Positions 1 through 54,378 are shown, counted from the first letter of the stretch. The stretch is 54,378 nt of DNA from a virus (IMGVR_UViG_3300014501_000023:1-54378), one strand, 5' to 3'. The notes: generated by a model from the letters alone, not told the origin. Numbers and translations are program-made.

Positions 1-34
1 GCCGCCGCGACCGCGCGCGGGTTGTCGGAGGCGC

Positions 35-766
35 TCACAGGTGCCCCTCGCGCTCCGCGAACAACTCCCACGTCCGCGGGAACTGCTCCTTGACGCAAGC
101 GCCGACGGCCTTGGCGTACTGGCGGATCTCCCACTGGGCGTTCGGATCCATGCGCAGCGTGAGGAACGCGAGCCAGTTGCGCAGGTTCGCCGAGGCTCGC
201 ATGCGCGAGTAGTGTCCGACCGGCATCACGGCGCGCGCCAGCTCCTTCGGGATCCCGCTGGCTAACGCTGCCTGGTATATCTCCTCGCACAGTTCGTACG
301 CCTGCTTCAAGTGGCGCGATACGAAGAATCCCGCGGTGTCGTGCGTCAGCGGCGCGACGCCCTGCGCTTGTTTGTTCTTTCCGGTGTCCATCATCACGCG
401 CTCGACCGTGGGCGTGTAGTACAAATCCGGAAGCGGCGCGTACCTGGCGCTCATCTCGTTGTAACTCTGCGTGCGGTGCCGGTGCCACTCGCGGAAGACG
501 AAGATCGGCGCCTGGACCTCGAGCACCATGCCGGCGAACTCGAACGGCGTGGCGTGCCTGTGGTCGTGCAGGTATTTGAGCAGCCTGGCATCGTAGTCCC
601 AACCGCGGAACCCGCCCTGCGTGGACTGTCGCGCGGCTTCGACGATGCCGACCTCGTTGTCCTGCTCCTGGAATCCGGTCGATGGGTTAGGGGCACCGGC
701 ACGCCCGGTTCCCCAGGTCTCGATCAACTCCACGTACCCATGATCCAGTACGTTAAGTTTTTGCAT
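35..766 (-). CDS. thyX: FAD-dependent thymidylate synthase ThyX
   Basis: ThyX signature RHRTQSYNEMSARY, plus HATPFE and LRMDPNAQWEIR motifs. Confidence 0.95.
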   Translation of the reverse strand: MQKLNVLDHGYVELIETWGTGRAGAPNPSTGFQEQDNEVGIVEAARQSTQGGFRGWDYDARLLKYLHDHRHATPFEFAGMVLEVQAPIFVFREWHRHRTQSYNEMSARYAPLPDLYYTPTVERVMMDTGKNKQAQGVAPLTHDTAGFFVSRHLKQAYELCEEIYQAALASGIPKELARAVMPVGHYSRMRASANLRNWLAFLTLRMDPNAQWEIRQYAKAVGACVKEQFPRTWELFAEREGHL

Positions 767-989
767 TTATTTTCTCCCTGCGCGCGATCTCACGGTCCAA
801 ATACCAGCGCGCTTTCTTCAAGTCCTCGACCGCGTCGCCCTTCAAGCCGGCACGCCAAATGTATTTGATGGCGTTGCCGATGCTGAAGCCATAGTGCTCC
901 GCAATGTCAATACACTCCACACCGGAGGGGTGCGCGGTGTAGTGCGGCGGGCGGTTCACGGCGTCGATCTTCTGCTGTTCCTTCTTCAT
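753..989 (-). CDS. DUF3310 family protein (SaV / T7 gp1.7-like, putative nucleotide kinase)
   Basis: VNRPPHY...ECIDI...GNAIKYIWRAGLKG...EDLKKARWYL motif; adjacent to thyX. Confidence 0.88.
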   Translation of the reverse strand: MKKEQQKIDAVNRPPHYTAHPSGVECIDIAEHYGFSIGNAIKYIWRAGLKGDAVEDLKKARWYLDREIARREKINAKT

Positions 990-2134
990 GGTCCCTCCAG
1001 CGCCGGCAGCGACAAACCCTCGAGCTCCCCGGCGTCAGCACCGGCGATGCCCTGCAGGTCGCCGTACATGCCGGCCGTCGCATCGACCGCCCGCCCGAGC
1101 TGAGCCTCGCGCTTGGCCCATATCCGGGTCATAGCCGTGCGTTCGGCGTCGAGGTCACGGCGCATGGTCGCGAACGCCTCGACGATCGCCTCCACGCGCG
1201 CCCGGAACCGCGGACCGGTCAGATTACCGTAGACTGCAACGGCTTTAGTTTCAGCGCCGTCGGCCGCCCGTCTGGCAGCGCGCACCCGCAGCAAACCTTC
1301 GCGCAGTGCCGAGGCCACCGGCATGGCCACAGTGGGGTGGCAGACCCACACGCCGTCCACGCAATCGAACCCCGTACCGGCCCATCCGGGCGGCAGCACC
1401 TGGGTGACCAGCACCAGGACGTCGGCCTTCGCCGCCCGGCCGTCCGCGCGCAGCTTCGGCAGCCAGCCGTCCGACCAGTTCTTCGTGCGCTTGAACTCGT
1501 ACAGGATCGCGCCCGCTCCTCCGGTCACGTGGTGCACGACGTCGCCGCCGGACTGCCCCTTGGCCACCGGCTCGATCGCGTCCAGCGGGAAGCGGTGGCG
1601 CAGCGCGGCCTCGAGCTGCAGCTCCTGGGCCTCCCCCTGCATCTGCTGCGAACCCTGTTCGGCCTTGCGCTTCAGCTCCTCGATCACGCGGCCCATCGAC
1701 GCGATCTGCTCGTCCCGTTCCGCCACGCGCAGCCCTACGGACGCCTCGGCCTCCTGGCGCGCCGTCGCGCGCGCTTCTGCCACGCCGGTCGCTACCTGTC
1801 GTTCCACATTCAGCGCCAGTTCGCGGCGCTCCTCGTCCAGCAGCCGCTGCGTGCGCAGCGCTTCGGCCTGCGCGGCTTGGGCTTCGGCGAGCTTGGCCTC
1901 GTTCTTCTGCAGTGCCCGCTCGGCCGCTGCCGCTGCCGCCTGCGCTCGCTGGATAGCTGCGTTGGCCTCAGTCGCCACTGCCTGGGTCTCCTCGGCGCGT
2001 ATGCGCGTGCGCTCGGTGCCGAGCTGCCGCTCGAACTCCGCGCGCGCGTTGGCCACCAGCGGCCCGGCCATGGCCTCGGTGAGCTTGATTTCGGCCCGGC
2101 ACTTCGGGCAGACGACGGTGGGCTCAGCGGCCAT
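986..2134 (-). CDS. DUF2130 family protein (coiled coil plus PD-(D/E)xK-like domain)
   Basis: N-terminal CPKC, long coiled coil, GSQQMQGEAQE...GD...ILYEFKRTKNWSDGWLPKL. Confidence 0.8.
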   Translation of the reverse strand: MAAEPTVVCPKCRAEIKLTEAMAGPLVANARAEFERQLGTERTRIRAEETQAVATEANAAIQRAQAAAAAAERALQKNEAKLAEAQAAQAEALRTQRLLDEERRELALNVERQVATGVAEARATARQEAEASVGLRVAERDEQIASMGRVIEELKRKAEQGSQQMQGEAQELQLEAALRHRFPLDAIEPVAKGQSGGDVVHHVTGGAGAILYEFKRTKNWSDGWLPKLRADGRAAKADVLVLVTQVLPPGWAGTGFDCVDGVWVCHPTVAMPVASALREGLLRVRAARRAADGAETKAVAVYGNLTGPRFRARVEAIVEAFATMRRDLDAERTAMTRIWAKREAQLGRAVDATAGMYGDLQGIAGADAGELEGLSLPALEGP

Positions 2135-2585
2135 GCGCGCCGCCCGCGGATACCGACCGCTCCCTGAGTTTGATTATAACCGCCCTGGACACGTCGCGCG
2201 CGGCCGCCGTCACCGCGGCGGCGAACGCCGCGCTGCCGAACTCCCTGCCGTTCATCGCCTCGCAGCAAGCGAGCATCGTCACCCAGTCCCCGGCGTGCGC
2301 GAAGTACTCGTGCAGCACCGCGATCGCGACCTCCTGGGCGCCGGTGAAGTCCTCGCGGCTGCTGGCCGCCTCCTCCGCCTTGAGCCACATACCGCGCAGG
2401 CCGCGCTGCGCGAGCGGCGGGTTCGTGGCCGTGAGTTCCTGCAGCGTGAGCACGTGCATGACTACGCGCAGCGCTAGCAGGACGGTCTGCAGCGAAGCCT
2501 CGGTCCTGGTCTCGCCGCGCGCGTTGAACAGCCGGTCCGCGGCCGCCGTGAGGAGCGCGTCCTCGGTCTCGGTCGCCGCGCTCAC
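2124..2585 (-). CDS. hypothetical protein
   Basis: GTG at 2585 overlaps the upstream TGA (GTGA coupling); packed in operon. Confidence 0.6.
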   Translation of the reverse strand: MSAATETEDALLTAAADRLFNARGETRTEASLQTVLLALRVVMHVLTLQELTATNPPLAQRGLRGMWLKAEEAASSREDFTGAQEVAIAVLHEYFAHAGDWVTMLACCEAMNGREFGSAAFAAAVTAAARDVSRAVIIKLRERSVSAGGAHGR

Positions 2586-3016
2586 GTCTGCTCCTCGAAC
2601 GCGCTCGCCTGCTCCTCGCCCATGACGGCGACGTCGAACGTCTCGTCGCAGGCGAGGCACTTGATGGTAGGCGACAGTTCGAAACCGTAGTACCGCTTCA
2701 TGTACCTGGCGTTCGTGATGGTCCTGCCCTTCGCGTCCTTGGTCTCCGTGCGGTCGGTGCCGGTGGCGTCGCCGTCGGACTCGATCTCGTACCGCTCATC
2801 GCCCTCGGCTATCTCGTTCTTCACGCCTTCGCCGCACGCGTGCTCGATCGTCGCCTCGGCGTTGATCGACGCCTGCTTGAGGAGCGCGCCGCACTCGCCG
2901 CAGTTGAGACTCACGGTGGCGTCGACCGTCACCGCGTCGCCGCTCACCGACACCTCGCCGACCTCGACCTCGGGCTCGTCGTACGCGACGAACTTGCTGC
3001 AGTCCGGGCACCTCAT
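2582..3016 (-). CDS. acidic Zn-ribbon-like protein
   Basis: three CxxC pairs (CPDC, CGEC, CLAC); strong SD AAGGAGG upstream. Confidence 0.7.
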   Translation of the reverse strand: MRCPDCSKFVAYDEPEVEVGEVSVSGDAVTVDATVSLNCGECGALLKQASINAEATIEHACGEGVKNEIAEGDERYEIESDGDATGTDRTETKDAKGRTITNARYMKRYYGFELSPTIKCLACDETFDVAVMGEEQASAFEEQT

Positions 3017-3032
3017 GTCGAATCCTCCTTTG

Positions 3033-3527
3033 TTAAACTCTGTACGCCCTCAATTCGGAATCCTTCGGCATCATCAGCGGGTGGCGCGGTTCGCCATCCT
3101 TCGTCAACCCCAGCACCCGCACGCGTTCGTCCCAGTGGTACCTGAATTCGTCCAGGCCGCAGACCGCGTCAGCGCGACCGCGCACCGGACCGTTGCGGCC
3201 CCACGCCAGTACGATGACCTGGGCCGCCGCCGCCATCTCGTTGAGGTGCATGTTGTTCCGCGGCCCCACCGGATCGCGCACCGATTTCAGTTCGCGCGGG
3301 TCGGTCGCGCGCCACGCGTACAAGTTACCGACGCAGAACGCGCCGCCGTAGCCCCACGCCTCGCTGAACCCACGGCAGCGCCTGATCGTCGCGTCGTCCT
3401 CGGTCGCGTCGGCCGTGGACGGGTTGAGCATGACCCACATCAACCGGCAGGTCACGAACTTCAGCGCCCCGACCGGCCGGCGCAGTTCGTAACGATAACG
3501 ACCGCAGCGACTGATCACGGCGCTCAC
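3033..3527 (-). CDS. DUF1643 family protein
   Basis: SRCGRYRYEL...WVMLNPSTAD...DDATIRRC...NLYAWRATDP...GEPRHPL. Confidence 0.88.
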   Translation of the reverse strand: MSAVISRCGRYRYELRRPVGALKFVTCRLMWVMLNPSTADATEDDATIRRCRGFSEAWGYGGAFCVGNLYAWRATDPRELKSVRDPVGPRNNMHLNEMAAAAQVIVLAWGRNGPVRGRADAVCGLDEFRYHWDERVRVLGLTKDGEPRHPLMMPKDSELRAYRV

Positions 3528-3844
3528 TCGAGCGCCCTCTGCAGCAGCGTCGCGCTCGACTTGATGACACCGCCCGCACGGTTGGCCATGACCTCCTCGA
3601 GCGCGACCGTGCGCTCGCGCCCGTCCGCGCGGTTGAGCGCGCGCCGCAGCCGCACCAGCACGTCGCGGCGCGGCTCGGGACGGCCAAAGTACTCCAGCCT
3701 GAGCAGCCTCCTGATCCCGGTCGCCGACGGCCTGGTCATCAGCACATCGTTTAGTTTGGCCAAGTTTCCTAAAATCAACGCTCGCACCTGGTCGTCGTCG
3801 AGCGCGTCGATCTCGGTGAGTCCCTTCGGCTGCGCGCGGGCCAT
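3524..3844 (-). CDS. hypothetical protein
   Basis: ATG at 3844 in TGATG overlap with the upstream stop (MARAQPKGL...). Confidence 0.6.
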   Translation of the reverse strand: MARAQPKGLTEIDALDDDQVRALILGNLAKLNDVLMTRPSATGIRRLLRLEYFGRPEPRRDVLVRLRRALNRADGRERTVALEEVMANRAGGVIKSSATLLQRALE

Positions 3845-4737
3845 CAGAACTTCGCCCTCGTCGCTCCGCCCTTCGCCGCCGGCGCGCCGCCCTTCTTCGC
3901 CGCCTTCGCCGGCGTCTTGCCGTTGCCCCTGGCAGGCTTGGCCTTCTTCGCCGGAGTCTCCTGCACGGTGACCGGCATCGGCCGCTGCAGGACCTTCGAT
4001 GACAGGATCTCCTCGCGCAGCGCGAGCACCTTCCGCGCCATGCCCACGTCGCTGATCGCCAGGTAACTGATCGGCACCACGGCCTTGCGCTTCTGCTCGA
4101 CGCGGTCGTTCTTGTTGAACGAGAAGCTGGTGATCACGCCCTCCGGGGGCCGGTGGACGATCTTGTTCAGGTTCGCGATGTACTTCCCCCACAGCGTGAG
4201 CGCGGTGGGCGGGAGCGCGAGTATGGCCCAGCGCAGGTCCTGCCCGTCATTGAAGGCGGGATCGTCGGCCATGACGACCGCCAGCACCCGGCGGTTCGCG
4301 CACGCCTTGCCCCGCCCGACCTCGGCCGAGCCGAACGCGTTCATCTCGCACGTCCTGCAGTCGTGGTTGTCCGTGCCGCCCTGGATGTCCGGGCTCGTCG
4401 GGTGGGCGTGCATCGCATCCTCGCCCGTGTCTGGCAGGATCTTGCCGTCCTCGCCGAACTCGGCGATGGGCCCGACGGCGAAGCACGCCGGCGGGGAGGA
4501 CGAGTGCGGGTCGTAGCCTTCCGTGTAGTACACGTTGAGCAGGGCCTCGGCCACCACGATCACGTTGAGCGGATCGGGCAGCACCTGGTCCCCGATCCTG
4601 AAGACCTGATCGTTCGCGGAAATCCTCGGCGCGCCCTCCGGAGCCGGTGCCGCCCTGGCCGCGATCGCGCCGCGCGCCGCGTACAGGTTCTCGAGGTCCT
4701 TCATAGTGGAAAGTGCCTTTCCGGGTTTCTTAGCCAT
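3844..4737 (-). CDS. putative phage ssDNA-binding/annealing protein with Lys/Ala-rich tail
   Basis: NVYY..YDP..PACF / CRTCEMNAFGS..GKAC pattern typical of phage replication-module SSB-like proteins; function inferred. Confidence 0.55.
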   Translation of the reverse strand: MAKKPGKALSTMKDLENLYAARGAIAARAAPAPEGAPRISANDQVFRIGDQVLPDPLNVIVVAEALLNVYYTEGYDPHSSSPPACFAVGPIAEFGEDGKILPDTGEDAMHAHPTSPDIQGGTDNHDCRTCEMNAFGSAEVGRGKACANRRVLAVVMADDPAFNDGQDLRWAILALPPTALTLWGKYIANLNKIVHRPPEGVITSFSFNKNDRVEQKRKAVVPISYLAISDVGMARKVLALREEILSSKVLQRPMPVTVQETPAKKAKPARGNGKTPAKAAKKGGAPAAKGGATRAKF

Positions 4738-4993
4738 GTGCCTTCGTCTCCTTGGTTGGTGTCGTCGCTCTGCGTGCGATCTCGGCGAACGTTTCGCCGG
4801 TATACTGGTCGGTCGTGTGGAATCCCGGGCAGCGTGCCATCGCGGACAGCGCCGTCGTCAGCGGCTCGATCGCTTCGGCGATCGCCTGCAGGAAATTATC
4901 CTCCGCCATCCAGTCCTTGTAACCGTGCTTGTCCGCGTGGGCGTGCTTGTCCCACAGCCGGTCGGCGAGCTTCCTGATCTGCAGCGGCGTCAT
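4730..4993 (-). CDS. hypothetical protein
   Basis: ATG at 4993 overlapping the upstream TGA. Confidence 0.55.
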   Translation of the reverse strand: MTPLQIRKLADRLWDKHAHADKHGYKDWMAEDNFLQAIAEAIEPLTTALSAMARCPGFHTTDQYTGETFAEIARRATTPTKETKAHG

Positions 4994-5229
4994 CACGTTA
5001 ATTCTCGCTGCATACGCTCTATGTGCGCATTGAGTTTCGCCAGCGCCAGCGCGAGGTTCGCCTCGACCACCGGCGCGTCCGCCGGGTCGCCGCCGCCCTT
5101 CCACGAATCGGCCACCTCGGCTTCGACGTACTCATTGATGAGTGCGCGCAGCGCGTTCCAGTCGGTCTCGGCGCGGCGCTGGGCTAACGATTTGCCGCGA
5201 GGCGCCGCGATCTTCGCACGAGCGTTCAT
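4993..5229 (-). CDS. hypothetical protein
   Basis: ATGA coupling to the upstream gene. Confidence 0.55.
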   Translation of the reverse strand: MNARAKIAAPRGKSLAQRRAETDWNALRALINEYVEAEVADSWKGGGDPADAPVVEANLALALAKLNAHIERMQRELT

Positions 5230-5672
5230 CGGCGCGACGCCTTCGCCAGCTCGCCGAGCAGCCTGCGCGAGCTCTTCTGCACGCTCAGCGACACGCGCTG
5301 GAACGGCTCGACCCCGGGAACTGCGCGCTTCTTATCGTTGCGCTCGCGCCACGCCGCCGTGTTGACCTGGCGCATGAGCAAGTCGTCATTACCCTTGAGC
5401 GAGGCGAACTTGAAGAACCGCTTCCAGTCCTTGAGCGACGGCACGGTCGACTTCTTGATCGCGAGCGTGAGACCCGAGCCTTTCGCGCCGTCGAGCTTTG
5501 ACTTCGCCACGGTGCGCAGCAGGTGCTCGCGCAGCGCGTCCCACTCGTCCTCGGCCGGCCTGCCCTTCGCCGCGGCCGCCTCGATCGCGGCCTTGAGCTC
5601 CGCGAGTCGCGCGATGCAATGCCCCAAGTCCGCGGGGAACCGGTACTTCTTGCCTTTGATCTTATCGACCAC
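5226..5672 (-). CDS. conserved phage replication-module protein (possibly Gam-like)
   Basis: N-terminal helix then P.LKDW..F......DLL.RQV...AW.E.....VPGV pattern; SD AGGAG; first gene after promoter. Confidence 0.55.
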   Translation of the reverse strand: MVDKIKGKKYRFPADLGHCIARLAELKAAIEAAAAKGRPAEDEWDALREHLLRTVAKSKLDGAKGSGLTLAIKKSTVPSLKDWKRFFKFASLKGNDDLLMRQVNTAAWRERNDKKRAVPGVEPFQRVSLSVQKSSRRLLGELAKASRR

Positions 5673-5724
5673 GGTACTCTCCTGTCTTCGTTCGGCCCCG
5701 CCGCCCGGCGAGGCACAGATCGTT

Positions 5725-5757
5725 AATATAAACTAAAGTTGTATAGAAAGGAATTTG
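5725..5757 (-). promoter_or_regulatory. putative promoter P1 (CAAA-TTCCTT-N17-TATATT)
   Basis: AT-rich intergenic island; same CAAATTCCTTTC and 17-nt spacing as the promoter at 13707-13739. Confidence 0.65.
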
Positions 5758-5764
5758 GTTCAGC

Positions 5765-5962
5765 CTAATCGCCCGTATGCCAGCTCCGCGTCCGCCGCGA
5801 GCCGTCCGGCGCGAACGCCTGCCACGACTGCGAGCGCACGAGTGCCTCGCGCGCCTCGAGCGCTCGCAGGTGGGCCTCCGAGTCGCGCGGGTCCTCGCCG
5901 CGGTGCGTCCGCAGATGGTACGGCGCGCGACCCGGCGCGAGCGCCTCGTCGATCGCGCTCAC
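5765..5962 (-). CDS. hypothetical protein
   Basis: GTGA-coupled 65-aa ORF. Confidence 0.5.
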   Translation of the reverse strand: MSAIDEALAPGRAPYHLRTHRGEDPRDSEAHLRALEAREALVRSQSWQAFAPDGSRRTRSWHTGD

Positions 5963-6111
5963 TTCCGATTCCTCTTCCTCGCCGCTTTCGCCGCATCCCG
6001 CGCCCGCCGCCGCTTGTCGCGGCGCTTAGCGAATGCGACGTCCTCAAACTCCCCGCCGCTCATAGCCACCACCCGCTCGCTCTCCCGCGACGGCCGTTGC
6101 TTGCCTTTCAT
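5959..6111 (-). CDS. small Arg/Lys-rich protein
   Basis: MKGKQRPS...KRRDKRRRARDAAKAARKRNRK with SD GGAGG. Confidence 0.55.
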   Translation of the reverse strand: MKGKQRPSRESERVVAMSGGEFEDVAFAKRRDKRRRARDAAKAARKRNRK

Positions 6112-6113
6112 AT

Positions 6114-6530
6114 TTAACCCTCCCTCCTCGTGCGCCTGTGCTCCGCCACCATCTCCTGCAGCCCGCGCAGCAGGTCGTTGTCCCACGCCGGCTGGTTTGC
6201 GACGAACGTCGCGATGGCGTCGTCGAGTGCCGACTGGCCGAGGCGCACGGACTCGAGCGCCTTGAAGACCGTGCCGCTGTCCACGCGCGCGGCCTCCAGC
6301 GCGGTGCGCACCGCGTCGAGCCGGTCGCCCAGGATCTTCTGCCCGACGTAAACCATATCGATATCCGTGCGCTGCCGAACGAGCGAGTCGTTCATATTAT
6401 TGACGGCCGCCAGCACGTTGGACAGGACGGCCTTGAGCGAGGCCAGCTCGTGCACCACTCCGTACAGCGCCGTGGCCTTGGGCTTCGGCGCCGCCGTTGC
6501 GCGCTTCGCCTTCTTCGCTTTCTTACTCAT
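6114..6530 (-). CDS. coiled-coil hypothetical protein
   Basis: ATG at 6530 (MSKKAKK...) with SD AGGAGG. Confidence 0.6.
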   Translation of the reverse strand: MSKKAKKAKRATAAPKPKATALYGVVHELASLKAVLSNVLAAVNNMNDSLVRQRTDIDMVYVGQKILGDRLDAVRTALEAARVDSGTVFKALESVRLGQSALDDAIATFVANQPAWDNDLLRGLQEMVAEHRRTRREG

Positions 6531-6541
6531 CGCCGCCCCTC

Positions 6542-6637
6542 CTACTGGTTCCTGTAACTGATGACCAACAACAGGCCGACGCACACGATCAGGCCCCCGA
6601 CGAGGAACAGCAGCGCGCCCACATCGCCCCTGTTCAT
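6542..6637 (-). CDS. 31-aa single-TM membrane peptide
   Basis: hand translation MNRGDVGALLFLVGGLIVCVGLLLVISYRNQ; fills the gap in the operon. Confidence 0.5.
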   Translation of the reverse strand: MNRGDVGALLFLVGGLIVCVGLLLVISYRNQ

Positions 6638-6739
6638 TCAGCTACTTCCCCCGTATAACAAGAACGCGAGGAACCGAGCCGTGGCGATGGCGGACATCAA
6701 TAGCACCAGGCGCAGCATGAAGCGGTCACCGCTGTCCAT
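6638..6739 (-). CDS. 33-aa hydrophobic peptide
   Basis: hand translation MDSGDRFMLRLVLLMSAIATARFLAFLLYGGSS; stop abuts next ATG. Confidence 0.45.
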   Translation of the reverse strand: MDSGDRFMLRLVLLMSAIATARFLAFLLYGGSS

Positions 6740-7007
6740 CGTCGCGCCCACAGTCGCAGCCCATCGGCACCGGCTCGTGCCCGAAGTCCCACGCCGAATG
6801 CGTGATGCTGTCGCCGCAGCCGCAGACGTCGGGGTCTATCTCGTTGCCGCAACCGGCGCAGCGCGGTCGCCTCAGCTCGACCCTCACGCCGACCGCGAAA
6901 CCAAACCAGTAGACCAAATACACCTTCCCGCCGTACAGCGGGCCGGCGTAGGTGCCGAAGTTAGGCGGCCAAGGACTTAAGGCGGTTCGGTATGCGAGGA
7001 GCTTCAT
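6726..7007 (-). CDS. Cys-rich hypothetical protein
   Basis: ATGA-coupled start at 7007; CAGC..CGCG..H..GCDC cluster. Confidence 0.55.
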   Translation of the reverse strand: MKLLAYRTALSPWPPNFGTYAGPLYGGKVYLVYWFGFAVGVRVELRRPRCAGCGNEIDPDVCGCGDSITHSAWDFGHEPVPMGCDCGRDDGQR

Positions 7008-7297
7008 GGCCCGGCGCCCACCACGAAGCACCCGCCCCCGTCGGCCTCGGCCCTGCAGACGATGTCGTCGCGTCGCTTGCTCGGTCGCGGCGGCTGGGGC
7101 GGAGGCGGTGTTGGTACCGCCTGCTCCTGCAGCTCGCTGATCAGCTCGGCGCGCTGCTGCGTGAGGTCTGCGATCTGCGCCCTGAGCCCGGCCTCGTTTT
7201 CCACGCACGGCGCGACCGCGGCGAGCTTCGGGTCTGCGGGCTGCGGCCCACAGCCGGCGAGGAGCGCAGCGAGGACGAACAGCTTGTGACGATTCAC
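7004..7297 (-). CDS. small lipoprotein with coiled coil and Pro-rich segment
   Basis: MNRHKLFVLAALLAG-C lipobox. Confidence 0.65.
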   Translation of the reverse strand: MNRHKLFVLAALLAGCGPQPADPKLAAVAPCVENEAGLRAQIADLTQQRAELISELQEQAVPTPPPPQPPRPSKRRDDIVCRAEADGGGCFVVGAGP

Positions 7298-7319
7298 GGC
7301 GTGTCCAACTCATTCAGTT

Positions 7320-7694
7320 TCATCGCGCTTCGACTCCTGGTTTTTTCTCCACGTCGCACCACAGGCCGAGCAGCTCGTGCGAGTCGCTCGCGACTGTGTA
7401 CTTGTAGTCGCAGATTCGGCCGTCGCGCAGCCGCAGCGAGTCGACGTCAGTGATCTTCGGCCCGCAGCCGCTCCCGGCCGGTATCCACTCGCGCACCCAG
7501 CCGCGACCGTTCACGTCTTTGATCACCTTGCCGCACTCGGTCGCCACGGCCGGTGCGACCCATTTGCTCGTGTCCGGTGGTGCCGGATCTCTGACCGCCG
7601 CTATCCACGCAACCACCGCCACGCCTGCGACGGCGAGCGCGCACGCAGCGAGCAGCATCCCGCGCGGTATCCCTTCGTCGTCCTGCGCCCTCAT
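7320..7694 (-). CDS. membrane-anchored Cys-containing protein
   Basis: N-terminal TM (LLAACALAVAGVAVVAWIAAV) followed by a domain with 4 Cys. Confidence 0.55.
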   Translation of the reverse strand: MRAQDDEGIPRGMLLAACALAVAGVAVVAWIAAVRDPAPPDTSKWVAPAVATECGKVIKDVNGRGWVREWIPAGSGCGPKITDVDSLRLRDGRICDYKYTVASDSHELLGLWCDVEKKPGVEAR

Positions 7695-7699
7695 CCCCC

Positions 7700-7945
7700 T
7701 CACTCCTTGTAGACCAGGCCGCGCCGCCACTCGAGCGCGTACATGTAGGGCTCGCCCGCCGTGTTCACCTTCACCACGAGCCGCATGCCGTAGAGGTACG
7801 GCGCGGCGCGGCGGAGCAGGTTCGGTTCAAGCGGCGCTGGCCTCCAGTCGTGGCCGCGCGAGAACAGCGGCTCTGGCCCGCTGACCATATTGTTGCGCCA
7901 GGAGAGCCACGCGTCCCTGAACGCCCGGGTGTGGGTGACGCTCAC
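7700..7945 (-). CDS. hypothetical protein
   Basis: GTGA-coupled start at 7945 (MSVTHTRAFRDAW...). Confidence 0.5.
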   Translation of the reverse strand: MSVTHTRAFRDAWLSWRNNMVSGPEPLFSRGHDWRPAPLEPNLLRRAAPYLYGMRLVVKVNTAGEPYMYALEWRRGLVYKE

Positions 7946-8109
7946 AGCCGCGCCTCCAACGCGCGCAGCCGGTCGATGACCCAGAGGAACCAGCGCATCG
8001 AAGTGTCGCCGAACGGGAGCAGCAGGCCGATCAGCACGATGACGAACAGCACGATGACCGTGGCGATCCCGGCGAGCGTCGCGGCGACGGGGTTGAGCGG
8101 GCGGTTCAT
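7942..8109 (-). CDS. 55-aa membrane protein
   Basis: hand translation MNRPLNPVAATLAGIATVIVLFVIVLIGLLLPFGD...; starts just after the tRNA CCA. Confidence 0.55.
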   Translation of the reverse strand: MNRPLNPVAATLAGIATVIVLFVIVLIGLLLPFGDTSMRWFLWVIDRLRALEARL

Positions 8110-8116
8110 TTGGAAA

Positions 8117-8205
8117 TGGTGGAGAGTCTACGAATTGCACGTAGGCATCCTGTTAGGGAACCGGGCCTACAACCCGGTGCGGCGTCTATAACCACTTACC
8201 TCTCC
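8117..8205 (-). tRNA. tRNA-Tyr (anticodon GUA), atypical, long variable arm, encoded CCA
   Basis: GGAGAGG..ACTCTCC-A-CCA acceptor; D stem GTGG/CCGC; anticodon arm CCGGG-TTGTAGG-CCCGG; variable arm TCC..GGA; T arm CTACG-TGCAATT-CGTAG. Confidence 0.82.
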
Positions 8206-8207
8206 AG

Positions 8208-8438
8208 CTAATGCCCATAATTACAACCAACTTTCGCCCGTCGTCCGGCGATAATTACATGCGCGTCAAAAAATCCGCAACACCCGTGCCGCTTTGCGCG
8301 TCGATACCGCTTCAGTGAAGCTCGGTCACTCTTATAAGCCAGCCGTTCATTGTCGGTGCAGTGATCATTTACCTGTTTGTACATCCAACATAGAGCTTGC
8401 GCTTCTGTCAGAAACACGGGAAACCCGAGCACGTTCAC
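8208..8438 (-). CDS. hypothetical protein
   Basis: GTGA-coupled 76-aa ORF, lower GC; GCCGFFD...GCNYGH. Confidence 0.6.
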   Translation of the reverse strand: MNVLGFPVFLTEAQALCWMYKQVNDHCTDNERLAYKSDRASLKRYRRAKRHGCCGFFDAHVIIAGRRAKVGCNYGH

Positions 8439-8782
8439 GGCTTCTGCTCCTTGTCGCTTTGTTTCTCGACGTAACCACGTCGTTCCATTTCTTTTATCTC
8501 TTCATCAGTGAAAAGCGAACGCGGAACGCTCATCGTCCCACGAATTATCCTTGAGCGACGGTCCTCTTCGGTAACAGGTAGCGGCACGAAATTCGCTCCG
8601 GGCAAGTCCCGCTCCAAATACACCCAGCCCATGCGCGTGTTCGTGTCCTCCTCCGGCGCGATGCGCCAGCCGGCCTGCATCAACAGCATCAGGTTGGCGT
8701 CGCGCCGGTTGACCAGCATCAGCTCGCGCGGCCGCGACGGCGGAGCGGCGCGGAACAGCAGGCGACGCAGCCAGGCGATCAT
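8435..8782 (-). CDS. hypothetical protein (shares a 22-aa motif with 18386..18679)
   Basis: ATGA-coupled; TMSVPRSLFTDEEIKEMERRGY. Confidence 0.6.
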   Translation of the reverse strand: MIAWLRRLLFRAAPPSRPRELMLVNRRDANLMLLMQAGWRIAPEEDTNTRMGWVYLERDLPGANFVPLPVTEEDRRSRIIRGTMSVPRSLFTDEEIKEMERRGYVEKQSDKEQKP

Positions 8783-9042
8783 TCGATGAGCCTAACGTAC
8801 TCACCCATCCGATGCCGCAGCGAAGCGTCCGATTCGCCGAGCGCGCGGACGAGACGCGGTACGCCGAAGAACGCCACGGCAGCGTCCAGCGAGTTGATCT
8901 CGAACAACACCTCCGACTTGTAATCCCACCCCAGCCACCCACCGGCCGGCGGCAGGAACACCGTGCGCCGGCCCGGCACCCACAGCTCGCCCGGCGCGAG
9001 CGCGGCGGCCGCGAGTATCGAGAACAGTTCGCGGCGGTTCAT
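8779..9042 (-). CDS. small protein with twin-arginine-like N-terminus
   Basis: TAATG-coupled start; MNRRELFSILAAAALAP. Confidence 0.55.
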   Translation of the reverse strand: MNRRELFSILAAAALAPGELWVPGRRTVFLPPAGGWLGWDYKSEVLFEINSLDAAVAFFGVPRLVRALGESDASLRHRMGEYVRLIE

Positions 9043-9239
9043 TAGTCCTCTGTCGGTTTCCAAGGTGCCATCGCGGCAAACCGCTCTTGTAATTCTCGGC
9101 GAAGTTGCGCAGCGACTTCCGTTTGACCAATTGGCCACACCCCACCATAAGCGTGACGGACTACGGCGTCGATGTAATCGAGCAGGGCGCTGTTGACCGG
9201 GTGCGCAGATTGCGTCCACTCGATAAGAGGCTTATTCAC
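9042..9239 (-). CDS. hypothetical protein
   Basis: GTGA-coupled start at 9239 (MNKPLIEW...). Confidence 0.5.
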   Translation of the reverse strand: MNKPLIEWTQSAHPVNSALLDYIDAVVRHAYGGVWPIGQTEVAAQLRRELQERFAAMAPWKPTED

Positions 9240-9370
9240 AGGAACACCGCCCAGACCAGCGCCGCCACCGCGCCGACCAGCAGCACCGCGCGCAGCGTCG
9301 CCCCGGCGGCGAACACGAGCCACAGGAAGATGCCGAGGCAGGCGAGGTCGATCTCGTGGGCGTGCGTCAC
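9236..9370 (-). CDS. 44-aa membrane protein
   Basis: hand translation MTHAHEIDLACLGIFLWLVFAAGATLRAVLLVGAVAALVWAVFL; GTGA overlaps at both ends. Confidence 0.55.
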   Translation of the reverse strand: MTHAHEIDLACLGIFLWLVFAAGATLRAVLLVGAVAALVWAVFL

Positions 9371-9525
9371 GGCCCGCACCCGCTCGCCTTCGCGCCGCCG
9401 TCCTGCGGAGCGCAGGCGCTGGGGATCGTCAGGCTCAGCGTGCCGCCGCGGTGCAGGTAGACGGCGACGGCGGCGAGCAGCAGCACGAACAGCGTCGTGA
9501 TGACGATGGCGGTGCGCTCGCTCAC
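9367..9525 (-). CDS. 52-aa single-TM protein
   Basis: MSERTAIVITTLFVLLLAAVAVYL...; GTGA coupling. Confidence 0.55.
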   Translation of the reverse strand: MSERTAIVITTLFVLLLAAVAVYLHRGGTLSLTIPSACAPQDGGAKASGCGP

Positions 9526-9632
9526 GTCGGCCCCCAGCCGCAGCAGGCGAACAGCGCGAGATAAGCGCTGTAGAGGACGCCGAGGGTCAACAACGCTGCG
9601 CCAGCGAGCAGCAGGGCAGTTCGTTTTTTCAT
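9522..9632 (-). CDS. 36-aa hydrophobic peptide
   Basis: MKKRTALLLAGAALLTLGVLYSAYLALFACCGWGPT; ATGA coupling. Confidence 0.5.
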   Translation of the reverse strand: MKKRTALLLAGAALLTLGVLYSAYLALFACCGWGPT

Positions 9633-10141
9633 TTCGTTTTCCCATTCGTCGTGAACACGGGGCCGATGATCATTGGGGCGCCAGTTTTGAACGTCAGCGG
9701 CTCGCTCTGCACGCACGGCCCGGTGTCGGGCGGCTGCGGCAGCGACGCCGCGATCTCGCGCCCGAGCGCCAAGTTGCGGTCGATGCTGTCGGCCTCCGGC
9801 GGCACGATCCTCGAGCGACTCTCACGGACGTCGTCGGCGGACAGGCTGAGGAACTGGAGGTACTTGCCGCGCACCCGCGCATCATCTATGCGCAGCGCCC
9901 ACGCCTGCAGCGCCTTGATCTTCGCGTCCGCGCAATCCAGCAGCGCGGCGGAGGCGTGGATGTCCACCTCCATCATCACGCCCGCATCGCGCAAGTTGTC
10001 GCTCACGGCGAAGTTGAGCGCCTGGTCGGGCACGCCGCCAGAGGCCGTGGTGGCGGTCACGTTCGACGGCGGCATCGGGGTCGGGGCTTCGCTGCAGGCG
10101 GCGAGCGCGAGGGCGGCGAGCAACAGCGGTAGGGTCTTCAT
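9629..10141 (-). CDS. lipoprotein
   Basis: MKTLPLLLAALALAA-C lipobox; ATGA coupling. Confidence 0.7.
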   Translation of the reverse strand: MKTLPLLLAALALAACSEAPTPMPPSNVTATTASGGVPDQALNFAVSDNLRDAGVMMEVDIHASAALLDCADAKIKALQAWALRIDDARVRGKYLQFLSLSADDVRESRSRIVPPEADSIDRNLALGREIAASLPQPPDTGPCVQSEPLTFKTGAPMIIGPVFTTNGKTK

Positions 10142-10563
10142 TGCTTGATGCACCTGTAGTTGCCGGTACGGTCGTATTCGGCGGCCAGCCCCCTGGCAAT
10201 CTCGCACGCCTTCTCTGATACCGACGCTACCGATGAATCCTTGCATTGTTCACCCGCGACGCAGTGCCTCAGCACGTAAGGCACGCGCTCGAAAGGGGCG
10301 ACGGAAGTGGACGGCTCGGGCTCCACCGACTGCCACTGCGATGTGGGTCGCTGGTCACACTCGTACCATACATTAGAGCCACCGCTGGACCCTGTCCTGT
10401 GGAATCGACCGCCGATGAGGCGGCCGGGGCCGAGCCGCGTGGCCAGGACCTGGGCGCACTGCGCCGCTGATTGGAACAGCCAGGGCGCGCCTACCAGACT
10501 GCAATAGGCGCGTCCGTCTGCCATGCCGACGCACATCATGATCGCGTAGATCATGGCGTTCAC
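10138..10563 (-). CDS. Cys-rich hypothetical protein
   Basis: GTGA-coupled start (or ATG 10554); two similar C..C..F.S...C...C-type units. Confidence 0.55.
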   Translation of the reverse strand: MNAMIYAIMMCVGMADGRAYCSLVGAPWLFQSAAQCAQVLATRLGPGRLIGGRFHRTGSSGGSNVWYECDQRPTSQWQSVEPEPSTSVAPFERVPYVLRHCVAGEQCKDSSVASVSEKACEIARGLAAEYDRTGNYRCIKQ

Positions 10564-10730
10564 TTGCGCCGCTCCGGCGACGACTCGCCCAGCCACTTCC
10601 TGAGCCGCGCCTTCAGCGGCGCACCCCGCTTGTGCCCGGGGCGGCGCCTCACCTCGAACCGCCTGTGCAGCGGCGGCAGCACGAGCGCGGCGGCAAGCGC
10701 CAGGATCACGTACCAGTACCAGTTCTTCAT
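10560..10730 (-). CDS. 56-aa membrane-anchored basic protein
   Basis: hand translation MKNWYWYVILALAAALVLPPLHRRFEVRRR...; SD AAGGAG. Confidence 0.55.
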   Translation of the reverse strand: MKNWYWYVILALAAALVLPPLHRRFEVRRRPGHKRGAPLKARLRKWLGESSPERRK

Positions 10731-10731
10731 C

Positions 10732-11157
10732 TCACACACTCCTTTCTGTAACAGCCGCCATCCGTTCCCAATCTGGCGTCTGCGCCGGCCACTTGCGCGC
10801 GACGAACGCCTCGATGTACAGCGCCGCCGCCTCCGGCGTCTTCGCGTACCCGCAACCCACGCCGGAAAACAGCTCTACGGCCTCAGCCTCGCTGATGCCG
10901 AAGTGCCGCTGTACCAGGCCTTCGCTGAAAGAGACCAGGCTGTTGTCCGCGACCGAGCGAAGGAAGAGCCTTGTGCCATCCTCCGGGAGCTTACCAAGGT
11001 AGAACACGCGTTGCAGGTCGCGCCGCACGGCGTAGTTGCCGAGCGCGCAGGCTGGGGAGCCGCAGTCGCCGAAGTACCGCATCGTGAAGTCGCCGGGCGC
11101 TGCGGTCTCGCGCGTGGCGCGGGCCACGTTTAACAATCGCTGTGCGTGTATGTTCAC
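10732..11157 (-). CDS. conserved phage hypothetical protein (CGxxACAxG motif)
   Basis: DCGSPACALG...HFGISEAEAVELF; SD AGGAG. Confidence 0.65.
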   Translation of the reverse strand: MNIHAQRLLNVARATRETAAPGDFTMRYFGDCGSPACALGNYAVRRDLQRVFYLGKLPEDGTRLFLRSVADNSLVSFSEGLVQRHFGISEAEAVELFSGVGCGYAKTPEAAALYIEAFVARKWPAQTPDWERMAAVTERSV

Positions 11158-11330
11158 GACTGCTCCTGCGACTCGCCGTACGGCGGGTCACGCGGTTGGC
11201 CGCGCCAGGCCGCCAGGCTCGCCGAGTCCGCCCAGGCCTCGCCGTCGTCGTAGATCTCACCCTCGATTTCTTCGGCGTGCACCGCCGCGATCTCGTGCTC
11301 GTCCGTGACGAGCACCCTCTCATTTTCCAT
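11154..11330 (-). CDS. acidic 58-aa protein, first gene of early operon
   Basis: ATG at 11330 after SD AAGGAGG. Confidence 0.6.
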   Translation of the reverse strand: MENERVLVTDEHEIAAVHAEEIEGEIYDDGEAWADSASLAAWRGQPRDPPYGESQEQS

Positions 11331-11393
11331 GTGTGGTCCTCCTTCGGTTGTTCGATGAAGATGCACCGGAGCCGCCCGGCGCCGATCGGTCCT

Positions 11394-11426
11394 ATAATAT
11401 AGAAGAAACTTCTAAAGGTACATTTG
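11394..11426 (-). promoter_or_regulatory. putative promoter P2 (CAAA-TGTACC-N17-TATTAT)
   Basis: AT-rich intergenic island; same architecture as P1, P3 and P5. Confidence 0.65.
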
Positions 11427-11437
11427 ACGCGCCTCCC

Positions 11438-13495
11438 TCAGAACTTCTCCTTCTTCTTCGCGTCCGCGCCCATGTAGTGCGCCGCCCTCGCCGAGTGGTC
11501 CGCCGCCTCCCACCTCGCGCGGTTCCGTACCGGCCACAGATGCGTGCGCCCGCGCGCCGTGCGCGTCATGGACGGGGCGGCGAGTCCCGCGCGGCGCAAG
11601 GCCATCGCGACCGACCGCTCGGTGAGCCGCGCGCGCTTGTCGGGGTCGAGCATCGCCACGAGCTCCGCGGACGTGAAGAGATCGCGCGCGACCTCGGAAT
11701 CGCCCACGCGCAGGTACGCCTCTGGCCCCTCGAGGAGGGCGCGTACCAGGTGGTCGGACTCGGTGCCGCTCGCCGCTGCCATCTGATCGCGCGCCTCCGT
11801 GACCGGCGACCGCCCGCGCGGGTCGAAGCCGACTGTGTCCACGTCGAGCAGGTACCGCATCAGCGCCCCGGGCGCCTCAGGTCCCTTGTACCACGTATCG
11901 TACTCGCGGTTGAACCAGTCGTCCGGGGGCTTCACCTCGAGCTGGCGCGGGCCTACCTCGTGGACGAAGAACCTCCGGTCCTGGTCCTCTATCACGAGCG
12001 CGTCGTGCTGGTTGGACGTGAAGACGAAGTTGACGCAGTTGCGCACGGCGTACGGGGCCTGGTACTTCTCGTTGACCGTCGCGGTCTCGCCCGATATGAT
12101 GTGCTTGAGCCTGTTAGCCTCGACCCGCCTGTCCGAGCCGGTGATCTCCTCGCCCAGCACGAGCTGGCGGTTCGCCTGCCAGGAGTTGAAGGAGTTGTGG
12201 AGCTCCGCCTCGGTGATGACCGCGAAGGCCTCGCCGTACACGCGACCTACGGTATAAGGCACCAGGCTCTTGCCCGTGCCGGTGTCCCGGCCCCAGATGA
12301 GGCACGCCGTATAGAGTTTGGCGCCCGGGTTCTGCACCGGGTAGGCGAGCCACTGCAGGAACCAGCGCCGGTGTTCGCGCGGGCAGTCGTAAAAGAGATA
12401 ATCCAGCAGCGTGGTGAACATCGACACGTCGCCGCGCTTAGGCTGCGCCGGCCAACCGCGCCACAGGTTCACGCAGCCGTCGGGCAGGGCGAGCGGCTCG
12501 CCGGGCTCGTACGCCACGCCGGCCGCGACGCGGTGGTGGGGCCAGCGCAGCCACTCGGACACGGCGTTGAGCTCCGTCATGCGCCCGGCCGCGTCGAGCC
12601 CGGACACCCGGCGGTGCGCGTAGTGCAGGTCTATCAGCGGCCGCGAGGCCTTGAACATCGTGCGCGTGCGGAGGTGGAGCAGCGCCGAGGGGTGTTCTAT
12701 CACCACCAGCTCGTCGTTGAGCCTGATGAGCTCGGCGCCCGAGGCCAGCGTATTGACCTCGAGCTTTCTGAGCGCCGCGATCCCGCGCGCGACCAGGAAG
12801 TCGTCAAGTCCGGTCTTATCCGCCTCGTCGAGCAGCGGCATGGCGAGTGCACCCACGCTGGCGCCGCGCTGCTCGAGCGCGTGGCCCAATGCCTCGAGCG
12901 CGCCCAACACCATGGGGTTGGCGTCGGCCTCGGCGTCGAACGCGAGCACGACGCGCCGCGCGCGCCACTGGACGATGACGAGGTCCGGGATGAGCGGCTG
13001 TCTGGCTTTCGTGCTCCGCCAGCTCCACACCCCACCCAGTCCGATCGTCGGGACGCCGGCCGCGCAGGCGGCGGCCGCCTTCTTCTCGCCCTCGGTGATC
13101 CAGAGCTCGCACGACGCGTCGCCGAGCACGCGCGCCCAGTCGACGCCGGGCGCGAGGTACGCGCGCACGTCCGTGTCTGGCGGCTGCCAGTAGCGCGGCG
13201 TCTTCTTCTGCACGCCGAAGGCGCGCGGCGCGTCGAGGAATTTCAATCTGTAGAAGCCGGTGTCGCGACCGCGCGCATCGAGGTACGGAATGCGGGCTGA
13301 TCGCACGCGGTACTTGCCTCCAGTGAGGACCTCGGTCTCGTCCGAGGTCAGCGCCTCGAGCTTCATTTTTCTGTAGTCGGCTTCGGTGAGTCCGCTACGC
13401 CTGAGGTCCGCGAGCGCCATGGCCCGCGGCAATTGCACTATCTTATTGTCGCTGGACACGGTGCGCGTCCGCACGAGCCTGAGACGAGCTCCCAT
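11438..13495 (-). CDS. primase-helicase (DUF3854/TOPRIM-like plus SF3 DUF5906-like helicase)
   Basis: LWITEGEKKA..GLGGVWSW..LAFDAE TOPRIM motifs; Walker A GRDTGTGKS, LVLGEE, FVFTSN, DRRFFV. Confidence 0.88.
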   Translation of the reverse strand: MGARLRLVRTRTVSSDNKIVQLPRAMALADLRRSGLTEADYRKMKLEALTSDETEVLTGGKYRVRSARIPYLDARGRDTGFYRLKFLDAPRAFGVQKKTPRYWQPPDTDVRAYLAPGVDWARVLGDASCELWITEGEKKAAAACAAGVPTIGLGGVWSWRSTKARQPLIPDLVIVQWRARRVVLAFDAEADANPMVLGALEALGHALEQRGASVGALAMPLLDEADKTGLDDFLVARGIAALRKLEVNTLASGAELIRLNDELVVIEHPSALLHLRTRTMFKASRPLIDLHYAHRRVSGLDAAGRMTELNAVSEWLRWPHHRVAAGVAYEPGEPLALPDGCVNLWRGWPAQPKRGDVSMFTTLLDYLFYDCPREHRRWFLQWLAYPVQNPGAKLYTACLIWGRDTGTGKSLVPYTVGRVYGEAFAVITEAELHNSFNSWQANRQLVLGEEITGSDRRVEANRLKHIISGETATVNEKYQAPYAVRNCVNFVFTSNQHDALVIEDQDRRFFVHEVGPRQLEVKPPDDWFNREYDTWYKGPEAPGALMRYLLDVDTVGFDPRGRSPVTEARDQMAAASGTESDHLVRALLEGPEAYLRVGDSEVARDLFTSAELVAMLDPDKRARLTERSVAMALRRAGLAAPSMTRTARGRTHLWPVRNRARWEAADHSARAAHYMGADAKKKEKF

Positions 13496-13557
13496 TCATC
13501 CGCACTCCTTTTAAGTCGACCGTTCGCGCGTACGCCCAGCGCGTAAATTCAAAGGCC

Positions 13558-13700
13558 CGTCCCCGAACCGGCCAGGCGCGGCGGGCGGCGACGCCGGCCG
13601 TGCGAAGCGGCAGGAGGTGCCGCGGATCGCTCAGGCCGACGTCGTCCCGTTCTGCTCCGAAGAGGGTCGCGGAACCGCGCCGAGCCGGTTCGGGGGGAGC
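13558..13700 (-). ncRNA. candidate structured RNA or 5' leader upstream of primase
   Basis: nested stems CCCCGAACCGGC/GCCGGUUCGGGG, GGCGCGG/CCGCGCC, CGACGUCGGCC/GGCCGGCGUCG, GCGGCA-CCUCC-UGCCGC and a cUUCGg side hairpin; begins right after promoter P3. Confidence 0.6.
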
Positions 13701-13706
13701 GAGGCG

Positions 13707-13739
13707 ATAATACGACGCGTGACTGCCGAAAGGAATTTG
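13707..13739 (-). promoter_or_regulatory. putative promoter P3 (CAAA-TTCCTT-N17-TATTAT)
   Basis: shares CAAATTCCTTTC and spacing with P1. Confidence 0.65.
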
Positions 13740-13985
13740 TACAGCTAACTGCCTGTTCTAAAAAGGATTTCTTCGATTAGTCACGCGAGACGGGGGGGTC
13801 CGACCGCGCGAAAGCTATAGTAGGACGTCTATGCCATTGTAATGCGATGACGTCTCCCTAGTTTATATTTATATATATATCTGTGACATCTGTGACTAAT
13901 TACCTAACTCACTGATAATTTTAGTAAAATTTAGTCACACGACGTGTCACAGATCGCCAATCTATACGTGTGACTCTGTGACAGG
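13716..13985. repeat. putative replication origin/operator: eight GTGAC iterons around AT-rich core
   Basis: GTGAC/GTCAC at 13719, 13780, 13883, 13892, 13934, 13946, 13970, 13978; inverted repeat 13879-13899 vs 13931-13954; (TA)n run 13862-13880. Confidence 0.6.
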
Positions 13986-14003
13986 TGTAAGTTGGCGTAT
14001 TAT
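13975..14003 (+). promoter_or_regulatory. putative rightward promoter P4 (-10 TATTAT)
   Basis: CGTATTATCGC identical to the P3 -10 region; -35 position overlaps a GTGAC repeat. Confidence 0.45.
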
Positions 14004-14038
14004 CGCTCCCCATCGCAGGTGAGCGGAGACGCTTGACG

Positions 14039-14674
14039 ATGCACGCCCAGGTCAGAGTCGAAGACGACCCGCCGTTCCATACCACGCGTCACGCCGTGAC
14101 GTTCGCAGTCACCCGGGCCGGCGCCCCGCTCCGCCCGCTCATGAACAGGATGGCCGACGGCGCGCCAGGCGGATCTGGATTATCAAGACTTGATGCGGCC
14201 GCCCAGGCCGGGATGATACTCGGCGCGATCGGCGGCCTCGGCGATTTGGCCCGGTCGCTCCTCATCGCGGGCGCAGCGCCGAAGACCTTGCCGTGCGACT
14301 GCAGGCGGTGGTGCTGCTCGGGTCGCGGGATCAACGAGGATTGGCGCGACGCCATCGAGTCCATCACCAGCGCGGCGGAGCGGCTCGGCGTGTTCAGCCT
14401 CGCCAACTCGGGCGGCGGCGCGGTGCGGATCGGGCGGGCCGCGCGCAGCGCGATCGTCATAAAGATATACAGCCGCTCGCCCATCACGTTTACCGACATA
14501 TCGCGTAAGACGGATGTAAGCGCGGACGCGCTCGCGCGCCATCACCGCGTCGTGCTAGGCTGGCTTATGGGGAGACCTGGCTGGCGCGTAGGTGAGACAC
14601 GCGACGAGGGCGCGGACCCGCTTGCGTGGCGCGCAGCTGATGAATTGTTACGTGATCGCGGAATTGTCGGATGA
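14039..14674 (+). CDS. putative late transcription regulator (antiterminator Q-like / Zn-HTH)
   Basis: LDAAAQAGMI..PCDCRRWCCSG and C-terminal HTH-like segment; located just before late promoter and terS. Confidence 0.55.
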   Translation: MHAQVRVEDDPPFHTTRHAVTFAVTRAGAPLRPLMNRMADGAPGGSGLSRLDAAAQAGMILGAIGGLGDLARSLLIAGAAPKTLPCDCRRWCCSGRGINEDWRDAIESITSAAERLGVFSLANSGGGAVRIGRAARSAIVIKIYSRSPITFTDISRKTDVSADALARHHRVVLGWLMGRPGWRVGETRDEGADPLAWRAADELLRDRGIVG

Positions 14675-14680
14675 ATGCGG

Positions 14681-14713
14681 CAAGTGTACATCTGATCGGA
14701 CTCGGCATAGGAT
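14681..14713 (+). promoter_or_regulatory. putative late promoter P5 (CAAG-TGTACA-N17-TAGGAT)
   Basis: matches the P2 architecture with exact 17-nt spacing. Confidence 0.5.
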
Positions 14714-14842
14714 CGCGTTCCTATTACGGTGCCTTTCCCGTCTTCGGTTTGAACATGACGTCGGTACCGTGAACGAATCTGCGTTCGATCTCTCATCTCC
14801 CTGTCAGACGACGCGGACGCGTCCGTCAAGGACGCGCGCCTC

Positions 14843-14876
14843 GACCCATTGCTTCACCGCGTGGGTCTTTTATTTT
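14843..14876 (+). terminator. intrinsic terminator-like hairpin in late leader
   Basis: GACCCAT(T)GC/GCGTGGGTC stem followed by TTTTATTTT. Confidence 0.55.
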
Positions 14877-14908
14877 GCGCGATAAACTAACATAGTTATC
14901 AAGTAGCG

Positions 14909-15373
14909 ATGAAACCGCCACCGACTAACGGGTTCAAGCGCGGCGATCCCAATCATCCGTCTAAAACGGGACGCGCCGGGCGTCGCGCCGGATACGGTCG
15001 CAAGAAAGGCACGCCAAACAAGATAACGGTGGAGCAGCGCGAGTTCTTCGCCATACTCGCGGCGGAGAACCAAGGCGCCGCAGCCGACGCGCTCAAGCGA
15101 CTGCTCAAGGGCGGCAAGTACAGCGCCGGACGCAACATCGCCGGCCTCGGGCTGTACGCCACGTTCAACGAGTTCGTGATCCCCAAACTGCAGCGCACCG
15201 AGCACACCGGCGCCGACGGCAAATACCTCCCGCCGCCCGTGTTCGCCGTGTCGTTCGCCGCCGGGGCGCCAGGGCTCGTCGCGCCTGGCAGGGACCCCAT
15301 CGAAGCATCGGCCGAGCCGGAACCGGAACCGGCGCTGCTCGAGGCGCCGAAAAGTAAGAAGGCCGTCGCCTGA
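14909..15373 (+). CDS. terS: terminase small subunit
   Basis: GFKRG..P...GR..GRKKGTPNKIT motif; directly upstream of TerL. Confidence 0.7.
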   Translation: MKPPPTNGFKRGDPNHPSKTGRAGRRAGYGRKKGTPNKITVEQREFFAILAAENQGAAADALKRLLKGGKYSAGRNIAGLGLYATFNEFVIPKLQRTEHTGADGKYLPPPVFAVSFAAGAPGLVAPGRDPIEASAEPEPEPALLEAPKSKKAVA

Positions 15374-16722
15374 ACGCGTCGCTGAGGCCGCAGGCGCAAG
15401 GGTTCGAGGGCGAGTTCCTGGCGCCCAAGCTCCAGGCGCTGTTCTTCCGCCCCGACCCCGCGGGCGGGCCGCCGCTGTACGTGCCCTCCCGCGACAAGGA
15501 CGCGCACGGCGGCCGTGGATCGGCGAAGTCCTGGGGCATCGCCGGCATGTCGGTGGTGTTCGGCGCGATGACGCCGACGCGGTTCCTGTGCGTGCGCGAG
15601 GTGCAGACTTCGATGCGCCAGTCGATCCACAAGCTGCTGGCCAACCGTATCGAGGAACTCGGGCTGTCGCGCTACTACGACGTGCAGATCGAGCGCATCG
15701 TGGGCAAGTACAAGACGCGGGTGCACGCCAAGTACAAGAGCACCGAGTTCGATTTCACCGGCGTCAGGACCGACCCCGCTAAGATCAAGGGCGCCGAGGA
15801 GATCGACGTCTGCGTCGTCGAGGAGGCGGAGGCTATCACGCACGCGTCGTGGAGGTTCCTGCGCAACACCGTGCGCAACGCCTCGCACACTTCGGAGATC
15901 TGGTCGTCGTTCAACCCCAGGCACGCGGACGACGCCACCTCGCAGATGTTCATCGAGCGCCCGGAACCCGGCATGCGGGTGGTCGAGCTGAACTGGCCTG
16001 ACAACCCGTGGTTCGGCGTGGACTTGCGTTACGAGCTGGAGATCTACCAGCGCGCTATCACCAATGCGCGTGACGTCTCCGAGCGTCTACAAGCGCAGGC
16101 CGACTACGACCACGTGTGGATGGGCGCGTACCAGCGGCTCACGAACGCCAACGTGGTCCGGCACTGGGTGGATAACGAGGTGTTCGACGACCCGCCCGAG
16201 AAGACGCACCTGCGCTTCGGCCTGGACTGGGGCTACGCGGACGACCCGCTGGCGGGCGTGCGCTTCTGGATCACCGACCATAAGGACCCGGTGAGCGGGC
16301 AGAAGTACCGTGAGATGTGGATCTCGCACGAGGCCTTCGGCACGCACATTGAATTAGATGTGGTGAGGCGCTTCCTCGAGGAGCGTCTGCCTGGCGTCGC
16401 GCGCTGGCCGGTCAAAGCGGACTGCGCGCAGCCCGCCATGATCTCGCACGTCAAGAGCGCTGGGCTCAATATCACGGGCGCCGCGAAGTGGTCGGGGTCG
16501 GTCGAGGACGGGCTCGCCGTGGTGAACGAGTTTCGCACGATCCACATCCACGCCCGCTGCCCGAACGTCGCGCGCGAAGCGCGCATGTACTCCTACAAGG
16601 TGGACCCGATGAACCCAAAGAACGTGCTGCCCATCATCATCGACAAGCACAACCACGGTTGGGACGCTGTTAGATACGGGCTCGACGGCGAGATCAAGCG
16701 CGTGCGCAGTTCGTTCGGTTGA
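15370..16722 (+). CDS. terL: terminase large subunit, PBSX family (probable CTG start at 15370; ORF track starts 15481)
   Basis: GGRGSAKS, CVREVQ, VVEEAE, SFNP, LNWPDNPWF, FGLDWGY, NHGWDAVRY. Confidence 0.93.
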   Translation: MNASLRPQAQGFEGEFLAPKLQALFFRPDPAGGPPLYVPSRDKDAHGGRGSAKSWGIAGMSVVFGAMTPTRFLCVREVQTSMRQSIHKLLANRIEELGLSRYYDVQIERIVGKYKTRVHAKYKSTEFDFTGVRTDPAKIKGAEEIDVCVVEEAEAITHASWRFLRNTVRNASHTSEIWSSFNPRHADDATSQMFIERPEPGMRVVELNWPDNPWFGVDLRYELEIYQRAITNARDVSERLQAQADYDHVWMGAYQRLTNANVVRHWVDNEVFDDPPEKTHLRFGLDWGYADDPLAGVRFWITDHKDPVSGQKYREMWISHEAFGTHIELDVVRRFLEERLPGVARWPVKADCAQPAMISHVKSAGLNITGAAKWSGSVEDGLAVVNEFRTIHIHARCPNVAREARMYSYKVDPMNPKNVLPIIIDKHNHGWDAVRYGLDGEIKRVRSSFG

Positions 16723-18389
16723 CCGTGCTGCGCCGCTTGCTCTCCTGGTTGCGTCCCAAGGTCGCCACTGGCGCCGGGCTCGACGCGGTCGTCAGTAGCC
16801 GTGCCGATAAGTACGCGTCGCCGGCGGACGGACTGATGCGGGCGCAGCAGGAGGCGGAGCGGGCGCAGGTGGAGGCGTTCACGCAGTCGGTGAAGGCGGC
16901 GTGTGACAGGATCCAGGTGTGGCAGCCGCCGGCGCCGGGCGCTGCGATGGACGCGAAGGACTCGCTGGTCTCGCTGTCGTCGGCGATGGATTCGTCGGAG
17001 AACGGGCTGCCGATGTTCAAGCAGGTGATGCTTGAGTTCGGCACGCAGATGCAGCTGCTGCCGTGGTACATGCGGCAGGGCTTCATCGGTTACCAGAACG
17101 CGGGCTTCATCGCGCAGAACTGGCTTGTGTACAAGGCGTGCGCGGTGCCGGTGGACGACGCGGTGCGCAATGGGTACGAGATAACCACCGCCACGGGCGA
17201 AGACCTGGACGAAGACGCGCTGAAGATCATCAAGGCGGCGGATCGCCGCATGGGCATCAAGGGCCAGTTGCGCCAGTTCGGCATCAAGGGTCGCATCTTC
17301 GGCATCCGCATCGCGATGTTTGAAGTGACGAGCGATGATCCGGATTACTACCAGAAGCCGTTCAACCCGGACGGCGTCAAGGCCGGCACGTACAAGGGCA
17401 TCTCGCAGGTGGACCCGTACTGGTGCGCGCCGATCCTGGACAGCACCTCCGCGGCCACGCCCTCGTCGCGGCATTTCTACGAGCCCACGTGGTGGCTGAT
17501 CGGGTCGCGCCGCGTGCACCGCACGCACCTCGTGATCTTCCGCTACGCCGAGCCGGCCGACGTGATCAAGCCCCTGTACCTGTTCGGCGGCATCCCGCTG
17601 CCGCAGATGATCATGGAGCGCGTGTATTGCGCCGAGCGCACGGCGAACGAAGCCCCGGCGCTGGCGCTGTCGAAGCGCAGCACGGTGTGGATGACGGACA
17701 TGGACAGGGTGATGGCCGACTCCGCGAAGGCGGACCAGGTGATGCGGGAATGGATCTGGCGGCGCGACAACTTCGGCGTCAAGCTCGGCGACAAGGCCTC
17801 GGAGGAGTTCCAGCAGTTCGACACGCCGCTCGCCGACTTCGACTCGCTGGTATGGACGCAGTACGGGCTGGTGGCTTCCACCGCCGGCTGCCCCATAACG
17901 AAGCTCCTGGGTACCACGCCCGGCGGGTTCGCGGCGACGGGCGAGTACGACGAGTCCTCGTACCACGAGGCGGAGGAGTCGCTGCAGGAGCGCGACCTTA
18001 CGCCGTTCCTCGAGCGCCACCACCAGCTGGTGATGCGTTCGGAGGTGGTGCCGAAGTTCCCCGATCTGGCCGACGTCGAGCTGGTGGCCAAGTGGAACGA
18101 GCTGGATGCGCTGACGCATGTGGAGCAGTCGGTGGTGAATTTGAACAAGGCGCAGACGGCCGCCGCGCTGATCGCCACGGGTGCGTTGTCGCCGCAGGAT
18201 GAACGGGCGCGCATTGCGGCGGACAAGGAGAGCGGGTATCACGGTATTGGCGTGGACCTGGTCGTCGAGGATCTGCCCGAGACCGACGACCCGGAAGCCG
18301 CTGGCGAAGCGGCGGGGCCGGCGAGGCGCTCGGCGAAGGCGGCGGAGATGGAAGAGGGCAAGGTTAAGTCGAATGGGGCCGGTGCATGA
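16719..18389 (+). CDS. portal protein (DUF1073 family)
   Basis: GFIGYQ..IAQNWLV.KAC..P.DDAVRNG; PITKLLGTTPGGF.ATGE.D; follows TerL. Confidence 0.88.
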   Translation: MTVLRRLLSWLRPKVATGAGLDAVVSSRADKYASPADGLMRAQQEAERAQVEAFTQSVKAACDRIQVWQPPAPGAAMDAKDSLVSLSSAMDSSENGLPMFKQVMLEFGTQMQLLPWYMRQGFIGYQNAGFIAQNWLVYKACAVPVDDAVRNGYEITTATGEDLDEDALKIIKAADRRMGIKGQLRQFGIKGRIFGIRIAMFEVTSDDPDYYQKPFNPDGVKAGTYKGISQVDPYWCAPILDSTSAATPSSRHFYEPTWWLIGSRRVHRTHLVIFRYAEPADVIKPLYLFGGIPLPQMIMERVYCAERTANEAPALALSKRSTVWMTDMDRVMADSAKADQVMREWIWRRDNFGVKLGDKASEEFQQFDTPLADFDSLVWTQYGLVASTAGCPITKLLGTTPGGFAATGEYDESSYHEAEESLQERDLTPFLERHHQLVMRSEVVPKFPDLADVELVAKWNELDALTHVEQSVVNLNKAQTAAALIATGALSPQDERARIAADKESGYHGIGVDLVVEDLPETDDPEAAGEAAGPARRSAKAAEMEEGKVKSNGAGA

Positions 18390-18679
18390 CGCGTTTTACA
18401 TTGAGGATGGGCAGTGCGCCGTTGCGCGCAGAAGATGTGGACGCTGTAGTCAGCGTTCTTTTGCCACTACTCGATGAAGGCAACCAGAGCGTGCTGCAGG
18501 ACTGGGCGTATCTCTGCAGCCATGATTTTGAACGATTGTGCAAAGACGGCTACCTCGTGGAGGTTTGCCCCGCAGCGTCCGACGCCGAGCGATGGGCGCC
18601 GGAGGTCACGATGAGTGTCCCGCGCTCTTGTTTCACTGAGGACGAAATCACGGAAATGAAACGTCGTGGTTATGCGTGA
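18386..18679 (+). CDS. hypothetical protein (shares a 22-aa motif with 8435..8782)
   Basis: ATGA-coupled; TMSVPRSCFTEDEITEMKRRGY. Confidence 0.55.
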   Translation: MTRFTLRMGSAPLRAEDVDAVVSVLLPLLDEGNQSVLQDWAYLCSHDFERLCKDGYLVEVCPAASDAERWAPEVTMSVPRSCFTEDEITEMKRRGYA

Positions 18680-19046
18680 CGTGAGGTACGCACTGCTCCT
18701 GCTGCTGCTGCTGCTCGCGCCGTTTGCCGCGCGCGCCGACTGCCTGCACAACTGGATGCAGTGCCCCATTGACTCATCGCTCCAAGTCAACAGTTTTACG
18801 ATACAGGCGGCTGCGACCATCGAGGCGATCACCACGGCGCGCACCGCGGCCACCAGGCGGCTGCAGCGCCACGCCATCACGGTTACGCAGGCGAAGGTCG
18901 TGCTGGCCGAGACCGATCTGGGACGCGGCCTGTGGGACGCGGCCCGCGTTGCATGCCACGCGGACGTGCACGGCAACTGCGACACTGCGGCGGACTCCCG
19001 CAAGGCGTTTGCGTTACTTGATCAAGCGCGAGGGACACTCCAATGA
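18672..19046 (+). CDS. secreted helical protein with two Cys pairs
   Basis: MRDVRYALLLLLLLLAPFAARA-D signal peptide. Confidence 0.65.
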   Translation: MRDVRYALLLLLLLLAPFAARADCLHNWMQCPIDSSLQVNSFTIQAAATIEAITTARTAATRRLQRHAITVTQAKVVLAETDLGRGLWDAARVACHADVHGNCDTAADSRKAFALLDQARGTLQ

Positions 19047-19213
19047 GGATCACTGTAGCTAATGCTCGGGCGCTGGCGGCCTCGTTGACCAACGCGGCGG
19101 CGCACGCGCAAGCGGCGAGCCAACCGGACTTCGACCTGCTCGACGCGCTGGGCGCCATGGATGACGATGCCCGCGAGCAGCTCGCCGCAGCCATTGCGAA
19201 CGCGGAGGATTGA
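19043..19213 (+). CDS. 56-aa Ala-rich protein
   Basis: hand translation MRITVANARALAASL...ANAED; ATGA coupling. Confidence 0.55.
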   Translation: MRITVANARALAASLTNAAAHAQAASQPDFDLLDALGAMDDDAREQLAAAIANAED

Positions 19214-19216
19214 CTC

Positions 19217-19369
19217 GTGACCAAGCCAAAGCCAAAGCCAAAGCCAAAGCGTCGCAAGGCCAAAGCCGCCCTGCCGCCCGTCGTACTACCGCGCACCGCG
19301 CTAGAGCAACTCGCGGACGCCGCGCGCACGTTTTTGAAGCACGCATCGGATTACCTCAAGGGGCCGTAA
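19217..19369 (+). CDS. 50-aa basic protein with KP repeats
   Basis: hand translation MTKPKPKPKPKRRKAK...; SD GGAGG; (AAGCCA)4 repeat. Confidence 0.5.
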   Translation: MTKPKPKPKPKRRKAKAALPPVVLPRTALEQLADAARTFLKHASDYLKGP

Positions 19370-19381
19370 GGAGCAGCGCAC

Positions 19382-19717
19382 ATGGGCCTGGTTCTTCTGA
19401 TCATCGTCATCCTGCTGCTCACCTGGGGAAGTTGGCCGGCGCGCGGGCCGATCCGCTACAGCTACGGGGCGCCGTGGCTCGCGGTTATCCTCGTGTTCGG
19501 CCTCATCCTGTGGCTCGTCGTGGGCATCGCGCTCAACATGGTGTGCCTGTACATCGCGCTGCTCTTCGCGATCATGGCGATGCTGCAGGTGCCGGCCTCC
19601 ATCGGACTCATCGGCGCGACGCTGACGTTCCTGATCCTCTCGCAACTGGTCGGGAGCGGCGGTGCCGATCTGAACCTTGGAGCGTTGCACATGTTCCACC
19701 GCGGGCCGCTGCGCTGA
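19382..19717 (+). CDS. polytopic membrane protein (about 4 TM)
   Basis: almost entirely hydrophobic 111 aa; SD AAGGAG. Confidence 0.65.
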   Translation: MGLVLLIIVILLLTWGSWPARGPIRYSYGAPWLAVILVFGLILWLVVGIALNMVCLYIALLFAIMAMLQVPASIGLIGATLTFLILSQLVGSGGADLNLGALHMFHRGPLR

Positions 19718-19725
19718 ATAGGAGA

Positions 19726-19902
19726 ATGACCGTGCCCAAGAAACCGAAACCTGCCCCATCGAAAGTTCAACCGCCTGCACCGGCACCTCCGCCACCGGAG
19801 CCGGATGACGACGAGGATGACGACGAGGCGGATGACAAGCCGCGTGATAAGCCGAGCGACAGCGACGAGGGCGACGAGTCGGATGGCGGTAACAACTACT
19901 AG
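19726..19902 (+). CDS. 58-aa Pro-rich/acidic disordered protein
   Basis: SD AGGAG; MTVPKKPKPAP...EPDDDEDDDEADD. Confidence 0.5.
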   Translation: MTVPKKPKPAPSKVQPPAPAPPPPEPDDDEDDDEADDKPRDKPSDSDEGDESDGGNNY

Positions 19903-20917
19903 TCCGAAGCGCGACCCCGCGGCCGATGCCGAGCGCCGCCGCGCGCAGGAGCTCTCGCGCCTGCGGGTGCAGAACGCGCAGCTGAAGGTCGACTCGCGCC
20001 GCTACGAGCTGCTGCGCCGTCGGATGCAGCGCGATGTGCAGGCGGGCAAGACGGTCGTCCCGCCTTCGTTCGTGCCCGTTCAGCCGGTCGACCCGCGCCG
20101 CGTGCCGACGCCTGGCAGCAAGGTGCTGCCTCCGCTGTCACCGCCGCTTTCGCTCGGTGTCCGGATGGGTGCCGTCATAGGCGCCGAGCTGCGGGCGATG
20201 GCAGTGGAGGCGCGCACGCTGATACGTGCGCTGCAGGCGCAACCGGATGTTCAGTCTGCGATGGACGCCCCGTCGGCCGACGCCTCGCACGGGTTCGAGA
20301 TGCTGAAGATCAAGTGGGCCAAGCGCTTCGACGCGCTGGCGCGAACGTGGGCGCGCCGCATGGTGACCGACGTCACTCAACAGAGCACGGCGCAGATGGC
20401 GCACGGGCTCAAGGACGTGGCCACGCTGTACCAGATCCAGTCCACGCTGCAGACGCCGCGGATGCGGGCGCTGGTCGAGGCGGCGACCGAGGCCAGTGTC
20501 GGACTTATTACCCGCATCCCGCAGCGGTTCCTCGGCGACGTGCAGACGCAGGTGATGAACGCGGTGACCACGGGCTCGGGCCTGGACAAGCTCGTGCCGT
20601 ACCTCACCAAACGCTACAAGGGCGACGCGCGGCACGCGCACCTCGTGGCGCTCGATCAGATCCGCAAGGTGAGCGAGTCGGTGAACGCGACGCGGCTGCA
20701 GTCGCTCGGCGTGGAGGAGTTTGTTTGGATCGCGACTAGCGGTGAAAGGTATCCGCGCAAGCTGCACCACGAGCACTTGAACGGCAGGACGTTCCGCTAC
20801 GACGATCCGCCGGTGATCCAGGTTAAACCGGAAGTTCGTGGTAAACCCGGAGATCTTCCATTTTGCAGGTGCCGTGCGCGGCCGGTGCTTAATTTCACGA
20901 GGATGGTGGCGGCATGA
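19883..20917 (+). CDS. minor head protein, MuF / SPP1 gp7 family
   Basis: A.DQ.RK....N..R...LGVEEFVW...R..H..LNGRTFRYDDPP...PG....CRC. Confidence 0.88.
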   Translation: MAVTTTSPKRDPAADAERRRAQELSRLRVQNAQLKVDSRRYELLRRRMQRDVQAGKTVVPPSFVPVQPVDPRRVPTPGSKVLPPLSPPLSLGVRMGAVIGAELRAMAVEARTLIRALQAQPDVQSAMDAPSADASHGFEMLKIKWAKRFDALARTWARRMVTDVTQQSTAQMAHGLKDVATLYQIQSTLQTPRMRALVEAATEASVGLITRIPQRFLGDVQTQVMNAVTTGSGLDKLVPYLTKRYKGDARHAHLVALDQIRKVSESVNATRLQSLGVEEFVWIATSGERYPRKLHHEHLNGRTFRYDDPPVIQVKPEVRGKPGDLPFCRCRARPVLNFTRMVAA

Positions 20918-21231
20918 TCGAAGATCAGAAATTCAACTGCCCGGCCTGCGGCGCGCCGGGCGAGACGATCAACGGGCAGGCGCTGTACAGCTGCATGTGC
21001 CGGCATGCCTGGGTGTTCAAGGCAGCCGCGTTTCCGTTGCACGCGCAGCCGCTGTGCAGCTGCCCGCCTGGCACGGTCTGCCTCAACGTCGCCTGTCCCC
21101 ACCGAGCGCAGGTGACGTGCGAGGCTGGCGTTGCACCGGTTGGTTTCGACACGATTATTGACAGCGATGGTGGCATTCACGGCGCTGTGCCGCTGACATT
21201 CCGCAGAGACTTGGGTGGGCACTACGAATGA
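20914..21231 (+). CDS. Cys-rich hypothetical protein
   Basis: ATGA-coupled; CPAC, CMC, CSC..VCLNVACPHR. Confidence 0.55.
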   Translation: MIEDQKFNCPACGAPGETINGQALYSCMCRHAWVFKAAAFPLHAQPLCSCPPGTVCLNVACPHRAQVTCEAGVAPVGFDTIIDSDGGIHGAVPLTFRRDLGGHYE

Positions 21232-21479
21232 CGATCAAAGATGAACACGCGAGTGGCAACGCCAAGCCGGCGGCTGCGCCCAAGCCTGCGACGCCCGCGA
21301 TGAATGCGCCGCTCAGCGTGCAGTGCTTCACGCACAGGGGCGAGCTCGTGGTCGTGTTCAGCGCACCCGTCAAGCAGTGGTTCCTCACCCCCGACGCCGC
21401 GCGCCAGACGGCCAAGGCGTTCAGCGAGATGGCCGCGGCGCTGGACGCGCAGGAGTCGGCGCAGGCCACGAAGCAATGA
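21228..21479 (+). CDS. hypothetical protein
   Basis: ATGA-coupled 83 aa. Confidence 0.55.
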   Translation: MTIKDEHASGNAKPAAAPKPATPAMNAPLSVQCFTHRGELVVVFSAPVKQWFLTPDAARQTAKAFSEMAAALDAQESAQATKQ

Positions 21480-21667
21480 TCGGGCCGAAGGCCGTGCGCT
21501 ACATGGAAGCGGCGGACATATTCGAACAGTCCGCGCGCCACCACAGGGTCATGGACCGCGACCCGGCGCAGGTACTCAAGCTGCGCGCCGGTATCCAGGA
21601 GTTCAAGCGCATGCTCGAGACCCGCAACACGTTACTGGCCCGCCAGCGCCCCCTGCGCGTCGCATGA
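21476..21667 (+). CDS. hypothetical protein
   Basis: ATGA-coupled start (MIGPKAVRY...). Confidence 0.5.
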   Translation: MIGPKAVRYMEAADIFEQSARHHRVMDRDPAQVLKLRAGIQEFKRMLETRNTLLARQRPLRVA

Positions 21668-21795
21668 TGCGCCATCACAAAAAGCACGCCTCGATCGCCG
21701 CGCCCACGCGCGTGGCTGTGCGCGTGCAACGCACCGTCCCTCAATGGCGCCGTCATCAGCGGCGCCGCCATCACCATCATCACAGGAGACATTCC

Positions 21796-22179
21796 ATGCA
21801 AGCAGTCATCACTTGGGTCGACCCGACCACTCTGTCCGACGGCACCACGGCGATCCCCGCCGGCGACTTCGCCTTTGTGCAGGTCTCACGGTCGATCGAC
21901 AACGGGCAGACGTACGAGGCTGCGGGGCACGCGGCGCCGGGCCAGCAGACGTTCACCGACGACCTGGATGGGTTCGCCCCGGGCGCCGTGCTGTACAAGC
22001 TGGAGTCGGTCGACACGCAGACCCCGGCCCTCGTGGGCCCCGACAGCTCGGTCGTATCGGTCACGATCCCCGTGCCCGCGCTCGCTGCCATTGGCGCCCC
22101 CTCGGGCGTAGCGGCGGTGCTGCAGGCGGACCCGACGCCGGCACCCGCTCCCGCACCGGCTGCTTCAAGGCGGCTATAA
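21796..22179 (+). CDS. single FN3/Ig-like domain protein (possible upstream start at 21664)
   Basis: AVITWVDP...VSRS...QTFTD...YKLESVD...GPDS FN3 pattern; SD AGGAG. Confidence 0.6.
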   Translation: MQAVITWVDPTTLSDGTTAIPAGDFAFVQVSRSIDNGQTYEAAGHAAPGQQTFTDDLDGFAPGAVLYKLESVDTQTPALVGPDSSVVSVTIPVPALAAIGAPSGVAAVLQADPTPAPAPAPAASRRL

Positions 22180-22191
22180 GCCACCAGCGCG

Positions 22192-24453
22192 ATGCCGCTC
22201 CTGGCAGGCAAGGGCAAGGTCGGCCACAACATCCGCGAGATGCAGCGGGCCGGGCACCCACATGAGCAAGCGGTCGCGGCCGCTTTGCACAAGGCGAACG
22301 ACGCCGGCGCGGGCGTGCTCCTCACCCACGACGACCGCGCGCTGTTCCTCAAGCGCAGCGACGACGGCGCGCACGATCATCCGGGGGAGTGGTGCTGCCC
22401 GGGCGGCTCTGTAGAGGCGGGCGAGACGCCGGAGCAGGCAGCGCGGCGCGAGTTCACGGAGGAGACGGGCTTAACGGGGCTGCTCACCGGCGACTTCACG
22501 CGCGTGGACGAGGGCGACGGGTTCGTGACTTTCAGGCAGAACATCGGGGATGAGCCGACGCCGACGTTGAACAGCGAGCACATCGAAGCGCGCTGGGCGC
22601 CGCTCGCCGACCCGCCGCAGCCGCTGCACCCGGGCGTGACGGCGACGCTGAAGAAGCTGCTGGGCGGGGAAGTGATGGACGCGGAGTGGAACGAATCCGA
22701 TCACCCTCGCAGTGAGGAAGGTGAATTTGCGTCCACCCCAGGCGGGAAAACTGAGTACGTATCTTCCCCGACCAACAACCCCACGAACATGAAGCCTCAT
22801 CGTGAGGCCAGGGCGAAGGCGTGGGAGCATGCTAACTTTCTCAAAGGGAAAGGGCACGAGGACGTAAGGGTAACGAAGCGCGACTCGTTGTTCACTGTGC
22901 CTGTGTCGGGGCGTGGGCAAAGCTTCAGTACGACATTCACTGTGCATCACGGGCAGCCGAAGTCCGGCGCGCAGGACCGTCGCGAGTATGACGACAACGG
23001 GTGGTTCGAGGTCTTTGACAACCCGATCTCCTCCGTCGGCGTTTACGAGTACTCCGAGGCCAGCGTGGTCGAGGGCGGCGACCCTCGCAAGATGGTCGGC
23101 GTGTTCCGGCCGCCAGAGGAGCTGGACAACCCGGAGACCATCAACAGCTTCCGGCTGATGCCTTGGACCGACGATCACCCGTCGGCGCTGCTCGGCAGCG
23201 AGTCCAAGGGGCTGGTGCCAGCCGAGAAGAAGGGCGTGCACGGGGTCATCGGCGAGAAGGTCTACTTCAAGCACCCGACGCTGTACGGCAACCTGAAGGT
23301 GTTCTCCGAGTCGCTTAAGGGCAAGATCCCGAGCAAGCGCGAATTGTCGTGCGGCTACCACTGCACGTTCGTTCCGCAGGACGGCGTGTACGAGGGCAAG
23401 CCCTACCAGTACGTGCAGAAGAACATCCGCGGCAACCACGTATCATCCGTGGACGCTGGGCGCATGGGCGCGGGCGTGCGCGTCATGGACGCGGCCGAGT
23501 ATTTCACTTTCGCGTTAGATATGCGGGTGCGCGTTGATCCAAATTGGAAGGAAACAATGCGCGACGACGAGCAGAGGGACTGCCTCGACGCCGATACACT
23601 CAAGTTCATCGAGGACTCGTTCGGCTCGCTCGTTGGCGAGCTGGAGCGCAAGGGTTACAGCAAGGCTTACGCCACTAAGGTGGCCGGAAAAGTTGCCGCC
23701 GAAAAGGGTGACGCTGGCCATCATCAATCAACCGATGGAGACACTACCGTGGCTGAGAAAACCGAAGCTGAGTTGAAGAGAGAGTCCGAGGATCGAAAGG
23801 CGGCGCGCGACTCCAAGCGCAGCGGCCTGGACGCGGCGCGCGCAAAGGACGGCATGACCTCCGAGGAAGAAGAGGCTTGCGATACGGCCGAAGCGGCGTG
23901 CGACGCGGAGGAGGACGAGGACGACAAGAAGGACGAGAGCAAGGACGCGCGCGATCGCAAGAGCGCCCGCGACCGGCGCGCCGGGGCGCGCGACGCGCGC
24001 AAGGGGACGCGCGACAAGAAGGCGGCGAAGGATACCAAAGACGTTAAGGACGCCGCGGACAAAGCGGCGCGCGATGCTGCCGCGAAGGGCAAGGGCATGG
24101 ACGCCGCGGAGGTCGAGACGCTGGTCGAGCGCAAGGTCAACGAGCGCGTCGAGGCGCGCGTGGCCGCGATCGGCCCGACGCTGCGCAAGGAGGAGGCGGC
24201 GAAGAACGGGCTCTACGCCCGCTTGTCGCCGATCATCGGCGCGTTCGACGCCGCGGAGATGACCCTCCCGGCGATGGCCACGTACGGGCTCAAGAAGCTC
24301 GGCGTCACCGCCGAGGCCTCCGATCCGGTGACCGCGTTGGACTTCCTGCTGGTCGGTCGCGCACAGGCGGCGCCAGCGCCCGGTGTCCGGGCCTTCGCGC
24401 AGGACGCCGCAGCGGGGACCACGTCCGTGGACGGCTTCTTCGCCTCGCTGTAA
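22192..24453 (+). CDS. NUDIX hydrolase fused to DUF2213 prohead protease and scaffold
   Basis: NUDIX box GGSVEAGETPEQAARREFTEETGL; DUF2213 motifs PWTDDHP, RELSCGY, GNHV..V..GR.G; charged C-terminal scaffold. Confidence 0.85.
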   Translation: MPLLAGKGKVGHNIREMQRAGHPHEQAVAAALHKANDAGAGVLLTHDDRALFLKRSDDGAHDHPGEWCCPGGSVEAGETPEQAARREFTEETGLTGLLTGDFTRVDEGDGFVTFRQNIGDEPTPTLNSEHIEARWAPLADPPQPLHPGVTATLKKLLGGEVMDAEWNESDHPRSEEGEFASTPGGKTEYVSSPTNNPTNMKPHREARAKAWEHANFLKGKGHEDVRVTKRDSLFTVPVSGRGQSFSTTFTVHHGQPKSGAQDRREYDDNGWFEVFDNPISSVGVYEYSEASVVEGGDPRKMVGVFRPPEELDNPETINSFRLMPWTDDHPSALLGSESKGLVPAEKKGVHGVIGEKVYFKHPTLYGNLKVFSESLKGKIPSKRELSCGYHCTFVPQDGVYEGKPYQYVQKNIRGNHVSSVDAGRMGAGVRVMDAAEYFTFALDMRVRVDPNWKETMRDDEQRDCLDADTLKFIEDSFGSLVGELERKGYSKAYATKVAGKVAAEKGDAGHHQSTDGDTTVAEKTEAELKRESEDRKAARDSKRSGLDAARAKDGMTSEEEEACDTAEAACDAEEDEDDKKDESKDARDRKSARDRRAGARDARKGTRDKKAAKDTKDVKDAADKAARDAAAKGKGMDAAEVETLVERKVNERVEARVAAIGPTLRKEEAAKNGLYARLSPIIGAFDAAEMTLPAMATYGLKKLGVTAEASDPVTALDFLLVGRAQAAPAPGVRAFAQDAAAGTTSVDGFFASL

Positions 24454-24514
24454 TAAACCCGCACGCACCGCGCCTTAAACATCCCAAGCCGCTTCATCGC
24501 GGAGGAACCCTCTC

Positions 24515-25024
24515 ATGACCACTTTCCAACAGACCGTCAACGTTGACCTGAACCTCGGTGTTCCGGGCGACATCATCCTGGACGAGCCCATGCGCGTCAC
24601 GCCGGTGACGCTGGCCGCTGCGGGCACGCTCGGCTACTTCTTCACCATCGCCAACAACACCGGCCTCGCATCGCCCGGCGTCGCGCTCGCCGCGGGCTCC
24701 ATCATCTTCGGCGGCATCGGCGTGTTGCCGAAGGACGAGCCGCTGTTCGGATCCACGGCAGCCACCCCGCTGACCCCGAACCTGATCGTGAACGCAAACT
24801 CGCAGATCGCGCTCATGAGCCTGGGCTCGTGCGTGGTCGAAATCCCGAACGCGTGGGAGATCGGGGACTACGTGCAGTACAACACCACGACCGGCGCGCT
24901 CGCCACCTACTCCCCGAGCGGTTCGCCCACCGGCGGCTTCGCGCAGGTACCGAACGCGGTCATGGTGCGCTTCGGCAACGCCGCGTCCGGCGGCGGCGTG
25001 GGCATCGCCCGCCTCACGAACTAA
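24515..25024 (+). CDS. capsid decoration/cement protein
   Basis: FQQTVN....GVPGD N-terminus; between protease and capsid genes. Confidence 0.7.
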   Translation: MTTFQQTVNVDLNLGVPGDIILDEPMRVTPVTLAAAGTLGYFFTIANNTGLASPGVALAAGSIIFGGIGVLPKDEPLFGSTAATPLTPNLIVNANSQIALMSLGSCVVEIPNAWEIGDYVQYNTTTGALATYSPSGSPTGGFAQVPNAVMVRFGNAASGGGVGIARLTN

Positions 25025-25053
25025 TCGCACCCACTTTTTAGGAGCAAACGTAA

Positions 25054-26226
25054 ATGCGAATGGAACAATCCGTCAGCCACTCACGGTTGACCCCCGCTCA
25101 GCTGATGGCGCTCGACGGCAAGGCGCCGCAGTTGCTGGCCTCGATCAAGGACGAGCGCGACTTCGCGGCCCTCGAGCGCCGCCTCGGCGTCGCCGCCGCG
25201 CCGAAGTACCTGCGCGCCACCGCCGACCGCCTCGCCTCGGCGATGGACGCCTGGTCGGGCGGACCGTTCGGCACGAGCGTCGCGGCCCCCGCGGGCATCA
25301 CCACGGCCTCGATCGTGACGCCGATCCAGTTCCTGCAGAACTGGCTCCCCGGCTTCATCCACGTGCTCACCGCGGCGCGTAAGATCGACGAGTTCATCGG
25401 CATGGAGACGATCGGAAACTGGTACGACGAGTGGGTCGTGCAGGGGATCGTGGAGCCGATGGGCGCGATCGACGTCTACAAGGACTCGACCAACGTGCCG
25501 CTCTCCGACTGGAACCCGAACTGGGAGCAGCGCACGATCGTGCGCCTCGAGTCCGGCATCCAGGTCGGCCGCCTCGAGCAGGCCCGGGCCTCGGCCGCGA
25601 TGCTGAACTCGGACGCCGAGAAGCGCGCGGCGAGCATCCTGCGGCTGGAGATCTGGCGCAACCTGATCGGCTTCTACGGCTTCAACGCCGGCAACAACAA
25701 CACGTACGGGTTCCTGAATGACCCGGGCCTGCTGGCGTACACCACCGTGGCCGCGGGCGCTGCGGGCTACACCTGGGTCGTGAAGACGTACCTGGAGATC
25801 ATCCAGGACCTGATCACCGCGTTCAACGAGCTGCGCACGCAGAGCCAGGACACCATCGACCCGTTCAAGGACCCGACCACGCTCGGCATCCCGATGGCGG
25901 TCGCGGAGCAGCTGTCCAAGCTCAACGAGCTGGGCTCGCAGTCGGTCAAGGAGTGGTTGGAGAAGACCTATCCGCGCTGCCGCCTCGTCACCGCCCCGCA
26001 GCTCGGGGCCGCGAACGGCGGGGCCAATGTGTTCTACCTCTGGGCCGATGCGGTGAACGACGGCGGCACGGACGACAAGCGCACATGGGCGCACATCGTG
26101 CCGGTGAAGTTCATGGCGCTCGGCGTCGAGCAGCGCGTCAAGAGCTACGTCGAGGACTTCACCAACGCCACGGCCGGCGCGTTCCTGAAGCGGCCGTACG
26201 CCGTCTGCAGATACACCGGCATCTGA
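25054..26226 (+). CDS. major capsid protein (DUF2184 family)
   Basis: TPIQFLQNWLPGF...TAARKIDE.IG; RN.IGFYG...YGFLNDP.L; NATAG...KRPYAV.RY.GI. Confidence 0.9.
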   Translation: MRMEQSVSHSRLTPAQLMALDGKAPQLLASIKDERDFAALERRLGVAAAPKYLRATADRLASAMDAWSGGPFGTSVAAPAGITTASIVTPIQFLQNWLPGFIHVLTAARKIDEFIGMETIGNWYDEWVVQGIVEPMGAIDVYKDSTNVPLSDWNPNWEQRTIVRLESGIQVGRLEQARASAAMLNSDAEKRAASILRLEIWRNLIGFYGFNAGNNNTYGFLNDPGLLAYTTVAAGAAGYTWVVKTYLEIIQDLITAFNELRTQSQDTIDPFKDPTTLGIPMAVAEQLSKLNELGSQSVKEWLEKTYPRCRLVTAPQLGAANGGANVFYLWADAVNDGGTDDKRTWAHIVPVKFMALGVEQRVKSYVEDFTNATAGAFLKRPYAVCRYTGI

Positions 26227-26264
26227 GGCACCTACTCAACCACTCCACACAGAGTACACCCAAC

Positions 26265-26687
26265 ATGGCGAAGCAAATTTACTCGACCCTCTCATCCGAC
26301 ACCCGCTACACCGACACCGAGAAGCTGCCCGGAGGCCTGAACCGCGTGCGGCGCTCGGTGCTGGTGCGCGGGGGCGCCGGGATCGCGCTGCGCGGCGCGG
26401 GCCAGCAAGTCGCGACGCCCTCGGGCGTCCGCACCGAGGTCACGGACGAGGACGCCGCGTTCCTGGCCAACCACGGTATCTTCAAAGAGCAGATGGAGCG
26501 CGGCTTCCTGCGCATCGAGAACTCGGCGCGCGACCCCGAGAAAGTGTCGGAGGGGATGGAGGGCGAGGACCCGTCCAGGCCCAAGACGCAGGCGGACGTG
26601 CAGCGGGACGCGGCCGCAGCGGCCGCCAGGACCGGGCTCCAGCCAGACGAGACCCTGCAGGCCGTCACCGGCAAGCCGAAGAAATAA
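26265..26687 (+). CDS. conserved post-capsid virion protein
   Basis: IYSTLS.D..Y...V.V.GGAG...TP.GV.T.V....F pattern; position after capsid. Confidence 0.65.
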   Translation: MAKQIYSTLSSDTRYTDTEKLPGGLNRVRRSVLVRGGAGIALRGAGQQVATPSGVRTEVTDEDAAFLANHGIFKEQMERGFLRIENSARDPEKVSEGMEGEDPSRPKTQADVQRDAAAAAARTGLQPDETLQAVTGKPKK

Positions 26688-26696
26688 GCGGCTGAG

Positions 26697-26984
26697 ATGC
26701 CGACCTTCCGCGTCACGCTGATCCGCCAGCGTAACAAACTGCACGCTGGCGGCCGCACCGCGACCGTGCCCACCCGCACCTGGACCTTCGACGCGCGCGA
26801 CGAGGACGAGGTGCGCCGGCTGCTGGCCGAGGCGCGTGAGCTGGCGCTGCCGTACGTGCAGGGCTATGTGCTCGGCGGCATCGAGCAGCTCGTCAACTGC
26901 GCGCGCTGCAACGCGGGCGAGATGTGCGTGGAGCACGGGCGGGCCGCGAAGCGGGTCGGTGAATTCAACCAAACTCTGAGTTGA
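26697..26984 (+). CDS. hypothetical protein with CxxC..CxxH
   Basis: 95-aa ORF in operon. Confidence 0.5.
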   Translation: MPTFRVTLIRQRNKLHAGGRTATVPTRTWTFDARDEDEVRRLLAEARELALPYVQGYVLGGIEQLVNCARCNAGEMCVEHGRAAKRVGEFNQTLS

Positions 26985-26995
26985 GGTATCCATTT

Positions 26996-27259
26996 ATGTT
27001 GCATCGACCTATCAAACTCCTTCGCTCGCTCACGCCCGCGGAGGAGGAGTTCTTCAGGGAAGCCGAGGCCAAGAAGGTGCTGTTCAGCTTCGACGACACC
27101 GGTGCGCCTTTTGTCGAGATGCCCGCGCACACCAACGGCTGGTTCTCGCAGCCGTTGGTAGAGACTGAGATGCCGCACCTGGAGTCTGCCAAGTGGGCGC
27201 GCTACCAGCTCAAGGATCCGAAGGCCCCGGTGGCTGAGACTGAGGAGCAAGCGGCGTAG
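26996..27259 (+). CDS. hypothetical protein
   Basis: ATG at 26996 after SD GAGG. Confidence 0.5.
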   Translation: MLHRPIKLLRSLTPAEEEFFREAEAKKVLFSFDDTGAPFVEMPAHTNGWFSQPLVETEMPHLESAKWARYQLKDPKAPVAETEEQAA

Positions 27260-27972
27260 TGTTCTTCGTCTACGTGCACCGACGGCCCAACGGCTCGCCG
27301 TTCTACGTTGGGAAGGCGACGTACCAGTCTCGCGCTTTCTTGTTTAAGCACAGGAGCCTTTTCCATAAGCGGATAGTGGCGAAGTACGGCGTTGAGAACA
27401 TCACTGTATCTGTGCTCGAATTTGCGACCGAGAAAGAAGCGTTCGCAGCGGAGATTGAGTACATCGCTAGGTTCCGAGCGGAAGGTCATCGCTTGGCAAA
27501 TCTGACTGACGGCGGCGATGGTGCGGTCGGTTTTGTGCATAGCGAGGAAGAGCGCAAGAGAAGAGCTGCCTTCATGACCGGAAGGAAACCCTTGGAAGCC
27601 ACACGCAAATTGTGGTCTGAGCAGCGTAAGGGTAGAAGGCCGACGGAAGAGACGCGGCGCAAATTATCGTTGATACGCACCGGCAAATCTATTAACCAAC
27701 CGCTGCGTCCGTGGCAGGCGCCGATTATCTCTGCGCGTTTCAAAGGCGTACCGAAGTCCGAGGCGCACAAGGCGAAGATCGCCGCCGCTCACTTGGGCAA
27801 GATTCAAGGGCCGGCGAGCGAAGAAACGAAGGCCAAGATGAGCGTGGCACAAAGCGCCAGATATGCTGATCCAGCGAATCGCGCGGAACAAAGTCGGATT
27901 ATGAGACAAGCGTGGAAGAAGAGGCGGTTCATCAAATGGATGAAGGCCGCGTTGTCCGTACATTTGATGTGA
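27259..27972 (+). mobile_element. free-standing GIY-YIG-like homing endonuclease with NUMOD3 repeats
   Basis: FVYVH...FYVGK..R; E...I....LANLTDGGDG; HSEE.R, PTEETRRKLS, KSEAHKAKIA, SEETKAKMS repeats; lower GC. Confidence 0.8.
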
Positions 27973-28001
27973 CATCAATCTAACACGAGGTATTTGCAGC
28001 C

Positions 28002-28406
28002 ATTGCGATCCAATATTCCACGACGCATCGCTCGAATAACGTTGCCGATATTACAACGCAACTGAGCACAACTGCGTACTTGCTCATCTACTCCGGCTCG
28101 GCGCCCGCGAATTGCGGCACGGCGGCCTCCGGCACGCTGCTCGCATCGCTCCCCTGTTCCAACCCGTTCGGCGCAGCGCCTTCCGCTGGCGTGCTCACCG
28201 CCAGCGCGATCACCTCGGAGGCCACCGGCAACGCTGGCACGGCCGGCTACTGGCGCCTTTGCATCAGCTCGGCCGGTACCACGGTGGTGGCGCAGGGCAC
28301 CGTCGCGGTCTCGGGCGGCGACCTGAACTTCGCGGGCGGCGTCGCCTGGACCTCGGGCGAGACCATCAGCATCACAAGCTTCACGATCACGGCGAACGGG
28401 GCGTAA
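28002..28406 (+). CDS. small beta-rich virion fibre subunit (probable ATT start)
   Basis: (M)AIQYS...LLIYSGSAPA...GTLLA.L...GTAGYWR...GGDLN...SITSFTIT; frame open from the TAA at 27981. Confidence 0.7.
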   Translation: MAIQYSTTHRSNNVADITTQLSTTAYLLIYSGSAPANCGTAASGTLLASLPCSNPFGAAPSAGVLTASAITSEATGNAGTAGYWRLCISSAGTTVVAQGTVAVSGGDLNFAGGVAWTSGETISITSFTITANGA

Positions 28407-30695
28407 ATGAGGAGGCTGCTCCTCCCGCTTCTACTCTCAGCGTGCGCCGTTTTTTCGCCGCTGAGGGCGGCCGAGGTTGGCGGCTACAATAACGCCGGGC
28501 CGGCCACTCCCACAGACCGGATACTAGAGGACCAGGCCGGCGTCACGGTAAATGCCACGCCGCTGCAGCTGGCCACCTACACTTTCGGTTACGAAGCTAC
28601 GCGCGTCGTGACGGCCTCGGGCGCCGTGACCATGGCCGTGGCCGACTACAACGTCTGCGTCAACAAGGGCACGCCGGCTGCGACCACGGTCAACCTGCCG
28701 GCGAGCCCGACGACCGGGCAGGCGTACACCATAGGCGACTGCGCGGGCAATGCCGCGACCTATAACATCACGGTCACGCCAGCGGCCGGGAACATCGACG
28801 GCTCCTCGACCTTCCCGATTTCCAGCAACTGGGGCGTCTGGGACGGCTACTACGACGGCACACAGTGGAAGACCACCGCCTCGTACCCATCGAGCGGCAG
28901 CGGTCTCACCGCGCTGACCGGGGTGGTGAGCGCGAGCGGCACCGGAAGCGTCGCGACGACTCTCAACTGGACGCCGGGCTCTTATTACGACGTCGCGAAC
29001 CCGTCATACGCCGGGGGCGTGTACTGCGACGACTCGCACAACGATGCCCCAGCCGTCCAGGCAGCGTACGCCGCCGCTAGTGACGCCTCCATCGGCGGCG
29101 GCTATGCCTCGCTGATCTTTCCAGCCGGGAAAGAGTGCAAATTCTCGTGGGGAGTGGTCGAGACCAATATCGGCGTGCACTCGCTCGGCGGCGGCAACTA
29201 CTCGACGGTGATTGATCTTGAGCCGAGCATCAGCGTCTCCGGCGTGGCTATCGCCAGTACGGCCGGGGCGTTCACCACCAGCAGTTGCTCAGGCCTGACC
29301 GTCGGCAATCGGCTTAAGATTTCCGGCACGCTTGGTGGTTCTGGCTCAATCACTGGATACACGAATCCGAGCTATTACTATGTTTCTGCCGTGACCGGCA
29401 CGGCCTCTGCCTGCACCGGCTTCACGCTAAAGACGAACGCATCGCCCACGCCTGCCGCAATCGTCACGACTACCGGCACGCCAACCGGTCTGACTTACAC
29501 GGTCGTCGGCGTAGCGGCTTTCACGTTCGGCACGCTCGGCGCGGAGACCATCAACGATACCCTCGAGGGTATCGGGTTCATCAGCTTTGACAGCACCTAC
29601 ACCAAGATCGCGGTTGAAGCGTTGGACGTGGGTGGATTCCAACTGAAGGACATCTGCGTCGGCGTGGGCGGCGTGGCGTGGAGCGGCGGCCCAGCCATAC
29701 CGCCTGATACGCAGGCGGGCTCGATAGGCATACGAGCCTACGGGCGCGAGAATACGGACGTGGGCCCGGTAATCTGCAACCTCGCTGATAATCCCGAGGT
29801 CTGGTCGCCGAACCCGAACGATCCGAACGAAAACGAGGATCAGGACCACTGGCACTGGCACGACCAGCTCTTGACGCAATCCGGTACCAACGCCACCGGC
29901 TCCTGCCTAATTCGGATCGATCCCGGCGTCGGCTTAAGCAACACGACCGTCGACGGCCAGGAGGCGTGGGTCGCTGGTGATAATGGCGTCTGTAACAACG
30001 ATACGACGTCGACCGTTTCATCTTTTACGAGCACGTGGGGGCACGCGCGCTGGGAACAGGCGCCGGTGAGCACCGGGTACATGTTCTATTTCTCGTCTAA
30101 CAGCGAGTTCCAGGGCGCCCATATTTACGATGCCTACAACGGCTCGACGGCGAATGGCATTTACTGCCGCAAGTGCTACAGCTTGCAAGTGGACGGCTTC
30201 ACTGGTTCCGCAATGGGAGTCGCGTTTAATCTCGATAGCTCTGATTACGACGTTAATGCGCGCGGGATATGGCCGAACAGTGGCGCGACGAACACGGTCT
30301 CCGGTCAGACGCTGATAGAGGCCGACTACCTGTACGGGAATTCCAGCGTCCCGTATAACGCGACCTGGAGCAACAGCGCCCAGACGTACAACCGCACGGT
30401 CGGCGCCCAGTACTCCTTCTCCGGCAGCGCGCCCGCGGTCAGTGCTTGCGGGACGAGTCCTTCGATAGACTCCAACGCGACTAATGCGTCAGGCACCGTG
30501 ACGGTCGGCAGCGGCACCGACACGTCGTGCACGGTCACGTTCGCCGGCGGCGGCTACGCGACGTGGAACCACTGCCAGGTGAGCCCTGAGGCCGTTGACG
30601 CCGGTTTCGCCTACAGCTACACGAAGACGGTATTGACAGTCACTGCGACATCATTGACTTCTGAGAAGTTCGACTACAGCTGCAACGGTTTTTGA
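28407..30695 (+). CDS. tailspike/depolymerase-like protein (beta-helix) with signal peptide
   Basis: MRRLLLPLLLSACAVFSPLRA; fibre domain TVNLPASP..G....IGD..GNA...NITV; DV...G...D...D.PAVQAA...LIFPAG beta-helix entry; 16 Cys in mature chain. Confidence 0.7.
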   Translation: MRRLLLPLLLSACAVFSPLRAAEVGGYNNAGPATPTDRILEDQAGVTVNATPLQLATYTFGYEATRVVTASGAVTMAVADYNVCVNKGTPAATTVNLPASPTTGQAYTIGDCAGNAATYNITVTPAAGNIDGSSTFPISSNWGVWDGYYDGTQWKTTASYPSSGSGLTALTGVVSASGTGSVATTLNWTPGSYYDVANPSYAGGVYCDDSHNDAPAVQAAYAAASDASIGGGYASLIFPAGKECKFSWGVVETNIGVHSLGGGNYSTVIDLEPSISVSGVAIASTAGAFTTSSCSGLTVGNRLKISGTLGGSGSITGYTNPSYYYVSAVTGTASACTGFTLKTNASPTPAAIVTTTGTPTGLTYTVVGVAAFTFGTLGAETINDTLEGIGFISFDSTYTKIAVEALDVGGFQLKDICVGVGGVAWSGGPAIPPDTQAGSIGIRAYGRENTDVGPVICNLADNPEVWSPNPNDPNENEDQDHWHWHDQLLTQSGTNATGSCLIRIDPGVGLSNTTVDGQEAWVAGDNGVCNNDTTSTVSSFTSTWGHARWEQAPVSTGYMFYFSSNSEFQGAHIYDAYNGSTANGIYCRKCYSLQVDGFTGSAMGVAFNLDSSDYDVNARGIWPNSGATNTVSGQTLIEADYLYGNSSVPYNATWSNSAQTYNRTVGAQYSFSGSAPAVSACGTSPSIDSNATNASGTVTVGSGTDTSCTVTFAGGGYATWNHCQVSPEAVDAGFAYSYTKTVLTVTATSLTSEKFDYSCNGF

Positions 30696-30739
30696 TCCGA
30701 TGAAATCCGCGACAAGCGGCGCAGGTTTGAGGCAGTAAA

Positions 30740-33307
30740 ATGGCGCTTCGCGGTACAGCAGCTTATCCGACGACGCCTTTCACTGAATCGCAGGCCTCTA
30801 GCGGAACGATAACTGTCAGCGGCATTGGCATCGCAGCCGGCGACATCATTTTGCTGTTCGCTCTCTTGGAGCTTGGCTCGTCGACTGTTACCGGGTGGCC
30901 GAGCGGATTTGCCGCAGTCACTGGGACATCGCAGATCGCGAACAGCACGGTCTTCGGCAATCACACGGTCCAGGTCGCTTGGAAACTCGCGACCGGAAGC
31001 GAGCCGAGCACCTACACGGTCACTTTCAACCAAGCCTGCTTTTACGTTCTTCAGTGCCGCGCTTATTCGGGGCGCAATCAGACATCGCCATTCACGGCGG
31101 TGGCTGACACAGGGCCGAGCGGTACCGGCACCGGTTCGGTCACTCTTGCGGCCACCGGGGTGACGGCCGCTGCTGGGGATGATGTCGTCTTTTTTGGTGG
31201 CAACTGCTGGTGGAATACAGCCGACACCTACACCTACACGCCGCCCACTGGGTTCACCACTAATCCGCTCTTGAGCCCGGCGTACAACGGCTTCAGCTCT
31301 TTCGCGATGCCAGCCTTCAGCTCTGATAAAACCAACGTCAGCGCTGGGGCGACTGGGACCATAGCCGGCACCCTTGCAGATACCGCCGGCTCGAACATGC
31401 GCTATGGCGCGTATGTGCTCTCGCTCGCGCAGGCGGCCGCGGCAGCCTCCGGCTCCGCGGCAATCACGGAAGGCGCGGATACTGTTTCGGCGAGTGGCGC
31501 GGTGAAAGTCGCGGCCACGGCGGCGATCACTGAGGGTTCCGATACCGTCGCAGGCGTAGGCACGGTTAAGGTCTCTGGTGCGTCCGCGATCACCGAAGGC
31601 GCGGACACGGTCGCGGCATCTGGCGCCGTAAAAGTCTCTGGTGTATCTGTGATCACGGAAAGCGCGGACACGGTAGCCGCCTCTGGCGCAGTCGCTGTGA
31701 GCGGTTCGACCGCGATAACCGAGGGTGCAGACACCGTATCGGCGGCCGGCGCAGCTGCGTACGTAGGCTCGGCCGCGATCACCGAAGCCGCCGACCTGTT
31801 GGGCTCGTTGTTGCTCGACAGCTCTGGAAATCCGGTAACGGACAGCTTCGGCAACAACATAAACGATGTCGACGGCGCGACCGGAACAGCCATACTCGCC
31901 GGTTCTGCTGCGATCTCCGAAAGTAATGACGCTGTGAGCGCCGTCGGGACCGTGTCGGTCTCTGGTTCCGCGACAATTGCCGAAGGCGCGGATGCAGCGA
32001 GCGCAGCTGGCGCGGTACTGGTCGCCGGCCTCGCCGGGATCACGGAAGGTGCCGACGCAGTTGCCGCGAGCGGTACGCTCCTGGTGGCCGGCCTCGCGGG
32101 GATCTCTGAAGGTCACGATACTGTTTCAGCCTCTGGCGCCGAGTCAGTTGCTGGTGCTGCCGCGATTGCGGAGACTGCTGATACTGCGGGCGCGGTCGGG
32201 TCAGTCGCTGTCAGCGGTGCCTCGAGCATCGCCGAAGGCGCCGATACCGTTGCCGCATCGGGCACGACTGTCAACGGCGGCACGGCTTCGATCACGGAGG
32301 GGGCCGATACCGTAAGCGCATCCGGCGCGGTGAGCGTCAGCGGCGTCAGCGCAATTACGGAGGGCCTTGATGCCGTAGCAGGCGCCGGGTCCGTGTCAGT
32401 AGCGGGCGCGGCTAGTATCGCCGAGGCCACCGATGTCGTGAGTGCGACCGGCGCTGTGTCTGTGTCCGGCGTGGCTGCAATCGCTGAGACTTCGGACTCG
32501 GTTGCGGCATCTGGCGCTGTTGGCGTCCCAGGTGGAACCGCTTCTATAGTTGAAGGGGCCGACACCGCGGTTGGCGTCGGCACTGTCCATGTGAGTGGCT
32601 CGGCTTCGATTGTCGAAGGTCCGGACACCAGCACTTCTAGCGGTAGCGTTGCGGTCAGCGCAAGCGCCGTCATCACCGAGGGCGTCGATGCGGTCAGCGC
32701 CGCGGGCACCGTGTCTACTGCGGGGGCTGCGGCGATTGTTGAGGGTACGGACGTTGCCGCGGGCGCCGGTACAACTGTCGCGTCGGGTGTCGGGGCGGTC
32801 GCGGAAGGTCCGGACGTCGCCAATGCTGCCGGCGCCGTCAGTGTTACCGGCGCCGCCTCGATCACCGAGAACCACGATACCGGCTCGAGCGCTGGCACCG
32901 TTACGGTTGTCGGTGCTGCGGCGATTGTAGAAAGCGTTGACTCAGCCTCCGCTCACGGTGGCGTCAGCGTCAGCGGTCTGGCCGCGATCACCGAGTCCCA
33001 GGACTTCGCTAGCGGCGCGGGGGTCATCAGAGTCAGCGGCGTCGCGTCGCTAGCCGAATCGGATGACGCAGTCGCGGCTGTCGGCATGGCAGGCGGCTAC
33101 GGCTCGGCTGAGATTTCTGAAGCCGTCGACACGGTGGCGGCGAGTGGCCTTGTAGTCGATATTGGGACAGCCGCAATTGTCGAGGCCGATGACTTTGCCG
33201 CTGGTATTGGAACTGTTGTTAATCCACCTCTCGGCCCGGTGCAGCTGTGCGTCTCAGGCGCGGTCGAGGTCTGTGGGTCGATCTTTGCCCCGATCGAGGT
33301 ACAGTAA
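30740..33307 (+). CDS. long repeat-containing virion fibre/ruler protein
   Basis: N-terminal beta-sandwich (AAGDIILL...P.GF...W..ATGSEP) then about 27 repeats of 21 aa. Confidence 0.75.
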   Translation: MALRGTAAYPTTPFTESQASSGTITVSGIGIAAGDIILLFALLELGSSTVTGWPSGFAAVTGTSQIANSTVFGNHTVQVAWKLATGSEPSTYTVTFNQACFYVLQCRAYSGRNQTSPFTAVADTGPSGTGTGSVTLAATGVTAAAGDDVVFFGGNCWWNTADTYTYTPPTGFTTNPLLSPAYNGFSSFAMPAFSSDKTNVSAGATGTIAGTLADTAGSNMRYGAYVLSLAQAAAAASGSAAITEGADTVSASGAVKVAATAAITEGSDTVAGVGTVKVSGASAITEGADTVAASGAVKVSGVSVITESADTVAASGAVAVSGSTAITEGADTVSAAGAAAYVGSAAITEAADLLGSLLLDSSGNPVTDSFGNNINDVDGATGTAILAGSAAISESNDAVSAVGTVSVSGSATIAEGADAASAAGAVLVAGLAGITEGADAVAASGTLLVAGLAGISEGHDTVSASGAESVAGAAAIAETADTAGAVGSVAVSGASSIAEGADTVAASGTTVNGGTASITEGADTVSASGAVSVSGVSAITEGLDAVAGAGSVSVAGAASIAEATDVVSATGAVSVSGVAAIAETSDSVAASGAVGVPGGTASIVEGADTAVGVGTVHVSGSASIVEGPDTSTSSGSVAVSASAVITEGVDAVSAAGTVSTAGAAAIVEGTDVAAGAGTTVASGVGAVAEGPDVANAAGAVSVTGAASITENHDTGSSAGTVTVVGAAAIVESVDSASAHGGVSVSGLAAITESQDFASGAGVIRVSGVASLAESDDAVAAVGMAGGYGSAEISEAVDTVAASGLVVDIGTAAIVEADDFAAGIGTVVNPPLGPVQLCVSGAVEVCGSIFAPIEVQ
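31448..33222 (+). repeat. about 27 degenerate 63-bp coding repeats (G.a.i.E..D...a.G.v.v)
   Basis: e.g. SGSAAITEGADTVSASGAVKV, SGASAITEGADTVAASGAVKV; invariant E-x-x-D. Confidence 0.85.
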
Positions 33308-33309
33308 AA

Positions 33310-33678
33310 GTGCAAGCCGACTGCCCCTTCAACGTATCGCTCGGGCTCAACAGCGCCGACCCGGTGTTTAATGAGGGTTCGACCTGCGTCGTGGCCGCGA
33401 GCTTCTTCGCCGCGTCGACCGGCGCCCCTTTCACGCCGACCTCGATCTTGTACCGGGTCGACGACATCAACTCCGGCGCCCCCATCGTGGCGTCCACGAG
33501 CGTGACGCCGGCCCCGAGCGTGAGCATCACGGTGACCGGGGCGCAGAACGCGCTGCTGTCCGCGCTGCGCTGCGTCGAGGAGCACCAGCTGACGGTCACA
33601 GTCGAGGACTCCTACGGCAACGTCGCAAACGTGCCGATCCGCTGGCTGGTCAAGCGCGTCTTCACATCAATCACATGA
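33310..33678 (+). CDS. Ig-like fibre attachment/adaptor protein (putative)
   Basis: GTG at 33310; FNEGS...F...G....P....YRVDD pattern; follows the repeat protein. Confidence 0.55.
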   Translation: MQADCPFNVSLGLNSADPVFNEGSTCVVAASFFAASTGAPFTPTSILYRVDDINSGAPIVASTSVTPAPSVSITVTGAQNALLSALRCVEEHQLTVTVEDSYGNVANVPIRWLVKRVFTSIT

Positions 33679-33688
33679 GCAGGCAAAA

Positions 33689-33934
33689 ATGGCTGAGCCC
33701 AGGAGAGTCAACGTCCGCGTCCACGAGGTCGCCGACGGCAGCAAGCACCTGGTGTTCGAGATCGCGGGCACCGGGGAGTGCGTCGGCGAGGTGCGGGTCG
33801 TGGCCTCCGACCCGGGCTACCTGCCGGTGATGGCGGCGCTGTTCACGCGGTGGGCGGGCGGTTCGCGCGCGCCCGGACCGCCTGAGCTGAGCATCGTCGC
33901 ATCAGTCAGGCAAGCCATCAACGGCAGTCACTGA
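33689..33934 (+). CDS. hypothetical protein
   Basis: 81-aa ORF in operon. Confidence 0.5.
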   Translation: MAEPRRVNVRVHEVADGSKHLVFEIAGTGECVGEVRVVASDPGYLPVMAALFTRWAGGSRAPGPPELSIVASVRQAINGSH

Positions 33935-33963
33935 AAGTCTTTTTTGAAGGAGCGGACAGAAAC

Positions 33964-34215
33964 ATGGCAAGCAAACGCACGGGGCGCAAATTCCTGAGCG
34001 ACAACGTGGTGAACGCGCGGCGCAACGCGACGCCCAGGCCGCAGCGCGTCACGATCATCACCGGCGGCATGAAGTACCGGCCCGGACAGCCGCCCGTGCC
34101 CGTGTACCCGGCGGGGGCTGCGCGCGTGCTGGGGCGCGGCGTGGTCGCCAGGTCGTCCCCGCTGCCGCCCGTGGTCAGCAGCCCGCCGGCAGACGCCCCG
34201 CTGCAGGCGGAGTGA
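33964..34215 (+). CDS. basic Pro-rich hypothetical protein
   Basis: 83-aa ORF with SD AAGGAG. Confidence 0.5.
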   Translation: MASKRTGRKFLSDNVVNARRNATPRPQRVTIITGGMKYRPGQPPVPVYPAGAARVLGRGVVARSSPLPPVVSSPPADAPLQAE

Positions 34216-34234
34216 AGGCTCACGGCCTCAAGCC

Positions 34235-34681
34235 ATGAGCATCGATTCGCCGGTCTACAACGACGCGAACTTCCGCAAGCAGTTCCCGGCGTTCGCCGAC
34301 GCGGTGCGGTTCCCGGAGGCGGCGCTGGAGTTCGCCTGGGACATGGGCGCCAACTGGATCTCGCAGTACGCGTCCGCCTGGTGGGGCTTGGGGTCGAGCA
34401 CGAAGCGCTGGCAGCAGGCTGCTGACCTCATGGGTGCGGTGGTTGCCAAGCAGCTGTCGCCCGAGGGCGGCGAGGGGAACGATGCCGTTGGGCCGGTATC
34501 GCAGGCCGCTGAGGGCAGCGTTAGCGTGTCGTTCCAGATACCCGCGTTCGGCTCCTCGGCCTTCAGCGCGCTGCTGCTGACCAACCCGCCGTACGGTCCG
34601 CTGCTGCTGTCGCTGCTGCAGATCGCTGCCAGCGTCGGCCCCTATATTCCGAGCGGCCGGTTCTCGTACGTGCCGCCGTGA
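34235..34681 (+). CDS. head-tail adaptor (DUF4054 family)
   Basis: FRKQFPAF; G.VSQAAEGSVSVSF; PYG..L. Confidence 0.8.
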   Translation: MSIDSPVYNDANFRKQFPAFADAVRFPEAALEFAWDMGANWISQYASAWWGLGSSTKRWQQAADLMGAVVAKQLSPEGGEGNDAVGPVSQAAEGSVSVSFQIPAFGSSAFSALLLTNPPYGPLLLSLLQIAASVGPYIPSGRFSYVPP

Positions 34682-35103
34682 AGGTGCGATCGCTCAGGGA
34701 GCTGCACGCTCGGTTCAAACTTTGCGTGGCTCTCACCAGTACCGAGCGCGACGATCGGGGCATGTACGTGTGGCGCGATGAGAACGGCGTGCCGGAGTTC
34801 TGGTCGCCGACGTCGGAGCGCTACGTCTACCAGCACACGGACGATCCAGCCAACGCGCACGGCCTGTGGTTCGACTGCCCCGCCTGTTTTGAGACCAACG
34901 GTCACGGCGTGCTGGTCGGCTTCGCCGGTCGCAACGCGCCTTCTCCGCTGAGCGTAGGCAAGGACGGCAAGCCGACGTATTGGATTGTGAGCGGCACGAG
35001 CCTTGACGACCTGGTGCTGACCCCTTCGATCCTGCTTCATGACGGATGTAACTGGCACGGGTTCGTCGGTAGTAGCGGCGTCCCGCTCGGGCACGCGGCG
35101 TGA
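34678..35103 (+). CDS. DUF6527-like Zn-binding protein (copy 1)
   Basis: FDCPAC..H...W..SG...DL.LTPSIL..GCNWHGFV. Confidence 0.6.
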   Translation: MKVRSLRELHARFKLCVALTSTERDDRGMYVWRDENGVPEFWSPTSERYVYQHTDDPANAHGLWFDCPACFETNGHGVLVGFAGRNAPSPLSVGKDGKPTYWIVSGTSLDDLVLTPSILLHDGCNWHGFVGSSGVPLGHAA

Positions 35104-35414
35104 GCGATGCCAGGGTACATTTCCACCCGCACACTGAGCATATTTATGAAACGTCGCTGGCGGAGCCTGGAAAAGAGCAGGAGTTTTCGTTTCAGTGCCC
35201 TAAGCACGACCGCCGTTGCGGCAACCAAATTATCGTAGGGCGCACAGCTTTGAAGCATGACCCGCAGAATAAGAACGGTGGTGTAGCGCAATGGGCGTGG
35301 AATGGTAATCGCGAGGCACCAACCTTTACGCCGTCAATTAATTGTGCGGGCTGCTGGCACGGATACATACGCGCCGGTCGTTGCGTCAATACAGCGGGCG
35401 TGGACGAACCGTAA
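35100..35414 (+). CDS. DUF6527-like Zn-binding protein (copy 2)
   Basis: FQCP...C...WAWNGNREAPTFTPSINCAGCWHGYIRAG. Confidence 0.65.
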   Translation: MSDARVHFHPHTEHIYETSLAEPGKEQEFSFQCPKHDRRCGNQIIVGRTALKHDPQNKNGGVAQWAWNGNREAPTFTPSINCAGCWHGYIRAGRCVNTAGVDEP

Positions 35415-35960
35415 ATGGCCAAGAACAAGCTCGATTTCGCCAAGATCGCCAAGGCGCTCAACGACCGCGCGCAGATGTTCAAGGGCGCGGTGGCCAAGGT
35501 CGGTATCCCGGCCGGTAAGAAGTACCCCGACGGCACCTCCATCGCCTACGTCGGCACCGTCCACGAGTTCGGCGCGCCGGAGGTCGGCATCCCGCAACGC
35601 TCCTGGCTGCGCTCGACTCGCAACGCCAAGCGCGCCGCGTGGGCGCGTGACCTGGCCGATGGAGCGCAGGCGGTGGTGCGTCGGGCTATCTCGCTCGACG
35701 GCATGCTGGACGCGGTGGGCGCGGCTGCGGCGGGCGACGTGGTGCAGACGATTGCGGCGCGCATCCCCCCACCCCTCAAGCCCGCGACCATCGCCGCGCG
35801 CGTGCGCCGCGCGCGCAGGACCAACCCGGGGTTCGGCGCCAAGTCCCTCCCCGTGACGATCAGCACGCCGCTCGACGACACCGGCACGCTAGTGGCGACC
35901 ATCGCTCACGGCACGGGTGCGGCGGGTGAGGAGTTCACGGGCGGAACGGCGGTGAAATAA
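35415..35960 (+). CDS. neck / virion morphogenesis protein
   Basis: KVGIP...YPDGTSIAYV...HEFGAP..GIP.RS.LR; PPL.PATI; PL.DTG.L. Confidence 0.8.
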   Translation: MAKNKLDFAKIAKALNDRAQMFKGAVAKVGIPAGKKYPDGTSIAYVGTVHEFGAPEVGIPQRSWLRSTRNAKRAAWARDLADGAQAVVRRAISLDGMLDAVGAAAAGDVVQTIAARIPPPLKPATIAARVRRARRTNPGFGAKSLPVTISTPLDDTGTLVATIAHGTGAAGEEFTGGTAVK

Positions 35961-35961
35961 A

Positions 35962-36378
35962 ATGGATCTACACAGAATCGTCCGCGGCGCCATTGGAGCA
36001 GTGAACCCTGATCAGTCCATAGGGTGGCGCAAGTACCTGCTCGCCGCCGCGCCGAACAGCAGTGGGCAGTCTGCGCCCACCTACGCTCCGCTGAAGGGGC
36101 TCATGGGACAGGTGCAACCGCTGCCCACCGACCAGCTCGCGCACATGGATCAACTCAACATCCAGGGCGTGCTGCGCCAGGTGTACCTCCGGGGTGCCGC
36201 GGCCACCGCGGTGCGCGTGGATGGCACGGGCGGCGACCTGTTGCAGTTCCCGGAAGTGCGCGGTGGCCCGCTGCGAGTGTGGCTCGTGGTGCTAGTCCCT
36301 GAGCAGTGGCCCGACTGGTGCCTGGCCGTCGTAAGGCTGCAGAACGATTCGCCGGTGGTGCAGGCTTGCACGCAATGA
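35962..36378 (+). CDS. head-closure / collar protein
   Basis: MDLHRIVRGAIGAVNP...QVQPL...L.H.D.LN.QG...GGDL..F...W.V..V.E.WPDWC. Confidence 0.75.
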   Translation: MDLHRIVRGAIGAVNPDQSIGWRKYLLAAAPNSSGQSAPTYAPLKGLMGQVQPLPTDQLAHMDQLNIQGVLRQVYLRGAAATAVRVDGTGGDLLQFPEVRGGPLRVWLVVLVPEQWPDWCLAVVRLQNDSPVVQACTQ

Positions 36379-36413
36379 GTCTAAACATTTTCACTCTTTG
36401 AGGACATACTGAC

Positions 36414-37043
36414 ATGAAGATACTTCGTTCATTGATGTTGGCCGGTGCGCTGGCGGCGCTCGCTTGTGCGGCGGGTGCGCAGGTGCCCGGTGGGCTGTGG
36501 CGTTTCGGTACCACGGGCGCGTTTGCCCCGCAGCCCGGGGACTGCGTCAGCATTCTGGCGATGAATTCGAGCGGGCAGACGGGCACGGACTCGGCAACGC
36601 CATGTTCGCCCGCATTCCTCACTACTGCCTACACCAACGCGGCGCTCACAACCTACACCGCGGTCCTCGCCCTGCCGACCACTCAGGCTTCGACCGTGGT
36701 GGCCGGGGAGTGCGACTTAATCTGGGAGGACAGCTCGACCTCCGGCACCGCGACCTTCGCCGCCGGTCTCTCTGCGACGCCGACCGATCTCTGGGTCAAT
36801 GCTTCCTCGAGCGCTGGTGCGTACACGGCCCCCGCTTACACGACGATCGCAAACACCACGATCACCGCTGTCACTACTGCGCTGGCCGCTACCGCGGCGA
36901 CCACGCCCTACAGGACGCACCTGTCGTTCGTGCTGCAGAATTCCGCCATTGCGGCCAATATCTTGACTGTTTATGCACAATCAAATTCAGCGAGCTATAC
37001 ATTGACGGTCGAGCCCGGAAGCTGGTGCGCTTGGGTGCCGTAA
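36414..37043 (+). CDS. secreted beta-sandwich protein (possible virion accessory)
   Basis: MKILRSLMLAGALAALACAAGA-Q signal peptide; Thr/Ala-rich; 4 Cys in mature chain. Confidence 0.65.
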   Translation: MKILRSLMLAGALAALACAAGAQVPGGLWRFGTTGAFAPQPGDCVSILAMNSSGQTGTDSATPCSPAFLTTAYTNAALTTYTAVLALPTTQASTVVAGECDLIWEDSSTSGTATFAAGLSATPTDLWVNASSSAGAYTAPAYTTIANTTITAVTTALAATAATTPYRTHLSFVLQNSAIAANILTVYAQSNSASYTLTVEPGSWCAWVP

Positions 37044-37097
37044 GGCACGGGCGGCTCAAGGTCCTGGCTGCACTAACCATATAAGCGGAGCAATTCA

Positions 37098-38594
37098 ATG
37101 CCTACGATCCCGTTTTCTACCGTCGCTGACATCATCCCCGGCGTGATCTCAGCCGGCGGGGCCGCGGTGGACCTGAGCGCCGTGGTGCTGTCGGAAAGTA
37201 TTTATGCGCCGCAGAACGAGGTGCTGGGGTTCCCGAACTACGTTGACGTGGCCGCTTACTTCGGCTCCGCGAGCCCAGAGGCGGCGATCGCGAGCATTTA
37301 TTTCCAGGGGCCTGAGAACGCGCTGGCCTCCCCTGGCATGCTCTACTTCCTGGGGTACGCGGAGGCGGCGGTCCCTGGGTGGCTACTCGGCGCCGCCAGC
37401 ACCCCCGCGACGCTGACCGCGCTGCAGGCGCTGGCCTCCGGCACGCTCATCATCACGGTGGCCGGTACGGTGTTCACCTCGTCCTCGATCAACCTGTCCG
37501 CCGCCAGCAGCTTCAGCGCCGCCGCAGCCGACATGCTGGCCGCCTTCACCGCGCCCACCTTCACCATCACCTACGACGCGCTGCACCAGGCGTTCCTCAT
37601 CACCTCCACCGCCACCGGCGTCCTCGAGACCATCACCTACTGCACCGGCACACTGGCCGCGGGCGTTGGCTTGGCGGCGGCCAGCGGCGGTACGCTGAGC
37701 CAGGGCGCGGCGGCCGCGGTACCCGCGACGCAGATGAATTGGCTAGTTGCGAACTTCCAGAATTTTGCCTCGTTTTTCACCACTTGGATGAGCTCACTGA
37801 ACGAGCAGGAGGCATTCGCCAATTGGTCTAACTCACTCTCCCCGCGCTATGGCTATATATCGTGGGATACGGGGGCGGCGGCCGACGTGCTCAACAACCC
37901 CAGTTCGTTCGGCGGTTGGCTCAAGGCCAATTCCATCATCGGTACGTTGCCGGTGTACGGCGCTGCTGTGCACGCGGCCGCCGCCGCCAGCTGGGCCGCC
38001 TCGTGGAACATGAACCAGCGCAACGGGCGCTCGACGCTGTGCTTCAGGGAGTTCGCGGGACTGGCGCCGAGCGTGACGGACTCGCTGACCTACAGCAACG
38101 TCACTTCCAACGGTTACAACGTCTACGGCGCCTTCGGCAGCAATAACCCCGCGAACAACGCGGACTGGATGACGCCGGGGTCAATCTCGGGCGAGTGGCT
38201 GTGGGCCGACACGTACTACGGGCAGATCGTGCTCAACTCGAACCTTCAGGTCGGGATCGTCGACGGCCTGAGGTCAGTGGGGCAGGTGCCGTACAACAGT
38301 GACGGTGACGCGCAGCTGGCCAGCTTCTGCGCACCGGCGATAAAGGCGGCGCTGAACTTCGGCACCATCCGCAAGGGCGTAAACCTCTCGGCCTCGCAGA
38401 TCGCGCAGGTCATCGACCTCGTCGGCTCTGACGTCTCACCTACCATCACGGCGCAGGGCTACTACCTGTATACCGACGCCGCTGGCACGGCGGCCAATGT
38501 GCGCGCGGCGCGGCAATCGCCCCCAGCGATCCTGCTCTATCAGGATGGCGAGTCGATTCAGTCGATCACTATGCCATCTTTGGTCATTCAGTAA
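37098..38594 (+). CDS. tail sheath protein (DUF3383 family)
   Basis: TIP.S....I.PGV.SAGG; YFG..S.EA; NGYN.YG; WADTY; VPYN.DG; LYQDGESIQ.I. Confidence 0.9.
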   Translation: MPTIPFSTVADIIPGVISAGGAAVDLSAVVLSESIYAPQNEVLGFPNYVDVAAYFGSASPEAAIASIYFQGPENALASPGMLYFLGYAEAAVPGWLLGAASTPATLTALQALASGTLIITVAGTVFTSSSINLSAASSFSAAAADMLAAFTAPTFTITYDALHQAFLITSTATGVLETITYCTGTLAAGVGLAAASGGTLSQGAAAAVPATQMNWLVANFQNFASFFTTWMSSLNEQEAFANWSNSLSPRYGYISWDTGAAADVLNNPSSFGGWLKANSIIGTLPVYGAAVHAAAAASWAASWNMNQRNGRSTLCFREFAGLAPSVTDSLTYSNVTSNGYNVYGAFGSNNPANNADWMTPGSISGEWLWADTYYGQIVLNSNLQVGIVDGLRSVGQVPYNSDGDAQLASFCAPAIKAALNFGTIRKGVNLSASQIAQVIDLVGSDVSPTITAQGYYLYTDAAGTAANVRAARQSPPAILLYQDGESIQSITMPSLVIQ

Positions 38595-38606
38595 GGAGGC
38601 CAAGCA

Positions 38607-39044
38607 ATGGCCGGTTCAATCACTAGCGCAAATACGTCCATCACGCTCACCATCCCCGGGGTCTTTAGCTCCGGTGTGCTGCTGCAGAACTTCGCGGTCA
38701 ATGACATCTTGGAACCCGACCCGCAGACCCTCACCGAGTCGCGCGTGGGGGCGGACGGGGAAGTGGTCGGCGGGTACGTGTTCAACCTCGCCAAGTTCCG
38801 CATAATGTTTCAGGCGAACTCGGACTCAATAGCGGCGTTCTACGCCTGGAAGGCAGCACAGGATGCGGAGACTGACGTCATTGCGGCAAGCATGAAAATT
38901 ATTTCCCCGAATCTAGGTCTCGACGTCAACCTCGAGGACGTGTACTGCGAGACGCTGCCGTTCATGCCGCCGCTCAAGAAGGTGGCCGAGGAGCTGACGG
39001 TCACGATGACCGCCAACCCCGGATGGCAGACCACGAGCACCTGA
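38607..39044 (+). CDS. tail tube protein
   Basis: ITSAN...L.IP.V....V.LQ.F...G.DG...GGYV; directly after sheath. Confidence 0.82.
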   Translation: MAGSITSANTSITLTIPGVFSSGVLLQNFAVNDILEPDPQTLTESRVGADGEVVGGYVFNLAKFRIMFQANSDSIAAFYAWKAAQDAETDVIAASMKIISPNLGLDVNLEDVYCETLPFMPPLKKVAEELTVTMTANPGWQTTST

Positions 39045-39048
39045 GGGC

Positions 39049-39477
39049 GTGGCGCTCAAGGAGCTAGACGTCACGATCAATGAGGGGCGGGACGCTGGCA
39101 AGACCTATCACCTCAAAGAGTGGCCCGCGATGCGCACCGAGCACTGGGTCATGCGAGCGGTATTCGGGCTGGGGCGCGCGGGGGTAGAGATCCCGCCCGA
39201 GATCCTTTCGCTCGGCGCCGGTCCCACAGCGTACGCGATCGCGAGCCAGGCGATCAAGATGCCTTCGCGCTTGGGGATAAGGCTGGCCGATGAGCTGATG
39301 GAGTGCGTGACGATCGCCGAGCCCAAGGTGACGCGCGGGCTGGTCGAGAATGACATCGAGGACTTCAGCACGCGACTGTTTCTGAAGGGGCAGGTGCTCA
39401 AGTTGATGTTCGGTTTTTTTCTGCCCGCCGCTTCCCCGAGCTCGACACCGGTGGCGAGCGGCGCCCCAAACAAGTAA
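39049..39477 (+). CDS. tail assembly chaperone (gpG-like)
   Basis: GRDAGK.Y...E.PA...E.W; DIED.ST...L...V....FGFF; between tube and tape measure. Confidence 0.8.
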   Translation: MALKELDVTINEGRDAGKTYHLKEWPAMRTEHWVMRAVFGLGRAGVEIPPEILSLGAGPTAYAIASQAIKMPSRLGIRLADELMECVTIAEPKVTRGLVENDIEDFSTRLFLKGQVLKLMFGFFLPAASPSSTPVASGAPNK

Positions 39478-39650
39478 GGACCGCGAGCGTCAACGCGGTG
39501 GTCGCCGCGGTGGTCGCCGCGAATGACGCCACGCTATATGAGCTGCAGACCATCTACGGGCTCGAGGACCTGTGGACGATGTTCGAGATCCGTGCGGTCG
39601 CGAATCACAACGAGTACCTGGCGGCGAAGAGCGCCAACAAAGGGCGGTGA
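39414..39650 (+). CDS. -1 frameshift extension of tail assembly chaperone (gpGT-like)
   Basis: slippery T TTT TTT at 39414-39420; -1 frame reads ...ATLYELQTIYGLEDLWTMFEI..NHNE to TGA 39650, 3 nt before the tape measure start. Confidence 0.78.
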   Translation, partial: FFSARRFPELDTGGERRPKQVRTASVNAVVAAVVAANDATLYELQTIYGLEDLWTMFEIRAVANHNEYLAAKSANKGR

Positions 39651-39653
39651 GCC

Positions 39654-41372
39654 ATGCCGACTATAATTGATTCGCTGTTCTTAGAACTGGGCATCGACAC
39701 CAGCAGGTTCAGCGCTGACCAGGTCAAGGCGCTTGGTAAGATGCAGGAGTTCGAGACGCGCGCGAAGCGCGCGGGCAAGGGCGGCGGGGACGCCGTCAAG
39801 AGCGTGGGGGACGCGTTCCGCGACCTTGCCAAGAGCACGAGCATAGGCTCGGGTGTATCGCGAATCGAGGACTTGTCGAAGAAGGTCACTGGCCTGGGCA
39901 AAAGTCTGGGCGTCGCGGGCGGCGTCGGTGGGCCGCTCGGCGCCGTGACGCGGGGCATCGGCGCGTTGCTGTCGCCGACCGCAATACTCGGTGCGGCCGT
40001 CGGCGTGGTCGGCTATGAGATGTGGGACCTCAATAAGGTCATGACGGCAAACAACGCTGCCATAGACCGCCAGGCGCAGCTCACCGGCACCAGCGCTGCA
40101 AACATGTGGGCCTGGGCCGAAGCGGCGAAGACCGTGGGCGCCAACCCGATGGAGATTTCTGGCGGCATTGCGAGCCTGCAGACCGCGATCATGGGCATGG
40201 GCATCGGCGTCGGCAACGCCACCCCGCAGCTGGCTGCGCTGACGCGTTTGCGCGTGCCGTGGAGCTTGCAGAAGGGCGCTGATATCGAGGCGTTTTTCAC
40301 GCGGGTGAACAAGCTGGCGGCGGAGAGTAAGTTTGGTATCGGCCCCGGTTCCAAGCCGCTGGGGGCGTTGGTGGCGCTTGCGCAGCAGGCGGGGATGAAC
40401 GATGCTATGGTCGCTCTGGCCACCAACCCGACCACGACGCCTGCCGAAATTAAGAAGTGGATTGATAGCAAGAAGGGCGTGGAGCTCGGTACTACGCTGC
40501 AGGAGTCTCTGAAGAGCCAGACGATCCTGGGCAAGCTCGGGATCGAGAAAGACATCCTCTCCGAGACCGCCTATGGCGGCGAGCAGGGGTTGATGCAGGC
40601 GGTGGTCGAGTTGCTGACCAAGTTGCTCGACCTCACCAACACCCTGGTCATCTACGTAGGCTCGATTGTGCACGCGATTCCGGGGGCCATGGATTGGCTC
40701 GGTCACAAGGTGGTCGAAGGTATGGACGCGATCACTGGTGTGCAGCCCATCAAGCCGCTACCAGCCGACGCGGTCGCGCGCCAAGCGGCTGCACTGAAGT
40801 ATCTCGTGGGCCAAGGGGTCCCAGCCATGGAGGCGGCGGCCATGGTCGGTAACTGGTCGCAAGAATCGAGCATGGATCCATTGGTGACCAATCCTAGCGG
40901 TCACAAGGGCCTCGGGCAATGGGACGCCTCGCGACAGAAAAACTTTGAACAGTTTGCCGGCTACCGTATGGGGCCGCAGAGCGGTGTGTCAAACGACAAG
41001 CAATTCTGGGATCAGATTAAGTTCTCGTTGACGGAGCCTCAGTATAAGAAGGCGCGAGAGATGATGGCTAAGGCACATAGCCTGGCGGAAGCAACGGCCA
41101 TATTCCAGCGGCTCGACGAAATAGTCTACGATGCGTCCGGCCCTCGGCGACTCGCCTTTGCACAAGCCGCACTCGCCGCCGCTAGCAATGGGTCCACGCA
41201 GAGCACCAGCACCTCGACGCACGAAATCAACATTGGCGACATCCACGTCGCGAGCAACGCAACTAACGGCGTTGACATGGCGCGCGATATGCGCCGCTCG
41301 CTAGCAAGACAGCCACTGCTGGGGCCGTTGGCGACGCAGACGATGACCCTGGCCACGCGCGGTTCGCAATAA
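39654..41372 (+). CDS. tape measure protein with C-terminal phage tail lysozyme domain
   Basis: MPTIIDSLFLELGID start; AAAMVGNWSQES.MDP...GHKGLGQW...RQ..F. Confidence 0.85.
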   Translation: MPTIIDSLFLELGIDTSRFSADQVKALGKMQEFETRAKRAGKGGGDAVKSVGDAFRDLAKSTSIGSGVSRIEDLSKKVTGLGKSLGVAGGVGGPLGAVTRGIGALLSPTAILGAAVGVVGYEMWDLNKVMTANNAAIDRQAQLTGTSAANMWAWAEAAKTVGANPMEISGGIASLQTAIMGMGIGVGNATPQLAALTRLRVPWSLQKGADIEAFFTRVNKLAAESKFGIGPGSKPLGALVALAQQAGMNDAMVALATNPTTTPAEIKKWIDSKKGVELGTTLQESLKSQTILGKLGIEKDILSETAYGGEQGLMQAVVELLTKLLDLTNTLVIYVGSIVHAIPGAMDWLGHKVVEGMDAITGVQPIKPLPADAVARQAAALKYLVGQGVPAMEAAAMVGNWSQESSMDPLVTNPSGHKGLGQWDASRQKNFEQFAGYRMGPQSGVSNDKQFWDQIKFSLTEPQYKKAREMMAKAHSLAEATAIFQRLDEIVYDASGPRRLAFAQAALAAASNGSTQSTSTSTHEINIGDIHVASNATNGVDMARDMRRSLARQPLLGPLATQTMTLATRGSQ

Positions 41373-42244
41373 TGTCCGTACCCTTCACCGCCGATAGCGA
41401 CGTCACTGCTGACAGCAGCATCACTGTCGATAACCCGCCGGGCTTCAGCGCGCAATACCCGAATGTGCCGGCGATGGCAGGGGTGCCGTTGCTTGCGCGG
41501 CAGCAGACCGCGGCCGTGGTCAGCGCCGCCGCAAGCGGTCCAGGGCTGAATGCGGCGCTCGCCGCGCAGCTCGGGCTCCCGCCGGGAACCGTGTTCGGCA
41601 GTAGCTCACTGTACACGGGGCTGAACTTAGAGCCCCTAGACCCGAACTATGGTTTTTTGAATGCGAGCAACGACACCGGTGAGTTAAACTATTTTCTGAT
41701 TCCAGACTCCGTAGTTGAACTCGAGGTCAGCGCTGACTCTACCATTAACTCACATCCGATCGAGCGGGGGCAGTTCGAGGCTTACAACCGCGTGCAGAAC
41801 CCGGCGCGCGTGCGGCTGCTGCTGGCGTGCCAGGGCAAGAAGATGGCATACACTGACTTCCTCTCGACGCTGAAAAGTTTGCGCGAGGGGACAGAGACCA
41901 TAACGCTCGCGCTTCCTAACGACTCCTATGATAACATGGCGCTGAAGGGTTATGGCTACGCCCGTAAGGCTGAGCGCGGCGCCATGACGATCTGGGCCGA
42001 TACGCAGTGGGAGGAGGAGCGGTCGACCAACGTCATGGTGAGTGCCCCGCCGACCACAGAGCCGCAAGGCGAGGCTCCGGTTGATCTTGGCTCGTTATCG
42101 CCCGCATTTCCGTCTTTAGCGCAGCAAGCGGCGATTTCTAATCCGCCATTTGTACCAGCGCAGTATACCAACCCGCAACAGGTTGCCGCTGGTATCACCG
42201 CTATGGGCAACGGTGGGTCGCCGCCGTCGGGGGCAGCGCAGTGA
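41372..42244 (+). CDS. Dit-like baseplate / tube initiator protein
   Basis: YPNVP...GVP.L.R; HPIERGQFEAYNRV..P. Confidence 0.75.
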   Translation: MSVPFTADSDVTADSSITVDNPPGFSAQYPNVPAMAGVPLLARQQTAAVVSAAASGPGLNAALAAQLGLPPGTVFGSSSLYTGLNLEPLDPNYGFLNASNDTGELNYFLIPDSVVELEVSADSTINSHPIERGQFEAYNRVQNPARVRLLLACQGKKMAYTDFLSTLKSLREGTETITLALPNDSYDNMALKGYGYARKAERGAMTIWADTQWEEERSTNVMVSAPPTTEPQGEAPVDLGSLSPAFPSLAQQAAISNPPFVPAQYTNPQQVAAGITAMGNGGSPPSGAAQ

Positions 42245-42537
42245 CGCAGCAAGTCATCCCTCTTCAGGCGCTGCCGGCGCAGACGTTTGAGGCGACGCTC
42301 GGTACCCAGGACTGTGAGATCTCGCTGCAACAGATGGCCACGGGGCTGTTTGCGAGCCTCAGCGTTAGTGGTGCGCCAGTTATCTCCGGCCGCTACTGCA
42401 ACGACCGCGTCGGGCTCGTGCGGCAGGCGTATCTCGGGTTCGCTGGCTGGCTGTACTTCGTCGACACGCAGGGTGACTGTGACCCGTACTACGAGGGTCT
42501 TGGTACGCGCTACATCCTGGTCTACGAGTCCGCTTGA
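42241..42537 (+). CDS. baseplate plug protein
   Basis: IPLQALP.Q....LG.Q.C.I; YLGF.G.L.F.DTQG..DP.Y.GLG.RY.L.Y. Confidence 0.8.
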   Translation: MTQQVIPLQALPAQTFEATLGTQDCEISLQQMATGLFASLSVSGAPVISGRYCNDRVGLVRQAYLGFAGWLYFVDTQGDCDPYYEGLGTRYILVYESA

Positions 42538-43446
42538 ATGGCGTTCACGGAAAAGGTCCTGGCCTTTACCTTCAGCGGTGCGGCCCCGTTTCCAGGATCA
42601 CCATCCGGTAGTTTCACCGTGCAGGGACTGCGGGCCATTGCGAGCATCCAGGCTTTTGACGGTCCGCTAGGTGTACACGCGCAGGTCAAAATCTGGGGCC
42701 TGTCGATGGGGCAGATGGATGCGTACTCCACCAAGATTCCGGGTGCGATAGGCGGCGCCGGGGCCGTGGGTGTTACTCCGGATACTCTTACGATTGAGGC
42801 TGGTGATCTCGGCAGCTCGCTGGTAAAGGTCATCGACGGCGCGCCGATCTTGGCATCGTTCATTGATCTAAGCGACTCGCCCGAGTCATCGTTCAATGTC
42901 ACGGTCGCCGCGGTGTACTTAGCAGCCGCGCCAATTGCGGCGCAGTCGCAGCCGGGCGAGCAGGATGCCGCGCAGCGGATCGCTTCGCTGTGTGCCGCTG
43001 CGCCGCCACCCGGGTTGACCCTGAATAATCCCAGCGGCGCGACCGGCACACTGCGTAATCCTTCAACCTACGGCTCAGTGGTCGATCAGATCAGAAAGAT
43101 TGCGGACGCGGCCGGTTTGCGTTGGAAGATCGAGGGCTCGAATGTTTGGCTGTGGCCGCCCAACGGGACGCCGGATGACGTGACATTAAACGTTGGCCCC
43201 GGTACTACGCCACGCATGATTGGGTATCCGGAGTATTGGCCGCTCGGCATCATTGTCCGTTCCCTATTCAATCCGCAGGCAACCGTGGGGCGGTTAGTGA
43301 ACGTAGTCGGGTCGACTATCCCGAAGGCTAACGGCGTTTGGGCCAGCGTCAGCGGGCTTCAGCACGACCTGTCCACCATGCTCGATAGGGGACCGTGGTT
43401 CACGACCATGGTGCTGTCGCCGCCCGGCGTTGGAGCCGGCACGTGA
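42538..43446 (+). CDS. baseplate hub protein
   Basis: GLR......G.....A.V.IWGL; L..EAGD; MIGYP....GI....LFNP; H.L......PWFT. Confidence 0.78.
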   Translation: MAFTEKVLAFTFSGAAPFPGSPSGSFTVQGLRAIASIQAFDGPLGVHAQVKIWGLSMGQMDAYSTKIPGAIGGAGAVGVTPDTLTIEAGDLGSSLVKVIDGAPILASFIDLSDSPESSFNVTVAAVYLAAAPIAAQSQPGEQDAAQRIASLCAAAPPPGLTLNNPSGATGTLRNPSTYGSVVDQIRKIADAAGLRWKIEGSNVWLWPPNGTPDDVTLNVGPGTTPRMIGYPEYWPLGIIVRSLFNPQATVGRLVNVVGSTIPKANGVWASVSGLQHDLSTMLDRGPWFTTMVLSPPGVGAGT

Positions 43447-44123
43447 GCGCGGTGTTTACGAACTTTGACCCCTCGAGCATCACGACCGAGGCGCGGCGCG
43501 TACATGCCCTGATCCTCTCGCTCATTAAAGACGTCCGCACCGCGATCCCGGTAAAGGTTGTGGCGGTGCACCCAGGCGCGGGCACTCCACCCGTGATCGG
43601 CACGGTAGACGTGCAGCCGCTGGTGCAGACGGTCGATGGTTCGGGCAAGCTCTGGGCGCTAGGCGTGACGTATGGGGCCACGTTCTGCCGCATCCAGGCC
43701 GGCGCCACCGCCATCGTTGTCGATCCGGCAGTGAATGACATTGGGCTGGCGATCGCGTGCGACCGCGATATTTCCTCTGTCCTCGCATTGGGAGCGGCGC
43801 TGGCTACCCCAAGCAACGACCAAATCCCGGGCCCCGGTTCGGCGCGCACGCACGACATTTCGGACCTGGTTTACCTGTACTCAGTCGTCAGCGCTGCGGC
43901 GATCACGCAGTACATTCTGGCGAACGCGGAGGGCATTACACTGTTGTCGCCCAACACGATCACTATACAAGGGGCGCAGATCAACATGACAGGTCCAATT
44001 AACGCCAACGGCGCTACGGTAAGTAACGCGGGTGAGATCACTGACGCTCTAGGCGTCGTGCTCGGTACGCATATTCATACCGGCGGGACGATCAGTGGCG
44101 ACACCGGGCCGCCGGTTCCATGA
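43443..44123 (+). CDS. baseplate central spike (gp138/gpV-like)
   Basis: VDVQPLV; DP.VNDIG.....DRDIS; SAR.HD.SD..Y; C-terminal THIH motif. Confidence 0.85.
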   Translation: MSAVFTNFDPSSITTEARRVHALILSLIKDVRTAIPVKVVAVHPGAGTPPVIGTVDVQPLVQTVDGSGKLWALGVTYGATFCRIQAGATAIVVDPAVNDIGLAIACDRDISSVLALGAALATPSNDQIPGPGSARTHDISDLVYLYSVVSAAAITQYILANAEGITLLSPNTITIQGAQINMTGPINANGATVSNAGEITDALGVVLGTHIHTGGTISGDTGPPVP

Positions 44124-44548
44124 TCAACCATACAACCTGGCTGCTCGATTGGACGACCAGTGACAGCTGTCTCGACGCCGTCGGCAACATCGCGGTCGCG
44201 AGCGCCCCTTACGCGATCGCGCAGGACGTGGCCACCGCGATGAGCGCGTTCCTCGGCGAGTGCTGGTACGACAACAGCCTCGGCGTCCCGTACTGGCAAG
44301 GTATCCTGGGGCAGCGCCCACCGACCTCCTACGTCACCTCGCAGCTGGAGGCCGCAGCCCTCACGGTGCCCGACGTGGCCACCGCGCAGGCCTCGGTCGG
44401 CGGGACCAACGTCAAGCGCGGCCTGGTTGCGCAGATGCTGGTGACCGATACGGACGGGAACGAGATCACGCTGGCCAGCGTCGGTGCCTACTGCCCGGGG
44501 CCTGAGCTGCCGATGATCGCGCTCTACCTTCCTCCTGGCGGGGTTTAA
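44120..44548 (+). CDS. baseplate wedge subunit (gpW/gp46-like)
   Basis: D..GNIA....PYA.AQDVA.....FLGECWYD...GVPY...ILG. Confidence 0.8.
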   Translation: MINHTTWLLDWTTSDSCLDAVGNIAVASAPYAIAQDVATAMSAFLGECWYDNSLGVPYWQGILGQRPPTSYVTSQLEAAALTVPDVATAQASVGGTNVKRGLVAQMLVTDTDGNEITLASVGAYCPGPELPMIALYLPPGGV

Positions 44549-44550
44549 GC

Positions 44551-46041
44551 GTGGCTGCTCCCACGACCAACGTCCCGCCGATCACGTGGGTCAACGGCAT
44601 GCCGGTGGTGCCGACCGAGGCGGCGGTGCTGGCCGGGCGCGCGGCGGACTTCACCGCCGCCTACGGCAGCGCGCTCAACACCGCCCCCACCACCCCACAG
44701 GGGCAGGTGATCGCGAGCGACACGGCGATCATAGGCGACGCCAACGGGCAGATCGCCTACGCGGCCAGCATGGTGGACCCGGACCAGGCCGAAGGGGCGT
44801 GGCAGGATGCGATCGGTGCCATTTATTTCCTGACGCGCATAGCTGCCGCGGGCTCCGTGAAGACCGTGACCTGCATCGGCGGGGCCAATGTCATGATCCC
44901 GGCCGGCGCGTTGATCCAAGATCCCAGCGGCTACTCCTGGGCCGCCAACGGCCCCATTAACCTGGGTCCCACCGGGCAGACCGCTGGCACGTTCCAGTGC
45001 ACGACGCCGGGGCCGATCCCGTGGCCCGGGAACACGCCTTGCACGATCTTGACGCAGGTCAATAATTGGGACCAGGTGGTCAGCGCCAGCGCGGCCGCGC
45101 TCGGGAACCTGACCGAGGGGCGCGCGGCGTTTGAGAACCGGCGGCGCAATTCCGTAGCGATCAATTCGCAGGGTCAGACCGCGGCCATTTACGGCGCCGT
45201 GTTGGCGGTGCCCAACGTTCTGTCCGCCTACGTTGTCGACAACCCCACCAGCGCGACGGTTAACGTCGGGGCGACCGGTTACGCGGTGGTTCCGCACTCG
45301 GTGCTGGTGAGCGTTTACGGCGGGGTCGCAGCGGCCGTTGCGCAGGCGATTTGGAGCAAGAAGAGCGGGGGTTGTGGCTACAACGGCAACACGACCTACA
45401 CCGTTGCCGACACCTCCTACCCTGTCGGCTCGCAGCCTCAGTACCCGGTCACGTGGCTCACGCCGACGCCGACACCGATATACATAGCGGTCGCGCTGCA
45501 GAACAACGCGCTGCTGCCGCCCAATATAGCGGCGCTGATACAAGCGGCGGCGCTGGCGACCTTCACCGGCACCGATGCCGCGAGCTCTGTGCCGGCGGGC
45601 ATCGGGCTCACCATCTCAGGCTCGCGCTACGCGAGCCAGATGAACCTGATCAGCCCAGCGGTCAATATCGAGAGCATCATGGTGGGCCTGCAGACCGCAG
45701 TTCCCGGCGAGGTCGTGGGGACTGGCAACGGCTCGACCGTTACTTTTGCGCACACAGCCGCTCACCTGGCGGTGGTCCCGGGGGCCGTGGTTATCGCCGC
45801 CGGCGCGGTGATGGCGACCGACGATGGCAATGGCAATCTCGTGGGGACAGGCATCGCCGCGGGCTCCACTATCAACTACGCCACCGGTGCAATCAGCATC
45901 ACCTACAGCACAGCGCCCGCGAATGCCGTAGTGATAGCCATGAACTACAACTACGCCAATCCCGCCAGCGGCATCGTGACGATGGGCGTGGATCAGATGC
46001 CGACGCTGACGGCGCCGAGCGTCGTGGTGATGCTGGTGTGA
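44551..46041 (+). CDS. baseplate J-like protein with inserted C-terminal domain
   Basis: TPQGQ; DP..A.G.WQDAIG.IYF..R; E.RAAFE.RRR.SV..N; PHS..V.V.GG. Confidence 0.87.
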   Translation: MAAPTTNVPPITWVNGMPVVPTEAAVLAGRAADFTAAYGSALNTAPTTPQGQVIASDTAIIGDANGQIAYAASMVDPDQAEGAWQDAIGAIYFLTRIAAAGSVKTVTCIGGANVMIPAGALIQDPSGYSWAANGPINLGPTGQTAGTFQCTTPGPIPWPGNTPCTILTQVNNWDQVVSASAAALGNLTEGRAAFENRRRNSVAINSQGQTAAIYGAVLAVPNVLSAYVVDNPTSATVNVGATGYAVVPHSVLVSVYGGVAAAVAQAIWSKKSGGCGYNGNTTYTVADTSYPVGSQPQYPVTWLTPTPTPIYIAVALQNNALLPPNIAALIQAAALATFTGTDAASSVPAGIGLTISGSRYASQMNLISPAVNIESIMVGLQTAVPGEVVGTGNGSTVTFAHTAAHLAVVPGAVVIAAGAVMATDDGNGNLVGTGIAAGSTINYATGAISITYSTAPANAVVIAMNYNYANPASGIVTMGVDQMPTLTAPSVVVMLV

Positions 46042-46592
46042 AGAACTGGAGCCAAACGCTGATCAACCGGTTCGCGGGCACTCCGATCCTCGTCGCGCTG
46101 ATCTCTTCATTCGATGCGGCGGTGGACCCGGTGCCGAACCTTCAGGCGTTCCTCAAGTACATCTGGAACGTCAGGAGCGCGGTCGGCTACGGGCTGAATG
46201 TGTGGGGCACGATCGTCGGGGTATCGCGCGTGATCTCGACCCCCAGCGGCCCCATCACGCTGGACGACGCTGACTACCAGACGCTGATCCTGGTCAAGGC
46301 GGCCGCCAACATCGGCAACGTATCAGTGCAGGCGCTGAACCAGTTGCTGACGGCGCTCTTTGCCGGCTTCGGGGTGGTGTACGTTCAGGATAATCTGAAC
46401 ATGACGCTGACCTACGTGTTCCTCTTCCAGCCGACCGCCGCGCAATTGGCGATCATCCAGTACTCCGGGGTGATGCCGCGGCCGGCCGGGGTGCTGATCA
46501 CGGGGAACATATTTGAGAACGAGCTGGGGCCGCTCAACACAGTGCCGCTTAACTCCTGGCCGCTCAACCAGTTTGTCTTGAAAGGAATTTGA
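46038..46592 (+). CDS. DUF2612 family baseplate wedge protein
   Basis: GTG at 46038; IWNV.SA.GYGL.VWG.IVGVSR; L.D.DY..LI..KA.ANI; PRPAGV. Confidence 0.82.
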   Translation: MKNWSQTLINRFAGTPILVALISSFDAAVDPVPNLQAFLKYIWNVRSAVGYGLNVWGTIVGVSRVISTPSGPITLDDADYQTLILVKAAANIGNVSVQALNQLLTALFAGFGVVYVQDNLNMTLTYVFLFQPTAAQLAIIQYSGVMPRPAGVLITGNIFENELGPLNTVPLNSWPLNQFVLKGI

Positions 46593-46599
46593 AACCACA

Positions 46600-48063
46600 A
46601 TGCTGCGAAAACTGCTTCTAGGCTTGGCGCTGTGCCTCGGCGCGCTCAGCATTGATGGGCGCGCGAACGCTGCCACCGGCAGCGGCATTCAGCAATTCAG
46701 CAACAACGGCGTCACCACCCTCGTCGCTTCCGCGACCTCCTCCGCCACCACGATCACGGTGGCGTCGAACGCTACATTTCCGACGCTCAGCAGCGGTAAC
46801 TGGTTCATCGCGACCTTGGAGCACCTGACCGCGGGCCTCGTGACGGCGGACGAGATCATAAAGGTCACGGCCGATTCGAGCACTACGTGGACGGTGGTGC
46901 GGGCGCAGGAGGGCACGACGGGGTTGAGTTGGTCCTCGGGCGACACCGTGACGCTGCTGCCTACGGCCGGAGGACTGGCGCAGTTCGTGCAGCCAGCGCA
47001 GGCGCAGTCGCAGAGCTACAATTACGCGGCCGCGTCGGTCGGCGGTTCGAACAATTACTCGGTCACGCTGTCGCCGGCGCTCGTCACGCACGTGATCGGC
47101 ATGCCGATCACCTTCAAGGCTCCTGGCAGCGCCAACACTGGCAGCAGCACATTTAATGACGGCGCTGGGGTCGGGACCATTGTGCAGCCGTATGCCGCTG
47201 CGGCCCTTGCCGCCGGGGACATACCCGCGGGCGGCATGGTCACGGTCGTATGGGATGGGACCAACTTTCAGCTGACCAGCGTATCAGTCGCCATTGCGAA
47301 CGCTGTGCTGCTCAACCCGTATGGAGGCGCGGCGCAGACGATCACCGGCCCGATCATACTGGCCTCGACATTCCCCGAGCTTTTCTTCTCGACGACCGGA
47401 GCCCCTACCAACCAGGGCCTCTGGCTAGCGGCCACCACTAGCACCCAGTGGGCGCTGCAGGCCCTGAGCGATAACGAGAGCATTGTCAACAATGCGATCT
47501 TGGTGAACCGCGTCGGCGACGTGATCACCAGCGTCGCGCTAGCCGGCACATCGCAGACAGGGGCGACGCAGACTTCGAGCGACAACAGCGCGAATTTCGC
47601 GACCACCGCGTTCGTGAAGAACGTGCTGGCCGCTTCCCCAGCGCTCGGCGGCGTGCCGACCGCGCCCACCGCCTCACCCAGCAGCACCAGCACGACGCAG
47701 GTCGCATCGACCGCGTTTGTGCAATCCGCGATAGCCGCTGCGCTCGTGACCGGCACCGTTGGCACGAGCGGCTCGATAACCATCAACGTCGCCGGCGCCC
47801 CTCACGGGGCGGTCATCATCAAGTGGGGATTCGTGACGCCTGGGAACACGTATACGGGGAGCTCGACACAGCCGATCACTTTCCTAACTCCATTCCCGAA
47901 TGACATTTATTTTGCCGCCGCCTTCAGCAATCGCAACACCAAAAGCACATATGGATTCGGGAACATACCTTATGCGAATCTAGCGACTAATGGTTTTTTG
48001 GCTGTACTGGATGCCGATTCCAGCGGCAACATGAGCGGCGAGTGGATCGCGATAGGAGATTGA
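46600..48063 (+). CDS. tail fibre protein carrying an N-terminal signal peptide
   Basis: MLRKLLLGLALCLGALSIDGRANA; FSNN..TTL...EIIKVT...VVRAQEGT; PTAPT..TQVASTAFV; C-terminal IIKWG...ITF..PFPN...WIAIG. Confidence 0.8.
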   Translation: MLRKLLLGLALCLGALSIDGRANAATGSGIQQFSNNGVTTLVASATSSATTITVASNATFPTLSSGNWFIATLEHLTAGLVTADEIIKVTADSSTTWTVVRAQEGTTGLSWSSGDTVTLLPTAGGLAQFVQPAQAQSQSYNYAAASVGGSNNYSVTLSPALVTHVIGMPITFKAPGSANTGSSTFNDGAGVGTIVQPYAAAALAAGDIPAGGMVTVVWDGTNFQLTSVSVAIANAVLLNPYGGAAQTITGPIILASTFPELFFSTTGAPTNQGLWLAATTSTQWALQALSDNESIVNNAILVNRVGDVITSVALAGTSQTGATQTSSDNSANFATTAFVKNVLAASPALGGVPTAPTASPSSTSTTQVASTAFVQSAIAAALVTGTVGTSGSITINVAGAPHGAVIIKWGFVTPGNTYTGSSTQPITFLTPFPNDIYFAAAFSNRNTKSTYGFGNIPYANLATNGFLAVLDADSSGNMSGEWIAIGD

Positions 48064-48067
48064 GACA

Positions 48068-48331
48068 ATGTCCATACGTTCAACAGTCACCGCCGGTACC
48101 TGGCAGCAAGTCGGCACCGGGCCAGCGACCGTGCAGCTCATCTCCCCGGACGCCGACGAGGCCGAGGTCATGGTGGCGTGCGCCGCCTCGGCCCCCAGCA
48201 CCAACAGCGATGGCATGGTGCTGTATTCGCAGTACCCGGCGCACCTCTTCACGCTGACCGAGCCGATCTGGGCGCAGACGGTGCAAGCGGGGCTCACGGC
48301 CGAGGTGGCCGTGCAGCCGGAGGTCGCGTGA
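48068..48331 (+). CDS. small beta-rich virion accessory protein
   Basis: 87 aa, SD AGGAG, in fibre module. Confidence 0.55.
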   Translation: MSIRSTVTAGTWQQVGTGPATVQLISPDADEAEVMVACAASAPSTNSDGMVLYSQYPAHLFTLTEPIWAQTVQAGLTAEVAVQPEVA

Positions 48332-49695
48332 TCAGGCGACTGCTGCTAACGCTGTGCGCAGCGCTCCTTGGCGTCTACCACGTCACGGCGCGCGCGCAGG
48401 CGCCGGAGTACGTGTACTGCATCAACGCGACCAGCACCCAGTGCAATACGACCAGCAATCCAGGCAACGGCACCCAGGGGGATGATTCGTGGTTGGCCTT
48501 CGGCAAGCTCAACCTCGACCTCCTAGCGCTGCAACCGCCGACGCCGCAGTACTCGGTGGTCTATGCCAATGGTTCCAGCTATTCGGGACTTCTGCCCGGC
48601 GCGACCGGCACCTGGTGCCTGCAATGGAACAACCTCACCTCCGCCCCATCGCTGACGGCGTGCCCGGGCGCTGGGGCGTTGTCCTTCGCTTTGGTCTCCT
48701 CCGGCACCAACACCGCCACGCTGCACATCGGCACTGGCGGCTCGCTCAACGCCACCGGCAGCGGCGTGCTTGCCGCAACAACGGCCGCAGCGCTGGCCGC
48801 GACGCCGACGCAGTGCTCGGGCGGCACGCCCCTGGCGACCGGCGTCGCGGCGAACGGCAACGCTAATTGCACGGGCGCTGGCTCGAATGCTTGGAGCGCC
48901 GTCACGGCGGGCACCAATGCGCAGGCCCTTGTCATTGGCACCGGCGGCTCGCTGAGCACGTCGGGCACCGGCGCGATCGTCGCGACCTCGACCGTTGCGG
49001 GCGCGGTCACGCTGGCGATGATGGCGAACGAAACAGCCGACACGCTGCTGTGCAATAACACTGGCTCGGCTGCGGCGCCGATCGCTTGCACCGTCGCGCA
49101 AGTACTCACGCTGCTGACCTCAACATCCGGCGGCGGCACGACGAACTACCTGCGCGCCGATGGCACATGGGCCGCGCCCCCTGGCGGCGGCGGCTCGCCC
49201 GCCTTCAGCGCCGTGACCGCCGGCATCAATGCCAATGCGCTGGTCATGGGCACCGGCGGATCTCTGAGCGTCTCAGGCACCGGCTCGATCGCCGCGACCA
49301 CCGCAGCGGCGCTGGCCGCGACGCCGACGCAGTGCTCGGGCGGCACGCCCCTGGCGACCGGCGTCGCGGCGAACGGCAATGCGAACTGCACCGCTGCGGG
49401 CGCTCAGACGATTGCTGCCGGGGCCACTGCGCTGCCAACCGCTGCCGTGTCAGCGAACAGTTGCAGCGCGAGCGCCACAACGGCGACCGCGACCGGGGTG
49501 GCTACCACTGATGCAATGGAGGTAGCCTACGCTTCTGATCCCACGGGGGTTACGGGTTACGGCGGCGGGACGAACGGCGGTATAACGATCAGGCCCTGGC
49601 TCACCACAAATACTTTCAACGTCAAGCTGTGCAACGAAACCGCGAGCTCCATCACCCCAGGGGCGCTAAGCGTTAATTGGAGAGTGGCGCGGTGA
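48328..49695 (+). CDS. fibre protein with signal peptide and internal repeats
   Basis: GTG at 48328; MIRRLLLTLCAALLGVYHVTARA-Q; PGNGTQGD....AFGKLN; NYLRADGTWAAP; 12 Cys in local pairs. Confidence 0.72.
   Translation: MIRRLLLTLCAALLGVYHVTARAQAPEYVYCINATSTQCNTTSNPGNGTQGDDSWLAFGKLNLDLLALQPPTPQYSVVYANGSSYSGLLPGATGTWCLQWNNLTSAPSLTACPGAGALSFALVSSGTNTATLHIGTGGSLNATGSGVLAATTAAALAATPTQCSGGTPLATGVAANGNANCTGAGSNAWSAVTAGTNAQALVIGTGGSLSTSGTGAIVATSTVAGAVTLAMMANETADTLLCNNTGSAAAPIACTVAQVLTLLTSTSGGGTTNYLRADGTWAAPPGGGGSPAFSAVTAGINANALVMGTGGSLSVSGTGSIAATTAAALAATPTQCSGGTPLATGVAANGNANCTAAGAQTIAAGATALPTAAVSANSCSASATTATATGVATTDAMEVAYASDPTGVTGYGGGTNGGITIRPWLTTNTFNVKLCNETASSITPGALSVNWRVAR
48790..49379 (+). repeat. 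71-bp perfect direct repeat (48790-48860 and 49309-49379)
   Basis: identical GCGCTGGCCGCGACGCCG...GCGAACGGCAA encoding ALAATPTQCSGGTPLATGVAANG. Confidence 0.85.
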
Positions 49696-51632
49696 GACGT
49701 TGGCTATCGCCGCTGCTGCTCCTCTGGTGCGGGCTCACATGCGCGCAGAGCCTGCCGATGGGCGGTATCCCAAGCGGCAGCTGCATCCCCACGGTCGTGC
49801 AGAAGGTCACCGGCGGCGGCCTAAGCGCTGGCGCCCTGTCAGTCTCAGCGACGATTACAGGTGTTGTAGCGGGCGACGCGCTCTTCGTCCCGCTGGCACA
49901 TTCGGATACCAGCGGCACTAATCCGACGATCACAGTCTCAGACGCCCAGGGCGCGTACACTGGCGACGCCGTGGTACAGCGCGGCAACCAGATCGACGTC
50001 GGCATCTACACTCTTTTCAACGCGAACGCTGGTTCGCACACGATCACGGCCACCGCGAGCAGTGGCACGGTGGGAGCCAGTTCCTACGCGATCGAGGTGC
50101 TCGAGGGTAATTGCTTAGGTAGTACCGACTCGCTCGATCAGAAGTCAACACTCAGCGCGAACACCAGCGCGACGCCCACCACCGGCACCACCGCGGCGCT
50201 GGCGCAGGGTAGCGAGTTCGTCGTGACGGCGATGTCCGGCAACATGGACAACCTGACCGGGGGCACGTTCCCGCCGACCGGCGGCAATAACTCGCCGTTC
50301 ATTTCGATCTTCTCCAACGCCGCCGGCACGCCTTACCAGGCTATCGACTCCGATTACCAGATCAATACGACCGCCACCACCGGCGTCGCGGCGGCGTATG
50401 GCACGATGAGCAACAGCCAGATCTGGGGCGCGGTGATCGCTACCTACAAGGCCTCGGCCTCTGGAGGCGGAGGCGGCGGGGGCGGCGGGGGCGGCGGCAC
50501 CGGAGTCAAGTGGCACCCCGGGCACTACTGCCTGAGCAATCAGGTCGTATCGTCCTCCAACTGGGGTACCTCCGAGGGGCTCGTCGAGGGCGAGATCAAC
50601 TCATGCCTCTCGCAGGCCAATGTGCAGGGTTACTTGATGATCCTGTACTGGAACGCGATCGAGAATGCGACGCTGGGCTCCTACAGCTGGACCTACATCG
50701 ACACGATCCGCACGTACATCCAGACCAACTACCCGGGCAAGCGCTTCGCGGTGATGATCTGGTCTGAGGCCTTCGGCGGTAGCAACCCGGCGAGCAACCT
50801 GCCGAGCTACATCACGACCGGCTCGGGGTACGGTGCCGGGAGCAATGGCACGCAGTACGGTTACTGGGCCTTCGCGGGCGCCGGCTACACGGCCGCCTGG
50901 TGGCGCTCGGTGGTGATGGCGAGGGTGGAGGCGCTGTTCGCGGCGTTCGCTGCTCATACGTCCCCTTACACCGGCGGCGTCTGCTCATCGGGGTGCACAT
51001 ACGACACGGACCCGTATTTCGAGGCGGTGACGTGGCAGGAGTCCACCATGTCGCTGGCCTCGACGCCGGGCGACTACAGCTTCAGTGCGGCACAGACGCA
51101 GTACCAGAACCTGATCGCTGACATGGTGAGCTACTTCCCGCACACCAACGTCATCGACCAGAACAACTTCCTCGGCTACACCGGCGGCAGCATCAACACG
51201 ACCGGCAACACGACCGTGACCGATGCTGGCGTGAGCGCCGCGATCGGCGGCTCCGACACCTCTTACCCGCTCAGCAACCTGAGCTGGGGCCAGCTGGCCT
51301 TCATGGGCTACGCGAACTGCGGCGGCTGCGGCCTGACCTCTGGCTTCGTGAGTCTCTACGGCACTGCGGCCTCGCTCGCGTTCGTCGAGACGCCGGACTA
51401 CACGTACACGCTCGCGCACCTCAACCAGGCTTCAATGAACACACCGACCGCCTCCCCAGGCGGCATGGGTGCCTCTGAAGTTTACTGGGGCATCGAAAGT
51501 ACTGGCAGCGGTAACGCTGGCGATTGGGCGACCGAGGTGCTGCCGAACATCAACGCCACGCCGATCCCTACGGGGAACAAGACGTGTCCGAGCAAGTACA
51601 CGAGCCTGCGCGGCGGCTGCAACACGACGTGA
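49692..51632 (+). CDS. secreted protein: beta-sandwich, Gly12 linker, putative clan GH-A TIM-barrel glycoside hydrolase
   Basis: MRRWLSPLLLLWCGLTCA-Q; KWHPGHY, W..IE....G.Y.W..ID, LPSYI, D.DP.FE......ES. Confidence 0.6.
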   Translation: MRRWLSPLLLLWCGLTCAQSLPMGGIPSGSCIPTVVQKVTGGGLSAGALSVSATITGVVAGDALFVPLAHSDTSGTNPTITVSDAQGAYTGDAVVQRGNQIDVGIYTLFNANAGSHTITATASSGTVGASSYAIEVLEGNCLGSTDSLDQKSTLSANTSATPTTGTTAALAQGSEFVVTAMSGNMDNLTGGTFPPTGGNNSPFISIFSNAAGTPYQAIDSDYQINTTATTGVAAAYGTMSNSQIWGAVIATYKASASGGGGGGGGGGGGTGVKWHPGHYCLSNQVVSSSNWGTSEGLVEGEINSCLSQANVQGYLMILYWNAIENATLGSYSWTYIDTIRTYIQTNYPGKRFAVMIWSEAFGGSNPASNLPSYITTGSGYGAGSNGTQYGYWAFAGAGYTAAWWRSVVMARVEALFAAFAAHTSPYTGGVCSSGCTYDTDPYFEAVTWQESTMSLASTPGDYSFSAAQTQYQNLIADMVSYFPHTNVIDQNNFLGYTGGSINTTGNTTVTDAGVSAAIGGSDTSYPLSNLSWGQLAFMGYANCGGCGLTSGFVSLYGTAASLAFVETPDYTYTLAHLNQASMNTPTASPGGMGASEVYWGIESTGSGNAGDWATEVLPNINATPIPTGNKTCPSKYTSLRGGCNTT

Positions 51633-51635
51633 CTT

Positions 51636-52205
51636 ATGCCTCTTGACATCACCGACGACGACGTCTACGCGGGCCTCACCGGCTTCTTGCAACTGGTCGT
51701 GCCGCAGGCCCCTTGGACTTACGCTGGCACGACGTATCCGGCCGTCCCCATTTTGCGCGGGCAGCAGAATCGGGTGCCGATGCCGTCCATCCCCTTCGTG
51801 CTGATGACCACGCTCGGTGCGCCGCGCCGTGTTGGCACCAACGCGGACAGCACCGAGGCCGTGATCGTTGACAGCGTGCTGATCGGGTTCACGGCCGCAG
51901 CCAGAGCGGACTTTGAGTACGCGGTGCAGGCCGACTTCTACTCCCCGCTGGCCGAAGCGTGGTCGATGGCGGTGGAGCTGCTGTGGCGCGACACCATAGG
52001 GATCGCAGCGATGCCGCCCGGCATGAAACCATTGTACTCGGAGGACCGGCGGCAGCTGCCGCTGATCGGCGGGGAGGATCAGTGGGTGCAGCGCTGGACG
52101 ATGACGCTGTACCTGGATTACCAGCCGACGTGGACACAGCCGACCGAGGCGGCCACGGCAATCACGGTCATACCGGAACCGATAGACGTGTTTTATCCCC
52201 CATGA
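51636..52205 (+). CDS. tail terminator/completion protein, displaced from neck module
   Basis: L..FL...V.....I.RGQ.NRVP.P...FV.MT; Q.DFY; L.RD; PLY....Q.P.I.GE.Q...RW...L.L.Y.P. Confidence 0.75.
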   Translation: MPLDITDDDVYAGLTGFLQLVVPQAPWTYAGTTYPAVPILRGQQNRVPMPSIPFVLMTTLGAPRRVGTNADSTEAVIVDSVLIGFTAAARADFEYAVQADFYSPLAEAWSMAVELLWRDTIGIAAMPPGMKPLYSEDRRQLPLIGGEDQWVQRWTMTLYLDYQPTWTQPTEAATAITVIPEPIDVFYPP

Positions 52206-52216
52206 GAGGTTTTGAA

Positions 52217-52951
52217 ATGAAGAAGATAATCCCGGTACTCGCGCTCGCAAGCCTGCTGTGCGCATGCTCGGTATTAGCGCCAAAGCCAACCGCGCGTGCC
52301 AAGTTTGGCGCAGTCGCGGCTACTCCATCGCCTAACGGCGCGAAGCTCGTGGGACCCACGGCGGCCGGCTCGCTGATAGATGCAACCGGCAACACCTGGA
52401 CGCTCACGGGCGGACAGCTCTCAGAGAACGGCGGCGCACCGACCGGCCTTAACATCATCCTGACCGAATACTGCGGTGGCCTGATCTATCAGGAGAACGC
52501 GAGCACCCTGTGGTGGGATTCGGTCAGCGGCGCGTGGGTCGCGACCACAGCGCCTGCTACGTGCGGGGCGATTATCGCCGCCGGTGGCAATGCGAACCTG
52601 AGCTGGACGCCGCCGACCACTGACGTGAAGGGGGGTCTGCTTGCGAGCACTCCTGGGGACGCGCTGACCGGTTTCAACATATACCAAGGCGTCGGCGCCG
52701 GCTCACTCGTCAAAATCGCGTCGGTGGCGGCCAACGTGCTCAACTACACCGTGAGCGGCCTGACCGTCGGCTCGTACACGTTCGCGGTCACAGCCACCAA
52801 CGCGGCCGGCGAGAGCGCGGACAGCCCGAGCCAGACCGCGAGCGTCGAGCCGGTGGTGCCGGCGGCTGCGGCGCCCGGCCCCGTGCTGACTTTCACCGTA
52901 GCGTGTTCGGGGCAGAATGGCGTCACGACCTGCACGGTGACGGTCCCGTGA
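52217..52951 (+). CDS. lipoprotein with FN3 domain
   Basis: MKKIIPVLALASLLCA-C; LSWTPP...GFNIY.G...YTV.GL..G.Y.FAVTA.N..GES..S. Confidence 0.75.
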   Translation: MKKIIPVLALASLLCACSVLAPKPTARAKFGAVAATPSPNGAKLVGPTAAGSLIDATGNTWTLTGGQLSENGGAPTGLNIILTEYCGGLIYQENASTLWWDSVSGAWVATTAPATCGAIIAAGGNANLSWTPPTTDVKGGLLASTPGDALTGFNIYQGVGAGSLVKIASVAANVLNYTVSGLTVGSYTFAVTATNAAGESADSPSQTASVEPVVPAAAAPGPVLTFTVACSGQNGVTTCTVTVP

Positions 52952-54378
52952 GAGCAATCAGGCTCGCGCTGCTCGCGCTTTTATTTGCCGGCGCTGCGCA
53001 GGCGCAGACCTACGTCGCTGGCGTCACGGTAGGCGCCGTGAGCGGCTCGAACGTAGTGCAAGTCACGCCCACGCCTTCGACGCTCGTGATGCAATGCCTG
53101 CCGGCGTGGCAGCGGGAGTGCTGGCCTGGTACTAGCGGCATCGGCCCCTCTGCCGCTCTCGGTTCACTGGCTGGTTCCGCTTATGTGTGGGCGCTGCTAC
53201 CGCCATCGACGAGCGCGAAGTGGGTCACGGTGGCGGCGATCACCGCGTCTGCGCCTGGTCCGACGCCAGCGCCCACCGTCGCGCTCTCGGCGCAAACCAC
53301 GTTGAATTGGTCGTCCACAGGCACTACCGGCGCGGCGCCTTGCTCGGGCGTCGGAACAGCGGCGAGCGGCTCGCTGAGCGTGTCACCTACTCTCACGACC
53401 ACGTACACGCAGACGTGCAAGGGAGCGGGCGGCACGGCGAGCGCATCGGTCACGGTGGCCGGCGTGATGCCGGTAACGCCGCCGCCTCCACCACCTCCAC
53501 CGCCTCCACCGCCGCCTCCACCGCCGCCTCCACCACCACCGATCACAAACAACTGCGGCATGCAGCTCGGCGGTCCGGCGGCTTTTTGCTTCACGTTCGA
53601 TACGCCGATGGTGGTGGCCGGCACGCGCACTGGCGCGCTCGACCCGAACGTCTGGGGCGTGTCACGCACGATTGGCGATAGTGGGCTGAACCTTGGGCAG
53701 AGCGAGTACAACCAATGGAACGCCACGACGATACAGAACTGCACCGGCACGGCAACGGTCACGCCGCCCAACGACATTGCGATCTGCAACGGCCAGCTGC
53801 GTGAAGCGGTCAACGACAATAATAATTCTGCCTTTGAGAACGGCGATGTGACCTCGCTCGCGATGTACCCCAAGCAGCCGTTCGACTTCGCTGGACGCAC
53901 TGGCACCGTGAGCTTCGACGTGTCGAACGATTCGCAGGGATCGCACTCGGTGTGGCCGGAATTCTGGATGTCTGATCAGCCCGTGCCCGATCCGTTCACC
54001 CACGAGGCGACGTGGCAGGCGATGCCGACCAATGGGTTTGGCGTGCGCATGGGCAACGCGGCGCCACCAGGGCAGCAGGGCCAATGCCAGAACGGCAACA
54101 ACCTGGCGAAGTTTCGCTGGAACGTGGACTCTGCGATAGTCGTGCGCAATCACGTTGAGGAAGACACGAACGGGTACGGCACGCCAACCGGCCTGACCGT
54201 GACGAACCTCGACTGCGTGATCTCGTCCAGCGGCCCCGGAAACATGAATCATGTGGAGCTGCGCATCTCGACCAACGAGATCGACGTGTACGCGACGGAC
54301 GCAGGCGTGGCGGCGGCGCTGAGCACGCTGCGTGAGATCACGAAGATCACAGGCGCGAATCTGCCTTTCACTCGCGGC
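52948..54378 (+). CDS. secreted protein with Pro21 linker and putative ConA/LamG-like domain (3' truncated by window; absent from ORF track)
   Basis: hand translation MRAIRLALLALLFAGAAQA-Q...; open to window end; YPKQPFDFAGRTGTVSFDVSND...WPEFW...MNHVELRIS. Confidence 0.75.
   Translation, partial: MRAIRLALLALLFAGAAQAQTYVAGVTVGAVSGSNVVQVTPTPSTLVMQCLPAWQRECWPGTSGIGPSAALGSLAGSAYVWALLPPSTSAKWVTVAAITASAPGPTPAPTVALSAQTTLNWSSTGTTGAAPCSGVGTAASGSLSVSPTLTTTYTQTCKGAGGTASASVTVAGVMPVTPPPPPPPPPPPPPPPPPPPPPITNNCGMQLGGPAAFCFTFDTPMVVAGTRTGALDPNVWGVSRTIGDSGLNLGQSEYNQWNATTIQNCTGTATVTPPNDIAICNGQLREAVNDNNNSAFENGDVTSLAMYPKQPFDFAGRTGTVSFDVSNDSQGSHSVWPEFWMSDQPVPDPFTHEATWQAMPTNGFGVRMGNAAPPGQQGQCQNGNNLAKFRWNVDSAIVVRNHVEEDTNGYGTPTGLTVTNLDCVISSSGPGNMNHVELRISTNEIDVYATDAGVAAALSTLREITKITGANLPFTRG
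53479..53541 (+). repeat. CCN microsatellite-like tract encoding 21 consecutive prolines
   Basis: ccgccgcctccaccacctcca... read directly. Confidence 0.9.

What the first reader, a model, noticed from the sequence alone, without database searches (positions are those of the whole stretch)
28407..54378. Adsorption apparatus apparently exported through Sec: tail fibre, tailspike and accessory fibres all carry signal peptides
Seen: seven late genes start with a basic N-region, a hydrophobic core and an AxA- or lipobox-type site. They are 28407 (tailspike-like), 36414, 46600 (tail fibre in the canonical slot after baseplate J and DUF2612, with typical fibre motifs), 48328 (fibre), 49692 (GH-like), 52217 (FN3 lipoprotein) and 52948 (lectin-like); 18672 in the head region is an eighth. 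Mature chains have even, locally paired Cys counts by hand count (16, 4, 0, 12, 10, 4, at least 10, and 4), whereas sheath, capsid and tape measure have 3, 2 and 0. No downstream Met could skip the 46600 leader. Established: tailed-phage fibres normally fold and attach in the cytoplasm, and disulfides form in the periplasm via DsbA. Inference: this phage exports its receptor-binding proteins, folds them oxidatively and attaches them at or after lysis. This could also hide them from cytoplasmic defences that sense or modify tail proteins, or give superinfection exclusion. The Cys-free 46600 fibre shows disulfides are not the whole explanation.
Basis: partly seen in the sequence, partly recalled or inferred. 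Interest (0 to 1): 0.88.

Follow-up and report, generated by a model that had tools for sequence, protein, structure and literature searches.

The report
Phage tail fibres carrying export signals
An uncultured contractile-tailed phage puts ordinary bacterial secretion signals on its baseplate tail fibre and on neighbouring sugar-binding and sugar-cutting proteins, which suggests these parts fold outside the cytoplasm and meet the virus particle only at lysis, a route not described for tailed phages.

Summary
Eight late proteins start with a basic stretch, a 9-14-residue uncharged core and a small-x-small or lipobox site. Five of them are among the 7 genes after DUF2612.

The strongest case is the fibre at 46600. 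Of 51 full-length relatives of its N-domain, 39 start 1-10 residues before the FSNN motif. Twelve carry a 20-30-residue leader in front of the same motif, and ten of those form one supported clade. The motif is predicted to form the socket for the DUF2612 protein's C-terminal tail.

The set is mixed:
- a true fibre (46600);
- a fibre-like protein with a tailspike-type tip (48328);
- a relative of pectate-lyase-type tailspikes (28407);
- a GH42-like enzyme (49692);
- a lectin-fold protein that also occurs in bacterial genomes (52948);
- an atypical lipoprotein (52217);
- two small orphans (18672, 36414).

Export is very likely. Re-attachment of exported fibres to virions is inferred, not shown. 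I had no trained signal-peptide predictor, and five literature searches found no report of such a route.

This scan has noted the same theme before on other DNA, mostly short-tailed phages. What this window adds is a myovirus with a clean comparison of fibres with and without the leader.

The parts
18672..19046 (+). 124-aa orphan protein with a signal-peptide-like N-terminus (leader about 18672-18737) and 4 Cys in the mature part. It lies between the portal and MuF genes.
   Evidence: No Pfam, PHROG or NCBIfam family.
28407..30695 (+). 762-aa protein with a leader (about 28407-28469) and 16 Cys in the mature part. It is a relative of pectate-lyase-type beta-helix tailspikes or depolymerases, with small Cys-bearing domains at residues about 57-160 and 665-762.
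   Evidence: 3275 relatives at E <= 0.001; 93 of the best 150 pass my leader rule. 10 of 30 relatives scanned match PF12708, but the protein itself matches no Pfam family. ESM Atlas feature hits of 0.86-0.89 are leads only.
36414..37043 (+). 209-aa orphan protein with a leader (about 36414-36479) and 4 Cys in the mature part, directly upstream of the sheath gene.
   Evidence: No family. No relative found in viral contigs.
44551..46592 (+). Baseplate J-like gene (44551-46041) and DUF2612 wedge gene (46038-46592). Both are leaderless. This is the docking platform for the fibre.
   Evidence: Pfam PF04865 and PF11041. The DUF2612 profile matches solved baseplate wedge proteins 7kh1 gp17 (E 1.6e-16) and 7yfz Pam3 gp23.
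46600..48063 (+). Canonical baseplate tail fibre, 487 aa, with a 24-residue leader (46600-46671) added in front of the conserved FSNN N-domain. The mature part has no Cys. The C-terminus is Gp53-like.
   Evidence: PHROG tail-fibre profiles align from residue about 32 to profile position about 5. PF21882. PDB 8jov 'putative tail fiber protein': residues 32-142 match chain residues 5-112. No alternative start. Family comparison. Docking model.
48068..48331 (+). 87-aa leaderless protein between the fibre and 48328. It is conserved only in L002 (64% identity). Role unknown.
48328..49695 (+). 455-aa fibre-like protein with a leader (about 48328-48396) and 12 Cys in the mature part. It has a conserved Cys-bearing N-domain, internal repeats and a 96-residue C-terminal beta-sandwich tip (49405-49692) with two conserved Cys.
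   Evidence: 133 relatives; 86 of the best 120 pass the leader rule. The tip is shared by 76-78 of them. AlphaFold2 pLDDT 93.3. 9 BFVD matches at E <= 0.001 to phage tailspike or fibre C-termini; no PDB match at that level.
49692..51632 (+). 646-aa protein with a leader (49692-49745): an N-terminal beta domain, a poly-Gly linker and a GH42-like TIM-barrel domain (residues about 265-646). 10 Cys in the mature part.
   Evidence: ESM Atlas: feature score 0.96, and structure TM 0.76 to clusters where 15-42% of members carry PF02449. No Pfam hit on the protein itself. An ATG at codon 23 is used by another gene call and would skip the leader.
51636..52205 (+). 189-aa leaderless 'neck terminator'-family protein sitting among the leader-bearing genes.
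   Evidence: PF23961 (E 8.4e-17), phrog_1876, NF047498.
52217..52951 (+). 244-aa putative lipoprotein (leader 52217-52264, Cys17) with a weak FN3-like stretch.
   Evidence: The fn3 hit has E 4.9e-4 and 20.7 bits, below Pfam's 25-bit cut-off. The L-C-A-C lipobox is atypical.
52948..54378 (+). Protein cut off by the end of the record (477 aa seen): leader (about 52948-53004), an Ig-like part, a run of about 24 prolines, then a legume-lectin/ConA-like plus CBM-like domain. At least 10 Cys.
   Evidence: 1124 relatives at 60-71% identity, some in bacterial genomes. 12 viral contigs. Model of a relative has pLDDT 67; PDB fold matches to ERGIC-53 and legume lectin domains have target TM-scores (TMt) of about 0.5, E about 1e-4.

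Best explanation
The eight N-termini are working Sec signals, with one atypical lipoprotein signal. They sit on a late-operon set of glycan-binding and glycan-cutting proteins.

Proposed mechanism:
1. The proteins are made late, together with the baseplate.
2. They are threaded unfolded through SecYEG and cut by signal peptidase on the periplasmic side.
3. They fold there. Disulfides form in the Cys-rich members.
4. They stay apart from the DNA-filled, fibreless particles until the holin opens the inner membrane.
5. The fibre 46600, now carrying a native-like N-terminus a few residues before FSNN, docks as a trimer onto the C-terminal tail of the DUF2612 wedge protein.
6. The fibre-like 48328 and tailspike-like 28407 may join particles in the same way.
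7. The GH42-like enzyme (49692) and the lectin-fold protein (52948) more likely act as free, oxidatively folded enzymes or lectins on the host's surface polysaccharide.

Shown: the leaders, their conservation, the family comparisons and the predicted docking.
Inferred: export, cleavage, disulfides and the time and place of attachment.
For: 1. Leaders with signal-peptide proportions on 8 late proteins; 5 of the 7 genes after DUF2612.

2. Comparison within the fibre N-domain family:
- 35 homologues have the FSNN-type motif 1-10 residues after Met1 (median 4). 12 have it after a 20-30-residue leader. 5 of the 52 lacked my motif pattern (one truncated, four leaderless by eye).
- In a tree of 47 rows, 10 of the 12 leader-bearing fibres fall in one clade with support 97/86. 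The label needs 4 changes, against 10.7 in shuffles; 0 of 500 shuffles were as low.
- Leaders keep a +2 or +3 charge and a 10-20-residue uncharged run while sharing a median of only 38% identity, against 65% in the mature domain.
- All 12 have a small-x-small site 3-6 residues before the motif.

3. No start codon can skip the leader of 46600.

4. Docking model, DUF2612 protein with three copies of fibre residues 25-160:
- Score 0.84, best of 3 controls 0.44. That mark was reached by 58 of 80 solved complexes and 2 of 110 mismatched pairs.
- The runs agree in at least 76% of contacts. The partner's pLDDT is at least 56.
- The interface is DUF2612 residues 161-181 with fibre residues 33-38 (FSNNGV) of all three copies.
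- My own alignments and a multi-copy set-up were used, unlike the calibration. Like complexes seem to be solved (7kh1, 8jov), so the pass may reflect likeness.

5. In the 48328 family, 86 of 120 carry leaders. These are Cys-rich (p = 5e-9) and 43 of the 86 have Gln at +1. In the 28407 family, 93 of 150 carry leaders and 34 of the 93 have Gln at +1.

6. The genes are translationally coupled, with 4-base overlaps or gaps of 3-11 bases. Promoter-like and terminator-like sites are not above shuffled expectation.

7. Feasibility: Bdellovibrio MAT fibres are phage-like trimeric fibres with signal peptides and disulfides. A full-length one formed fibres when made with a PelB leader (PMC10769870, passages read).
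Against: - No trained predictor (SignalP, DeepTMHMM) was on hand. My rule gave one false positive in this window (the DUF2612 gene) and two in the fibre family (P0156, P0159).
- No experiment or virion proteome exists for this phage or for any relative. None of 28407, 48328, 49692 or 52948 has a relative among 50,697 deposited phage records.
- The mature 46600 fibre has no Cys, and Cys content does not differ clearly in its family (p = 0.065). Oxidative folding therefore cannot explain its leader.
- Leaderless fibres nest next to or inside the leader clade (P0127, P0130, P0132). In L005 and L007 the first fibre is leaderless while later genes carry leaders. The trait is thus dispensable for the fibre.
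- 52948 and 49692 look like ordinary secreted bacterial-type proteins.
- No holin, endolysin or spanin was found in the record, which ends inside a gene. The lysis step of the model therefore rests on general knowledge.
- The small-x-small rule is permissive in Ala/Gly/Ser-rich sequence.
Confidence: 0.45

Rival explanations
1. The proteins are exported but are not parts of the particle. They form an envelope-acting accessory set made late: enzymes and lectins that cut or mask the host's own surface glycans. This would free progeny, stop progeny from sticking to debris, or exclude superinfecting phages. On this reading the exported 46600 fibre acts as a receptor blocker. Particles would get their fibres from precursor that escapes export, or would use other adhesins such as the leaderless repeat protein at 30740.
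For: - 49692 is GH42-like.
- 52948 has a lectin fold and belongs to a family found in bacterial genomes, where full-length members carry signal or lipoprotein leaders.
- 52217 is a putative lipoprotein.
- 36414 and 18672 are small orphans with no fibre features.
- L005 and L007 keep a leaderless first fibre and add leader-bearing genes after it.
- Exported phage proteins that act on the envelope are a known kind: T4 Spackle, T5 Llp, lambda Bor and Lom. These are recalled, not from a call.
Against: - 46600 is the only fibre in the canonical slot.
- Its N-domain, including the FSNN socket predicted to hold the DUF2612 tail, stays conserved in the leader-bearing clade (median 65% identity). A pure decoy would not need that.
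- No internal start gives a leaderless copy.
- There are no own promoters or terminators, and the base composition matches the rest of the genome.
- The 48328 and 28407 families are mostly on viral contigs and have tailspike or fibre architecture.
Confidence: 0.3
2. The leaders do not lead to export and cleavage. They work in or at the cytoplasmic face of the inner membrane. For example, they could be uncleaved tethers that gather fibres at a membrane assembly site, timers that delay fibre attachment, or propeptides removed by a phage protease.
For: - Fast-folding trimeric fibres are poor Sec substrates in general (established knowledge, not tested here).
- The Cys-free 46600 fibre has no obvious need for the periplasm.
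- Its c-region holds Asp and Arg.
Against: - Cores of 9-14 residues are too short for stable membrane anchors.
- Small-x-small sites are kept 3-6 residues before the motif in 12 of 12 leader-bearing fibres.
- Gln at +1 occurs in 43 of 86 and 34 of 93 relatives of 48328 and 28407. Leaders and Cys-richness go together, which fits cleavage and periplasmic folding.
Confidence: 0.12
3. Artefact: wrong start codons, or chance hydrophobic N-termini in a GC-rich (Ala/Leu-rich) genome.
For: - Four of the eight genes use GTG or weakly preceded starts.
- 49692 has an ATG at codon 23, which another gene call used.
- My rule has false positives.
Against: - For 46600 no other start exists.
- Leaders recur in relatives with different sequences.
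- They are enriched in one gene block (p = 0.0016) and against control phages (5 of 7 against 4 of 68, p = 0.00014).
Confidence: 0.03

Closest known systems
Leaderless baseplate fibres of DUF2612-type myoviruses (PHROG 8469; PDB 8jov 'putative tail fiber protein'; the tail fibre of MW202796)
   Same: Same N-terminal domain with the FSNN-type motif. Same gene slot after baseplate J and DUF2612. Gp53-like C-terminus. Predicted docking on the DUF2612 wedge protein.
   Different: Those fibres begin 1-10 residues before the motif. This one, and 11 of the 51 full-length relatives examined, carry a 20-30-residue signal-peptide-like leader in front of it.
Bdellovibrio bacteriovorus MAT (mosaic adhesive trimer) fibres (Caulton et al. 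2024, PMC10769870; passages read)
   Same: Phage-fibre-like trimeric proteins with a signal peptide, a conserved domain right after it, variable tips and disulfides. They are made outside the cytoplasm. 48328 has the same layout: leader, conserved Cys-bearing N-domain, fibre, tip.
   Different: MATs are chromosomal genes of a predator and sit on its own surface. Here the genes are in a phage late operon, and one of them is the phage's own baseplate fibre. I did not test for or find sequence homology to the MAT N-domain.
Signal peptides on genes of Porphyromonas gingivalis phages (Matrishin et al. 2023, PMC10367356; passages read)
   Same: Phage genes with Sec signal peptides, some exposing Gln at +1 (the 'Q rule'). 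The authors read them as use of the host's secretion system. Gln at +1 is also common here.
   Different: The passages I read name capsid, spanin and unknown genes, with no occurrence of 'tail fiber' in the text. The hosts are Bacteroidota.
Exported phage proteins that act on the envelope (T4 Spackle, T5 Llp, lambda Bor and Lom, SAR endolysins); recalled, from no call
   Same: Phage-encoded proteins with Sec or lipoprotein signals, made during infection and acting in the periplasm or outer membrane.
   Different: Those are small non-structural proteins. None is a homologue of a baseplate fibre or tailspike.
Filamentous phage coat proteins pIII and pVIII; recalled, from no call
   Same: Virion proteins, including the receptor-binding one, that carry signal peptides and join the particle at the envelope.
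   Different: A different virus realm. Assembly is by extrusion through the envelope without lysis. No tailed phage is known to do this.

Membership tests
Sec (signal peptidase I) signal peptides | Positively charged n-region, uncharged h-region of about 7-15 residues, and small residues at -3 and -1 | tested here: met
   Seven proteins: n-regions hold 1-3 Lys/Arg, cores are 9-14 residues, and sites are A/V/T-x-A. This is my own rule, not a trained predictor.
Sec (signal peptidase I) signal peptides | High score from a trained predictor (SignalP 6, DeepTMHMM) | not testable with these tools
   No such predictor is on hand.
Sec (signal peptidase I) signal peptides | Export and cleavage in cells | not testable with these tools
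   Needs PhoA fusions or N-terminal proteomics.
Bacterial lipoprotein signal (52217) | Lipobox L-[AS]-[GA]-C after a short hydrophobic core | tested here: inconclusive
   The box reads L-C-A-C, with Cys at -2, which is atypical.
Myovirus baseplate tail fibre (PHROG 8469 / 8jov-type N-domain) | Homologous N-domain, gene directly after baseplate J and DUF2612 | tested here: met
   phrog_8469 E 3.1e-18; 8jov E 7.9e-13; gene order.
Myovirus baseplate tail fibre (PHROG 8469 / 8jov-type N-domain) | Docks on the wedge protein | tested here: met
   Model score 0.84 against a best control of 0.44. The mark was reached by 58 of 80 solved complexes and 2 of 110 mismatched pairs. Contacts agree in at least 76%; partner pLDDT at least 56. 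The pass may reflect likeness to solved baseplates.
Myovirus baseplate tail fibre (PHROG 8469 / 8jov-type N-domain) | Protein starts at the N-domain (cytoplasmic, no leader) | tested here: not met
   24 extra residues precede it, as in 11 of the 51 full-length relatives examined.
Pectate-lyase-type tailspike or depolymerase (PF12708), for 28407 | Match to the family profile | tested here: inconclusive
   The protein itself has 0 Pfam families. 10 of 30 relatives scanned match PF12708, best E 3.6e-16.
Glycoside hydrolase family 42 (49692) | Family profile match and catalytic Glu pair | tested here: inconclusive
   No Pfam hit. ESM Atlas feature score 0.96 and TM 0.76 to clusters in which 15-42% of members carry PF02449. 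Catalytic residues not examined.
Morons (independently transcribed prophage cargo) | Own promoter and terminator; deviating base composition | tested here: not met
   Consensus sites are at or below shuffled expectation. The genes overlap or lie 3-11 bases apart. GC is 0.62-0.67, like the rest. The consensus scans are crude.
Type IX secretion cargo (N-terminal leader plus C-terminal sorting domain), considered for the 48328 tip | Match to the T9SS C-terminal domain models | tested here: not met
   No NCBIfam or Pfam match. The fold matches phage tailspike or fibre C-termini instead.
Bdellovibrio MAT fibres | Conserved beta-rich N-domain of about 130 residues after the leader; display on the cell's own surface | not tested
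   No MAT sequence was compared. Only the layout is alike.

The most novel reading that the evidence does not exclude
This myovirus, and a clade of relatives, assembles in two compartments.
- Heads and tails with baseplates are built in the cytoplasm.
- The only baseplate fibre, plus a tailspike-like and a fibre-like protein, is sent through Sec.
- Signal peptidase trims the fibre to the native N-terminus that forms the socket for the DUF2612 wedge tail.
- The fibre can therefore be fitted only when the holin breaches the inner membrane.

On this reading, infectivity is switched on at lysis, and the exported parts gain disulfides that cytoplasmic phage proteins cannot have.
Probability: 0.3. 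Interest if true: 0.9.

Novelty: new variant of a known kind. Interest (0 to 1): 0.62.

Why it matters
Textbook assembly of tailed phages takes place wholly in the cytoplasm. If baseplate fibres and tailspikes are routinely exported, a whole class of uncultured phages uses a second compartment and the host's Sec and Dsb machinery to finish its particles. The related families hold thousands of protein clusters.

That would change several things:
- how receptor-binding proteins are predicted and expressed: they would need periplasmic expression;
- how host range is engineered;
- which host functions (SecA, signal peptidase, DsbA) count as phage dependencies or defence targets.

Even the modest reading is a useful annotation rule for metagenomic phages: late-operon secreted glycan enzymes and lectins, folded oxidatively.

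The fibre family here offers a direct test. Its close homologues occur with and without the leader, so the two forms can be compared.

Tried and rejected
- Near-identical DNA among deposited phages: none. The sheath's best relatives reach only 38-41% identity, so no cultured stand-in exists.
- tblastn of 28407, 48328, 49692 and 52948 against deposited phages: no match. The low-complexity filter was on.
- Sequence searches of PDB with 28407, 48328, 49692 and 52948, and with a profile of the 52948 family: nothing meaningful.
- Pattern scans of viral contigs for 36414 and 28407: no relative.
- T9SS-type C-terminal sorting domain for the 48328 tip: rejected.
- A conserved small leaderless partner gene upstream of tip-domain proteins: rejected. 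Only L002 shares 48068.
- Moron status: not supported.
- The metagenome scan for the fibre gave only short contigs and leaderless relatives. A 71.8-kb contig listed for P0123 could not be fetched.
- The host could not be fixed. Named carriers of the 48328 tip are three Acidobacteriota MAGs and one Oryzomonas MAG. The best-named relatives of 52948 are Steroidobacteraceae MAGs. These are leads only.
- Literature: five full-text searches returned no paper describing Sec export of tail fibres or tailspikes of a tailed phage. I read passages of PMC12210884, PMC5936750, PMC3556154 and PMC12923769, and they were not relevant. All other papers were seen as search listings only.
- My first crude gene caller, which tried every start (14 of 73 flagged), over-called leaders and mis-called some genes. 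I replaced it with annotated starts.
- The leader count for tip-domain carriers (28 of 30) used a lenient rule, taking the best of up to 40 starts. It is an upper bound.

Full report
**What the window is.** The 54,378-base window is a whole IMG/VR virus record. It is classed linear, with a CheckV completeness estimate of 100. GC is 0.61-0.69 throughout.

It encodes a tailed phage with:
- terminase, portal, MuF, and a NUDIX-DUF2213 protease/scaffold;
- a major capsid protein;
- a DUF3383 sheath, an E217 gp32-like tube, and a tape measure with a lysozyme domain;
- baseplate J and DUF2612.

The early genes lie on the minus strand: ThyX, DUF2130 and a primase-helicase. No deposited phage is close. 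There is no megablast match, and the sheath reaches at most 41% identity to Burkholderia, Pantoea, Aeromonas, Xanthomonas and Acinetobacter phages.

The last gene runs off the end of the record, and I found no holin, endolysin or spanin. The record is therefore probably not quite complete.

**The observation.** Each has 1-3 Lys/Arg near the start, an uncharged core of 9-14 residues and a small-x-small site. For 52217 the site is an atypical L-C-A-C lipobox.

With my own rule, which is not a trained predictor, 9 of 46 late plus-strand genes are flagged at their annotated starts. These are the eight plus the DUF2612 gene. I count the DUF2612 hit as a false positive.
- Five of the seven genes after DUF2612 are flagged, against four of the other 39 (p = 0.0016).
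- Two phages with leaderless fibres gave 4 of 68. These were two spanins, an acyltransferase and a hypothetical, none of them a tail gene.

Among proteins of 200 residues or more, the seven leader-bearing ones are richer in Cys than the 14 others (p = 0.012). Over all sizes the difference is not significant (p = 0.21).

The genes overlap by four bases or lie 3-11 bases apart. Promoter-like and terminator-like sites are not above shuffled expectation. They are therefore ordinary members of the late operon.

**The fibre at 46600 is the key case.**
- Its C-terminus matches Gp53-like_C.
- Tail-fibre PHROGs align from residue about 32 to profile position about 5.
- A solved 'putative tail fiber protein' (8jov) aligns its residues 5-112 to residues 32-142 here.
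- The annotated fibre of MW202796 begins a few residues before the same motif.

The first 24-28 residues are thus an addition. No ATG or GTG lies between codons 6 and 53, and the only TTG is at codon 9. The leader is therefore always translated.

A search with residues 1-160 found 52 proteins.
- In 35 of them the FSNN-type motif lies 1-10 residues after Met1.
- In 12 it lies after a 20-30-residue leader.
- Five did not fit my motif pattern: one is truncated and four are leaderless by eye.

In a maximum-likelihood tree of the 47 rows with the motif, ten leader-bearing fibres form one clade (support 97/86). One leaderless member is nested inside it, and two further leader-bearing fibres stand apart. 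The label needs four changes, against 10.7 for shuffled labels.

Within that clade the leaders share a median of 38% identity, against 65% for the next 120 residues. All of them keep a +2 or +3 charge and a 10-20-residue uncharged run. All 12 have a small-x-small site 3-6 residues before the motif. That would leave a mature N-terminus like that of the leaderless homologues, although this rule is permissive in such sequence.

**Does the fibre dock on the baseplate?** A complex model of the DUF2612 protein with three copies of fibre residues 25-160 scored 0.84, against a best control of 0.44.
- That mark was reached by 58 of 80 solved complexes and 2 of 110 mismatched pairs.
- The runs agree in at least 76% of contacts.
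- The partner's pLDDT is at least 56.
- The counts hold only roughly, because my own alignments and three copies were used.

In the model, the C-terminal tail of the DUF2612 protein (residues 161-181) lies against residues 33-38 of all three fibre copies, that is, the FSNN motif itself. Relatives of both proteins are in solved baseplates (7kh1, 7yfz, 8jov). The pass may therefore show likeness rather than independent evidence.

Taken with the conservation of the N-domain in the leader-bearing clade, this says that these fibres are still built to sit on a baseplate, with the docking site a few residues from the predicted cleavage site.

**The other leader-bearing proteins are a mixed set.**

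48328 has 133 relatives. Of the best 120, 86 pass my leader rule. Those are Cys-rich (median 1.94% against 0.35%, p = 5e-9), and 43 of the 86 have Gln at +1.
- What most relatives share is the last 96 residues.
- That domain folds with confidence (pLDDT 93.3) as a beta-sandwich.
- It has nine matches at E <= 0.001 among predicted viral structures, including the C-termini of pectate-lyase-type proteins. Weaker matches go to a tailspike and a tail fibre. No PDB match reaches that level.
- It occurs in 27 viral contigs and four MAG contigs: three Acidobacteriota and one Oryzomonas.
- 28 of 30 carriers have a leader by a lenient rule. They often sit in runs of three to five leader-bearing, Cys-rich genes.
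- One such contig is an SU10-like short-tailed phage.

28407 has 3275 relatives at E <= 0.001. Of the best 150, 93 pass the leader rule. Ten of 30 relatives scanned match the pectate-lyase-like family PF12708, though the protein itself matches no Pfam family.

49692 ends in a GH42-like barrel by ESM Atlas features (0.96) and structure (TM 0.76).

52948 has a lectin-fold domain. It belongs to a family of more than 1100 proteins at 60-71% identity. That family occurs in bacterial genomes and in 12 viral contigs. In one of these (L047) it is followed by a 28407 homologue.

52217, 36414 and 18672 remain unassigned.

**Reading.** Export of these proteins is, in my judgement, about 85% likely. It rests on four things:
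- the shape of the leaders;
- the way they are conserved;
- their link with Cys-rich mature chains;
- the frequent Gln at +1.

What happens next is inferred. For 46600 the simplest account is that the cleaved fibre meets fibreless particles when the inner membrane is opened at lysis. The enzymes and lectins may stay free.

The main rival is that none of the exported proteins is a virion part, and that particles use unexported precursor or other adhesins. The conserved docking domain and the lack of an internal start argue against this for 46600. It may well hold for 49692, 52948 and 52217.

Leaderless fibres lie next to and inside the leader clade. The first fibres of L005 and L007 are also leaderless. 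Both forms are thus viable, which makes the family a ready test bed.

**What is known.** Five full-text searches found no description of Sec-exported fibres in tailed phages.

The nearest in print, from the passages I read:
- Bdellovibrio MAT fibres, which are cell-surface, signal-peptide-bearing, phage-like trimers (PMC10769870);
- signal peptides on genes of Porphyromonas phages, with no tail parts named (PMC10367356).

Both leads came from earlier notes of this scan. Those notes have recorded the same theme in other genomes, mostly short-tailed phages, and later checks priced the bold reading at 6-30 in 100. I did not re-test those genomes.

What this window adds is a contractile-tailed phage in which the leader sits on a fibre with solved leaderless relatives and a predicted docking site.

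**Limits.**
- No trained signal-peptide predictor was available.
- There is no virion proteome and no known host.
- All leader counts rest on my own rule, whose false positives are noted above.

Noticed in passing
window 30740-33307 (+): A leaderless 855-aa protein. After an N-terminal domain of about 230 residues it consists of some 27 tandem repeats of about 19-20 residues (Ala/Ser/Gly/Val-rich with a recurring I-T/A-E-G/S-x-D core). It matches phrog_38872 (unknown function, E 6.7e-27). It could be a fibre or whisker that needs no export.
   Followed up: partly
window 51636-52205 (+): A 'neck terminator' family gene (PF23961, NF047498, phrog_1876) sits among the leader-bearing genes after the fibre, far from the neck genes upstream of the sheath.
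   Followed up: partly
window 54378 (end) and the whole record: The last gene is cut by the end of the record, and no holin, endolysin or spanin genes were seen. The CheckV estimate of 100% completeness is probably too high. In the relative PE067 the lysis cassette follows the fibre gene.
   Followed up: partly
window 7004-7297 (-) and 9629-10246 (-): Two early-region genes with lipoprotein-type N-termini. The first has a classic L-A-G-C box at its annotated start. The second has an internal start giving an A-L-A-A-C box. They may be spanin or exclusion lipoproteins. Neither has a Pfam family.
   Followed up: no
window 19382-19717 (+): A 111-aa protein with two long hydrophobic segments (a membrane protein, holin-like in shape), between the portal and MuF genes and next to the leader-bearing 18672.
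   Followed up: no
relatives of 48328 and 28407 (P0001-P0120, P0173-P0322): Gln is the commonest residue at +1 of the predicted cleavage site: 43 of 86 and 34 of 93. In the window, an A-x-A-Gln reading is possible for 36414, 48328, 49692 and 52948. This recalls the 'Q rule' described for Bacteroidota, yet the named carriers here are Acidobacteriota and Proteobacteria MAGs.
   Followed up: partly
window 49692-51632 and 52948-54378: Homopolymer linkers: a run of 12 Gly in 49692 and a run of about 24 Pro in 52948, each between an N-terminal beta domain and the enzyme-like or lectin-like domain.
   Followed up: no
L036 3389-5332 and 9662-19943: In an SU10-like short-tailed phage contig, the 647-aa gene right after the adaptor and four consecutive downstream genes (up to 2123 aa with 32 Cys) all carry leaders. 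This links the window to the podovirus cases noted earlier by the scan.
   Followed up: partly
window 27259-27972 (+): A NUMOD3-motif protein (homing-endonuclease-like) lies between the capsid block and the 28080-33678 appendage genes.
   Followed up: no
L008 5028-6743: In a 114-kb viral contig, a 572-aa leader-bearing gene is inserted inside the baseplate block, between the gp25-like gene and baseplate J.
   Followed up: no
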